Shown: positions 1 through 64,000, counted from the stretch's first letter. The stretch is 64,000 nucleotides of DNA from Neoconidiobolus thromboides FSU 785 (GCA_025603075.1 MU626291.1:80078-144077); one strand, 5' to 3'. The notes: a model not told the origin generated them from the sequence alone. Numbers and translations are program-made.

Positions 1-799
1 ATCCACTATTTTTATTAGATTATCTAAAGAAGTCAATGACCATCTCAATATTTAACCTAAATGACGCATAATATTGGTTTACATAAGCATTTTACAATAA
101 CAAGTTAAATGTAGAAGTAAACAAAAAAGTTGATAAAATTTTAGCACCTCAAACCTATGTTCATAATATACTAATGAATAACCAAAAATACAAGTTGAGC
201 GGAAAGCAATCTTAAAGAAAGAACCACGCTAACATAAAGAACCTGGCAAATTATATGCGATAAAAGTAAAATAAACAACTTTAGTAAATAGCCAAAAAAT
301 ACTAATAAAGAATCTTTTGGTTGATAAGGAACTACAAAGTACTAACTTAAGTGAACATCTTTATGTTCCTAAAGAATGTGGTAAAGTAAATAATGAGACC
401 AAAGAAAAGCCGCCTTTATTAGCGGATAATAAAGAAATTTTGATAAAAGAAACATCAAAGCAGCCGGATGTTAAAAATGATAATTTATTAAGAATTGATA
501 AACAGGGAAAAAGGGATTCAAATAAAGATATGAAAGCAAATCACAAAGAACAAGAGGGCAGTATGTCCATAATTGAAAAAGCAATCATTGAGACTAGCCA
601 GCAGAAAGATCATGATAATATGGTGAGAATTATTGAATAAAAAAGGAACAATTTAAACAAAAATGCAAAAATAATCTTGGAAAATCAAAGCAACAAACTA
701 TGTACAGCTGAACAGATACTAGGAAATCCAAGCTAGCATAAACAAAATAGTAGTATACTTATATCAAAGCAAATATTTAATTTGATTAAAAATACTATA

Positions 800-873
800 A
801 TGTATACTTCAAAGTACAACTTAGATAGATTATATTATGTATACTCCAAGGTACAACCTAGATAATTTATATT
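800..873 (+). repeat. 37-bp tandem duplication
   Basis: atgtatacttcaaagtacaacttagatagattatatt / atgtatactccaaggtacaacctagataatttatatt. Confidence 0.8.
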
Positions 874-953
874 ATGTATTAAATAATAAAACAGATATTG
901 ATATTTTATTTTTTTATAAACTATCAAAAAAGCTAGATAATTTTATCAAAAAA

Positions 954-1052
954 ATGAGGATGTTTTTGGCTTCATTACTTTTTCCATTTTTAAGCGCTAT
1001 TTAAGTGGGAAACTTGTTAGTAAAATTCTTAAATACAAAAATATATCCTTCA
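954..1052 (+). mobile_element. ~105-bp TIR element (MITE-like family A), copy 1
   Basis: atgaggatgtttttggcttcattac...taagcgctatttaag...cttaaatacaaaaatatatcc. Confidence 0.8.
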
Positions 1053-2019
1053 CTTTATGCTTTTGATACCAAATTTAAATTCTCAAGGTTACATCTTGCA
1101 CATAATTTTTAATTTTTAATCATGAATTCTCAACTGTTCAATTTACAGTGAAAACTATCAAATAAGATAAAGGGAGCACAAAGGTTATTGAGCAAAACGA
1201 TGACGGTAAACAATAAAGCACTTAAAAAGATAATGGCAGCAAACCGAATTTTGACCAGAATAATAGTAATTTTGCAAATAACTAAAATATTGACACCAAT
1301 AAAAGTATTTAGCATAATAAATACAGAAAGCAAACCATTAATAAGCATCAAAACTATGTCAAGGTCAACAATGAACTAAAAAAATTATTACTACTGATAA
1401 ATGTCAAGGGATGTCGATAAAAGAGACACTAAATCAATTATTTATTGAGTACGGTAATGCAAAGACAGTAATCGAAAAAGAAAGTGAAGTTATAAAATAA
1501 GAATAATAATGGAAAAAAAGTGGAAGAAAAAAGTCCAATGACGCTATTATACGTTAGCAGTACTTAGAGAAGTCAAGAAAGTTTATACAGAGAATCTAGC
1601 ACTAAGTTGCAGCAGATACATAGTGAGCACTACCGAAGAGGTTGTATTAAAGTGATTTCGGATTCAATTCTTAGAGTGTTGAAGTCACTGGATATAATGT
1701 TTAAAAGAAATAAAATAAAAATAGGTATGAGGTTGGGATCAAAAACGAAAAGTATAGTAATGTAGTTATAACAGGAATTAAAGAAATTTGAAAGTTTTTT
1801 AGAAATAATAATAGTTATGCTTTAAAGCAAATATAGATACAAATAATACTAAATATGTAACTGGACATTAATCCATCTTTAGCCACTATACCTATGAAAA
1901 AGCAATGAATATTACCCCTTTAAATAAAAACAAGTGGTAAATAATCTATTTAACTTTAGTTTTAGGTTTAAAAGTTTATTTAAAATATTTAACTTAACTT
2001 TAGAACAAAATGATAAAAT

Positions 2020-3430
2020 TTAAAGCTTAGGAGGAGCCAAACTCAATAAATCTGCTTTACGCTCAGCTTTTCTGAGGTCAGCAGACGCAGCAATAGCCTG
2101 TTCTTCTGGTGAAACTGGGACTAATGGCTGCAATTTATTTAGCTGATGGTTTGAGCCATGCTGCATTGTAACAAAGGTAAAGAAACCATCATTAGTGAAT
2201 TCTTCAACAGAACTACCAGGCTCCAGCTTTGTAACCATTACATAAACCTCCATACTTTTATTGAATACTTTGGTCACTAGACTACGTAAAATGATAATAT
2301 CACCAACCCGACTTGGTTTCACAAATTGAATCGCATCGGAGCTAATATTTTTTTAAGTGTTTTTTTAATTGGAAATTAATTTATCTGGGCTTACCTCGCT
2401 GACATTACAACCCCTTTTGCATGCCTTGTGGCCGATACTGAAGCGCAAGATTCCATCCAGTTCATAATTTGACCACCAAATAAAGTATCTATATTGTTTG
2501 CTTGGGAAGGCAAGATAGTATGTGCAGACTCTGCGTAAGTAGAGCTCGCCTTTGCAGTTGAGGACTAAACAAAAACATAAATCAATATGTAAATAAAGTA
2601 AAAGCTAGTCACTTACTAATAAATAAGATCTAAAATTTTCTAATTCTTGGGAATATTTGGCAGTTTTTCTAAGTTGCATTCTTTTATTACGCCTCACTTC
2701 TGCCTGCTCATAAAGCTGTGTTTGAAACGAAGTCTCTGGATATAGCTTTGGTAATCGTAATACGTTGTTTTCATCCCTTGGCCCATTGACCAATACAAAA
2801 GTTAATAATGAAGAGCAGCCTATGTACTTATTAATTAAATTATTTTAAAAGTTAAATTGAAGTTACAAAACCTTGGACCTAAGCCATTGAGGTCATCCAC
2901 TTCTACAGTTACTTGAACTTCAATTGAAGTTTTCCAGCTTCTATTTATTTGGCCTTTAAATATGATAATGGAACCAACCTTTATTGGGGACATGAAATGG
3001 ACTGCGTCCATACTACGTGTTGGCTAATTGAAATAGAAGGATTAAGATTGAATTTAATTTAATCAAATACTTGAGTTTACACAAATTATAGCACCTCCCA
3101 GTTTACGAATAGCATGAGTGGCCACCAAATCGATACTAGATAATATGGAACCTCCTTTTATATAGCCATTGATGGAATCAAACCCTGAGTTGGCCATATT
3201 CATTGAAGTTACTCTTAATTTCAAGTTAAATGTTAGTATACTTAAATTATAATAGCAAATTACTGAGTGGAAGTGATACTCTTTGGTTCAAAATACTTTT
3301 GAATTAAGCTTAAGCTCATGGTATTATTAAGTATCTCTTGATTTCTTTGTGTAGACATGGTGACACGATTTAATAGAGTTGGTCGTAAAAGCGATTTTAT
3401 TGATTTAATAAAGGGTTTTATACGTTGCAT
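2020..3430 (-). CDS. Double HotDog-fold acyl-CoA thioesterase (YciA/ACOT7-like), multi-exon
   Basis: Spliced by eye from ATG 3430 (MQRIKPF). Two HotDog repeats: NGYIKGGSILSSID...SMDAVHFMSPIKVG...INRSWKTSIEVQV and TLFGGQIMNWMESCA...DAIQFVKPSRVGDII...VFNKSMEVYV. GT-AG introns. Confidence 0.85.
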
Positions 3431-3920
3431 TAATATTATTAAAAATTCTAATTTTAGTTGGTCTTTTCGGTATCTTTTTCCTTTTCGTATCAACTTAATT
3501 TTTTACGTGTTTATTATTTGCGGATTTCAATTATAATAAGTGTAAAATAGTAGAGACACATTCGACTTCTAATTAGTACATTTTATTAAAAAATAAGGAT
3601 TACCAATTAAGTTTATAAATAGTATGAATTTAAATATTTAATTGGCTATCACTATTTTTACAATTATGAGAATTCTAGCGATTGAAAAAATTAAAGTGCC
3701 CATTATTTAGTACTTAGCTATGTTAAGTGTATATTCTATTTATCAAAGAATAATTCAAGAAGCTATAAGCGTTGATTATTAATTAATATATTTTCAGTAA
3801 ACTATTAATATCGCTATAGTAATAATGCCGTATTTCTTGATATTTTAAAGTATTAGTATATCAACCATTACTAAATGTAGCAAAAAAAACTAAAAACTGA
3901 ATTTATACTTTGAATTTGTT

Positions 3921-4018
3921 TATAGGGAGTATTTTTTGGTTTCATTATTTTCTATTTTTTTAAACGCTATTTGAGTGAAAAAACTGTTGATGAAACTCTT
4001 ATAAAATACATTCCCAAT
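3921..4018 (+). mobile_element. MITE-like family A, copy 2
   Basis: tatagggagtattttttggtttcatt...cgctatttgagtg...aatacattcccaata. Confidence 0.75.
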
Positions 4019-4297
4019 AACTATTCAAAGTATAAATTCAAAATTTTACTCAATTAGTTACTTTGACTTACACTTTGGCAAAAGTTGCGAAAAATACACC
4101 AGTTAAAGTGAACTAGACCAAGTATTATAAATTTATATAAAAATAAATTCTTTGATGCCATATGTTAGTTTAGATTTAAAAAATATTGGATTTTGTTCCC
4201 TTTTTATAAATAGAACATCAATTTAGTCGTAACTAAGTTTAATAAAAAAGATAGCCAATATTTCTTTTTAAAATTATAGTAGAAACAAAAAACATAT

Positions 4298-6333
4298 ATG
4301 GAAGGAAGAAAGCAAAAAAAACAGGATCTAGGCAAGAACTACGTTTTTTCAGTATCAAAAAATGCATCTCAAAGTAAAGAAAAAGGTATTTGAGTCCAAT
4401 ATCGCTAAAACATTAATAACAAATATTATTTAGTGCCAAAACATGTAGCTAAACCATCTCTTCCATATCAACCAAACGCTAATTACCCACCATTAGAAAA
4501 ACCAAGGCAAGAAGTGGGAAAAATACCAATGCCAATAGGTTATCAGCCATTAAGTCATGAGTTAGCAAGGAAAAATAGAGGTCCAACCATGAAAATGGAA
4601 GAACCGTCTCCTTTAACGTTTATCCAAAAGAGCAGAGGCCCAATAGTAAAAATGGAAGAGCCACCAGCCTTAAAGTTTATCCATGAGAATGGAGAAACAC
4701 AAACGGCAATGAACATAGCTCGTTACACACATACCATAAGTTTTGATCAAGCACAGAAGAGCAGCAAAATAAAGTCTGGATTGCTTCCTGTCCAGCCAAT
4801 GCCTCACCATTTTTCAGTTCCAGAAACATATTTAAAACATTTAAAACAAAAGTTTCCAATTAATCCAGTGCATAAAAAAGAAGTGGAACAGATATCTAGA
4901 ATGTTTAGTCATCTAAGTCAGGACTATTATATCTATGATAAGATCGGGGAGGGTACATTCAGTTCAGTTTACAAAGGAGTGGATATCAAGTTTGATTTAT
5001 ATGATAATTCAAGTTGGGATTTATTTGATGATGCGGATGATGAGGAAGAAGAATTTAACTTTAAAAAGGTACCTCAACCACCACCAAATTTAGTCTGGGA
5101 TTTACCAAACTCAAACGATCATCCAGTATATGTCAACCCTAATTCTTTAACTAGAAGTAAAGGCTCAGCTAAGTATAAGTTAGTAGCAATCAAAAAGATT
5201 TATGTTACTTCTAGTTGTTCTAGAATTGAAAATGAGATTGAGTTGTTATCTATATTAAGGTAAGACACAAAATCGTAAACTTTTGTCGTTATTTATTTAT
5301 TAATTTATAGTGGCCACCCAAATGTAGTTTCTTTAATTACTGCTTTACGGCATGAGGATCAAATTATAGCAATAACTCCTTACTACCGCCACCATGATTT
5401 TAGAGTAAGTTCAGTTTAACATTATATAAATTATAAGAACAAATTCATAAACTAACTTTAGGACACCTTTTTACTATTTTCATTTCAAGATATGCAAAGT
5501 TACTTACGTTGTTTATTACGAGGTTTACTTCGATGCCATCAACTAAAGATTATTCATCGAGATGTTAAACCTTCCAATTTCTTATATCATATGACCAAAC
5601 GTAGAGGTCAATTAGCAGATTTTGGCTTGGCCCAAAGGATTGAAAATACTAATAGAGAAGAAAGATTGGATTTTGATAAATTAAGAGAAGAAGCACCCAA
5701 ATCTAATGACCCTAATTTACACAAAAATCCAAACGGGGCCTATGGTTCATTTATGAATGATAAGGGGATACCAGGAGTAGTTAAAAATGATCATCGCCCT
5801 TCGATTAGAGCGAATCGAGCTGGTACCCGTGGATTTAGAGCACCTGAAGTGCTTTTTAAGGTGGTTAATCAGACTTCAGGTAAGTTTTAGTTTAATTTGA
5901 CATTTAAATTGAAATTAAAATAACTTTTTTAGCCATTGATATTTGGTCAGCTGGAGTGATCTTACTTTGTATGCTAACTAGAAAATTTCCATTTTTTAAT
6001 TCACCTACCGATCATGATGCCTTAATTGAAATCGGAATTATTTATGGAAAAAAGAGAATGCAGGAAGTAGCTAAAATATTTAGTAAGTATCATTTACATT
6101 ATTTGATTAACATTTATTGACTGTTTTATTTAGATAGAACATTTGATACTAATGTACCATCTGTTACTGAGGATGGTATGACTTTTGAAGAATTAATCCA
6201 TTTCAACAACCCAGGTGAATATAATATCATACCTTATCAAGCCATCGATCTATTGAAACGATTATTGATGTTGAATCCAGCAGAACGGATTTCTGCTGAA
6301 CATGCCCTTCAGCATCCTTTCTTATCAGAATGA
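4298..6333 (+). CDS. CDC7: Cdc7/Hsk1 (DDK catalytic subunit) Ser/Thr kinase, multi-exon
   Basis: Motifs DKIGEGTFSSVYK, VAIKKIYVTSS..RIENE, HRDVKPSNFL, DFGLAQ and the Cdc7-typical RANRAGTRGFRAPEVLFK. Exon 1 from ATG 4298 splices in phase to 4434; TGA at 6331-6333. Confidence 0.93.
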
Positions 6334-6689
6334 AAATTGCTGCTGTGATGAAGGTGTGTTCATTTTAAAGTGTGTTTATTAGTGTTTTTTCAAAATCAAA
6401 TTAAGGACATTGACTGATTAAAATTTTTTAATTTTATTATTACTTATTTGTTGTTTTATTTTTATCAACTGAAGAGAACTATTATTAAGATTGATTTGAT
6501 TAAATTATACAAATTAAAGAGAAATCCATTAAAAAACTCAAGTACTAGCAATACTAATAATAATCAATTTATTTTTGTTTCTATGTGAAAAAGGTAGATA
6601 AAGTCAAAAAGCTTCAGTTAATTACAACTACAACTTGCGATAAAGATAAATAGCAGAATGACATGTTCCTCAATATAATCTAAGGGTTC

Positions 6690-8556
6690 TTAATCTTTCT
6701 TCTTCTTTTTCTTTTTCTCTCCCTAAAAATGAATGAGTATTCAATTTTATGTAATAAAAATTTTAAACTTACATCAGTTTCAGATTTACGCTTAGACTCC
6801 TAATAAAATGCATTAATTTTCTGTTGTATTTATTTAATTAGTTATTTTACCTTTTCTTTCTTTTCTTTTTTAGATTTCTTTTCTTTAGTTTCTTCATCTT
6901 TAGTTTCAACTACTATTTTGGCTTCTTCCTTAATCTAAAAATTTATTAGTAAAACCCAGCTAAAATATATTTTAATTTACTTCAACAATAGGGGCAAGTT
7001 CAACTGGAGCTGGGATAGGGTCAACAGCATCATTTTCTTCAGGTCTAAAAATATGAATATTACATTGCAAAAAGTTGAGTTGCTATTTACCTATGCAAAT
7101 CTTTGTAAGAGGTAGCCCAGTCTTTAGGTGTGTTTTCATTCTTTTTACCATATTTATCAAGTTTTCCTTCTTTAATAAGTGCTTTCTTTTTGGCAGCCTA
7201 AAAACAATATTAGTTATTGATCCAAGATATTATAAATATTGATTACAATTGGTCCTAATCCCCAACGACGTGGATAAGTATCACGTTCCATAATGACACG
7301 CTTAATCTTAGCAGCAACACCATGTTCACAGGTAGCCAAAACAGCAGTGTTCATTTGAGCGATAGCAAGAGCAACAGCTTCACCTTTGGTTGTAATAATA
7401 ACTACTTCATCGTTAACTTCAATACCAGCTTCATATCTTAATACACCTGGAATCATAATCTTGGCTCCATAACATACGGCGTTGATAGCACTATCTTTTA
7501 ATACAATACGCTTATAACCAGTTAAAAGGGATTCAAGTGGTCTAATGACACGACGTAAATAAGATTCTAAATTGAAAAAATTAAAATTTAGGCAATCGTA
7601 TATAATTTTGTATTTACCATCATTGGAGCTTTCGTAAACCCATTGAGCATCAAGAACATCATGCATAGTGACCATGTTATCCTAAATAAAAAATTAGACA
7701 ACATAACTTTAAATTTAAATTAAATTACATCTTCTCCATTAGAACCTGAACGTACACGACGAAGTTCTTGCATATGACCACCAACTTTAAGGAGCAAACC
7801 TAAATGTACACAAAGGGTACGAATATAGGTACCAGCTTCACAAGAGACCCAAAATACAGCGAGGTTGCGTTCGTTATCAAACTCAATAAGTTTAGATTCA
7901 TTAATGGTACGTACACGAAGTTGTCTCTTAACAGCGGAAATAAGAGGAGGACGTTGGAATAAAGCACCAGTTAAGGTTTCGATAGCCTAATTAAATTATT
8001 AATTTATGAACTCAAGTATGTTAAAAGTTAATCTTTTACATTTGGTAAAGCTTTCTCGTTTTCAAGAGCATCATGGAGACGTAAAACAGCAACGTATTCT
8101 TTACCAGCAGATTGTTGGGATTTAACTAAACGGGTGGCACGGTCAATGCAGACAATCAAACATCCAGTGACTTTGGGATCTAAAGTTCCACTATGTCCAG
8201 TTTTCTCAACTTTAAGGATTCTACGGATCCAAGCTACAACTTCATGGGAACTTGGGTTAGAAGGTTTATCTAAGTTGATAATACCATAACTTTTTAAAAA
8301 TTAACATACTGCTTAGTTAATTAGAAAACGAATTACCGTAAATAATTTTTTAAGTCTCTAGCAAGAGGAGAAGAACCGCTTGGGATAGGGGTAAAGTGAC
8401 CAGTACGAGCTAAAAGTTGATCATAGTTCTAAATAGATTAGTTTTAAACATTTGTATATATCTTGTTTGTTTGAATATTACTTTTAATAATAATGGCCAT
8501 TCTGAAGTATTGACAGCTGGTACATCTTTAGTTGGTTTGATAACATGTTCACTCAT
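6690..8556 (-). CDS. CBF5: H/ACA snoRNP pseudouridine synthase Cbf5/dyskerin, multi-exon
   Basis: MSEHVIKP...SEWPLLLK start; [47 protein letters not shown] domain ([12 protein letters not shown]), [14 protein letters not shown]; Lys/Glu-rich tail over short exons. Confidence 0.97.
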
Positions 8557-9429
8557 TTTAGTATTATTTTTTTTTGAAAAAAATGGTAGGCTATTTAATT
8601 TGACTTATTTTGTTAGTTTTATGTTTGGAATATTTATTATGGGAAGTCTCAAGTTTAATCCCTTTTTTTGAATTATGCAATTATTAGCAAATTTTAAACT
8701 GCGGAAAGAGGAAATTATCCTGCGTTATTTGGATTGTTTAAGTTAATTTTGTTAGTAAAAGTTGGTCTAAAACAAGTTTTTTTTTAAAAATTCTGCTTAC
8801 ACATTTTTTAGTTTTAAATTTTATAAAAAGTGGACAACTTATTTAAATAAAAAAGGGAATTCTTTTGTGTTAAAATGAATATTTAAGAGTGTAGTTCTAT
8901 TTTTTCTGAGTTTAAAAAATAATTGTAGTAAAAATTCAATTTTTATCAGAATTAAACAATAAAATCTAAAGCCGTTAAAGAGCTATTTGTGCCTATAGCT
9001 TTTTGATTTCAAAATAAGTATAACAACATTACCATATTAACTCTACTATTAGATATTTACATATGTTTCTTCCTTTTTGAGCAAAGATGGTGGCAAGCAT
9101 CTTATTGGCTATAATAGAAATTCGATTCTATAAGGATATTTAACAGAAATCTAATTTTTAATAATTTTAGCTAATATTTAAAATATTCTATTTAATAAAA
9201 ACAGCAATTTAATATTAATTTAATTTTAGTTTGATTTTAGTTTGATTTTAGCTTGATTTCAATTTTATATTAGTAATAGTAAAATACTATTTATTATAAA
9301 AAAAGATTTAAAGCAAAAACAAATTCTTATTTTATCTTTTTGACTAAATATCAAACTTTAGATCAAAAATTAATTTTACTTTGATTCTGCAAGTCTTCAT
9401 AATCAAGATTTGCCCAAAAAAAGGAAGAA

Positions 9430-9552
9430 ATGAGGATGTTTTCTTTGGCTTCATTGCTTTTTCTATCTTTTAAGCGCTATTTTAGTAAAAAATTGTTAGT
9501 AAAATCCTTAAATATAAAAATACATCCTCAAATATACAAAAATACATCCTCA
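9430..9552 (+). mobile_element. MITE-like family A, copy 3, with a tandemly duplicated right end
   Basis: atgaggatg...tacatcctca, then the 3' end (aaaaatacatcctca) is repeated at 9531-9552. Confidence 0.8.
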
Positions 9553-10128
9553 AATATATAAAAATACCTAATATTTAAATTAAAATATAAACTTAATTTT
9601 TATATCAAACTTCAAAGTATCTATTTTTACATCAAACTATAAACTTGACTTCATATTTAATTTAACTAAATTTTCTATGATTCAATACCACATTAAATAA
9701 AAACTTATTTTTAACTTTTATAATGTCTAATAATAAATCAATAAAAATATAGTTAAAAATAGTCTAATTTCAATAAAAAAAATCTATTACTAATAATATA
9801 TATTGATAATTCGCATCTACCAATACTCGGAATATATAATAAATCAACTACCAGCTTAACAGCTCGAATAAAACCTCAGGGTAAGTACAGCCACAATTGA
9901 TAAAAGCCAATGAAAGAAAGTAATTAACGAATCAGATGGTTAGGAAAACAAATCAAAATGAAAAAAGTCGCCAAATTAAGAGGGGAAAGAAGAATAAAAT
10001 TGATAAAAATTATGATGGAATTTCAAAATAAATAAAATAAAAAATTTATCCATTTTTATAATTAAAGTTTTTCAGTTTTTGTTACCCTTTTAAAATTGTG
10101 TTATTTAAGAGTTTAAATAAAAATAAAA

Positions 10129-12035
10129 ATGAATACTGCAGTTGTTAAAGCTACTAAACACGATGGTAATATTCCTAAACAAAAACATGTTATTGGTAAG
10201 GATTAGTTTATTCATTATTATTAATACAAAATATGTTATAAAATTATAAAATTAATTAATATTTTAATTCAACAGCATTATGTTCTTTCAGTTGGGAAAA
10301 TAAGGTTACTGTCAAAAATATGTTAGATTTATTAGGAGATAGATTGAGAGATAATAATTGGGATGTAAGTAGAACTGAAACTAAAACTAAACTAAACTAA
10401 ATAAAATTAAAATCGTATTTTTAGGTAGTTTATAAAACATTAATAGTTATTCATACAATTATGAGAGATGGATGCCCAGAGAATGTATTCGATTATTTAA
10501 TAAGAGCACGTAGTTTATTAGATACATCAAGCTTTCGACCAAAAAATTCGAATATTGGTAAGTTTCATTTATGATTTAATCCTTTCTTCATTTTTAAATT
10601 TTCAAAATTTAGGTTTTAATCAAGTTAAAAATATACGAGATTATAGTACTTATTTAGAACATAAAGTATTAGTTTATTCTCAAAAAAAAATAGATTTTTG
10701 TACTACACATAATAATACTAAAATCAATGAGATGTTTAGTTTAGCTATTAATAATGAACTAATTGATAATATCAATTTAATTCAAGAACATTTAGAAGTT
10801 TTATTAGCTGCTAAGGTAATAGCCTTTATAATCATTTTATATTTATATTTATATTCAATGTTTCATTTAGATATCAGAAAATGATATTGATAGTCATATA
10901 AGTTTATATGCATTTAAAATGTTAATACGAGATATGTTAAAAATATATCAATTTTTAAATCAAGGAGTAATTACTATATTGAAAGGATTTTTTGATTTAG
11001 ATTTGCCATTAGCAAAATTATGTCTTAATATCTATAAAAGATATATATCATTAACAGAACAGGTTATCAATTATTTAAACAAGGCAAGAGATATTGAAAA
11101 TTATTTACAGTTTACAATTCCAGAATTAAAACATGTAAAGTTTTTATTATGACATTTCTTAGTATATTTCTTAATATTGATCTCATTAATTAATTTTCTT
11201 AGGCTCCAGTTTCATTGTTAAATGCATTACAAGATCATTTAAATTCGTTACAAAACAGTCAAGTTAAGGTTCCTAATGTTACTTCGAATAATACGCAACA
11301 TACAGAAATATCAAATCAACAACAACAACAACAGAAGCAAAAAGGTAAAGTTTTATGTAATGATAATAATATTTTTATTAATTTTATTTCAAATAATAGT
11401 AATTAAAAAAGAAGCTATTGATTTCTTTGCATCCTTAGATGATGAATTAAATGTACAAACAAATAGTAATATTAGCAATAATAATACTTCATTTAATCCA
11501 TTTAATAATGGCAATAATAATAATAGTATAAACAATAATAACATAAATAATGATTTATTATCATTTAATTCTAATAATAATAATAATAATAATATACCAT
11601 TTAATCCATTTAATCAAAATCAACAAGTATTAAATCGAAGACAAACAACAGTGATTCCACAATTTAGCCAGCCAATAAGGACTTCTACAATGCCTAATAG
11701 TTTTAATCCATTCAGCACTACTTCCAATCCATTTGCTACAATGGGAAGTAATACTAGTAATAATGGAATGAATATGAATAGTATGAATAATAATATGAAT
11801 AATATGAGTTTAGGAAATAATCGAAATACAATGAATCCCTTTTTAATGGATTCAGCTACACAAAGTTTAAATAGTAATTATCAACTGAACTCTATGTTTA
11901 ACAATCCAATGACACATAATACAACTATGAATACATCATCAAGTTTTAATACATCATTGAATCCAAGTTTTAATTCATCAAGTTCATCTACTTCTTTATT
12001 TGATATTAGTAATTCTAACAATAATAATTTTAGTT

Positions 12036-12074
<39 letters not shown>

Positions 12075-12166
12075 GAATGAATAATAATAATTCTTTATTT
12101 AATACAAATAATGGAATGAATAATAATATAAGTAACAATTCTAATAATAATATAAATTTATTTTAA
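10129..12166 (+). CDS. ANTH-domain clathrin adaptor (AP180/Yap1801-2/PICALM-like) with Asn-rich NPF tail
   Basis: MNTAVVKATKHDGNIPKQKH; VVYKTLIVIHTIMRDG; YSTYLEHKV..Y; LIRDMLKIYQFLNQGVITIL; five NPF motifs in the C-terminal low-complexity region. Confidence 0.88.
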
Positions 12167-12593
12167 AAAATATTAATAATTCATCATTTATTAATATCTT
12201 TGATAAATAAGATTTTTTCTGGATTTCTTTTGTTTCTTATATTTCTTTTATTGTTCATTTTCAAATTTTACCCTGTTCCAAATCATTTCCTTATCCTCTC
12301 TTTCGCTAGCTCTTTTAAAATTCAAATAAAAATCGATTTTTTATATTATTAATAATAATATTAACAATTAGACTTATTTTATATGAATTATTTAATCCAC
12401 TGTGTTATTTTTTTCTAATATTGCTATTGTTATAAAAATAATAGCTGAAGTAACATAAAAATGATTAAAAGATATAAGTCTATTTTGATTTGTTTTATAA
12501 AAATGGAATATTTTTTGAAATAATTGAAACAATCTTAAGAAATAAATATAAAATAAAATAAAAATAAAATAATGGTATAAACCAATCAATCAC

Positions 12594-12701
12594 TATATGG
12601 GGATGTTTTTTTTGGCTTCATTGTTTTTTTAATCTTTTGAGCACTATTTAAGTGAAAAATTTGTTAATAAAATTCTTAAATACATACATACATCCCAATA
12701 T
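12594..12701 (+). mobile_element. MITE-like family A, copy 4
   Basis: tatatggggatg...catcccaatat. Confidence 0.82.
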
Positions 12702-12895
12702 TAAATTTTCTATTTCTATTTATAAATCTTATTAAATTCTAATATTAATTCAAAATATTAAAAAATAAACAAATTTAACTATTACTTAATCAATATAATA
12801 ATATACGTTAATATCTTTATTTTTCATTTAACTACTAATATATTTAATATTTAATATTCATAGACAATTATTGTTTAGATATTATAAAAACTTAA

Positions 12896-13506
12896 TTAAA
12901 TAATAAGTCTAGTTAAGATCCCATGTTTGACTTTTGAAATTTGATGATATAACTCATGTAAATGGGATTTAATTTCTTCTTCGGATTTAGTTGGTGGTAC
13001 AATATCTGCAATTAAATAAGCGACAGAACCTTTTGAATCTGAACTTTGTCTTTCAACATTGTAATCCGATAATAAATTATTAATTTCCTGAATTAAATTA
13101 AATTAAGTATCAATTAACTACTCTAATTATTAGAAACTTACTTTTAACACACCAGGTACATTATCATGCACAAAGATAACTCTTACAATATTGCCTTCTT
13201 GTAGTACCCGAGGTCTTAATTCCAAATTAGGGAAATTAACAGCAGATAAAGTAGTCCCAATATTTAAATATTTAGTAATAGAAGTGCCCACTTCAATACC
13301 AATCATAGATTGTGCTTCTTCAGTAGAACCACCAATATGAGGTGATAAGATAGTATTTGGACATCCAATTAATTCATTTGTAAATGCTTCCCCATTTTTA
13401 GATGGTTCGACTGGGAATACGTCAATGGCCGCTCCAGCTAAATGTCCTGATTTTAACGCTTCAGCGAGATGATTAAGTTGTACCTATGAGTTAAAATAAA
13501 GTATTA

Positions 13507-13548
<42 letters not shown>

Positions 13549-14505
13549 AATATATACTTACCACTGTACCCCTTGAATAATTAATCAAATAACTTCCTTT
13601 TTTCATTAATTTTAATTCCCTTTCACCAATCATTTCTTTAGTATCCTTCGTTTCCGGTACATGTAATGTAATAAAATCACACATTCCCAATAAATCTTCT
13701 AATTTCGTGATTTGAGTTGCTGTTCCTAAAGGCATAATTTGCAATATATCATAAAAATAAACTTGAATTCCTAAACTTTCCGCTAATACAGAGAGTTGAG
13801 AGCCAATGTGACCGTAACCAATAATACCTAATTTTTTGTTACGAACTTCATAACAGTTTTTACTAACTTTGTTCCATAATCCATTATGCATTTCTTGATT
13901 ACGATCCCCCATTTGACGAGAGAGATAAATGATATGAGCAAGTACAAGTTCAGCTATGAGTAGGAATAAGATTAATATAAATATTAAACTAAGTTAAATT
14001 ATCTACTTACCTACTGATCTTGAATTGGAAAAGGGTGAGTTAAACACTGGAATCCCTCTCTTTTCTGCATAATTTAAATCTACTTGATTGGTACCGATAC
14101 AAAAACAGCCAATGGCTAATAAATTCCGGGCCGAAGATAATACTTTCTCAGTAAGTTTAGTTTTACTCCTAATAAAAGATTTAAGTAATTGTTAGTATGT
14201 GAGTTGAAGATAAGATATAAATAGAGAGAAGTAGGGATGAAATCAAATTACCTTATACCAATGACATGAACAGTTTGTATCTTTTCAATTAATTCTTCTT
14301 CCGATAATGCTTTAGTATGAGATTCTACCTAAAAATCAAAGTTAATTGAAACTTAATCAATAGATATAAATACACTTACATTAAACCCTTGTTTATTAAA
14401 AATATTAATAGCAGTTGGATTAATATTTTCTAATAATAATATATTTAATTGATTTTTTTGAATATTATGTTCTAATTGATATTTATTTTCAGTATTGAAT
14501 ATCAT
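12896..14505 (-). CDS. SER3: D-3-phosphoglycerate dehydrogenase (Ser3/Ser33 type, C-terminal ACT domain), multi-exon
   Basis: ILLLENINPTA, GIRSKTKL, FCIGTNQVDL, LGIIGYGHIGSQLSVLAESLG, TLHVPET, AAIDVFPVEP, LSPHIGGSTEEAQ, FVHDNVPGVLK. The start codon is uncertain; an upstream exon near 14640-14690 is possible. Confidence 0.93.
13507..13547. repeat. (ATT)n microsatellite in a SER3 intron
   Basis: About 13 perfect units. Confidence 0.85.
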
Positions 14506-15427
14506 ATTTGAGAGAATTGAATATAAATTGTTTAAATATAATAAGAGAGGAGTGAAATTAAATTTAACTTGTTTTTATACTTTCTTATCTTATCTCTTAT
14601 CTTATTATTAATAAATTTGAAACCATCAATAAAACTCACCTAACCTTAAAATCTCCCAGTTTTTATTATTCTTTTTGAAGTTAATCATTTAACTTATTTT
14701 AATGAGTCATCAAGATTAATTGAAACATTAAACAATTTTTTTCAATAGATTTCTTCTAATAAACTTCCAGCTCATTTATTATTATTCAATCCTAATTTGA
14801 TATGATAATCAATTGTAATATTACTATAAACGTTATTAAATAGAATATTTACCCTTTATTTTATTTATTTTATTAATCATATGAAAAATAGAGGTGAAAT
14901 TTTTATTAATAAATAATAATAATATAATAGCTTTTTGTATTTATTGAAATAGCTCAAATATCAATTTAGTTATATAGTTAAGATTAATTTACTTATCACT
15001 TTTCATTAAACAATTATATTCAGCTTTATTTCAATACTTGAAATTCTTTATTTATTCTATTATATTATAATTTAATAAATATTATAACATAATATCCTTC
15101 TAAAACCCTATTTATCATCACCTCATTCAGTAATCTAATTTCATCATCTTTAGTTATGACAATAAAGTTAAAAATTAACTTCTAAAAAAATAACTTAAAA
15201 AGAATAAATCAATGTTATTTCAATTTAAGCAACTTAAAAATGAAGAATTGAAAAGTAAAGAATTTAATTCCAATCAAAAAGAATGAGTAAAAAGAAAGAA
15301 TCAGATTGAAAATGTTGGTTGGATTTGAAATGAAATTCTAACAAATTTCCATTTTCAATTCATTATTCAACAATTTCAATTTTCAATTCAATTATAAAGC
15401 TTTATTCAGTTAACAGTTAATAAAATC

Positions 15428-16427
15428 ATGAACTTCACTACTCTCAATGATCACTTAAATCTTCCTAATGATTTACCCTTACCAAATACCACTTGGACTA
15501 TTATTGATCATAGTTTACGTACAAATGGAGAATTTTTATTATTAAATTTTATCAAAAGTGGATTGAAATTAAAGAAAAACATATTATTTATATCATTTAA
15601 TAATATATATTTACATTATTCAACGCTAATTAAAAAGATGGTAAGTTTAATAAAGAAAGAAGAGAAAAAAAAAGTTTTTTTTAGTTTAAACATTAAAGTT
15701 TGAAAAAATATTAACTATTTTCTTTTGTTTTGTTTTTTTAGGGTTTAAATCCATCTGATGATAATTTAACATTTTTATCTTTATTAACAGAAACAAAAGA
15801 AAAATTAAATTATGATATTCTTCTTAATCTTATTCAACAAAAGATAGTATTTGAAAAACAAATTAATATAATATTTGATGATATTACCCCATTAATTTAT
15901 CTTGGTTTAACTTTTTCTGAAGTATTAAAGTTAGTTAATTGGTGTAAGAATTTAACTTTCAAAGTAAGTATTATTAATTTTATTTATTAATTTTATTAAT
16001 TTTATTATTATTATATAGAATAATGGCTTTTTTATAATATTAAAACATGGGGATTTAGAATTTCAATCTAATACAATAATCAAAAATTTATCTTTATCAT
16101 TATGTCATTTAAGTAATTTTATTATTAAATTAACTCCATTAGCTACTGGTTTCTCAAGTGAAATTCATGGTCAAGTAAGTAATTTCTTTTATATTTATAT
16201 ATTTATATATTTATATATTTATACATTAATACATTAATATTGTTTTATATTGTTATTGTTATTATCAAATATTAATATGTTTATTTTATTATTATTAGCT
16301 ATCCATTCATCAAGGACCCTTACAATTACAATCTCAACGTCATGGTCAAGGTCTAATTTATCATTATAAATTAACAGATAATCAATTTCAATTATTTGTT
16401 AAAGGAAATAGTCATACAGTATTATAG
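15428..16427 (+). CDS. ELP6: Elongator complex subunit 6-like, multi-exon
   Basis: IIDHSLRTNGEFLLLNF, SFNNIYLHYSTLIKKMG, LSNFIIKLTPLATGFSSEIHGQ and YHYKLTD..QLF resemble the Elp6 family. Confidence 0.75.
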
Positions 16428-16542
16428 ATAGAATAATAATATGATAATAAAAATAAAAATAAAATATTAATTTTAAAATTCTTATTTTATTTTATTTACT
16501 TTATAATTTACGATTATGATTCCCCTTAACTCAAGCTTTAAT

Positions 16543-19424
16543 TTATCCATTTAATAACTCCACAATTTGCTCAGGTATATTAGGTATTTGGTTAGCATGA
16601 GTAACATTTTCTTCTTCATTATTGCCTTCATTATCACATTTTGAATGATCAAAATTCCAAGAATGATTCATATCGGAATGTGTTGGCACTGAAAAGGGTA
16701 ATAAATGATTGGGATCTTTAAATAAAGTAAATAGATTATATTGTACAAAAGAATTCATTAATTCATTCGAATTTTCTCTAGAGTGACTTAATGGAATAAC
16801 TGGTAATGGCTTATTGATATTATTGGAAACAGTAGTGGTAGTAGTATGATTTAATTGATTCTCCTCCCATTCTTCTTCAGTAATTATATTCACTTTAGGT
16901 ATGGGTGAATGTTCATTTGAAGGAGGCACAATTTGAATTTTTAACTGGCTATTATTATTATTATTATTATTATTTCCATTATTTCCATTTTCATTCCCTG
17001 ATGTATTATTAATACTTGTATTACTATTACTTGAAAGTACTGAATCTGGCTTTGGAGAGTCAGTTCTAGATAATGGTAAAGGTACTTTTTCTGGATCAAG
17101 AAAAGAAACTCTTCTAGAAATTCTACTTGTAACTTCATCTTCTAAATCTCTTACTACAACAATCGATTTACCGTTTTTATTATCTTTATTTTTATGTCTT
17201 CGTTCAATTACTCGATCCGCTACTTGTTGTATATAAGCTAATATTTCTTCAGGTACATTATCTTCTTCATTTTCATATCGATAAGTTTCAGCAATTAATT
17301 GAATTTGTAGAGGAGAAATGGTATCTAATGTTTGTAATGTTTCAATAAATTCAGCTAATGATTTATGAGATGAATAACATTGAAGAAATTGTAATAAATG
17401 TAATAAAGATTTAAAATGAGAAGATAAATTAGCTACAATCGGTGAAGTAGCATGGGTTCTTATCCATTCTTCTAAGACAGTAACACTCATTCTTATTTGT
17501 ATAGCTCGTGTGCGTGAACAATATTTTTTAGTATCTAATATTCGATTGAATAATTCGCTAGTTATATAATAAATTAATTGATTTAATATATGATGAATTA
17601 ATATAACATGAACTTGATAAGAATGTAAGATAGCTAAAGCAGAAGATAATATTGAAGTTATTTTTTCTGGATTACTATCTTTTTTATTTAAAATATTATT
17701 CTTATTATTTTGATTATTATTATTGTTAATTCTTCTACGTATTGATAATCGTTTTCTTAAAGGTGTTAAACCATTGGCTAATTTTTCATCATCATCATTA
17801 AACGAACTAGTTATTGAAGATAAAAAACTTTTTCTTTTTTCTTTAAATTTTGATTCATCGTTTAAACCAGGTATTGATTCACATTCTAATATACAAGATT
17901 CTAATTCAGATTCTAATTTACTTTGTATATTTCTTACTAATAATTGATAAATTTCATGAATTAATTCACTTAAAGCTAATTGATGTTCCACTGTAGATGA
18001 TACTAACCCACTATCTTTTTTTAAATAATACAATAATTGAGAACAATTAGCTAGCCAAAAGGATAAATATTTTAATTCATTAAATTTTAACTAAAAGTAA
18101 CAATAAATAAATAGAATATAAATAGAATATAAACGGAATATAAATAGAATATAGACTTACTTTAACACAATCAGCAATTAATTTTAATGCACTTTTTAAT
18201 AAATCTTGTAATAAATCGGGAGTTGAAAAATAGAAAGCAAATCTGGAACATAAAAATAATACATTAGAAGGTACAAATCGTTGTTCTTTAGAATGATTTG
18301 GATTCATTGTTGTTATTATTGTTGTTAATATATGCGGAATTTGTTGATTTGAAAATACAAACATTTGATCAGGTAAACATTGATCCCATACAAATTCTTC
18401 TACTGTTAATTCTTCTAATGTGTCCTATAACAATAAAGTATTAATCTATTATTATTAATTTATTATTATCATTTAAATTACCTCATGATATCCATAATTA
18501 TCTGAATTATGAATATTTTCTAAATTATTACCTAATAATTCCAATTGATTAAATTTATCATTAATTTTAATTAAATAATCTTTATCATTTCCTTCAGGAT
18601 CAGTTAAAGGTAAAGATTTAAAACTAGCTGAATCATCATCCAAATAATCATTAACATTAAATCCCGAAAAAGATTGAATAGATTGCCTCACTCGATGTTG
18701 ATGATTATAACTTAATATTTCTTGTAATTTAACACTTTTTTCATTTTCATTTGTATTATTTAATCCATGATTAATTATATCTAATACAGTTCTTCCTTTA
18801 GTTGTACGTGCCCCTGGTGAAGCCCCATGATCTAATAATAATTTGACAATCTTTTCATGTTGATTACTCATTGCCCACATTAACGCTGGCCAGCCATCTA
18901 ATTAGTAAATAAAGACAAATTAATACCTCTTCTTAACAATAATAAAACAATAAAAACTATTTTTTACTTACTTTTATCCTGTAAATCAAGACTAGCCCCA
19001 TTTTTCACTAACACTTCTGCTACTTCAAAATAACCAAAACAAGCTGCATAGATTAAAGGGGGTGAACCATCTTCATCTAATACATTAATATCGATATATT
19101 CTTTTAATATGTCATTTCTAAATAATTGCAAAACAGAAGTATCATCTCCACTAGATACCATACGATGTAATAATTTTCCAATTAATTCTTTTTTTTCTTG
19201 TTTCGTGTAGATCCCTTGGGTGCCAATTTCAATAGCTTCTTCTACTTGCAGAGTTAGATCTTCAACTGGAATATTAGAATCTGAAGTTGTTTGTTCTGAA
19301 GCTAATGAAACTTTGGGAACTTGTTCTATAAGGGATTAATAATTAATTGTTGTTATTTTTTATTATTGCTTAAATTTTTTAATAAAAAAACAAAAGACTT
19401 ACCATTTACTATTATATCACTCAT
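16543..19424 (-). CDS. Ankyrin-repeat plus DIL (dilute) domain protein, multi-exon
   Basis: Ankyrin repeats (DEDGSPPLIYAACFG; GWPALMWAMSNQHEKIVKLLLDHGA). DIL domain (SELFNRIL...YCSRTRAIQIRMSVTVLEEWIR; ISPLQIQLIAETYRYE). C-terminal LFKDPNHLLPFSVP. Confidence 0.85.
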
Positions 19425-20709
19425 TTTTATTATTATACAATATAGCTTTAATTTTTACAAAAGAGATAAAATTCAATAAATTCTTATTTAATATATTTTA
19501 TAACTGGAATTTTTAATAATCAAATTAAGCCACCATCTTAAATCCTTACAAATCTAGTCAACCTTGATTGGTAAATTAGGATCTTATCCAATCAAATTAA
19601 TTGGTAAAAATTTTAATAGATTAAGTTATTTTGCTCTTCTCCTCGTGGTGATTTCAAAAGTGGTGAGATACTAAGTTTTACAATGAAAAGATGGCGACTG
19701 GGGAAGATTATTATGAAAATTTTATGACAAAAATAATTAAGCTCGACCTTTTATATCTTCTAGTTTATGTGGATAGCCTTTATTTATTTAATCTACTACT
19801 TTATTCATTAACACTTCCAAAAACACTATTTTGAAGACTTTAATAGATTCTAATTACAACTTCAATAGTTACTCCTATTGGTAGATTTTAAGGCCATTAC
19901 CATTTTTGGTGTCTTTTTTGATGAATTAGTATAATCTTTAATTTATTAATAGAGATTATTAAATTTTCAAAGTTAAATATTTTTAATATGAATTAATATT
20001 ATGCTAATATAATAAAAACAGTTACGAATCATATATATAACCTATAGTTAGTTAAATTATAATTCTATTAATAGGGATGAATCTAAAAAAGACAATGTTT
20101 TTGATTTCAGTACTGAATTATAATTTTTTGGAATTTTGAGCGACTCAAAAAATGAGCAAAATGTTGATATTTGAAATAGTAGAGCACCTATTTTTTGCTA
20201 AAATTTCATTAATGATTTATCTATCTTTTCGAATTTAAAAATAGATAAATTAGTGAAATAATAACAAACTTTGATTGCAGTTAAATGATTTTTTTGGATT
20301 TTTTAGTGTTGAATTCTACTTATGCAAAATTGAGAGTTATAATGTATTAGTTTTTAATTTTGCAAAGTAATTTTTGAACAAACTAAAAAATTCAGAATAT
20401 TAAGCTCCAGCTAACTTTTTTTATTTTTATTTTCACTTGAATAATAAAATAAATATAATATTTCACATAAATCAAATGATTTCAAAAGCCAATTTATTTT
20501 ATAAAAAATTTAATTTAGTCGAAAATTAAAAAACAAAATAAGTAAACAAATGATTTTGTATGAAAAAATATCAACTGACAAATAAAAATATTATAATAGT
20601 ATATAATGCTAATATACTATCAGCTGAAAACATGATATGATAGATGGAAATAATTTATTATTTAAAAAAAATTTGTAATAAAAAAAGTTAGATAAAATAG
20701 AATATAGAA

Positions 20710-20813
20710 TATGGAGATGTATTTCTATGTTTAAGAATTTTGCCAATAATTTTTCCGCTCAAATAGCACTTAAAAGATGGGAAAAGTGATGAAGTCAAAA
20801 AAAATACTTCCAT
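20710..20813 (-). mobile_element. MITE-like family A, copy 5
   Basis: Reverse orientation: tatggagatgtattt...ctcaaatagcacttaaaagatggg...gaagtcaaaa. Confidence 0.8.
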
Positions 20814-20895
20814 TAGTGTTTTTAATAAAACAAGTCATGTTATTTATAAAAGTTCACCTATTAAAAAAATAATTCCTTGAACTTGCTCATAATAT

Positions 20896-20997
20896 TATTG
20901 GGGGTGTTCTTTTTGGCTTCGTCACTTTTTCCATTTTTCAAGCACTATTTGAGCAGAAAGGCTATCAATAAAATTCTTAAACAAAAAACACTTCTAT
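20896..20997 (+). mobile_element. MITE-like family A, copy 6
   Basis: tattgggggtgttctttttggcttc...gcactatttgagc...aaattcttaaac. Confidence 0.78.
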
Positions 20998-22020
20998 TGA
21001 TAATAGTTCAAATTTAAAGTTTAAAAAGCAAAAAAAAATAGGCAAAAGTAACCGACTTTATTTACTTTTTATGGAAAGTGGGTTAATTTGAGTAAGTGTT
21101 TTCAATATACTTTTTTTATTATAAAGTTGTACTTTATAATAAACTAAACTTACAATATGACAATAATGTAAAAACTGATTTTTGTATGTTGAATTTGATT
21201 TTGGTTTTGGTTTTGATCTTAAACAAAATCACTAGTATTAAAATCCGATATTTAAAAAAAACAAATGACCATTAAAACATACAAGGCAGTAACATGCTTT
21301 TGATACTTTGATTACTCGCGTTTTCTAGCTATACAAAAAAACTTATTTATTAATTTCAACTTAACGCCTCATTTTATACAAAAATAGAAATTTCCATTTC
21401 ACTAAGCTTTTTAAAAAAATAAACTCAAACCTTGAGATTAAATTTAGAGAATTAGCAATAAATTATAAAAAAATAATCCAAATAGAAAAAGCAAACTTTT
21501 ATTGAATATTAAAAATTTCGTTTAAATGCTTCTTTCACAATTTGTTTCTCATATACGCCACTTCAATAGCACTTGGTTCCGCTATTCTTTACTCTATTAT
21601 CTCTCTTGCAGCTACGAAAAAGTCAATTATACAGGGTTCAACAAACTGAAGATAAATCATTTGATCTGACAATTGCTAATCTATTCTGCTTCTGATGAAA
21701 AGCTGTTCATTAATTAGCCAATAGAATGAGTTGAAGAATCAAATCACCTATTATAATTGGCAAGTTTCTTGTATACCTATGCTATTTTCAATCAGAATAG
21801 GCAAGAGCATAAAAAATTCAATATCATCTGATGCGGAATCACAGCAAACTGACGAAATTCAGAAATTTAATGAGCGCATGATCTAGCTATTCTTTAATTA
21901 AAAAGTTGGAACAAGAAATATAAAAGAAGAGTTGCAGACGATTGACTTTTAAAAAGTAGATCAACTTATCTTTTTTATTATTTTTTTTTTAAAAGCTTTT
22001 TTATAGCTTAACTAATTTTC

Positions 22021-24087
22021 ATGATGAACTTCAAATCTTCTGTTGTTTTATTTGTAATTGCTCTAGTAGGTGGCAACTCCGTATTAGCTCAAGGTAAACA
22101 TTTTACCCCAACTGATTTGGTTACCATGGCCCGTCCAGGTTTCTTTGCTCCTTCTCTAGATGGTGATAAAGTAATTTATTCCGCTACCACCTATGATAAA
22201 GGAACCAATAAGAAAACTACCAAAATTAATCTTTTGGAAGTAGCTACTGGAAAAGCTAGTGATATCACTTCATTGACCACTACCGATTTCTCAGATGTTT
22301 CATTCATTGATAAAGATCGTGTTGCTTTTGTTTCATCTCGTTCTGGAACTCCTAATGTTTATACTTTAGACCTTAATAGTGGTGCCAGTTCTTTAAAACA
22401 ATTAACTAATTTTACTTATGAAGAAGTTAATGGAGCTCAATTCAACTTTAAAGCTGGTAAAGTTATCTTTTCGACTGGTGTTTCTGTAAAAGAAAAGGAA
22501 TCAGTGCATAAATATAGTACTGCTAAAACTTTTGATCAACTTTATATTCGTCATTGGGATACATGGTATGACTATATTCATCAACATGTTCATGTTGCTG
22601 ATTTAAGTGTTGACAAAATTACCACTGAAGCTAAGGATCTTTTAGTAAGTAGCCCTAAACTTGAATCTCCTATTCGTCCAGATTATGATTCAAGTAACTA
22701 TGTCCTTTCTCCAGATGGTAAATTGGTTGCTTTTGTTACTCGCCCAGATACTAGAACTCAAGCTTGGAAAACTACTCTTGAGCTTTACCTTGTCCCTACT
22801 ACCGGTGAGCCTAAACTTGAATTAATCTCTGAAAAAGGATTAGGTGCTATTTCAAGCCCTAAATTCTCCCCAGATGGTAAATATCTCGCTTGGGTACAAA
22901 TGAATAGTGATAACAATGAATCCGATAAAGGATTAATCACTTTGTATGACCTTAAAACTAAGACTAGAAAAGTACTTAACCATAAATGGGATGCTCAGCC
23001 AGGAGAGTTTACTTTCTCTAATGATGGTAACTCCCTTTACCTTAGTTTAGCTGATGATGGACATAACAAATTATTCGAATTCAATATCAAAACTCAAGAA
23101 TATAAAGCTATCGTAAAAACTGGAACTTCAGGTGTTTTAGCTGAATACAATGATAAGCTTTTAATTACTAAAGCTTCTACCAAGAGCCCTAATGAAGTTT
23201 ATTCTTTAAGCAAAAATAATAATGAACTTAAACGTATTTCTGATATTAATGCTAACTTCCTTGAAACTTTTAAATTCAATGGCTATGAACCTTTCTACTT
23301 TATTGGTGCCTTAAAGGAAAGAGTTCAAGGTTTCTTAATTAAACCACCAGGTTTTGACCCAAAGAAGAAATACCCAGTTATGTTTTGGGTACATGGTGGA
23401 CCAGAATCTTCCTTTAATGATAATTGGTCTAATCGTTGGAACTACCAAATTCCAGCTAATGCCGGTTATGTAGTTGTTTCTGTTAATTTCCATGGTTCTC
23501 CAGGATGGGGTAATAAGTTTACTCAATCTATCTTACGTAACTGGGGCTCTTATCCATTTGAGGATTTAATGAAAGGTCTTGATTTCGCACTTGCTAAATA
23601 TAATTTCTTAGACTGTGAAAAGGTAGTTGCTTGGGGAGCTTCCTACGGCGGTTTTATGATGAATTATATCAATGGTCACACAGATCGCTTTAAGGCGCTT
23701 GTAGTTCATGATGGTACCTTTAGCACTGAAGGCTCTATCTATAACACTGAAGAACTTTTCTTTATGGAAAATGAATTTGGAGGTGTAGGATGGTCTAAAG
23801 AAGCTAGAGAAAACTTTAAGAAATTCTCTCCACATAATTTTGTTGAAAATTGGAAGACTCCTGCTTTAATTATCCATGGTGGTAAAGATTATCGTCTTGT
23901 CGATACTGAAGGTATTAGTGCTTTCACTGCTCTCCAACGCAAAGGTGTTCCATCTAGGCTCCTTTATTTCCAAGATGAAAACCACTGGGTTCTTAAAAAT
24001 GCTAACTCTCTTAAATGGATGCATGAAAATCTTGCTTGGTCCGCTAAGTGGCTTAATTACACTAATCCTTATGAGATTGAACTTTAA
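22021..24087 (+). CDS. Secreted S9 (prolyl oligopeptidase family) dipeptidyl-peptidase V-like, intronless
   Basis: 688-aa ORF with a signal peptide-like N-terminus and beta-propeller repeats; HGGPE, nucleophile GASYGG, HGGKDYR and catalytic His in DENHW. Confidence 0.93.
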   Translation: MMNFKSSVVLFVIALVGGNSVLAQGKHFTPTDLVTMARPGFFAPSLDGDKVIYSATTYDKGTNKKTTKINLLEVATGKASDITSLTTTDFSDVSFIDKDRVAFVSSRSGTPNVYTLDLNSGASSLKQLTNFTYEEVNGAQFNFKAGKVIFSTGVSVKEKESVHKYSTAKTFDQLYIRHWDTWYDYIHQHVHVADLSVDKITTEAKDLLVSSPKLESPIRPDYDSSNYVLSPDGKLVAFVTRPDTRTQAWKTTLELYLVPTTGEPKLELISEKGLGAISSPKFSPDGKYLAWVQMNSDNNESDKGLITLYDLKTKTRKVLNHKWDAQPGEFTFSNDGNSLYLSLADDGHNKLFEFNIKTQEYKAIVKTGTSGVLAEYNDKLLITKASTKSPNEVYSLSKNNNELKRISDINANFLETFKFNGYEPFYFIGALKERVQGFLIKPPGFDPKKKYPVMFWVHGGPESSFNDNWSNRWNYQIPANAGYVVVSVNFHGSPGWGNKFTQSILRNWGSYPFEDLMKGLDFALAKYNFLDCEKVVAWGASYGGFMMNYINGHTDRFKALVVHDGTFSTEGSIYNTEELFFMENEFGGVGWSKEARENFKKFSPHNFVENWKTPALIIHGGKDYRLVDTEGISAFTALQRKGVPSRLLYFQDENHWVLKNANSLKWMHENLAWSAKWLNYTNPYEIEL

Positions 24088-24171
24088 AAGGGTTGATTTT
24101 GTTATTAAAATTAATATGCTAAATAAAAAATTAATTTAAATGTAAACTATTATTTTGTTTCTATAATTTAA

Positions 24172-24271
24172 TATATGGGGATGTTTTTTTTGGCCTCATT
24201 GCTTTTTCTATCTTTTAAGTGCTATTTGAGTAGAAAAATTGTTAGCAAAATACAAAAATACATCCCCATAT
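24172..24271 (+). mobile_element. MITE-like family A, copy 7
   Basis: Perfect termini atatggggatgt...acatccccatat; short internal deletion. Confidence 0.88.
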
Positions 24272-24488
24272 TTCAAAATAGATGAGTATCTAGTTAACCA
24301 TGGTTTGTATAAGTTTTAAGGATACTTTTAAATACAAAGATATTATATGATTTGATATAGCCAAATGGTTTAAGTAATGTGTAATACTTAAGGGAAATAA
24401 TTATATATTATATTTTTTAAAGGACAATTTGTAAATTACAAAAATGAATTAAACTGAAACTTTAATGAGTATTATTTTAAAATTAGAA

Positions 24489-26022
24489 TTAGAAGAGTAA
24501 TCTTAAAAGTTCATCGGCTTCGGTATTAACATAAAATTTTAAAGGCTGTTCGAAACCATTGCTAAAATAATAGGTCGTAAATAATGATGAATTATAAAAA
24601 ATAAATTGTTAACTTACAACTCCATATTAAAACAAGTAGAATAAGCCCCCATATTTTCAAAATAAAGCCAGTCATTTAACTCTAATTCTGGCAGCCTTAA
24701 GTTAGAATCTGTATTAATTTTATCTTTAGCTCCTAACGCTGGTCCCCACAAAGTACAAAACTGTAAGTTTTGCTCTGTTATTTCAGGTAAATAGAGCCCA
24801 TTTCGAAATAAAAGCTTAGGCTCGTATAAGATCTCTGGAATAAATGCCCCTTCTGAAAAGGATTTAAATACTCCATCATTCAAGTAATCTAAAATTTAAT
24901 TTAATTTTACTATTATCTTTTATAAATAAATTAGTACTTACACATAATAGATTTCTCTTCGCTATCATTATAGCACACTCTCTTACCAATGACAGTGGTA
25001 GCTAAGGTATAAAAAGAAGCAGCAAAAAAGCGACCAGGCTCAGCAATAAAAGTTAAATTAGCATCTTTAAAATAATCATTCAAAGATAGATTAACAACTT
25101 TTGCAATTTTAATAAATTGCTCCACATTTTTAATCCCTGGAAAGCCACCACCTATATCCAATATGGACAAATTAAAGCCAACCGATTTAGCTTGATCATA
25201 AATGATTCTAGCCCTACGTATAGTTTCTTTATAACCTTCAGGGTCAAGGCAATCACTACCAACATGAAAGCTTAAGCCTACGACATTAAGGTTAAAATCT
25301 TTAGCAGATTGTAGTAATTGTCTACAAGCTTCTAATTCAGCACCAAATTTAGAACTAAAAGGAACTTTGGAATGACAGTCCAATGGTAAAATTCTAAGAA
25401 ATAACTCAGCATTGGGATAATGGATATAAATTTTTATCAATTCATCAATGTTATCAAAGGTCATCTTTCGTACATTTACCTCTTTAGCATATTTCAGATG
25501 ATTCAATTGTTTACACGGATTAGCATAGATGATTCTGTTCGTTGATATATTATGTTTTAATATTGTTTGAATCTCTTTTTTACTGGCACAATCAAAGCTC
25601 ATTCCTAATTCTATCATCAATTTTATTAACATCTTATCCGGATTACTCTTCACTGCATAAAATGGAACCACATCTGGTAAATGTGTCTTCCATAGTTTAA
25701 ACATTTTGTAAACGGCACCCAGGTCACCTACTAAAAAAGAGTCCTGTATATTTTCATTTAATAGTTTATATTTGATAAATGCCAAGGGGTCAGTCTTTGG
25801 TAATTTTAAGATGCCCTCTTCTTGATTTAAGAAATTCGGAGACAATAAGGCTTCGTGGATAATGCTTTTTGATATACTGTCTTCGTATTTTGGTACCTTT
25901 AATTTGGCGATATTCATAGCTTCAATATGTGGGCTTCTAACTATTTTTGGTGATTTAGGAGTTAAGTCTAGCTTAAACTCACTGTCTATGTTAGGGCTTC
26001 CTACCAATAAGTTGGTGTTCAT
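24489..26022 (-). CDS. Ornithine decarboxylase-family (fold type III PLP) protein with a degenerate substrate/catalytic site; 3 exons
   Basis: FYAVKSN, FDCAS, FHVGS, DIGGGFPG, EPGRFF. Intron 1 restores MYYLNDG. Intron 2 (gtaagt...ttttag) restores FNGF and a stop at 24489. Canonical WGPTCD reads WGPALG. Confidence 0.9.
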
Positions 26023-26640
26023 GATTCAGTTTTTTATAATAATAAAAGGCATTCTATGCTTTTTATTTGATATTTATATAATGTTGTATGCTTTGTTTTG
26101 ATCATTTTAAAATCGTTGATCTTATTTTTATTTTTTTGTAAATCTAATTTTACAATGGTTTATTTTAATTTGATGATTACGAAATTTAAATTTAGTTTGA
26201 ATTAAAATTAATTTGAAACAGTAAGATTATTAATAACTTCAGCATTTTATTTTTAATCACATTCCTATATAAATTCTAGATCTTAATATAATGATTATAT
26301 AGTAATTATATAATAATTTTACAACTGATTCATCAATAGGCCTCTTATTTTCATTCCATAGCTTACATTATAAGTTATTATATTCCAACTGTTTATTTTT
26401 ATATATATGTACTATATTTATTTATACTGATTTAAGTTGTCACCGTTTGATAAAAAAAGATCAAGCCTTTTTATAGCAAAGTTTTTCTGAACCTAAAAAA
26501 TATTATGAATTATAAAATTACATAAAACAAAAATAACATTTGCATTAAGATTATGAATCTCGTTTTCAGTATTTTATAAGTGCATACACTTCTAAAAATA
26601 TTTAGTAACTAAATAACAACTTATAATTTTAATTAAATAA

Positions 26641-26746
26641 ATATGGTGAAGTTTTTTTGGCTTCATCACTTTTTACACCTTTTAAGCGATATTTGAGTGG
26701 AAAGATTATTATTAAAATTATTAAATATAAAAATACATCCCCATAT
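26641..26746 (+). mobile_element. MITE-like family A, copy 8
   Basis: atatggtgaag...ggcttcatcac...tacatccccatata; about 50 bp downstream of the ADH stop. Confidence 0.82.
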
Positions 26747-26794
26747 ATCAGAAATACTAAAAATTTTGATCTCAATAAAAAATAGTTTATTAAA

Positions 26795-27853
26795 TTAATT
26801 GTTAAGTACAACCCTATATCTAACTTTACCATCGCGTACTAGTTGTACACCTTCATTACATTTATCCATAGGGTAGTTTTCTATCCAAGGGTAAACCTTA
26901 TGTTCAGCAGCAAAATCCAACATTTTACGGATTTCACAAGGGGATCCAATAGCTGAGCCACCAATAAAAATATTTTTCATAATTAAAGTAAATGGGCGAA
27001 GAGTAACGTTTGATTCTGGTACTGCTAATAATATAATTTTACCATCAATATCCATCCAATTTGCAAAAGTATCCCATTGAGAGTCATTAGCATTACTTGT
27101 GACAATAAGATATTTAAGAGTATCTTTAATCTTATCTGCTTCTTCTTCATTACTATAAGCAATGAAATGTTTGGCACCCATCTTTTTAGCATCGTTTTCT
27201 TTGGAATGAGAATGTGATAAGGCATAAACTTCACAACCCATAGCATTAGCAAATTGAATAGCTAAATGACCTAATCCACCAATACCAATGACACCAACTT
27301 TGTCACCTGATTTAAATCCATTATGAAGCATTGGTGTAAACACAGTGGCACCAGCGCATAGTAATGGTGCAGCATAGTCCGAAGGAATGCTTTCTGGAAT
27401 AAGGAAACAAAAATCTTCTTGGACATGAACTGCTTCCGCATACCCACCATAGGTGGTAGATCCATCAATATCCCTTTTTGAATTATAAGTGAGTCCGCTT
27501 TTCTTACAGAATACTTCTCTTTGGCGCTTACAAGCATAGCAATCATCATTCATACATGCAGCACATTGTGCACCTACCCCTACTCTATCCCCTACTTTAA
27601 GCTTTTGTACCTTATCACCTACTGCGGTTATCTCACCTACAATTTCATGACCAACAATCACTGGGTAATTAGTTGGACCCCATCCACTGTCCATGGTATG
27701 AAGATCAGAACCACAAATACCGCAGTGACTAATCTTGATTTCTACATCATTAGGTTGAAGTGGGGCAGCGTCATAAGTATATTTGACTAATTTTTCATCT
27801 TTTCCATGACAAGCATAGCCACTGATTTTGTTGTATTTTCCTGTATTTGACAT
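26795..27853 (-). CDS. Zn-dependent NADP(H) alcohol dehydrogenase (Adh6/cinnamyl-ADH-like), intronless
   Basis: 352 aa; CGICGSDLH, GHEIVG, GDRVGVG, a four-Cys structural Zn loop, APLLCAGATVF, GIGGLGHLAIQFA, VRYRVV. Confidence 0.95.
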   Translation of the reverse strand: MSNTGKYNKISGYACHGKDEKLVKYTYDAAPLQPNDVEIKISHCGICGSDLHTMDSGWGPTNYPVIVGHEIVGEITAVGDKVQKLKVGDRVGVGAQCAACMNDDCYACKRQREVFCKKSGLTYNSKRDIDGSTTYGGYAEAVHVQEDFCFLIPESIPSDYAAPLLCAGATVFTPMLHNGFKSGDKVGVIGIGGLGHLAIQFANAMGCEVYALSHSHSKENDAKKMGAKHFIAYSNEEEADKIKDTLKYLIVTSNANDSQWDTFANWMDIDGKIILLAVPESNVTLRPFTLIMKNIFIGGSAIGSPCEIRKMLDFAAEHKVYPWIENYPMDKCNEGVQLVRDGKVRYRVVLNN

Positions 27854-28522
27854 TTTTATTTAAAAATTTTGTTGTTTTTCCTCTCTTTATTTATACTTTT
27901 TGACTACTGTTGCATTTAGGTTTATTAACTCCCAATTAGTAATTGCGATGATATGTTAAATTATTCAAGAAGCTTCACTGTTCTATTTGTTTCGGTATTA
28001 CTTTAAGCATCCTTTTATTTCGGTCCTTCATTTCTCCTGTTTTTATGCGTTTATTTTTAATTTTCGAAATTTGATTGTTTAGTGTGTCGGGATTTTATTA
28101 AATTGTGTAGAATAAAAAGATATTATAATTTGATTTCATTACTGTATTTATTAATGAATGATTAATAATTTTTCTTCTATTAACAAAATTAAGTTACTAT
28201 AATAGTAATAGTTGAAGCCTGTAGCATTTAGCTTTATTATAGTTTTATTTATAGTAAAGTAGTACTTTTATTGTTAATTTATCAAATCATTATTGAGATT
28301 TTTGAATTATTTAAATTCAGTTATTTATTTAATCGGATAAAATCGAATGTAGTAATTAATGGCAAGGCTGATTGATGAACATAGTAAAGTATCCTCATAG
28401 GAAACATTAAGGATCTTCTATATAGTTATTTTTTTTATATCTTCATTAAGTATCATTTTCAATTATTTTCTAGTTGATACAAGATACTTATTAAAATTGT
28501 GTTTTTGAAGTTGATATAGCAA

Positions 28523-28626
28523 TATAAGAAGATTTTTTGGTTTCATTACTTTTCCCATCTTTTAAGCGCTATTTGAGCGAAAAGGTTGTTAGTAAAACCC
28601 CAAAATAAAAAATACATCCTCATATA
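28523..28626 (+). mobile_element. MITE-like family A, copy 9
   Basis: ttggtttcattacttttcccatcttttaagcgctatttgagcg...tacatcctcatata. Confidence 0.82.
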
Positions 28627-30131
28627 TTATTTAGCTTTTCATCTGATCTTTTAGCTTTCATGTTTTTACTTATATTTAATAAAATCAATGCTAAATAATA
28701 TAAAATTCTGCTTTATAGCTTACTATTTTTAAAAAGCTCAATATCAAGTTTTAAATTTTATTGAGATAAATATAGGAGAATAGAAGATTAGTCTATGATA
28801 ACATATAGCAATAAGTCAGATGTGTTTTTGAATTTAAACATGATAGAGTGGATTGTTTACCTTTTTGCTATTTGTTTTTTAAAAATGGCCCGATTTATTA
28901 TTGAAAATACGTAAAAAATCTTTCTAAAAATCAACCTTACCTATCTAAAGGTTTATATCTTAAAATTATTATCTAAAATGATATTTTTATTTAGGATAAT
29001 ATTTAAATAATTATAAGCTATACAGTAATTAAATCGTTAAATCTTTTTTGAAACAATTTAAATTAATCCGATTATTTGGGCAAATCCATTCCATTATACT
29101 AATATGTAGAATTGTTAGTTTAACTTTTTGTTGGAAAATCATTCTATCTTCATATAAAAAATACTTCCTGTTGCACTTAATGCCTTAGAAGTTGATTTTG
29201 ACCTAAAAAATGGTTAATTTTAAACTATTTTATATTATTAGATCGGACTTTAGCAAAATACTTGTTTTATTTAAAAGCAACTTAGAACAAAAACTAGCAA
29301 TTTTAATAAACCGCTTAGGTTATGAAACTTATATTTCTTACCAAATCGATATCAAAGAGCTTTCGATTTAAAAAAGGAACTATAGTGCCAAAGTATACAT
29401 AAATATATATAGTTTATTTTGGAAAATATTCAAAAAAAGTTTTACTTAATAAAACTACTGTCTATATATTAAATAGTTTATTATTTTTCAAGTTCTATTC
29501 TTACTAGCTTTGATTTTTTGTAGAAAGTTTATAAATTCCTAAATTAAATCAATTGTTTTTAGTTGATTATGTATAATAGCTAATATTCAAAAAATTGTTA
29601 ATAAATGAGCAGCAACTTATTTGTACTACATAAAAGATCTTTGATCGGGAGTATCAGTATACTTCACTAGCCTCTTGCATCATCGTTTTTTTACCTTTCA
29701 CTTATTAGAAGGGTTGATATTTTTGTCAGCTAAAACGAAGAAAGTTACCAATCGAAAGTACATCTGCTGCAACTCTATTGTGGTCTAGGTAACTGCTCAT
29801 TTAAAAATAAAAGCTTTCTAAAATCAGGCTAAAAAAAGATCAAGCTTTAAGAAAATAAACATACAAATAAGTAGCCCCAAAAATTATTGTAAATTAGGTA
29901 GAAATGGAGTTCAGTAGCTGTAAATAGTAAAAGTCAAAAATATAACTCCAAATTGTGTTCATCTAAGTTCAAATGGGATTTGAAAGTTTTGTAGACCTAA
30001 TTCATCAAATAATATAGGTAATTGATTTAAAATCTAAAGATTTTAGTTTCTACATTTTGGCCTAAAACTATATTAAAATTCAGTGTAATAAGTCAATAAT
30101 ATCTTGAGTTATATAATTGTCTAATTCCAAA

Positions 30132-30239
30132 TATATGTGAATATTTTTTTGGCTTCATCACTCCTTCCATCTTTTAAGTGCTATTTAAGCGAAAAAATTA
30201 CTAGTAAAGTTATTAAATACAAAAATGCATCCTCATATA
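30132..30239 (+). mobile_element. MITE-like family A, copy 10
   Basis: tatatgtgaatat...ggcttcatcac...gcatcctcatata. Confidence 0.82.
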
Positions 30240-31359
30240 CTGTATAGTTATAATTTTTACAATAATTTGTATGATTGTGCCGATTTAAGCTTGACACTTA
30301 AATTTTTATTTGAAAATAAACATTCAACTGCATATATTTGATCAAACAATTGTATTTTATTTAAAATTGAAACACTATTACCAGGTTATTTTCTAATTGT
30401 TTATTGCTATTGAGTTTGATAGTATAGTTCGAGTTTATTATTATGAGTGATAAATTATTTTGTATTGCTTCATTTGAATTGTTACCAAAGGGCTTAAAGT
30501 AATAATTCTTTTCATACTATGAAATCAAATTTAAATTACTACGTTTAATTTGTACTTTAAGGAGAAATAATTAATAGTTAAAGTTAATTAATATTCGAAC
30601 ATACTTAATTTTGTATTCATTTTAATAAGTAATGTTTAATGAAGCGATAAAAATTATGTCAACTTATAAATAAACACTTATCATATTTAAGCTACAAACA
30701 AGGAAGATTAAATTGATGTAATTATAGCCCAATTTCAATTTATATAATGAAAATAAAACAATTTTTAATCAGTTTAAATGTTTTTCTAGTCAAATTTGTT
30801 CACTTTTATACTGCTGAATAAAGACTAATGCCTAAATTACAAATAAACTAAAAAGAGACTATATTTAAATTATAAATAAGTCAAAAAAAGGTTTAGTATG
30901 AATTTAATACATCTATATCGTTCTTTTAACTCAAACTTTAATTACTAAAATTGAGCCCTCAATAATTTGGATTTGATTTACGTTTCATACAAAATTAATT
31001 GAGTGTCTTTTCTCTAAATTTATTGAAGCAAAAAGCCAATAAAAGGAAATTCTTTCTAGCCGTTTAAAACAAAGTTCTCATTTGAATTAAAAATGGACTA
31101 AATTTATTTTTTTGCTAACAGTTTCACCTATCTTTCTATTTTAAAATTAATGTTACGTGATTCTAGTATGTTTGGTATGGATGATCAATCCAAAAATGAT
31201 GCTTTAAACTAATAATAGTTTAATGGTACTACAATGAATATATAAATACTATTCTTTATACTCTTCATACTTCATTTTTATTTCAAAAATAGATACTATT
31301 ATTTTTAAACCACTATTTCTATAATATTATCTATTTAATTTAATTCAATCATTTAAAGA

Positions 31360-33030
31360 ATGAAGCTCAACTTACTTTTACTACTAGTTACTATTTTAAT
31401 TTATCAAGCTCAGTCTATGAAGGTATTGATAAGTATGACCTTTGGTTCGCGTTCTCATATAAAAAATGTATTTGAAATAGGAAAAGTATTACAGGAACGC
31501 GGCGATCAAGTAGCATACATGTCATTAAAGCCAATGTTACGCTTTGCTGATGGTTATAATGTAACTAAATTCCAAGTAGGGCCAGATGATATTCAAATTG
31601 ATGATTTACGTGGAATAAGTGAATTAAATCAAACACCTGTTAATCCATTAGCAGATACTGTTAATGCTTTAGTGGATGGACTTCCTATAGTTTTTCGTAC
31701 TACTTTTGAGGATACTTTATCGGTTATTGATGAATATAAACCAGATGTTATGATTTGTGATTTCTTTTCATCTTCTTGTATTGAAGCTGCTTATCACCGC
31801 CATATCCCACTTATTGTAGGGTTCCAAACTTTGGATGGTCCTTATGTTCCACCCCCTTATATCACTGGAACTTTATCCTATTTCCCCACTACACTCGCCA
31901 ATTTAAGCTTTGGGCAACGTTTTTACTCAACGGTCATACATCCACTTACTGTATTGCCTTCCTTTTTAGCACTCAATTATAGATTAAACGTTGAAAGAGC
32001 ACGTTATAACTTACCAACTACTGTTGTAACGAATGTAGGCAATTGGGAAAATGCACTCAAATTATGCAACACTTTTATGGGTTTTGAAGGTGCTAGACCT
32101 TTAGATCCTAGCTTTAAATTGGTTGGCCCTATAATGTCAGAAGAACATGCTCCATTAAGTGACGGATTAAAACAGTTTTTAGATAAAAGACAAAAAGTAG
32201 TTTATATTGCATTTGGAAGTGGAGTTCAACTAAGCAGTAAAGATGTTAATATCATATTCAATAGTGTTAAAAAACTAGTAGAATATCAAAACGCTGATGG
32301 GATTATTTGGGCTTTAGGAAAAACTCAAAAGGCTACTTTCAATCAAACTGATATTAATATTACTCATAATGGTATCAATCTAACCGCTGAGGACTTATTA
32401 AACAATGCACATCCAAACATTAAGTTTTTAAATTGGGCTCCTCAAGTTGCTATATTAAACCATGAGAATACTAAACTTTTTATATCTCATGGTGGTTTAG
32501 AATCTGCTTTTGAATCCATGTACTCTGGAACTCCAATTTTAACCATTCCTTTCTTTGGTGACCAATATCGTAATGCTCGTAAAGTGGAAGAAATGGGCTT
32601 TGGTGGATATTCAGATAGATTTACGCAAACATCGATCTCCCTTTATAATAAAATTGGCGAAATGCTAGTCGATAAAGACCAAAGTAGAGCCAATGCTATG
32701 CAAAAATGGCAATTGATAGCAAAAACCAATTCTAAAAAGAAATACGAAGCTGCCGATATTATTCAAGAATACGTTGCTCTCTCTAAAGTTTGTAGAAATA
32801 AACCTGGATATAAAAATAAAAATCCAGGCTGCGAATTGGAACATCTTCTTCCCCTTTATCAATCAATTAATCCTTTGATCGCTTTTGGTGTCGATTCTAT
32901 AGTTTTTGCTATTGCTATTATAATTACTATAAGCTTACCTATTATTTATCTTGCTTCTATTCTTATCAAGCAGTTGCTTAAAATCATAAGAAATCATACT
33001 CATATTAAGAATAAGTTAAAATCTCAATGA
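31360..33030 (+). CDS. UDP-glycosyltransferase (GT1), membrane-anchored, intronless
   Basis: Signal peptide; FGSRSH His; UGT signature WAPQVAILNH...FISHGGLES..E....G.P....PFFGDQ..NA; C-terminal TM helix followed by KLKSQ*. Confidence 0.92.
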   Translation: MKLNLLLLLVTILIYQAQSMKVLISMTFGSRSHIKNVFEIGKVLQERGDQVAYMSLKPMLRFADGYNVTKFQVGPDDIQIDDLRGISELNQTPVNPLADTVNALVDGLPIVFRTTFEDTLSVIDEYKPDVMICDFFSSSCIEAAYHRHIPLIVGFQTLDGPYVPPPYITGTLSYFPTTLANLSFGQRFYSTVIHPLTVLPSFLALNYRLNVERARYNLPTTVVTNVGNWENALKLCNTFMGFEGARPLDPSFKLVGPIMSEEHAPLSDGLKQFLDKRQKVVYIAFGSGVQLSSKDVNIIFNSVKKLVEYQNADGIIWALGKTQKATFNQTDINITHNGINLTAEDLLNNAHPNIKFLNWAPQVAILNHENTKLFISHGGLESAFESMYSGTPILTIPFFGDQYRNARKVEEMGFGGYSDRFTQTSISLYNKIGEMLVDKDQSRANAMQKWQLIAKTNSKKKYEAADIIQEYVALSKVCRNKPGYKNKNPGCELEHLLPLYQSINPLIAFGVDSIVFAIAIIITISLPIIYLASILIKQLLKIIRNHTHIKNKLKSQ

Positions 33031-33589
33031 TTCCTATACTTTCAATTTACTAGATGAAATAAAAAATTAATATTAATTAATGCTGAGTTTTATTTTGTTT
33101 AATTTTAATAACTTAGCATTTGTTATAAAGTACTACATCACAAACCGAATCGATGACTTTCCTATAAAAATTCATTACTCACACTTAATATAATAGTTGA
33201 TAAAGCTAATTTTTGATAATGAAGTCTAAAAATAATAAAAATTAGTGACAAGACATTTGAATAGAGAAATGATATAACTTAAACTACTCTTTGTCGAGAG
33301 TTTAACTATATCTCAAATTCTACTCAAAGGCTCAAATTCGTCCATCAAAGTTATAACATAAATTTAGTTAAATTTTTAATAAGCTTGTACTTCAAACATT
33401 GAACATTTTGTCAAGTTAATAATGTGTGTTGAACATAATTAGAAACCGCTTTTGATGTAAAAACTTTTATTTTCCTTAAAAAATTAGTAACAATATAGAT
33501 CCAAACGATTGGGTTACATTGTTTTAAAAATTTTATTTCCTGTTTATTTCAACTAGAAAGTTAAAGTACAGCCACATTTTTTTCAAGAA

Positions 33590-33985
33590 ATTATTAGGAT
33601 TTTCCTAAAGTAATCTGATCTTTTTGATTTATAAAAATAGACTATATGAGCTACAATAACAACTTCATTTTTCAAAATTTTGTTAAGAATTATTTTAATT
33701 TAAATGTTTTAATTTTACTTCCACTATAAAAATGTAGTTGGTTGTATTCCACAATCACCAATAATAAAACATTTACCAATTTATTATTGGCTTATAATAA
33801 CTGTTTAAAAGATTGAAAACAACACTATAGTGGAGAATGTTATTTAATTATAATATTTTTTAAATCGGAGTTTACCTCTTTTGGCAATTATAACTAATTT
33901 TTATAAAATTAGTTTTATAGTTGCAGTTGGTTACTCTTGCCACTTGCACCACAAGGCCAGACTACTTTAGAAAAATCCTAATAAT
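33590..33985. mobile_element. 396-bp non-coding element bounded by 28-bp inverted repeats (putative second MITE family)
   Basis: Left 33590-33617 is attattaggattttcctaaagtaatctg. The reverse complement of 33958-33985 is attattaggatttttctaaagtagtctg (2 mismatches). Confidence 0.55.
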
Positions 33986-34825
33986 AGGAATTCAAAATAT
34001 AAAAATTAACTTTAATATAGGAATAATACAAAATATAAAGTAAGCGTTTTATAATTCCATTCTTTTCAATTTACAAAGTAATCAAGTAGTATTTTTACAG
34101 TTTATTGATCAACTTTACTAAAATGCTAATGATAGAGAGCATCCTTGTCTTCAATTATATAAGTTATGAAAAAAACGAAAGCTCTGAGGTATTTATAAAT
34201 ATAAACATGGACTTTTATCGATCGTTTACCTATATCTAAAAAAAAGAAAAGTAATAACTTTTATTTAAGAGAAGGTGCTTTATTTACTAATAAGAAGCCC
34301 TTATAACTTAAAATATTTAATATAAAGCATTTTGCTTATTAAAATAACATAGTTGATTAAAAATCAATGAGATTCTATTGCTGTTTTAAAGATTTTTATT
34401 GAATATTGGTTAAAAAAAGAAATAGTAGAGCCTTGGGTAAATGAAATGAAACAGAAGTTATTAAATAGGAATAAAACCAAAATTTTATATTTTATAAATT
34501 CATAGTTTATTAACAACTACTTTAATGAAGAATGGAATAGAGTGAGGAAGTATTGGATTCTATAGTAGATAATCAAAAAAACGATATATATATAACAGTA
34601 AAATAACACATAAGTTGTTTTATATTTGAGTTCCAAATTTTTATTGTAAATCGTTTTAGTTTAATTTTAAATTGATACATCAAAAAACTTAGCTACCCTT
34701 TGTTCATTTACTAAAGATAAGTAGTTTACAATAAATTGTACCACTATATGGAATAAACCCTTGGTTTTAATTCATCTGTATATAAAAACTTACAAAAAAA
34801 TAACAATCATTTTTATTCTATTAAA

Positions 34826-35890
34826 ATGAGTGTTATTAACCTCGATAACAAAATAATTCAAGAGTTAAGTTTAGGGATAGTTGAAAAACAATGGGAAGCA
34901 GTAGAAGTATTAAGTACTTTCGACAACAGGCCCATTTAGCCCATGACAAAACAAATTGTATAACTGAGTTTATGGATGAATATAGTGAAAAGGCAGCTGA
35001 AGAAATTGATATCAACATACAATCTGGTAAAGAGTATGATTTNNNNNNNNNNNNNNNNNNNNNNNNNNNNNNNNNNNNNNNNNNNNNNNNNNNNNNNNNN
35101 NNNNNNNNNNNNNNNNNNNNNNNNNNNNNNNNNNNNNNNNNNTCTACTAAGAAAAAAAGATTTGGGTATTTCACTTCTTGTGATAGTTTGCCTACTACAC
35201 CAGCAGTTGAAAGAGCAGTAAACGAAGCAGTACAAGCATTAGAAAATCAAGGGTATCAAGCAGTAGAATTTAAATCTGCACCAATGATAAATATCTTTTG
35301 TTTTGGTAGTGATATCCTTGAAGTTAATTCAAGCCAAGAGGCACTCAGTAAATTAGCCAATGAGGGTTACCGTCCATCAATTAGAGAAATAGTGTTTATG
35401 GGAAAATTACCAGAAGCTGTAAAGGCGAGTATCATTTATATATTGCACCTGTTTGGCGAAAATTTATTGGTCTATGCAGTTAATGTTCAAATAGAAAGAA
35501 GTGCTGAAGAGCTTTGGGAACTACATCATAAAGTAGAAACTTATTTTGTTGTTTATAAAGCAATATGAAGAATCAGGTACTGGCTTTTAATTTTTCCAAT
35601 GCATGTTTTACCTTTTCATAAACACGACGAATTTATAAAAACATTTTCTGCGACTTCTCTATATTCTATACTACATTCGTTTGAATTGAGTGATTAGCTA
35701 AGTGGTAAAATTATCAATGTACTTAACTTAGGGAGAGAGGTTTAAAAGATCTATGTGGCTGTTATGATACTATAGAAATCCAAGGACTTCCAGTTGGATT
35801 ACAAATCAGTTTTAAAAAGTATGAAGATTCTAAAGTATTGGAAGCTATGGAAACGGTGGATGGTGCTTTAAAAGAATTTAACAAAAAGAG
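34826..35890 (+). pseudogene. Amidase (FAAH-like) pseudogene, tandem paralogue of 36968-38563, spanning a 100-N gap
   Basis: ATG 34826 (MSVINLDNKIIQELSLGIVE) followed by a frameshift near 34915. Further frameshifts and a deletion after ~35560. The C-terminal GLPVGLQIS..KYEDSKVLEAM is still recognisable. Ns run 35043-35142. Confidence 0.8.
35043..35142. other. Assembly gap (100 N)
   Basis: Run of exactly 100 N, probably a placeholder length. Confidence 0.99.
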
Positions 35891-36967
35891 TCAGTACTTT
35901 TCCATAAAAAGTTCTTAATATAATACTTTTTTGGATTTCATTATTTTAATGGCTACTCAATAAATTTAATGCAAAAGAAATTTCAGATATTTTGTATATA
36001 AAATGTGAACTTATCATAAAATACCAACTTTATTAAATTTAATCAATTCAACATGTTTTTATAGATTTTTCACCACTAGCTTCAACTTTATAAAAAATAG
36101 CAAATTTTTCATTACAAATACAACTGATTTTAATACTGCTGATTTTTTTGCAAACTTTCTACTATTGCAATCTTATACCCTTATCGTTTATCAAATTATT
36201 TATTTAGAGTAAATGTTAAGTGTTAATATTGAAAGACATTGAAAACGAATTTTTCTTACAAAAGTAAAAACTTATCATTTTTTTGTAGACACTTCTTTTA
36301 TAATATTAAGTCCTGACATACTTGGTTTCCAAGCTAATAAAATTAAACCTTTGGAGTTTTGTTTTTGGTAGAATGAGAGCAAAATAAGATTTAGTTGGCT
36401 AAAAAAATTCATTTTGGGAAGCCTATTTTTAGCATTTGTTACAAATCTCTGACTCAGTATTTATTTAAAGCAGTGACAGTCAATTCATCTTAGAATCCTT
36501 GAATTCACGAGGTTAACACAAATCTAAAATGAACAGAATAACTATTCTAAAGTTCTTCACAGATGGTTATGAGTTGAATAACTTTTTAAAAATTAGACTT
36601 TAATTAACATCAAATTTAAGCTCGGGATTTAGTTGAATATTAACTCAATTCGCTAAAACTTAAAATTGCCATATTAGAAAGCTAACTAAATGAAATAGTC
36701 AGTGAGTGTCATGTAAAACTATATGAAGTGAATAAATTGGACCTGTGGATAGAGTTGGAATCTGTCATTATTTATGCCTGCTAAAGCTCGCACTTTTCTA
36801 TATCATTTAGCTATCCTTTAAGGTTGAATTTTTATTATAGTTTTAATTCATAAAGTTATTAATTTTTTCTGAAACAAGAACATTTGGTAAGTTTAAATTC
36901 TCTCACAAGTATAAAAACAAACTGTAAAATAAATAATTCTAATTTATAGTAAAATAAATAACAAAAA

Positions 36968-38563
36968 ATGTATACTATTAATTTCAGTGATAAAACGATC
37001 CAAGAGTTAAGTTTAGGGATAGTGGAAAACCGATGGAAAGCAATAGAGGTACTAAATCATTTTCAACAAAAAGCACATTTGGCAAATGAAAAAACAAATT
37101 GTATAACTGAGTTTATGGATGAATATAGTGAAAAGGCAGCTGAAGAAATTGATATCAACATACAATCTGGTAAAGAGTATGATTTAAATAAATATCCTTT
37201 ATTAGGTGTTCCAGTATCTATAAAAGATTTATTTGATGTACAAGGTTATGATACTGTTGCTGCGTATCAAATAAATATAGGAAAGAAAGCGAATGAAGAT
37301 GCAGGTATCGTGAAACTGATTAAACAATTAGGTGGTATTCCATTTTGTAAAACAACCATATGTCAATTTGCAATTACAAGTGAAAGTTCAAGTTCTTTAC
37401 ATGGGACTACATATAATGCCTATAATCCAAAGTATTCAGCAGGTGGTAGTAGTTCTGGCGAAGGTCCTTTGATTGCTCTGAAAGGGTCTCCATTAGGTAT
37501 TGGCTCCGATATAGGCGGTAGTTTAAGATATCCATCAGCATGGAATGGAATCTATACAATCAAACCCAGTTTTGATATTTTACCTAGCAATGGTAGCTTC
37601 ATTTTTGAAAGGGGACAAAGTTTTATTAAAGCGGTAACGGGACCAATGGCTAGTAATGTAACTGATTTAAAATATATATGGGAAGCTTTGTTAAGCAAAG
37701 ACTTACGAACTTTTGACCCGAATTGTATTCCGTTGGCTAAAATGGAACCATCTACTAAGAAAAAAAGATTTGGGTATTTCACTTCTTGTGATAGTTTGCC
37801 TACTACACCAGCAGTTGAAAGAGCAGTAAACGAAGCAGTACAAGCGTTGGAAAAGGGAGGCTATGAAGCGGTAAAATTTCAACCCCACTCTATGCTTGAA
37901 GTGTTTGGTTTAGCTAGTAAGATTTTTGGTGCTAACTCAAGCAAAGAAAGTTTTGAAAAAGTAACTAGTGAAGGATATCATTCAACCATTCGAAATTTAG
38001 TGTTTTTTGCTAAGCTACCAGGAATAGTGAAATCGTTCTCAGAATGGGTTCTAAAATTGTTTGGGGAAGAATTAATAAGTTATGGAGCTAGCATTCAACA
38101 TCAAAGGAAAGTAGACGAACTTTGGAAGCTGCAGCATGAAGTGGAAAGTTATTTTATAGAGTTTACAAACCATTATGAAGAATTAGATATCGAGTTTTTA
38201 ATTTCTCCAATACATGTTTTACCTTGTCATAAACATGGTGAATTTATCAACACTTGTTCTGGGGCGGCCTATTCTCTATATTTTAATATTTTAAATATAC
38301 CATCAGGCATAATACCAGTTACAAATGTAGATCCTAAAGTGGATTCTTTTGAATTGAAGGAATGGTTAAATGATAAGATCAGTAATGGCCTTAAGTTAGG
38401 TAGAAAGGGATTAACCGACTTTTATGGTTGTTATGATGCTACAGAAATGCAAGGGCTTCCAGTTGGATTGCAAATCAGTTGCAAAAGGTATGAAGATTCT
38501 AAAGTATTGGAAGCTATGAAGATTGTAGATGATACTTTAAAAGAGTTTAAAAAGATGAGTTAA
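36968..38563 (+). CDS. Amidase-signature family enzyme (FAAH/acetamidase-like), intronless
   Basis: 531 aa; Lys-Ser-Ser triad motifs GVPVSIKD, GGSSSGEG and GIGSDIGGSLRYPS; GLPVGLQI. Confidence 0.93.
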   Translation: MYTINFSDKTIQELSLGIVENRWKAIEVLNHFQQKAHLANEKTNCITEFMDEYSEKAAEEIDINIQSGKEYDLNKYPLLGVPVSIKDLFDVQGYDTVAAYQINIGKKANEDAGIVKLIKQLGGIPFCKTTICQFAITSESSSSLHGTTYNAYNPKYSAGGSSSGEGPLIALKGSPLGIGSDIGGSLRYPSAWNGIYTIKPSFDILPSNGSFIFERGQSFIKAVTGPMASNVTDLKYIWEALLSKDLRTFDPNCIPLAKMEPSTKKKRFGYFTSCDSLPTTPAVERAVNEAVQALEKGGYEAVKFQPHSMLEVFGLASKIFGANSSKESFEKVTSEGYHSTIRNLVFFAKLPGIVKSFSEWVLKLFGEELISYGASIQHQRKVDELWKLQHEVESYFIEFTNHYEELDIEFLISPIHVLPCHKHGEFINTCSGAAYSLYFNILNIPSGIIPVTNVDPKVDSFELKEWLNDKISNGLKLGRKGLTDFYGCYDATEMQGLPVGLQISCKRYEDSKVLEAMKIVDDTLKEFKKMS

Positions 38564-39223
38564 ATTTTATTGTATTGAACTATTTTTACTTATGTGTCTA
38601 TTTTTATCTAAATAAAAGCATCAAGTCACTGATTATTTGAGTTTGAAATAGAAATAGTTGTTCGTTGTTAAAAGAAGTATTATTAGTAATTATTAGATTA
38701 TTTTTTTAAGTCTATAGTAACTAAAATTTATAACATGAAAGGTACTAAAAGGTATATCAACACTTAATAATGTTATTAATATTATTTTTTATTTTAAGAA
38801 ATACATTAAACCTAATATTACTATTTATACATTTTAGTAAAATAATATTGTCAGCTTTTTACTAATCAAAAATTATATCGATTTTCAAATTATATTATAG
38901 AACAATTATAAAAAATTATATATTATCTATTCAATGTCCAAAATACAACTATTGAACAAATAAGTGAACCTGTTACTACACTCAGAGAAGGAGATACTAA
39001 TAAACATAAATACTCAAATTATCGATCTTCATTGTCAATAAGTATTATATTTTTATCAATTATAGGTTGTTTCATCAGATTAGAGATCGTATCTTACAGT
39101 AATCTCAATTGGTTTAATACCATAATAATAGAAGAAATATTAGGATTATGTAAAAAAGAATAAGAGTTGATTTCTATTTATTCCAGTTAAGTTACAAAAA
39201 ATGAGAAATATAGTAATAAAGCA

Positions 39224-39327
39224 TTTGGGAGTGTCTTTTTTGACTTCATTATTTTTTCCAATTTTTAAGTGCTATCTAAGTGGAAAATTTGCCAGTAAGA
39301 TTCTTAAATACAAAAATACATCCCCAT
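39224..39327 (+). mobile_element. MITE-like family A, copy 11
   Basis: tttgggagtgtc...gacttcatt...cttaaatacaaaaatacatccccat. Confidence 0.82.
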
Positions 39328-39517
39328 TTGGAATAATTAATAATTTAAGTTTACTAACAATTAAAATTGAGTTAAAATCAATTTTGATAGGTTCAAATCA
39401 ATTCGTTACTATATGCCTATTAAGTAAATAATTTTGTAGAAGAATAATGATAATAACTCTTTTTAAAATAGTAAATTACTCCACTCCAAAAACGTATTTG
39501 ATATCGTTGATATTCTA

Positions 39518-39620
39518 TATATGAGATGTATTTTAATCTTTAAGAATTTTACTAACAATTTTTCTATTCAAATAGCCCTTAAAAAATGAAAAAATAATGA
39601 AATAAAAAAACATCCCGATA
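39518..39620 (-). mobile_element. MITE-like family A, copy 12
   Basis: Reverse orientation: atatgagatgtatttt...ttcaaatagcccttaaaaaatg...catcccgata. Confidence 0.8.
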
Positions 39621-40091
39621 CCTTGGCTTCCCTTTTATCACTTCAAATAAATTATCCCTTCCATTTAATTTAAGTAATCTTTAATCGAATTAAATATCAT
39701 ATACTACCTTTTTTTTGACATTATTGAAAAATGTTAGTTAAAGATTTTTATTAATATATTAAATTTCATTTATTGATATTTTATTTTTTTGTTTTATTAA
39801 ATATCACACTTGATTTTCTTTACTCTAGCTCCTAATTTATGGTGCTATACCTTATCTTTATACTCTTAAAATAAAGGTAATTATTGATAGTTTTATGAAT
39901 TTTTTAATAATATTTATCTTTGTAATATTTAGACAATAGTTGTAATGTACCTTATGAAGAAATGTGTGAGTTAGAAGTGGATAAATTAACATTAGAATTG
40001 GTCATTAAGACTAGTTACAAGTTAATAGATAATAAGGCTATTTTAGTTATAATATATAATATAGTCAATAATTTTACTAGTGGTTAATAAA

Positions 40092-40197
40092 TATATGGAA
40101 ATATATATTTTTATTTAAGGATTTTATTAACAACCTTTCTACTCAAATAGTACTTAAAGAATGGAAAAATAATGAAATCAAAAAAAATCCTCATATA
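40092..40197 (-). mobile_element. MITE-like family A, copy 13
   Basis: Reverse orientation: tatatggaaatat...ctcaaatagtacttaaagaatgg...atcctcatata. Confidence 0.8.
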
Positions 40198-40934
40198 GAA
40201 TTTAAGAATTAAAAGAATTAAAAGATACATTAGATTACAACTAATATTTTAATTTACGCTCAATGACTCCAACTATATTAAACAATTTTAATAAAAGTGT
40301 ATCAAATGTTTTATATTAATTTAATAAGAGAATAATTACAATGGCGTTAATTTGATTATTTAATAGTATATTCAAAATTCAAACTTAAAGTAGCAACTAT
40401 TTAATTTAATTATACAGGGCTTTTAAATATGAGGTATTTAAAATTCTATATTATTATTATAGGAATAATTGTATTAAATATTTTCCCTCTTAAAATTAGT
40501 TCTAATTTTTATCAACAAATTAAATTTATTATTATTTTTAATACTTTATTTCATATTTAATCTTAACGTTATATTTTTTAATCATATTAAACAGTAAAAA
40601 TTTATTAATTTTTAATCACTTTTTCGATCATTAAAAAATGACCAATAATAACTCTAAAAATTCCACTTTATTGGTAAAATTTTCAAAGTGAAGTAAGCCC
40701 TTTAAAAAAATTCTAATCAATTAAGAGGTTCCAATCCTCGGTACCTACGATGAATATTTCAATACTACAAATTCCAGAGGCTAACAATATAACAAATAAT
40801 AAAACTTAATGAAGCGTATAAAACAACTACCAAATACCTTCAATACTTTCAATACCTTTAATTTTTATTTTTTTCTTTATAACTACTTAATCTCATTTAT
40901 TTTTTTACTCTGGCCAGTAAAAAAACATCTATAA

Positions 40935-43193
40935 ATGTATCAACTAATCTTAATAAGCACATTAATTCAAGCCATCAGTAATCATATTATTGATGAGGCT
41001 AGTATTAATTTAGGGAAAAAATTTCAAGATAGTAGTAAAACAGTATTACCCACAGATCAAGATATCACTTTAAAATCAGGAAAACGATATGAATATCCGT
41101 TTATGGCTTTAATTTCGGATCAAAAAACCCAATGTGGTGGAGCATTTATAAAACAAGATGTAGTATTGACAGCGGCTCATTGTATGAACAAAGATATTGA
41201 TTATAATGTAAAAAATTTTAAAGTTATGTTACATCGTTTTCGATTAGATGTAGATTTAGATTCGGATAATTCAAAACCATTTTCAATTCAACAAGTAATT
41301 TTTCATCCAGAATACAACTTTAATAAAAAATCAGGCACTCCAAATGATATTGTTATATTAAAAATAAATAATGATAATTTGAAAGAATATTTGGGCATCA
41401 ATTTGAATAATATGATTACTTTAGATGATGGTAAATATTCTAAGGTAGGTGAAGGGGCTAAATTATTAGGTTGGGGTACAACTTATAAACAATTAGAAAC
41501 TAATAAAAAAGGAAAACCAAGTTTAGTATTAAAAGAAATGAATTTAAAATTAGTGAATGAAAAATTGTGTAATTTTGTTGGTTATAAAAGAGGTTATAAT
41601 TTATGTACCCAAGGCTTATCAATGGATGATATTCCTTGTAAAGGGGATTCGGGTAGTCCATTGTTTCATTTATCTGAAGATACTACTTTACCTGTTTTGG
41701 TTGGTTTAGTTTCCTTTGGTGATTTGGAATGTAAAAGTTATTCTGCTTTTGTTAAAATTTCAGCTTATTTGGATTTTATTAATGAATTTGTAGAATTACC
41801 TCAATATAATAAATCAATTAATGGGAATACTACTAATACTTCATCAGTAATAAATAAATCTATGGTTATTTCAGAATCTAATGTATCTAGTTCTATATCA
41901 ACTACTTCAACCACTGTTATTCCTACTCTTATTCCATCCGAACCTAAAGCAACAGTTACTAAGACAGCCATTATAAATGAAACTACACCAACTATTAAAC
42001 CAGCTGATATCAATACTCTTTCATCTATTACAGTAACAGTAACTGAAAAAGAACCAATAATTACTTCATCAACTGTTTTAGAGTCAATGACTACTTTCGA
42101 GACATTGAGTAATTCTAAATTAATTCCAGAGTCTGTGACTCCAACTTCATTAATTTTATCTCCCACAGAACTCAACTCAATTAAAGTTAAATCAACTGCT
42201 GATACTGATGAATTAAGTTCTATTCGAGTCAAACCAACTAATGTAGTTAATGAACCTACCTCAACATTCTCAGAAATGCTTGGAGATCAAAAGGAGTTAA
42301 TTCGTACTGCTTCGATAGAATATGAAACGAATAAACCAATATTAAACAGTTCAACAAATAGAAGTAATAGTAATCTAAAACCAACCTCTATATCAGAGGA
42401 TGCTTCTGTAATGGAATCTTCCGATATTGTAAAACCAACTTCAATGTCTGAAGATATTTTAACTATGAAATCTACAAGTATTCCATCCAATGAAACTTCC
42501 AATATAGTTCAACCAACTTCTCTTTTGGAAGATAATTCTAAAACGGAACCTATTGCTGCTAGTACTGAGTTAACAAATGCGGCTACTGAAGGCAGTTCTA
42601 ATTCGAGGACCAATAGTTTTAATCAAACCCCCATTTCTACTAAATCTAGTTCCATTTTAAAAACTAGTAGTACAGACGGTATTGACATTGCTACTGATAT
42701 TAGCTCTACTCTAAAACCTAGTATCACTGGGTTAACAGATACACCTTTAAAAGCTAGCTCTACTTTGGAACTTAATGACACTGAATTGAGCTCTATTCCT
42801 ACTGAAGCTAGCTCCAGTTTAACAGCTAAGAATGCTGAAACCACTTCTATTCCTACAAAACTTAATTCTAGTTTGGAATCTGAGAATGTTGAATTGATTC
42901 CTACACCAACAGATGTTAATTTTACTTTAAGTAAATTACCATCCATTAGAGTAGCAACTGGATCTGGATCAACCTTACCAACTGTAGCAACTAGTACTTT
43001 AAATTCCTTACCTAGTAAACTTTATAAAACAAATAATGCTTCAATTACTTCATCTATACCTTCAGTTAATGAATTAGAACCCGTTGTTAAAGAAGTAGCT
43101 AAGAATATGGAATCCAACCCAAAGATGAGTGATAATCAAGTAAAGGAATTAATTCAATATTTACTTGGAAAATATACTCACAGTAAAAAATAA
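40935..43193 (+). CDS. Secreted trypsin-family (S1) serine protease with a ~460-aa Ser/Thr-rich tail, intronless
   Basis: Hydrophobic N-terminus; CGGAFI, LTAAHC, NDIVILK and CKGDSGSP give an intact triad; S/T/P-rich region after about aa 290. Confidence 0.9.
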   Translation: MYQLILISTLIQAISNHIIDEASINLGKKFQDSSKTVLPTDQDITLKSGKRYEYPFMALISDQKTQCGGAFIKQDVVLTAAHCMNKDIDYNVKNFKVMLHRFRLDVDLDSDNSKPFSIQQVIFHPEYNFNKKSGTPNDIVILKINNDNLKEYLGINLNNMITLDDGKYSKVGEGAKLLGWGTTYKQLETNKKGKPSLVLKEMNLKLVNEKLCNFVGYKRGYNLCTQGLSMDDIPCKGDSGSPLFHLSEDTTLPVLVGLVSFGDLECKSYSAFVKISAYLDFINEFVELPQYNKSINGNTTNTSSVINKSMVISESNVSSSISTTSTTVIPTLIPSEPKATVTKTAIINETTPTIKPADINTLSSITVTVTEKEPIITSSTVLESMTTFETLSNSKLIPESVTPTSLILSPTELNSIKVKSTADTDELSSIRVKPTNVVNEPTSTFSEMLGDQKELIRTASIEYETNKPILNSSTNRSNSNLKPTSISEDASVMESSDIVKPTSMSEDILTMKSTSIPSNETSNIVQPTSLLEDNSKTEPIAASTELTNAATEGSSNSRTNSFNQTPISTKSSSILKTSSTDGIDIATDISSTLKPSITGLTDTPLKASSTLELNDTELSSIPTEASSSLTAKNAETTSIPTKLNSSLESENVELIPTPTDVNFTLSKLPSIRVATGSGSTLPTVATSTLNSLPSKLYKTNNASITSSIPSVNELEPVVKEVAKNMESNPKMSDNQVKELIQYLLGKYTHSKK

Positions 43194-43317
43194 CAAGTTG
43201 ATATAAGGATTATGATGTCAATAAACATATAAAATATATAAAAAATGTATACTTTTCTTATTTTTAAACTCAATGTTTTTATTTTTATTACTTTTGTTCA
43301 TTCTTTTAAAACCAAAA

Positions 43318-44608
43318 TTACCACTTTGGATAACCAAATTGTTTAGTTGCTTGTAAAAAGGGAGCGTATGCTAAATAAATAAATATTATTATATTGTAAA
43401 TATATATTATATAAACTTACTTGTATGACAATCACTATTTTCATAATGTAATAATGCCTTTGGCATCATTTGGTTTAAATTTTTTAATCGATATTCCGAA
43501 CTTGGATGAGTTGATAAAAAACTTAATTTACCAAACATACCATCTAATTGAGACATTCTTTCCCATACTCTCAATGCTATTTTAATATTATTAATATTAT
43601 GTATTGTTATTATAAACTATTATAAATCATTATAAGTTTACCTTCTTTTGGATTAAAACAAGCTCTGGATGCCAATATTAAGCCAATTTCATCTGCTTCA
43701 ATTTCGCATTTTCTACTAAATGGTAAAAATATACCTTTAATAATAAAAATTGTTGATTATTAATATTGTACTATTGGATTATTATTTACCTAATTCTAAA
43801 AAGTATTTATTAAACAAAAAGGAAGGATCTGTAATTAAAGATATTAAAAAAGTTCCCTATAACTTATTATTAACTCAATATTCTATTGAAAGTAGCTACT
43901 TACCAAATAAACTAATTGATTAAAGGACATCTTTTCAGCTGAATGTCGAGCAATTTGATGAGCTACCTAAAATAATAATAAAATAAAAATGCTCTACTAT
44001 TATAATGAACTACTTACTTCATGTCCCAAAATAATCCCTAAAGCATCTTTGTTATCAGCTACTTCTAAAATACCAGTGAAAACAAAGATTTTGCCACCTA
44101 AAAAAAGCATCATCAATCTTCAATCTTGCATCAATCTATTTCTTTTTAAAAAAAAATTAATTCTACCTGGTAAAACAAAAGCATTTGGTATTTTATCATG
44201 AATGACGTTCACTTCCCATTTTAAATCTAAACCAGAAACATTAATAATTCGTTCGGCTACTTCTTGCACATATCGACTAACTCGATGATTTTTATCCACT
44301 AGTTTATGACCATACTCTGATAATACTTGTTCGTATGCTTGTATACTTAATTTTTCTTCTGCTTCTAAACTCATATTGATAAATCTCATACGCCCACTGA
44401 TAGGTACGGGCTCAAGATGAACATAGTAGTATACTCCTAATAAACCTCCTCCACCAAGGATAAGTAATCGACTGTCAATACCAAATTTCGTTTTATTAAC
44501 TGTATTGAAGCGCTGATATTGTTGATTGTTACCGAAACGTCGCAGTTGAATGGGTTTAATATGGTGAGATTTAAGTGTACGCTGAAGGGATTTGAATAAA
44601 AGTGACAT
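43318..44608 (-). CDS. OMA1: Mitochondrial M48 metalloendopeptidase Oma1, multi-exon
   Basis: Presequence-like N-terminus; YVHLEPVPISGRMRF; WEVNVI...PNAFVLPGGKIFVFTGIL; HEXXH (GHE|VAHQIARHSAEK) split by an intron; FSRKCEIEADEIG; STHP. Confidence 0.92.
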
Positions 44609-44853
44609 TTTGTTTGAAGTTTGACTTTATGAAATACAAAAAAAGAAATGTTAGTGACGTAAAAATTAAAATTTTGATTTATTAAAATTTATTAGATTTG
44701 ATGTTTTTGTTTGAAAAACTTCAACAAAATTTCATGAAGAAATTAAAAATTATATATGATCCTAAATAAAATAAAATAAAATAAAATAATTATTTTTATT
44801 AATTTAAAATTTCATTATTAAGTTTTATTATAGTACTTATAATATTTAAATCA

Positions 44854-46464
44854 TTAATTTTTTGATTTAAATTCTTTTAAACATTTGTCCACAATCTGCA
44901 TCCCTTTTACTACTTTAAGATCTTGATACCTTCTACCAATAACCTGAATACCAATAGGAATATCTTTCATTTTAATAGCATCATATTGGCTATACATAGC
45001 ATGTAAGCCAAGTCTACCTAACTCAAATTGATTATTAAACTTATTACTTAACCAATCATTTAATTGAATAGTATCTTTATCTGGAATAACTTTAGTAACT
45101 GGAATACAACCAGCTGGTAAATTTAATAAATTAGCTACCATAGAATACCCTGTACCAAATACTACTTTAGAAAATTGTTCATGTTCATGAGTTGGATGAG
45201 TATGAACTGGACTTATAATAAAATCTAAACTCAATTCATTTAATTGTTGATTAAATTTATCAAACAACAAATCCGCTTGATGATGTAATTGCCATAATTG
45301 GCCAGCCGAACGATTAGTTAAAATATCAAAGGTATTACTTAATATTTTTTCACCCATTAAATTATTTAGTATAAAATATATAATAAAATGTAATAAACTT
45401 GGTAATTTTGATAAATTATTTAAAGCAGCAACTGCCTTATCAAATCCTTCATCTTGGATTTTACTAGAGGCTTCTCTATAACTATCTGATCCAAATATTT
45501 TACTAGTTGTATTAAATACTTGATCAATTGGTAATGGATCAATTTCAATAACTTCATAACCTTGATCTTTCAATGCTTTTACAGTTTCTAATACTCCTCT
45601 TTCTACTGCTGGTGTAGTTGGTAACTTACCATAACTACTATAATATCCAAACCTGACTTTTTTATCATTAATAATATCCTCATCTCCTTTACTAATTGGA
45701 ATACAACTAGGGTCTACCTTCTGTCTATTTTTCGCCATCAACAAAGTTTCTACAAGTAAACTTAAATTTTCCATACTATTTGTCATTGGTCCAGGAGTTG
45801 GTTTAACATAGCCCTGACCCGATTGAAATTTAAATGAACCTTTGGTTGGTAAATAACCGCTAGTTGGTTTAAAACAATATATACCAGTCCAAGTAGCGGG
45901 ATATCTTAAACTGCCACCAACATCGGTACCGATACCAAATACACTACCACCTAATTTAATCAAAGGTCCCTCGCCTGAACTACTACCACCAGCTGAATAC
46001 TTTTTACTAATTGGATGGAACGTTCTTCCATTTACTGGATTGGTACTCTCGGTAGTTAATGCTAATTGACACATATTTGTTTTACAAAAAGGAATGGCAC
46101 CTAAACTTTTTACTAATTCAATCATACTACCATCTTTAACTGCCTTTTTATTTAAATTACATTTTAAGCCAGCAATGCTAGGATAACCTTTGATATCTAT
46201 CATATCCTTTACAGATACTGGGATACCGAGTAATGGGTAGTCGGATTCATTGAATTCAATACCAGAAGATATCTTTTCATCGAGATCTTTAGCTAAATTT
46301 AGAGCATACTCATCTAAACGTTGAGTTATACAATTGGTTTTGGAATGGGCTTGTTGGCTTGTTTCAATGAAATAAGACAATACATCAACTGCCTTCCAAG
46401 TTCCTTGACGTACGTTGTTAGCTATTTCTTGAATAGGAGTATTTTCCAAATTGATTAAAGTCAT
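44854..46464 (-). CDS. Amidase-signature family enzyme (FAAH/acetamidase-like), third copy, intronless
   Basis: 536 aa; GIPVSVKD, GGSSSGEG, GIGTDVGGSLRYPA; colinear with 36968-38563 but well diverged. Confidence 0.93.
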   Translation of the reverse strand: MTLINLENTPIQEIANNVRQGTWKAVDVLSYFIETSQQAHSKTNCITQRLDEYALNLAKDLDEKISSGIEFNESDYPLLGIPVSVKDMIDIKGYPSIAGLKCNLNKKAVKDGSMIELVKSLGAIPFCKTNMCQLALTTESTNPVNGRTFHPISKKYSAGGSSSGEGPLIKLGGSVFGIGTDVGGSLRYPATWTGIYCFKPTSGYLPTKGSFKFQSGQGYVKPTPGPMTNSMENLSLLVETLLMAKNRQKVDPSCIPISKGDEDIINDKKVRFGYYSSYGKLPTTPAVERGVLETVKALKDQGYEVIEIDPLPIDQVFNTTSKIFGSDSYREASSKIQDEGFDKAVAALNNLSKLPSLLHFIIYFILNNLMGEKILSNTFDILTNRSAGQLWQLHHQADLLFDKFNQQLNELSLDFIISPVHTHPTHEHEQFSKVVFGTGYSMVANLLNLPAGCIPVTKVIPDKDTIQLNDWLSNKFNNQFELGRLGLHAMYSQYDAIKMKDIPIGIQVIGRRYQDLKVVKGMQIVDKCLKEFKSKN

Positions 46465-47944
46465 TTTATTTTAATTTTGAACTAAAAGTATAGAAAATAA
46501 ATTTCATTTGCATTTAATGTTAATTTTCCACCTCAATTAGTCTGTAATGTGACATTTGGAATTTTAGGATGATTTAACCTGGCTGGATAAATCTTTGAGG
46601 ACTATTGGTTGAACTTAATTTGACAGACTCTGGACTATTCTAAGGAATTTCAAAGCTATTTTTAGGTTTTCGTTTTTTTGAAATAAAATCCAGAAATATC
46701 ATATACAGCTATAACAAAGATCAAAGACTATAAATTTTAATGATAAAGTTATTCATTAAGTAATAAATCTTAACTTATCTTATCTCTAGAACCTTACTTT
46801 AATTCTATCATATTTAACATTCAATTAGTTTTTAAACTTTCCTTATCTACTTTAATGAAGCATTTGAAGGGGCTTAATTTCTTTAAAGTTTAAAAAAGTA
46901 TTAATTTTTGGTGTATTTATACTATTTGAGATGCTTATTATAATAGTTATCCATGTTATTACAAATAAGAGTAATGAGTGACTACTACTTTAGAAATGCA
47001 TTTATCAACAATTATTATTATATCAAGGTATTGAATATTGCATGATCAATTTAGTAATAAATTATCTCATAATTAAAAAACTAGAATGCATTTTTATTAG
47101 AAATGAGAAGTTTAATTGAGTTTTTAAATTTCCTGTTAGACTATGAATGTTTTAAGTTTTAATATTTAGATAGTAATTTTTAAATTTTACATTATGTAAA
47201 AAATGAGTAAAATAATAACTTAAAAAGGACTGATATAGTGATGTTTTCTTATTTAAAAATCTGGAATAACTTGAATTTCACTGAAAATATTATTATTCGA
47301 AATTTTCTAACTTGGAAATTCTGTTAGTTAAGAACCCATAAAAGTATTTAAATATACAATAAACTTCAAATTGATTTCAAGTGAATAATTTAGATCACTA
47401 TATTTTTAATAACTCGATAAGGAGGTTATAAAGAAATATGAAATAGAAAGTAAGATAGATGTCCGAAGCTAGAGCTTCTATTTGAAAGAAAATGAAATTA
47501 GTTAATCAATTAATTATTGAGATATAAAACTTCCGAAATTTTTTGAGTTATCAAAGTGCTACTTTTTTTAAAATATCAAATAAAACGTTTTTCTTAAAAG
47601 AATATAAATTATATACTTTTAAACATATAGTTTGTTTGATAAATACGTTTCAAAAGTATTAAAATTGAAAATAGTTAAATAACTATAAAATTTAGTGCTT
47701 AAGGCCTGGTTGCTTTATATTAATTATAAAAAGCTGAAAGTTAAGCAAAGTATAATAATTTCGTAAAAAAATGCTCAAAATATTAAAAAAAGCTATTTAA
47801 TAGAGTATAAAACTATACTAACAATAAAAATAATATAAATAATATAAATAAGGAAAATAACTATTTATGTTAAAACATTAATTAATATAGCTAAAAAAAA
47901 ATTAAATAAAAAAATTAAAGATGTATTAATATTCAAGATTTAAC

Positions 47945-48052
47945 TATATGGGGATGTATTTTTATATTTAAGGATTTTATTAATAATTTTTCCGCTCAAA
48001 CAGTACTTAGAGGATGGAAAAAGTAATGAAACCAAAAAAAACATCCCCATAT
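47945..48052 (-). mobile_element. MITE-like family A, copy 14
   Basis: Perfect termini tatatggggatgt...acatccccatata. Confidence 0.9.
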
Positions 48053-48062
48053 AATAAAATAT

Positions 48063-48170
48063 TATATGGGACTGTATTTTTTGTTTAAGAATTTTACTAA
48101 TAATCTTTTCTTTCAAATAGCGCTTAAAAAATGGGAAAAGTAGTGAAGTCAAAAAAAACATCCCCATATA
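48063..48170 (-). mobile_element. MITE-like family A, copy 15
   Basis: tatatgggactgt...tcaaatagcgcttaaaaaatggg...acatccccatata; 10 bp from copy 14. Confidence 0.88.
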
Positions 48171-48265
48171 AACTACAAAATTAGTTTTTATAATTTATAT
48201 CATTTTACTAAATTAGCTTTAAACTTTTTTATTCAAATTGATTTATACAAGTAGTGTTATTTTAT

Positions 48266-48366
48266 TCGAAATATTTTTGTGTTTAAAAATTTTACTAATA
48301 ATCTTTCCACTCACAAATAATATTAAAACATGGGAAGTAATGAAGTTAAAAAAAATACTCCCATAT
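48266..48366 (-). mobile_element. MITE-like family A, copy 16 (diverged)
   Basis: tttttgtgtttaaaaattttactaata...atgggaagtaatgaag...tactcccatata. Confidence 0.72.
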
Positions 48367-49587
48367 AATAGTTACAAAAATAGCAACTTTTATATTCAAA
48401 TAAATAATAAATAATAAATAATAAATAATAAATAGTATAACTTAAATAAGAATTTAATTTTTAAAATAATTCAAAATACTGTTTTATTAGCTTTATATTT
48501 AAATTAGTTACAATTTAAATAATTAATATGAAATATTTAAAAGGAATTTTAATAGCAAACTTGATTTTTAAAATTATTTTTTTAATAAAACTACTAATTT
48601 TTTTATAGTGTTTTTTATAAAGTTTATAGTTATATCTTTTGTTTTATTGGTTTTAAAAAATTATTTAATTATTTATATTGTTTTTCAATTATTTTCTAAA
48701 TGTTTTTATTTTGATATAGTGATATTTATTTTATAAAATAGCACTAGTATCTAATTTGTTGTTTTAGTTTTTCAATATAATACCTCTTTATTCTTCCTAG
48801 CTAACTTTAATCTTTAATAACTTAGCTCATTAGCACATTAAGGTATTATTTACACTGTTTATCAATTTCGATTATTTGATTATATTTATTATAATTTTAA
48901 ATTATCGTTATTTCTGTTTTAGTATTAGCAGTTTCTATAAAATATGACAAAACACTTGCTGCATAACAAATATCTGGTAGATTTTCAAAAGTCTTAACTT
49001 TGTAGGCCATTCTAAGAAATTAATCTTGGATTGACTTTCGAATCTAGTTAAATTTATTTTTAAATCTAATTATTAGTTTATTTTTATCAATCTTATTTCA
49101 TAAAATCTAAAATAAAAAGGAGAAATTCTATTACAGAGAGCTATTACTGAATTTCACCTTAGATTTCTAGTCCGCTTTAAGATAAATTTTGATAAAAGGA
49201 GCTTAACGTAATAACTGAATTGACATTTTTTCATACTATATACTTATTATAATAATATATATGTATATATAGTACAATTTAACATAAAATAATTAATATA
49301 TTAAATGTTTATCTAATTAATTATGACAAAGAATAAAAGATGCGTTTCTCCGTAAAAGTAAAAAAATGAAATTGAGTTTAGCTATTGTTCCGTCAAAATT
49401 TAGGATAACAATAAATTGAAAGACTAAAAATGGAAATTGTGGACAAACTAATTTTTAATTAAAAAATTAAATGTAATAAATATACATTTTCACTCTTTAT
49501 TTCCTATTTTTCTAATATTTTTTATTTCTTTCAATTTAATTGACTTAAACACGATCTAAATAAATACAACAAACAAAATAAAAAGAC

Positions 49588-50299
49588 ATGGCAGGACGAT
49601 CACCATTTGATCGCAACAATGAAGGATTTCAAAGTATTCGAGATGAAGAAGCGGAGTTTGCCCCACCAAAAAAAAAGAAAACTACAGCTTGTTGTTGTTG
49701 TTTACCATTGTGGGCTACCTTTTTAATAATATTAATAATTATCAGTGGAACTGCTGTCACTTTATTCTTTCTATGGCCTAGAATACCATCTATTCAATAT
49801 TTATCTTCTTCTTTTGGTAAAGATGGTAACGATAACCAATTTTTGGAAAGCAATAAAGTTTTGTCTTCTCATTTCAAAGCTAATATGCAACTCAAAAATC
49901 CGAATTATTTGCCTCTAAATTTAAGAAATGTTACTATTGAAGTAAGTATTAGTATTGTTATTTCAATTCAATAATATTTATAATTTTTAGATTTCTATAC
50001 CAGTAGATGGTGGAAACTCAGTCAAAATAGGCCAAGGATATTTATTAGAAAGTATAATATTTCCTAGTAAAAGTACAACAGAGTTCGTAATTGATTCGGA
50101 TATAACGTTGGATTTAAAAAGTGATAGTAGCGATAACATTAAAGCGATTGATACTATTGTAAAAAGTTGTAAGAGTGAAACGAATAAGAAATTAAACTTA
50201 AATTATTTTGCTAAAACGGATGTACCTTTGGTATCTTGGACCGGTTATCAACCTTCTTTTTCAGGTGTCTTTGAAATGGATTGTCCCTTTAAAACTTAA
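49588..50299 (+). CDS. Single-pass membrane protein with a LEA_2/TMEM106-like domain; 2 exons
   Basis: CCCCLP before a TM helix (WATFLIILIIISGTAVTLFFLWPRIP); beta-rich domain with NPNYLPLNL; one intron at about 49942-49990. Confidence 0.7.
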
Positions 50300-51256
50300 G
50301 CTATTAGCATCATCATCATTTGGATATTTTATATTATGATATATAATATAAGTAGTATTAATATTATTTTTCTTTTTTATTAAATTTAAACGGTATAATT
50401 TATCTTTATTGCTTTCTTCATGCTATCATATAGTGTATTTTGTCATGTTGATTATTGCTATTTAACTTGTAATATGGGTCAATTACATCATATACTTCCA
50501 TATTTTGGTTTATCACTAATGTTATTCAACGTATTAAAATCCTACTATATTTTATAAATAATTATTTTAATATATGGTTCTTAAAATTTTTATTTTTAGA
50601 TAACAGGTAAATCAGTAGTATAACAATTAATAGTTTATTTTGAATAGCAATAACATCTTTATTTCAATTAAATAACAATTTTTTTATAATATATATAAGT
50701 TTAAATACATAGTTAAACTTATTGCATGAGCTTTCTCCTGCTCTCTACACTTATACTATTCTAGAGTCGTTTTATTAGGCTTGTTGCTTAAAGAATGCTT
50801 CTACTTTTACTCCAAAAACATTCAAAATTTTCTCCTTTTACTTTAAAGAACTGCTCCTTTTCTCAATATACTCTTTCCTAAAAACTATAACGCTTTTAGT
50901 TTAATTTTTCGTATTAAATATCACAAGAGCTCATCTTGAATTTTTTAAAGTATTACAATTTTATTCGTTGAGTTCTACAATAAGTTGTTTTTTTAAAAGT
51001 AATGTTCATAATTATCATGATTCTATTGATCAATAGCCTTATGTAAGGTACTTATAAGAAATAAGTTCGAAGTTATTTTTATATACCAAGTGTTTGAAAG
51101 TCTAAATTATTTTTTAATAGCATAGTGTATTAAAAATATATAATATTGTTAAAACAATACACAAATAATTATACCTTAGTTTTATAAGAGAAACCGAAAT
51201 TCATTAAACTAAACTAAAAAATAAATATCAAATTATTTTAAACATTATCATAAATT

Positions 51257-51363
51257 ATATAATTGAAGGTTTCTTTTGGCTTCATTACTTTTTCCATTTT
51301 TAAGCGCTATTTAAGCCAAAAGATTGTTAGTAAAATCTTTAAACAAAAGAATACGCCCCTAAT
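51257..51363 (+). mobile_element. MITE-like family A, copy 17
   Basis: ttttggcttcattactttttccatttttaagcgctatttaag...atacgcccct. Confidence 0.8.
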
Positions 51364-51407
51364 TATAAATATTATAAATAGCTTGGAAATATGAACTAAA
51401 GCTAAGG

Positions 51408-51505
51408 TATAGGGATGTTTTTGTTTAAGAAATATATCAACTTTTTTCCTCTTGGCAGCATTCAGACAATGCAATAATAAATGAAATCAAAAAAATATCC
51501 TCATA
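51408..51505 (-). mobile_element. MITE-like family A, copy 18 (diverged)
   Basis: tatagggatgtttttgtttaag...atgaaatcaaaaaaatatcctcata. Confidence 0.65.
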
Positions 51506-51849
51506 ATATTCACAGATATAAATTAAAAACTTTGAAGCTGATGATCTAATTTAAATTAATTAGATGAAAACAACTATTATTAATAACAATATTTTTTTTA
51601 AGTTTCTAGAATTTTTCAAAAATTTCACAATTCTAAATGGAAAATTTGTAGTAGAGTTGTAGAACTGCAACAGTAAAAATATTCAACATATTGATTTATT
51701 ATTTAGATAAATTTAAAATAACAGCAAGTAAAAATTACCAATGTAACTAGTAGCTATTTTTAATGATAGAACCTATAAATGTAAAAGGAGATTATAATAA
51801 AACTTGCTCAATATGATTTTTTTTTAAATTAAAAATAAAAGCAAGAAAC

Positions 51850-51922
51850 GCCTTCTTGGCTCAGTTGGCAGAGCGTCCGCCTAGTAAGCGGAAGGTCATT
51901 GGTTCGATTCCGATAGAAGGCA
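51850..51922 (+). tRNA. tRNA-Thr (anticodon AGT), intronless
   Basis: GCCTTCT/AGAAGGC acceptor stem, GCTC/GAGC D-stem, TCCGC-CT-AGT-AA-GCGGA anticodon arm, GGTTCGATTCC T-arm; 73 nt. Confidence 0.97.
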
Positions 51923-51937
51923 TTGTTACTAATATCA

Positions 51938-51945
51938 TTTTTTTT
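51938..51945 (+). terminator. Pol III oligo-dT terminator of tRNA-Thr
   Basis: T8 run 15 bp downstream of the tRNA 3' end. Confidence 0.75.
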
Positions 51946-52546
51946 AAATGTAATTCTCTCTATTCTAGTCAGTTGAATTTTGAACTACTTCATATCCTCA
52001 ACAATAAAATACTTAGAGCTATATTCCTTTAAGAATTTAAAACACTTAATGATGTGTGTTTTTATAATTGTAACTTTATTTTTAAGTGTTTTTTTATCGA
52101 AGATTTTTACGCTCAGTAACACCTAAAAAAATGAACAAAATTATACCTAAAATCTATTTTAAAAAATAATGTATTCACTCTAATTATTTTAATAAAGCTG
52201 AATGTAATTATTGACCAATAAGATAAGGAATATTGAGTAGACTTAGATAGTTTGATAGGAATTGACATCGCCAATTCCTCTACAAAGATCTATTAAAAGA
52301 TAAACTGGGCCATTTTGGTTTACGATTAAACATTTAAATGCTACAATTCAATTTTACTAAAATCTCATGCTCCCATAAAAAGTTCGAAGTTTAATCCTCA
52401 TTTAATTGGTTAAAAAAACGAAGAATCAAAATTATCGATAAAAAGCAAAGAGATTGATTGATCAAATTTTAACCAAATTTGAAGATAATCTAAGATTTAA
52501 ATTTTCAAAAATCAAGCTTTTTAGATTTTTATTTAAAAATTAGAAA

Positions 52547-54237
<1,691 letters not shown>

Positions 54238-54500
54238 AGAATATTCTATTTTTTGAATCTATAAAGTGATATTTTATTTTTTTATATTTGTTTAAATTTC
54301 CTTTATGAGTTTATAATTGATAAATAAAATAAAAATTATTGGATTATTTTTTTAAAATGGAATAAAGGTGAGTCATTTTTTGTAAAGAAAAATAGGTTTG
54401 GAAATTTTTTAAAAGTATAAAAAAAAAGAGGTGGCTTAGTTTTAAAATTTTTAACATTTAACTTTTCAACTTTTAAATTAACAACTATTTTAAATAAAAA

Positions 54501-55211
54501 ATGAAGTATATTAGTACCCGTAGTACCGATTCCAATGAAACTCATGGATTTGAACAAGTAGTTTTACAAGGTTTAAGTCCAGATGGTGGTTTATTTATAC
54601 CTCAACAGTTACCACAATTAACTTCTGAACAGCTTTCTATATTAAAAGAAAAAAGTCATAACTTTAATGATCTTGCCTTTGAACTTTTATCCTACTTTAT
54701 TCCAACCTCTGAGATCGATAGTGTTTCATTGAAATCCATCATTAAAAAATCATTCACTAGCTTTACTCATGAAAAAGTGACTCCTTTAGTTAAAGTAGGC
54801 GAAATAGATATCTTGGAATTATTTCATGGTCCTACCTTTGCATTTAAAGATGTAGCATTACAGTTTTTGGGCAATTTATTTGAATTTTTTTTAGCTAAAA
54901 AAGAGAATTTTAAACTTACCGTAGTCGGTGCAACTTCGGGGGATACTGGTAGGTAAGTTATATGAAGAAGAATTTATTTTATAATTTTTATAATATGTAT
55001 AACAAATCTAATAGTTGATAATAATATATTAAAATTTCTTTTTAACTTAGTGCTGCTATCTATGGTTTAAGAAATAAACCTAATATTAATGTATTTATAT
55101 TACATCCTTATAATAAAGTAAGTAAAATACAAGAAGCTCAAATGACTTCGGTATTAGATAAAAATGTTTATAATTTAGCAATTGATGGTACATTTGATAA
55201 TTGTCAGGTAA

Positions 55212-55253
<42 letters not shown>

Positions 55254-56282
55254 CTATATTATAAATTTTATAATCTATATTTATTTTTTAATATTTAGGA
55301 TATTGTCAAAGGCTTATTTTTAGATCAAGAATTAAATCAACAGCTCAACTTAGGTGCTGTCAATTCTATCAATTTTGCACGTATATTAGCACAGACAATT
55401 TATTATTTTTATTCTTATTTTGAGCATCAACGTAATCACCCAGATTCCACTAACACTATCAATTACTCTGTCCCTACTGGAAACTTTGGAGATATATTAG
55501 CAGGATATTATGCTAAACAAATGGGATTACCGATTAATAAATTAATAATAGCAACTAATAAAAATGATATATTATATCGTACTTATGAGACTGGTATTTA
55601 TGATAAATCAAATCAAGTACAGCCTTCTCTTTCACCTGCTATGGATATTTTAATATCATCAAATTTCGAAAGATTGATTTATCATCTGACTTTGAAGTTA
55701 GAAAAGGATAGTGTAAAGACAGGAGAGAAGATGAAGAGTTGGATGACTGAATTTAAAGATAGTCATAAAATTCAATTTTCAAAGGAGTTTATGCAATTAT
55801 TAAAACAAGATTTCTTAGCTTTTAGAGTCGATGATGAAGAGGTAAAAAGTTTATTGAATAATATCATAATTATAATTATAACGTATTGATGTAATTTTAA
55901 TTTAGATTGTTGAAACTATCAAAGAATGTTATCAAACAAATAAATATTTATTAGATCCACATACTGCTGTTGGTTACAAAGCAGCTAATTATTATTTTAA
56001 ACAAGAGTAAATCCATTATCAATGACAATAATAATATACTAACAAATTAATAGCAATTTGCCTATTATTACTTTAGCTACTGCTCATCCAGCTAAATTTG
56101 AAAATGCTATTAAATTAGCTATTTCCAACTTTGAATCTTTTGATCAAATTATGTTTCATGGCTATTTACCACAACCTTTTTATAACTGGATGCAAAAAGA
56201 TTTTGCAAAAAATGTTAATAGATTGGAACAACCAGATAGTAAAAAGGTCAAGGAATTTATTTTGCAAAAGTTAAAGGAATAA
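54501..56282 (+). CDS. THR4: Threonine synthase, multi-exon
   Basis: MKYISTRS, GLSPDGGLFIP, LELFHGPTFAFKDVALQ, ATSGDTG, VNSINFARILAQ, SVPTGNFGDILAG, SPAMDILISSNFER, LATAHPAKF. Confidence 0.96.
55212..55253. repeat. (AAT)n microsatellite in a THR4 intron
   Basis: About 14 perfect units directly after the gtaa donor. Confidence 0.85.
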
Positions 56283-56483
56283 ATGGACTTAATTTTATTT
56301 TATAATAAATAATAGTTTATTTTATTAGTTTATGATTTTCAAAGTCTGACTTTTTTATTATATTTGTTTTTTTCAAGAATAATTTTTTTAATTTTTTTAA
56401 TTTTTTTTGATTGATCTAGTAAATTTATTATTTTCGTATTTTCTAGAATTTAATTTTTCTTTTTTAATAATAAAATATAAATT

Positions 56484-57764
56484 ATGCCAACGATTAGTCC
56501 AACAATTAATAAACCGATAAAACAAAAATCAACTCCTCTCTATGAAAAACTTCAAGAATTACCCTTTACTATTTATTACATGCTTCATGAACTATTTACC
56601 GATATTATAAGTAACCCATGGATAACTATGATTATTCAAGAATATTTAAGGTAAATGAAATTAATTTAATACAAATTATTAAAATTTAATTAACTAATTT
56701 TAAATCTAGTTTATTTTTAGCTTTAATAATTCATTTCATTGTAATTATAAACTTATTAGATTATCATCAACTTTCAAGTCAATTAGATACTTCAATAACT
56801 AACAGTTATCTTATTAATCTTATTAATACATCAACTGTTTATTCAATACAACATCAATTATCAAGTAACGGAATTAAAATTATTTTAATGTTAATAATAA
56901 GTTTGGGAAATACAATCTATTTTTTTAAAGGAGTTAAAACTTATTCTTTGTTCTTTACGGATGTTAATGAAAAACTAGTGGATATTGAAACAGGCTATTT
57001 TAAATCTAAAAGTTTAAGAGTAAAGAGATTATATCATAAAAACAAATGGTGGTGGGATTGGTGGAGGTAAATATTTTAAGTTTCAAATGAAGTTTAATGA
57101 GGATAAATTAATAATTGATTTTTAATTTTAGCAATAAAAAAATAGATTTAACAAATACGAAAGATAGTTATATTGAATTAAGAATGTGGGATATTGATAA
57201 TTTAAAGTTTTATAAAAATTTATTTTGGTAAGTTTATTAGAGGAACTATTATTGTTATTTAATTATTAATATTTTTTATTTTGCTAGTTATTGTTCCCCA
57301 TTACATTTAATAATTTATTTAATTATAAAAGATAATACGGATTTAATAATGATATTAACATTTAATTCAATGTTGAGTTTTATGGTAAGTTGTAATATAC
57401 TCTTGTTTATTCATTACATTCATGATTAATAATTACCTAATTATAGTTAAAATATTTAATCTCGCAATATTTACAATTAATTCAAGATAAAGAAATCTTA
57501 TATTCTCAAGTACAAAGAGAATATAATTTAAAATCTGTTTATCCAACTTATCAGAAATATGAAATATTAAGAAATACGGAATCTATTAGAGAAAAAGCAT
57601 TAAATAGAGCTAAACAAAAAGTTAATAATATTAGGAAAGAAATTGTTAATAATAAGTTTGAAAGTAATGAAGAGAGTGATAGCAGTTTTAGTGATAATAG
57701 TGATATTTCGAATACTTATTCTGGTATTTCAATTGGTTATTCATCTGCTGTGGAATTGAAGTAA
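56484..57764 (+). CDS. Nur1/Mug154-like nuclear-rim membrane protein, multi-exon
   Basis: TM segments followed by KTYSLF, LRMWDID, YCSPLH and DKEILYSQVQREYNLKSVYP, which resemble the Nur1/Mug154 family pattern. Confidence 0.65.
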
Positions 57765-57942
57765 ATGTTTTTTGTTAGCCTATTAAATTTATTATCATCT
57801 ATTTAATTCATCTCTTGATTTTCATTACTAATATAATATAATAAGTAAATGTAACAAATAAATGAATTTAAAGTTTAGGTATAGAATTCTTATTAAAATG
57901 ATTAAAAAGCAAATTAGGATAGAATACTGTTACTAAAATCAT

Positions 57943-59166
57943 TCAATAATTCTTGTTATTTTGAATAATCCAACTATTTCCTAAATAAATACCAGGTGTT
58001 GGTGAATGCGGTTTTTTAGTTAATGAATAATCTACTCGTATTTTTCGATTATGTAAATACTAAAATAAAAATTTGATTACAATTAATGATTCATTAATTA
58101 ATAAAACAATTACTTTTCCATCCATCATTCCTTTAGCTTTAGTAGCATCCGATACAGTTGTGTATTTAATAAATCCAAACCCACGAGATTTATTAGTCTT
58201 ATATAGTGAATCAAATAAGAATATATATTGTTTGTAACAATAATAACTTACAAATCGGTCGTAAATTAATTTAATACTTATAATATCACCAAAAGGTAAA
58301 AATTCTTTTTCTAAATCATTTTCATTTGTAGATGAGTTTAATCCAAAGATACCTAATATTTTAGATGGCTTTGCAGCTTCCTTGTTATTTATTAGTACTT
58401 TTTCTTATAAATAATTTATTTATAATCAATACCATTTGTTTTATATGATTATCATATCTTTTGGTTGTATGATAATGATAATTATAATAACTTTCATTTA
58501 TTAATATCCTATTTTATATTGATTCTTATATTAGTATACCTATATTTTTTATGACTATAATTATAGGGACTTCTAGAACGAGATCTGAAAATTACTTATT
58601 TTAAAAATAATTTAAATTAATTAATTATTACCTATAATAATTTGTATATCTTTTATTTAAATATCTAGTATCTTTTGGACTAATAGATCTTGATCTTGAT
58701 CTATAACTATTAAGATTATATTATATTAATACATTAAAATGTTTACCTTGAATGGTATTTACTATTATAATCATTTGAATAATTAGATTCACATCTAAAA
58801 TAATAAAAATAAAATATTGAATTTTTATTAATTTGTTAATACCTTTTATATTTATGATCTTTATAGCTACTTGAAGTATTTGATCTTAAACAAAAGCTAA
58901 ATAAGCTCCTTTTACATTTTATTCTTATATTTACCTATTATAATCATTATAGCCACTATTTGATATTATAATTATTAATATTAATAAAATGATGATTAAT
59001 TATCTCACTTTTTAAATATTTTTTTAGTCAAATAAGATTTATTGATTCCATCTGAATAATTATCTCTTGAATCCAATTCATCATCAGTACTGTGATAAAT
59101 CTTTTGAAAAAAAGGATAGCCAATTTAATTTATTACCAAAACTTAAATTACCTTTTCTTTTTCCAT
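57943..59166 (-). CDS. Transformer-2-like RRM/RS splicing factor, multi-exon
   Basis: RS-like segment (RSRSRSISP), then RRM ILGIFGL...FGDI...IYDRF...SRGFGFI followed by [23 protein letters not shown], matching the Tra2 C-flank [23 protein letters not shown]. Confidence 0.8.
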
Positions 59167-59292
59167 AATATTAAAAATAAAAACTATTAAACCCTTTCCT
59201 TTCTTACCAACTATATATACCTTCAATGTAAATGCATTATTTAAAATAACGATACAAAAAAAATGCATTTTTAATTAATTTTTAATTAATTT

Positions 59293-61569
59293 TTATTTAC
59301 CAATACAAAAGCCTTTAAATAATTGATCTAGTACTTGATCATGGGTAATTATACCTGTTATATTACCAATTTCTTGTGCTACTAATTTTAAATGCTCAGA
59401 AGCTAATACAATATCTATATCTATAATATCTAATTTTATATCATTAGTATTAATATTAATATTAGTATTAATATATATTATTATTTAATAATGAGTAATA
59501 AGTTATTAACTATTATCATTTATTATATCATTATTATTATTACTCTTACCTAAAAATAATTGTAGTTCTTGTTTGGCTCTATTTAAATGAATACGATGTC
59601 TTTCATTTGTTATTATACTTGATTTTAATACATTGTCTTCAAATCTATATAAATAAAACAAAATTAACTCATTACATTATAACAAACAGAGTAATAGAAT
59701 TTACTTATTTTTTAAATAATTTGATAGTTCATTTAAAAACTCATTCAAATTTTGATTGTATTTACAAGAGATAAATATATAATTTAATATAATCTCATGT
59801 TGATTAAATATTTCCTTTAGATATTCTTTAATTTTTTGTTTTTCAATTTCATTTATATTTTCTGATTTATTAATTAATATCATTGTTGGTATTTTTAAAT
59901 TTAATTTATCATTATTTAATAATTTATTATTGTTGTTATTTAATAACTCCATCCCATCAAATACTAATAAATTAATATCCGAATTATCCCCTCTAAAGTT
60001 AAGTAAGCATTATTAATAAATGTATTATTAATAAATATGTTATTATTAAATATGTTATTATTAAATATGTTATTATTAAATATGTTATTATTATACTATA
60101 TTATATTATATTATTAAATAATCATTCTTACATTTTCAAGGCTCTTTTAACTCCTTCTTTTTCAATTGGATCCAAGGTATCTCTAATTCCAGCCGTATCA
60201 TTAATAACCAATGGTAAACCATCTAAATTAATAGTTCCGCTGACAATATCTCTTGTTGTTCCTGGGATATTAGAAACTATTGCTAACTCTTTTTGAACTA
60301 TTATGAAAATAAAATAAAATATTATTATTATTATTATTATTATTACCAAAATAATTCAATAAACTAGATTTTCCAGCATTAGGCGGGCCTAAGATTGTTA
60401 ATTTAATACCACTCGTTAAGATCTCTCCTCTTCTTTGGTCATTTAAATAATAGTCCATTTGTTTTAAGACCTCAATCCCATTCTCTTTAGCTATGATAAA
60501 TTAAAATTGAAAATAAGATTAAAAAGTTACAAAAATTATTCATAAAATAATACTTACCTCTATTTAAAACCATACTATCAATTTCTTCATCTTCTGAAAA
60601 ATCAATAAAAGCTTCCAATGTAGCTAAACTATCAATTATTTGAGTTCGAATATTATCATAAATCTTTTTGGTTTCTCCCTATAATATAAAAGTTTACGAA
60701 GTTTTTGTTAATCTCACTTATATATAATTTTTTTATAACAAAGTAACTTACTGATACTTGTTTTAATGCCAATTTCAATTGTGCATCCGTTTCTGAGTTT
60801 AATAAATCTTGTAAACCTTCTACTTCTGTTAAGTCCAGTTTATTATTAAAAAAGGCTCTAAATAAAAAAATTATTAACATCCACTTTATTGCCTTCCTCA
60901 TCAAACCATCTTACCTTTTAATAAACTCTCCATTTTCCGCTACTCTGTAAACAAATTTGTCTTCATTCCTACTATCAGATCCATTCAACTCTTCAATTCC
61001 CTTTAATACTTTTTTTACTACCGCTAAGCTACCATGTAAATTAAATTCGACTATATCTTCCCCAGTAAATGTATTTGGTCCTTTAAAATAACATATCATT
61101 CCGTAATCCACTGTCGATTGAAATCTAGGTTCAATGATTTTACAATAAGTCATTTTTCTTTCGATTATTTGAATTTCCTTGTCCGAAGTTTTCTTTCTTG
61201 TAAGTTGTTTTAATGCCTAATTAAAGAAAAACAAAAATTGATGATGAATTAGTAAGTGAAGTAATGAATTAATGAGAATTGAATGTTGATTTTGAACATT
61301 GTAGATTGTAGATTGTAGATTATAAATATTAAAAAAATACTTACCGATAACGAACCTGGTCCCGATAACCTGATTACAGCTATACCAGACTTCACCGCGG
61401 CAGTGGATAAAGCATATATAGTATCCTTGTTATTATTGGTCCTTGTATAATGGGAATAGTGACGATGGGTTGGTAATAAACTAGTATAAACTTTTCTACT
61501 TATTCTTATAACATTAAAGTTAATTTTAAATTGTGTTAGTTTTGTTATTGTTAGTAGTTTCATGTTCAT
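59293..61569 (-). CDS. MSS1: Mitochondrial tRNA modification GTPase (MnmE/Mss1/GTPBP3), multi-exon
   Basis: DTIYALST...[70 protein letters not shown] and terminal FCIGK*. Confidence 0.95.
60032..60091. repeat. 15-bp x4 minisatellite in an MSS1 intron
   Basis: (taaatatgttattat)4. Confidence 0.8.
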
Positions 61570-62680
61570 GGCTAATAAGTTATTTTATGCTTTTTTTTTC
61601 TATATTAAAGATTAAAAATGAATTAAACAAAATCTATTTTTTAAAATCATTAAACTAAAATATTAAAATTTCATGAGGTTTATTTTATCCCTTAATTGGA
61701 TATTTAATATTGACTTAATAAAGGGTATTAGAAGATATCAAATTGTTGCTTTATTAGATTTAAAAAGCAGATAAATAAATAAATAATTATAATAGTTTAT
61801 TTTTTATAGTTTCAAAGGCCTAAGGGGAGAAGCTTTGTGTTTATTAATTTAAAAGAACAAGGATAGAGCAAAGCTTAAGAGGGAATAAAGTCAAATAAGG
61901 GGCGAGCTCTAAAGAAGTTAGTAAAGGCCTCCACTATATTGGAATTAAGATCAACCATGAAAGTGGGAATTGATACTTTGATAGTATCTTTTTCGCTGTG
62001 AGTAAGTATGCAGTGGAAAACTTGAGTTTAGTAAGAATGAGGTTTATGAATTTGGAACAGAGAATCATATATGATTTGAATTCATCTGATTTAGTGTACA
62101 TGTATCAGCCTTAAAATATTCCTAGGTTATTAAGATATTACTTCTGATACTCGAATCGAAAAGACTTTACCTTCAATCCAAAACTTCAAACTTAGAAGGA
62201 TAACTACCAATAGTAATCAACTTATCCTTCTAATCTTTACATCCTGATTGGTTAGTAAATAGTTTTCTAAAATTATCAGTCAGTATTTGATATAAGTATC
62301 TCCAAAGGTCAAATTGCTATTTATAAGTAAACTATTCTTTAGGTTGCGTCTTAACAATATATTTAATCAACTGATTAAATAGAAACAAATATGAACTTCA
62401 GAAGGCCAGTATGGATTAAAACTACCACTAGAGTAACGACAATATGGAGACTCCCTGTAGAGACATACTGAATACCAACTTTAAACTATATTTACCAATA
62501 TAATCAACCAAGTGTGAAAACTAAAACTAACCGAAAAGGCTAAACAAAAAGCTTGACTAACTTGAATAGCATCTCCAAGATTTGAATCTGAAAATAGTAA
62601 AAATATTTACATCTAATTGGCTTTACTATCATTTGCTTTGGTTGATAAAATAAGCCATTTGCAGATTTTGAAATTTACTA

Positions 62681-62782
62681 AATAGATATGCTTTTTTTGG
62701 CTTCATTATTTTTCCATTTTTTAAGTACTATTTGAGCGGAAAATTTGTTAGTAAAATTCTTAAACACGAAATACATCCCCAT
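62681..62782 (+). mobile_element. MITE-like family A, copy 19
   Basis: ttttggcttcattatttttccatt...ctatttgagcgg...atacatccccat. Confidence 0.82.
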
Positions 62783-63110
62783 CTTTTATTTTACCTAGTG
62801 CTTAAAAACTACTTTTCTATAAAAAAATTTTAAATAGTTATTAACTATGTGAAATCTGGTACTCAGTGCTTGAAGTTAATAACAGCTATTACCTGGTTGA
62901 CTACACTATAAGTCAAAAGGTCTTAATTTATGTGACTAAGGTAGCCTTGAATTATTAAGAATAGTATGTAATAGACTACAGACTATGTAAGATAAGTAGA
63001 ATAAATAATAATAATGTAAAATCTACATAAAATACTATTAAATAAACTTAGTGGCTTTATTAAACGTTCGAAATATCAGGGAATAATTCAGTTAAAAAGC
63101 CTCGAGCTAC

Positions 63111-64000
63111 TATACTCTAAAATTTCTTTTATACTTCAACAAGTATAAATATCAAAATGAGAAGATAATATTCTTTGGGATGGAGCTAGAAATTCTCATA
63201 TCAAATCAAACTAAGAACGTGGGATTGACTTTCTCTGAACTCGAGAACACAACAGCTTAAGTGATTATTATGCTATAATTAACCATGGGACTGACAGAGC
63301 GATATTTTACAACAAGTTATACCAGTAAAAGTTTTGGTAGTCCTAGAATTTCTATTAAACTTAGTGGAAATTCAACTAATTTAATACAAATTATTTATAG
63401 TATAAAACTGCGTTAAACACTTTTACTTTTAATAAAAAATAAACTTTTATGGAATTTTAAGCAAAGTCCTTAAAATACCAATTTTTTAGAAATTAGATAA
63501 AAATGAAACCAATTTAGACATCCCTATACAATAAAAAGTATTTGATAATAATGTTTAAAAATATAATTTGCTTTTTATAAAAAATAATATATAGTAAGGT
63601 TTTTTGATGTCATCACTTTTTTTATAAGTATTATTTGAGTAAAAAAGCTATTAGTAAAATCCTTAAACAAAAAAATACATCCATATATATCACACTTAAA
63701 ATGCTTTTTGTTATTATTAATAAAATAAATATAAAAATTAAAACTTAATTAAAAGAGTTTATAAATGTTTTATATCCATTTTGTAAAATTTTAATAGATA
63801 AAAAAATATTTAAATTTATACAATTTTACTGTTTTTTATTTGTCTTATTCTTTTACTTAAAACTGTGAAATATCGCTTCGTCAGTCCCATGGTTAATTAT
63901 TTTGATTTGTTATGAGAATTTCTAGCTCCATCCAAAAGAATATTATCCTCTCATTTTGATATTTATACTTTTCAGAGTATAAAAGAGTTTACAGAGTATA
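63111..64000. repeat. Long inverted repeat (foldback-type element); may extend past the window end
   Basis: 63111-63210 matches the reverse complement of 63901-64000 at 89/100 without gaps. After a 64-bp left-arm insert (63211-63274), 63275-63310 matches the reverse complement of about 63865-63900. Confidence 0.85.
63588..63688 (+). mobile_element. MITE-like family A, copy 20, nested in the 63111-64000 inverted-repeat element
   Basis: tatatagtaaggttttttgatgtcatcac...tatttgagt...ccttaaac...tacatccatata. Confidence 0.72.

Follow-up and report, generated by a model that had tools for sequence, protein, structure and literature searches.

A 99-bp MITE of probable Sola2 affiliation is dispersed in the genome of the fungus Neoconidiobolus thromboides

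The repeats found in the window, i.e. the whole 64-kb stretch of Neoconidiobolus thromboides DNA that was analysed, are copies of a MITE, a non-autonomous DNA transposon of the cut-and-paste type, which is 99 bp long and very probably belongs to the Sola2 group. The element is non-coding and reads GGGGATGT...ACATCCCC; in the consensus, which was derived from 85 copies, GGGGATGT/ACATCCCC forms a perfect terminal inverted repeat of 8 bp. The consensus given in the preliminary description agrees with the computed one. Each insertion is typically accompanied by a 4-bp target-site duplication, mostly ATAT. Because this duplication is palindromic, the inverted repeat had been perceived as 13 bp long; the true repeat comprises 8 bp and the rest is the ATAT duplication plus one flanking base. 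Similarly, the previously noted length of 98-108 bp holds if the flanking duplication is counted, whereas the element itself measures 99 bp.

The window contains exactly 20 copies according to nhmmer searches with a profile that was first based on four clear copies and subsequently rebuilt from the complete set (E-values 1e-12 to 1e-28, Table 1), which is the number that had been claimed for an element of about 105 bp with terminal inverted repeats. The terminal 13-mer also occurs 20 times if up to two mismatches are allowed, compared to 1.75 expected occurrences. None of the 20 copies overlaps an open frame of at least 90 aa, and many are situated less than 100 bp from gene ends. Hence, the statement that the element is always intergenic stands in the sense that no such frame is hit, while copies may reside in introns or UTRs. 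The block between 52.5 and 61.6 kb harbours multi-exon genes and, as had been reported, no copy; a partial weak match (52069-52140, E = 0.017, nhmmer) falls just outside of it. The copy at 24172..24271 sits 85 bp past the stop of an S9 peptidase ORF and the copy at 26640..26746 about 50 bp past the stop of an alcohol dehydrogenase ORF. Copy 9427..9533 is followed, at a distance of 22 bp, by a tandem repeat of its own 3' terminus (9544-9556).

Table 1. Copies of the 99-bp element and a fragment of its presumed partner in the window. Coordinates of the copies, e.g. 951..1054, take in the flanking 4-5 bases.
Feature	Coordinates	Strand	Remarks
MITE copy	951..1054	+	both ends degenerate; nhmmer E=8e-24
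MITE copy, old, diverged	3919..4019	+	nhmmer E=7e-16
MITE copy	9427..9533	+	duplication AAAT/AAAT
MITE copy	12594..12701	+	duplication ATAT/ATAT
MITE copy	20709..20816	-	nhmmer E=7e-27
MITE copy	20895..21001	+	nhmmer; 20% divergence from consensus
MITE copy, 8-bp internal deletion	24172..24271	+	duplication ATAT/ATAT; nhmmer
MITE copy	26640..26746	+	duplication ATAT/ATAT; nhmmer
MITE copy	28519..28625	+	decayed 5' end; nhmmer
MITE copy	30132..30238	+	nhmmer
MITE copy	39222..39329	+	duplication ATTT/ATTT, direct and non-palindromic; nhmmer
MITE copy	39518..39622	-	nhmmer
MITE copy	40093..40197	-	nhmmer; 22% divergence from consensus
MITE copy of young subfamily	47946..48053	-	97-99% identical copies on four other contigs
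MITE copy	48064..48170	-	10 bp from copy 47946..48053; nhmmer
MITE copy	48261..48367	-	decayed 3' end; nhmmer
MITE copy	51258..51364	+	nhmmer
MITE copy, most diverged of window	51407..51507	-	nhmmer E=3e-12
MITE copy	62679..62784	+	nhmmer
MITE copy	63586..63688	+	decayed 5' end; nhmmer
Terminal fragment of long Sola2-like partner	63320..63526	-	read inward from GGGATGTCTAAATTGGTTTCA end

An assembly gap (35043-35142) falls within a third amidase paralogue. The sequence to the left of the gap (34823-35042) can be aligned with 36965-37185 and that to the right (35143-35891) with 37751-38560, in unchanged order and orientation; hence, approximately 565 bp of coding sequence are hidden in the gap. 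Since the copies nearest to it start at 30132 and 39222, the gap is irrelevant for the MITE finding.

The mode of insertion was deduced from 59 copies with both ends found. Identical 4-bp flanks occur in 42 of them and another 10 differ by one base, while duplications of 5, 6 or 8 bp were absent from this set. Among the 42 perfect duplications, ATAT dominates (29), followed by ATTT (4), AAAT (3) and a few others such as TTAT, GTAT, TAAT, AACT and ATAC; TTAA does not occur. All 13 non-palindromic flank pairs are direct and none is inverted. Moreover, seven filled copies, which occupy no fewer than five distinct sites within older repeats, have empty paralogous counterparts. Their number ranges from one to fourteen per filled site, and each of them contains the 4-mer once. 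One of the filled sites lies in a 465-bp LTR-like repeat, whose window copy (63109-63227) is empty. A comparison of empty and filled sites had been suggested for related strains; made here between paralogous sites, it defines the duplication as 4 bp.

These observations bear on the superfamily, for which two readings of the AT-palindromic ends had been offered. According to the first one, the element would be a Stowaway-like Tc1/mariner MITE, TATGGGG...CCCCATA, that duplicates a TA target, and the TATAT...ATATA ends of most copies indeed fit TA flanks. However, flanks other than ATAT are direct 4-bp repeats (AAAT/AAAT, ATTT/ATTT, TTAT/TTAT, GTAT/GTAT, AACT/AACT, ATAC/ATAC, TAAT/TAAT) in the 13 to 0 ratio mentioned above, the empty sites carry a single 4-mer, the element starts at GGGG, and the protein of the partner element described below contains Sola2-like DDD blocks, which together make the TA reading extremely improbable. 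The second reading, ATAT around GGGG...CCCC termini, correctly describes the ends, but the superfamilies named with it do not fit. The duplication of PIF elements is a 3-bp TWA and that of ISL2EU elements comprises 2 bp, while the duplication found here has 4 bp. A Tourist-like PIF/Harbinger or ISL2EU-like origin, or a derivation from piggyBac or Kolobok, could be considered because Tourist elements often have G-rich termini and because the latter two also make a 4-bp duplication. Their target is TTAA, however, which is missing among the 42 perfect duplications, and the element with the common terminus encodes a Sola2-like protein; hence, we regard all these origins as very improbable.

Support for the Sola2 group comes from a long, mostly decayed partner element, of which a terminal fragment is present in the window. 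Its terminus is again GGGGATGT adjoining ATAT or ATTT, and the end reads ATAT or ATTT followed by GGGGATGTCYAAATTGG. A genome search with the fragment gave 148 first-look candidates, including 41 scored matches, many of them at contig ends, and copies elsewhere carry the remnant of a DDD transposase. Six-frame comparison of partner copies revealed no coding signal in the plus-strand frames near the terminus; the ORF is located on the opposite strand and reads toward the terminus. A 94-aa piece of it has 136 genomic matches, the longest open frame around this piece comprises 415 aa, and stops interrupt it in most partner copies. An open frame of 261 aa contains the blocks IIVLDFKQN, WGDTENHFKSQEF and ENHGKSIVDEHFG, with D-to-D spacings of 84 and 42 residues. 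The three catalytic aspartates are invariant across 19 diverse homologues, and the family includes 634 relatives at E <= 1e-3. A homologue occurs in Smittium angustum. When the transposase piece was compared with Pfam, no matching model was obtained, and the ESM Atlas returned only unnamed eukaryotic clusters, some with DUF7869. The search for an autonomous transposase with the same ends, which had been proposed, thus led to a Sola2-like DDD element that shares the terminus and is seen as mostly decayed remnants.

The similarity between MITE and partner extends somewhat beyond the terminus. The MITE 5' arm agrees with the partner 3' end in 8 of 8 terminal bases and in 24 of 37 positions in register, compared to a mean of 14-15 in shuffles (P <= 0.0006). 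When the MITE arms and the partner ends were aligned with gaps, their subterminal similarity did not exceed that of shuffles; only the in-register test is significant.

The element is abundant in the entire genome. A 17-base core has 4,321 genome matches, almost evenly distributed over the forward (2,185) and reverse (2,136) strands, compared to 99 matches of the reversed control. Since this pattern recovers 62% of the known copies, the genome-wide number, which the preliminary description had proposed to establish, is estimated at about 6,800. This corresponds to roughly 2.7% of the 24.6-Mb genome or about one copy per 3.6 kb; an unbiased 200-kb genome sample contained 56 copies, and the copy density in the window is typical for the genome. 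A metagenome scan for the 5' end gave no match. The copies diverge from the consensus by 4% to 23%. A young subfamily is represented on four further contigs by 97-99% identical copies whose flanks and duplications differ, which probably points to recent activity. With its short, non-coding sequence, terminal inverted repeats, fixed 4-bp duplication, empty sites and high copy number, the element bears the MITE signature that had been attributed to it.

It had also been considered that the copies might serve the host as structured hairpin RNA, as a source of small RNAs or as a selected cis-regulatory module. Single copies do form an imperfect hairpin that is somewhat more stable than in shuffles (z = -3.1 as DNA, -2.1 as RNA), the proximity of many copies to gene ends would be compatible with such roles, and small RNAs derived from MITEs are known in plants according to work cited in PMC5199201. 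However, across 85 copies the proposed hairpin shows neither excess pairing (85.6% paired cells versus 85.8% in shuffles) nor covariation (0.126 versus 0.129), RNAalifold predicted no consensus pairs for them, and Rfam contained no match for the element. The conserved core that had been taken as a possible sign of function has a simpler explanation. Columns with G/C are conserved to 78% and those with A/T to 92%, transitions account for 81% of the changes, and G/C columns are no better conserved at the ends (0.80) than in the interior (0.77). The mutation rate of G/C sites is 2.8 times that of A/T sites, which explains the apparent core, and because decay tracks base composition, a domesticated RNA or cis-element is unsupported. 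The sequence decay of the copies is neutral, and a host function appears quite unlikely.

Collectively, these results are consistent with a scenario in which the longer Sola2-like element would provide the DDD transposase that moves the 99-bp copies in trans. Both have the 8-bp terminus and the target in common, and their subterminal sequences appear to be related. The putative transposase would bind the ends, cut at GGGG/CCCC and make a 4-bp staggered cut at ATAT. The choice of AT-rich targets together with the loss of harmful insertions might keep coding sequence free of copies, which would decay neutrally once inserted. The near-identical copies at different sites permit the assumption that the system is still active, with an intact transposase among the approximately 140 remnants now mobilising the 99-bp element, although we regard this only as a tentative, rather doubtful option.

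Sola2 is a known superfamily, hence, the repeats represent ordinary mobile DNA and imply no new mechanism. Nevertheless, an abundant unclassified repeat that occupies about 2.7% of a compact genome can be placed in Sola2 with exact boundaries and target, which helps repeat masking and gene annotation in Neoconidiobolus thromboides. In a survey of fungal cut-and-paste transposons, Sola2 appeared in one case only, Aspergillus flavus (PMC5751038). Because the superfamily is rarely reported in fungi, the population described here is notable; together with the Smittium angustum homologue, this large entomophthoralean population widens the known range of Sola2. If still active, the transposase and the MITE might become the first experimentally tractable Sola2 pair, and this in a fungal lineage where Sola2 is believed to be nearly absent. 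In the searchable literature, no description of this 99-bp family was found, in line with the preliminary remark that it was not recognised as a described one.

Sola2 DNA transposons were reportedly described by Bao et al. in 2009. According to their published signature, they have short inverted repeats and duplicate a 4-bp AWWT target, and Sola2-Fanzor elements include DFa-1/2/3 of Dictyostelium fasciculatum and PPa-1/4/5 of Polysphondylium pallidum (PMC3627910). The proteins of Sola2_DFa-2 and Sola2_PPa-1 carry VLMDFKEN and ILCDFKEN, respectively, as first block, WSDGAKHFKSAEIL and WCDNARHFKSNEIL as second block, and YHGKSDVDRHF and YHGKSECDQHF as third block (PMC3627910). The partner transposase matches both proteins at the motif level and thus appears to be Sola2-like: all three DDD blocks correspond, and the spacing of 84/42 is close to 87/43 in DFa-2. 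Both systems also share the 4-bp AT-rich AWWT duplication (ATAT, AAAT, ATTT), and their inverted repeats are short, measuring 12-22 bp in the published elements and 8-22 bp in the present ones. In contrast, the ends GGGGATGT differ from the published 5' ends GAATATTT... and GTT(T)AAATTTT, no Fanzor/TnpB gene came to notice, the host is a zoopagomycete fungus, and the copy number of the non-autonomous derivative is as high as about 6,800. The Sola2-type MITEs of iMITEdb, which were assigned by duplication and inverted repeats (PMC5199201), resemble our element by description as short non-coding derivatives, but they are insect families whereas the host here is a fungus. Finally, plant Stowaway and Tourist MITEs differ in their TA or TWA duplication, compared to the 4-bp AWWT found here, and in their transposase family; however, they share with the present element the small size, high copy number, AT-rich sites near genes and hairpin potential as well as a similarity to the autonomous partner that is largely limited to the ends.

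The short inverted-repeat element scattered through the window is a genuine MITE family, most probably of the Sola2 group, that is present in high numbers and has moved in the recent past. A profile built on four clear copies and rebuilt with all copies found exactly 20 in the window (E = 1e-12 to 1e-28), the number and consensus being those of the preliminary description, and the terminal 13-mer named there occurs 20 times with up to two mismatches vs 1.75 expected. One further match at 52069-52140 is partial and weak (E = 0.017). A tRNA-Thr(AGT) gene (51850-51922) lies 340 bp from the MITE pair 51258-51364 and 51407-51507. The 3' terminus of copy 9427-9533 recurs as a tandem repeat 22 bp beyond the first (9522-9556; TATTTGAGGATGT twice, minus strand), so that a short stretch of the MITE end has been duplicated locally. 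The surrounding DNA is AT-rich and eukaryotic (G+C 19-35%; assembly of 24.6 Mb in 799 contigs), and the nearest named relatives of its alcohol dehydrogenase are N. thromboides FSU 785 paralogues (78-82% identity), followed by Massospora and Entomophthora. A run of N at 35043-35142 interrupts the first of three amidase paralogues (Table); its sides, 34823-35042 and 35143-35891, align in the same order and orientation to 36965-37185 and 37751-38560, and about 565 bp of coding sequence are hidden as judged from this paralogue. With 4-5 kb between it and the nearest MITE copies, this gap has no bearing on the MITE finding.

Element boundaries were defined on 59 copies with both ends located; these came from the window, from 200 kb sampled without bias and from a small number of further loci. 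The MITE begins with GGGGATGT and ends with ACATCCCC, with a modal length of 99 bp. The adjoining 4 bp are identical at both ends in 42 of the 59 copies (ATAT in 29 of these 42) and differ by one base in 10 more, while a longer duplication was not found in this set. Non-palindromic flanks were direct in 13 cases and inverted in none (AAAT/AAAT, ATTT/ATTT, TTAT/TTAT, GTAT/GTAT, AACT/AACT, ATAC/ATAC, TAAT/TAAT). Hence, the 13-bp TIR described before contains a genuine inverted repeat of 8 bp, to which the 4-bp target duplication, itself a palindrome, and one more base had been added. Beyond these 4 bp, the target shows a slight preference for palindromic sequence (A at -7 in 42/59, T at +7 in 37/59). 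The 4-bp duplication is incompatible with Tc1/mariner elements, which require TA, and equally with PIF (3-bp TWA) and ISL2EU (2 bp); none of the 42 identical flanks is the TTAA required by piggyBac/Kolobok. Short inverted repeats together with an AWWT target duplication of 4 bp are the published features of Sola2 elements (PMC3627910).

The unbiased 200-kb sample contains 56 copies. Genome-wide, a 17-base core (up to two mismatches) gave 4,321 matches, 2,185 forward and 2,136 reverse, vs 99 with a reversed control. Since 62% of the known copies in 264 kb are recovered with this core, the total is estimated at approximately 6,800 MITE copies, corresponding to about 2.7% of the genome. The window is typical in its MITE load, because core density is 182 per Mb in the sequence examined and 175 per Mb genome-wide. 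The earlier statement that copies are always intergenic holds only in so far as open frames of at least 90 aa are concerned (0/20 window copies overlap). Such frames contain 22% of the ATAT sites, making their avoidance improbable under random ATAT-site insertion (P = 0.007); target choice alone is therefore insufficient, and loss of harmful insertions is a simple addition to it. The reported copy-free block at 52.5-61.6 kb indeed holds several multi-exon genes. At another locus of this genome (L020:1151-9547), MITE copies lie between at least five diverged, tandemly arrayed genes for small cysteine-rich proteins with serine-rich tails and a repeated CCFGD...CNESYCKVFKG motif.

Mobility is evident from MITEs inserted into older repeats, other copies of which retain the empty site. 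In a partner element, the longer Sola2-like element discussed below, the filled site at locus L038 reads ...ATTATTA ATAT [element] ATAT ATTACTAAG..., vs ...ATTATTA ATAT ATTACTAAG... in five empty paralogues. When such cases were searched for systematically, five different sites emerged, occupied by seven MITE copies in all; between one and fourteen paralogues of each site are empty. One such site is in a 465-bp dispersed repeat, probably a solo LTR, which has 760 first-look candidates in the genome (84-89% identity) and carries MITEs in some copies; the window copy is empty at 63109-63227. Two partner-element sites each carry a MITE in two partner copies and are empty in others (Table); this could reflect two independent insertions at one ATAT/AAAT site or duplication of a partner copy that already contained the MITE. 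Divergence from the MITE consensus ranges from 4% to 23% (median 12%). Copy 47946-48053 has relatives of 97-99% identity with different flanks on four other contigs, one with a TTAT duplication, so that at least one subfamily moved recently. Another small element may be represented by a short repeat of about 111 bp (copies 93-100% identical), which has no relation to the 99-bp MITE.

Coordinates of repeats, paralogues and nested insertions (L-numbers, loci of the same genome outside the window)
Feature	Location	Strand	Remarks
465-bp dispersed repeat	window 62848-63312		begins TGTGAAAT, ends ATTTTACA
465-bp repeat, second copy	window 63880-64000	minus	partial
Partner-element terminal fragment	window 63320-63526	minus	
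Amidase paralogue 1	window 34823-35891		Pfam Amidase, E ~1e-83 for the two complete paralogues
Amidase paralogue 2	window 36962-38560		
Amidase paralogue 3	window 44857-46470		
~111-bp repeat	L013:5376-5486		
~111-bp repeat	L014:836-950		
~111-bp repeat	L014:6856-6966		
MITE in partner element, site one	L048:1088-1185		
MITE in partner element, site one	L038:454-556		
MITE in partner element, site two	L047:407-505		
MITE in partner element, site two	L042:2672-2768		

A function beyond mobility had been suggested by a seemingly conserved core. Folded by itself, one copy gives a hairpin with imperfect pairing (z = -3.1 for DNA, -2.1 for RNA). Across 85 aligned copies, RNAalifold gave no consensus pair, and one specified hairpin did not exceed shuffles in paired cells (85.6% vs 85.8%) or covariation score (0.126 vs 0.129); Rfam matched only the tRNA in the window, and not the MITE. 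The core is a composition effect, A/T columns being 92% and G/C columns 78% conserved. Terminal G/C columns are no better conserved than interior ones in this alignment, changes at G/C sites are 2.8 times as frequent as at A/T sites, and transitions (G>A, C>T, T>C, A>G) account for 81% of all substitutions. The faster G/C loss fits a genome drift toward A+T. Such uniform decay, which the preliminary description itself had named as speaking against function, argues against a selected function.

Termini outside the 99-bp family, ATAT or ATTT followed by GGGGATGTCYAAATTGGYYTCA, belong to the partner element. Its end has 148 first-look candidates in the genome (41 scored matches), many at contig ends, and homology among copies extends over at least 1.6 kb. 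The ORF reads toward the GGGGATGTCYAAATTGGYYTCA terminus; a 94-aa piece has 136 genomic matches, most of which are broken by stops or have short frames, and the frame around it stays open for 415 aa at most. MITE and partner have an 8-bp terminus and the target in common. Aligned in register, the MITE 5' arm and the partner 3' end match at 24 of 37 further positions (shuffle mean 14-15; P = 0.0002-0.0006), and lenient gapped alignment of the ends was not separable from shuffles. The shared sequence is thus confined to the first ~45 bases, and internal deletion alone would not turn any of the partner copies read into the MITE.

No Pfam model matches the partner transposase piece. With a full HMMER search, 634 relatives were obtained (E <= 1e-3), including a named one from Smittium angustum, also a zoopagomycete; in an alignment of 19 of the 634, the three aspartates are invariant. 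The 261-aa open frame of one partner copy (L034:152-934, minus strand) contains the blocks IIVLDFKQN, WGDTENHFKSQEF and ENHGKSIVDEHFG; the blocks of Sola2_DFa-2 and Sola2_PPa-1 are VLMDFKEN and ILCDFKEN, WSDGAKHFKSAEIL and WCDNARHFKSNEIL, and YHGKSDVDRHF and YHGKSECDQHF, respectively (PMC3627910, Additional file 3). The aspartates are spaced by 84 and 42 residues, compared with 87 and 43 counted from the published DFa-2 sequence. Judged from ends, target duplication and this motif-level protein comparison, which agree with a Sola2 MITE in the features tested, the family appears to be Sola2-derived. A comparative paper covering N. thromboides reported 13.5% repeats and mentioned neither MITEs nor Sola (PMC11105155), a survey of fungi recorded Sola2 in a single case (PMC5751038), and Sola2 MITEs have been catalogued in insects (PMC5199201).
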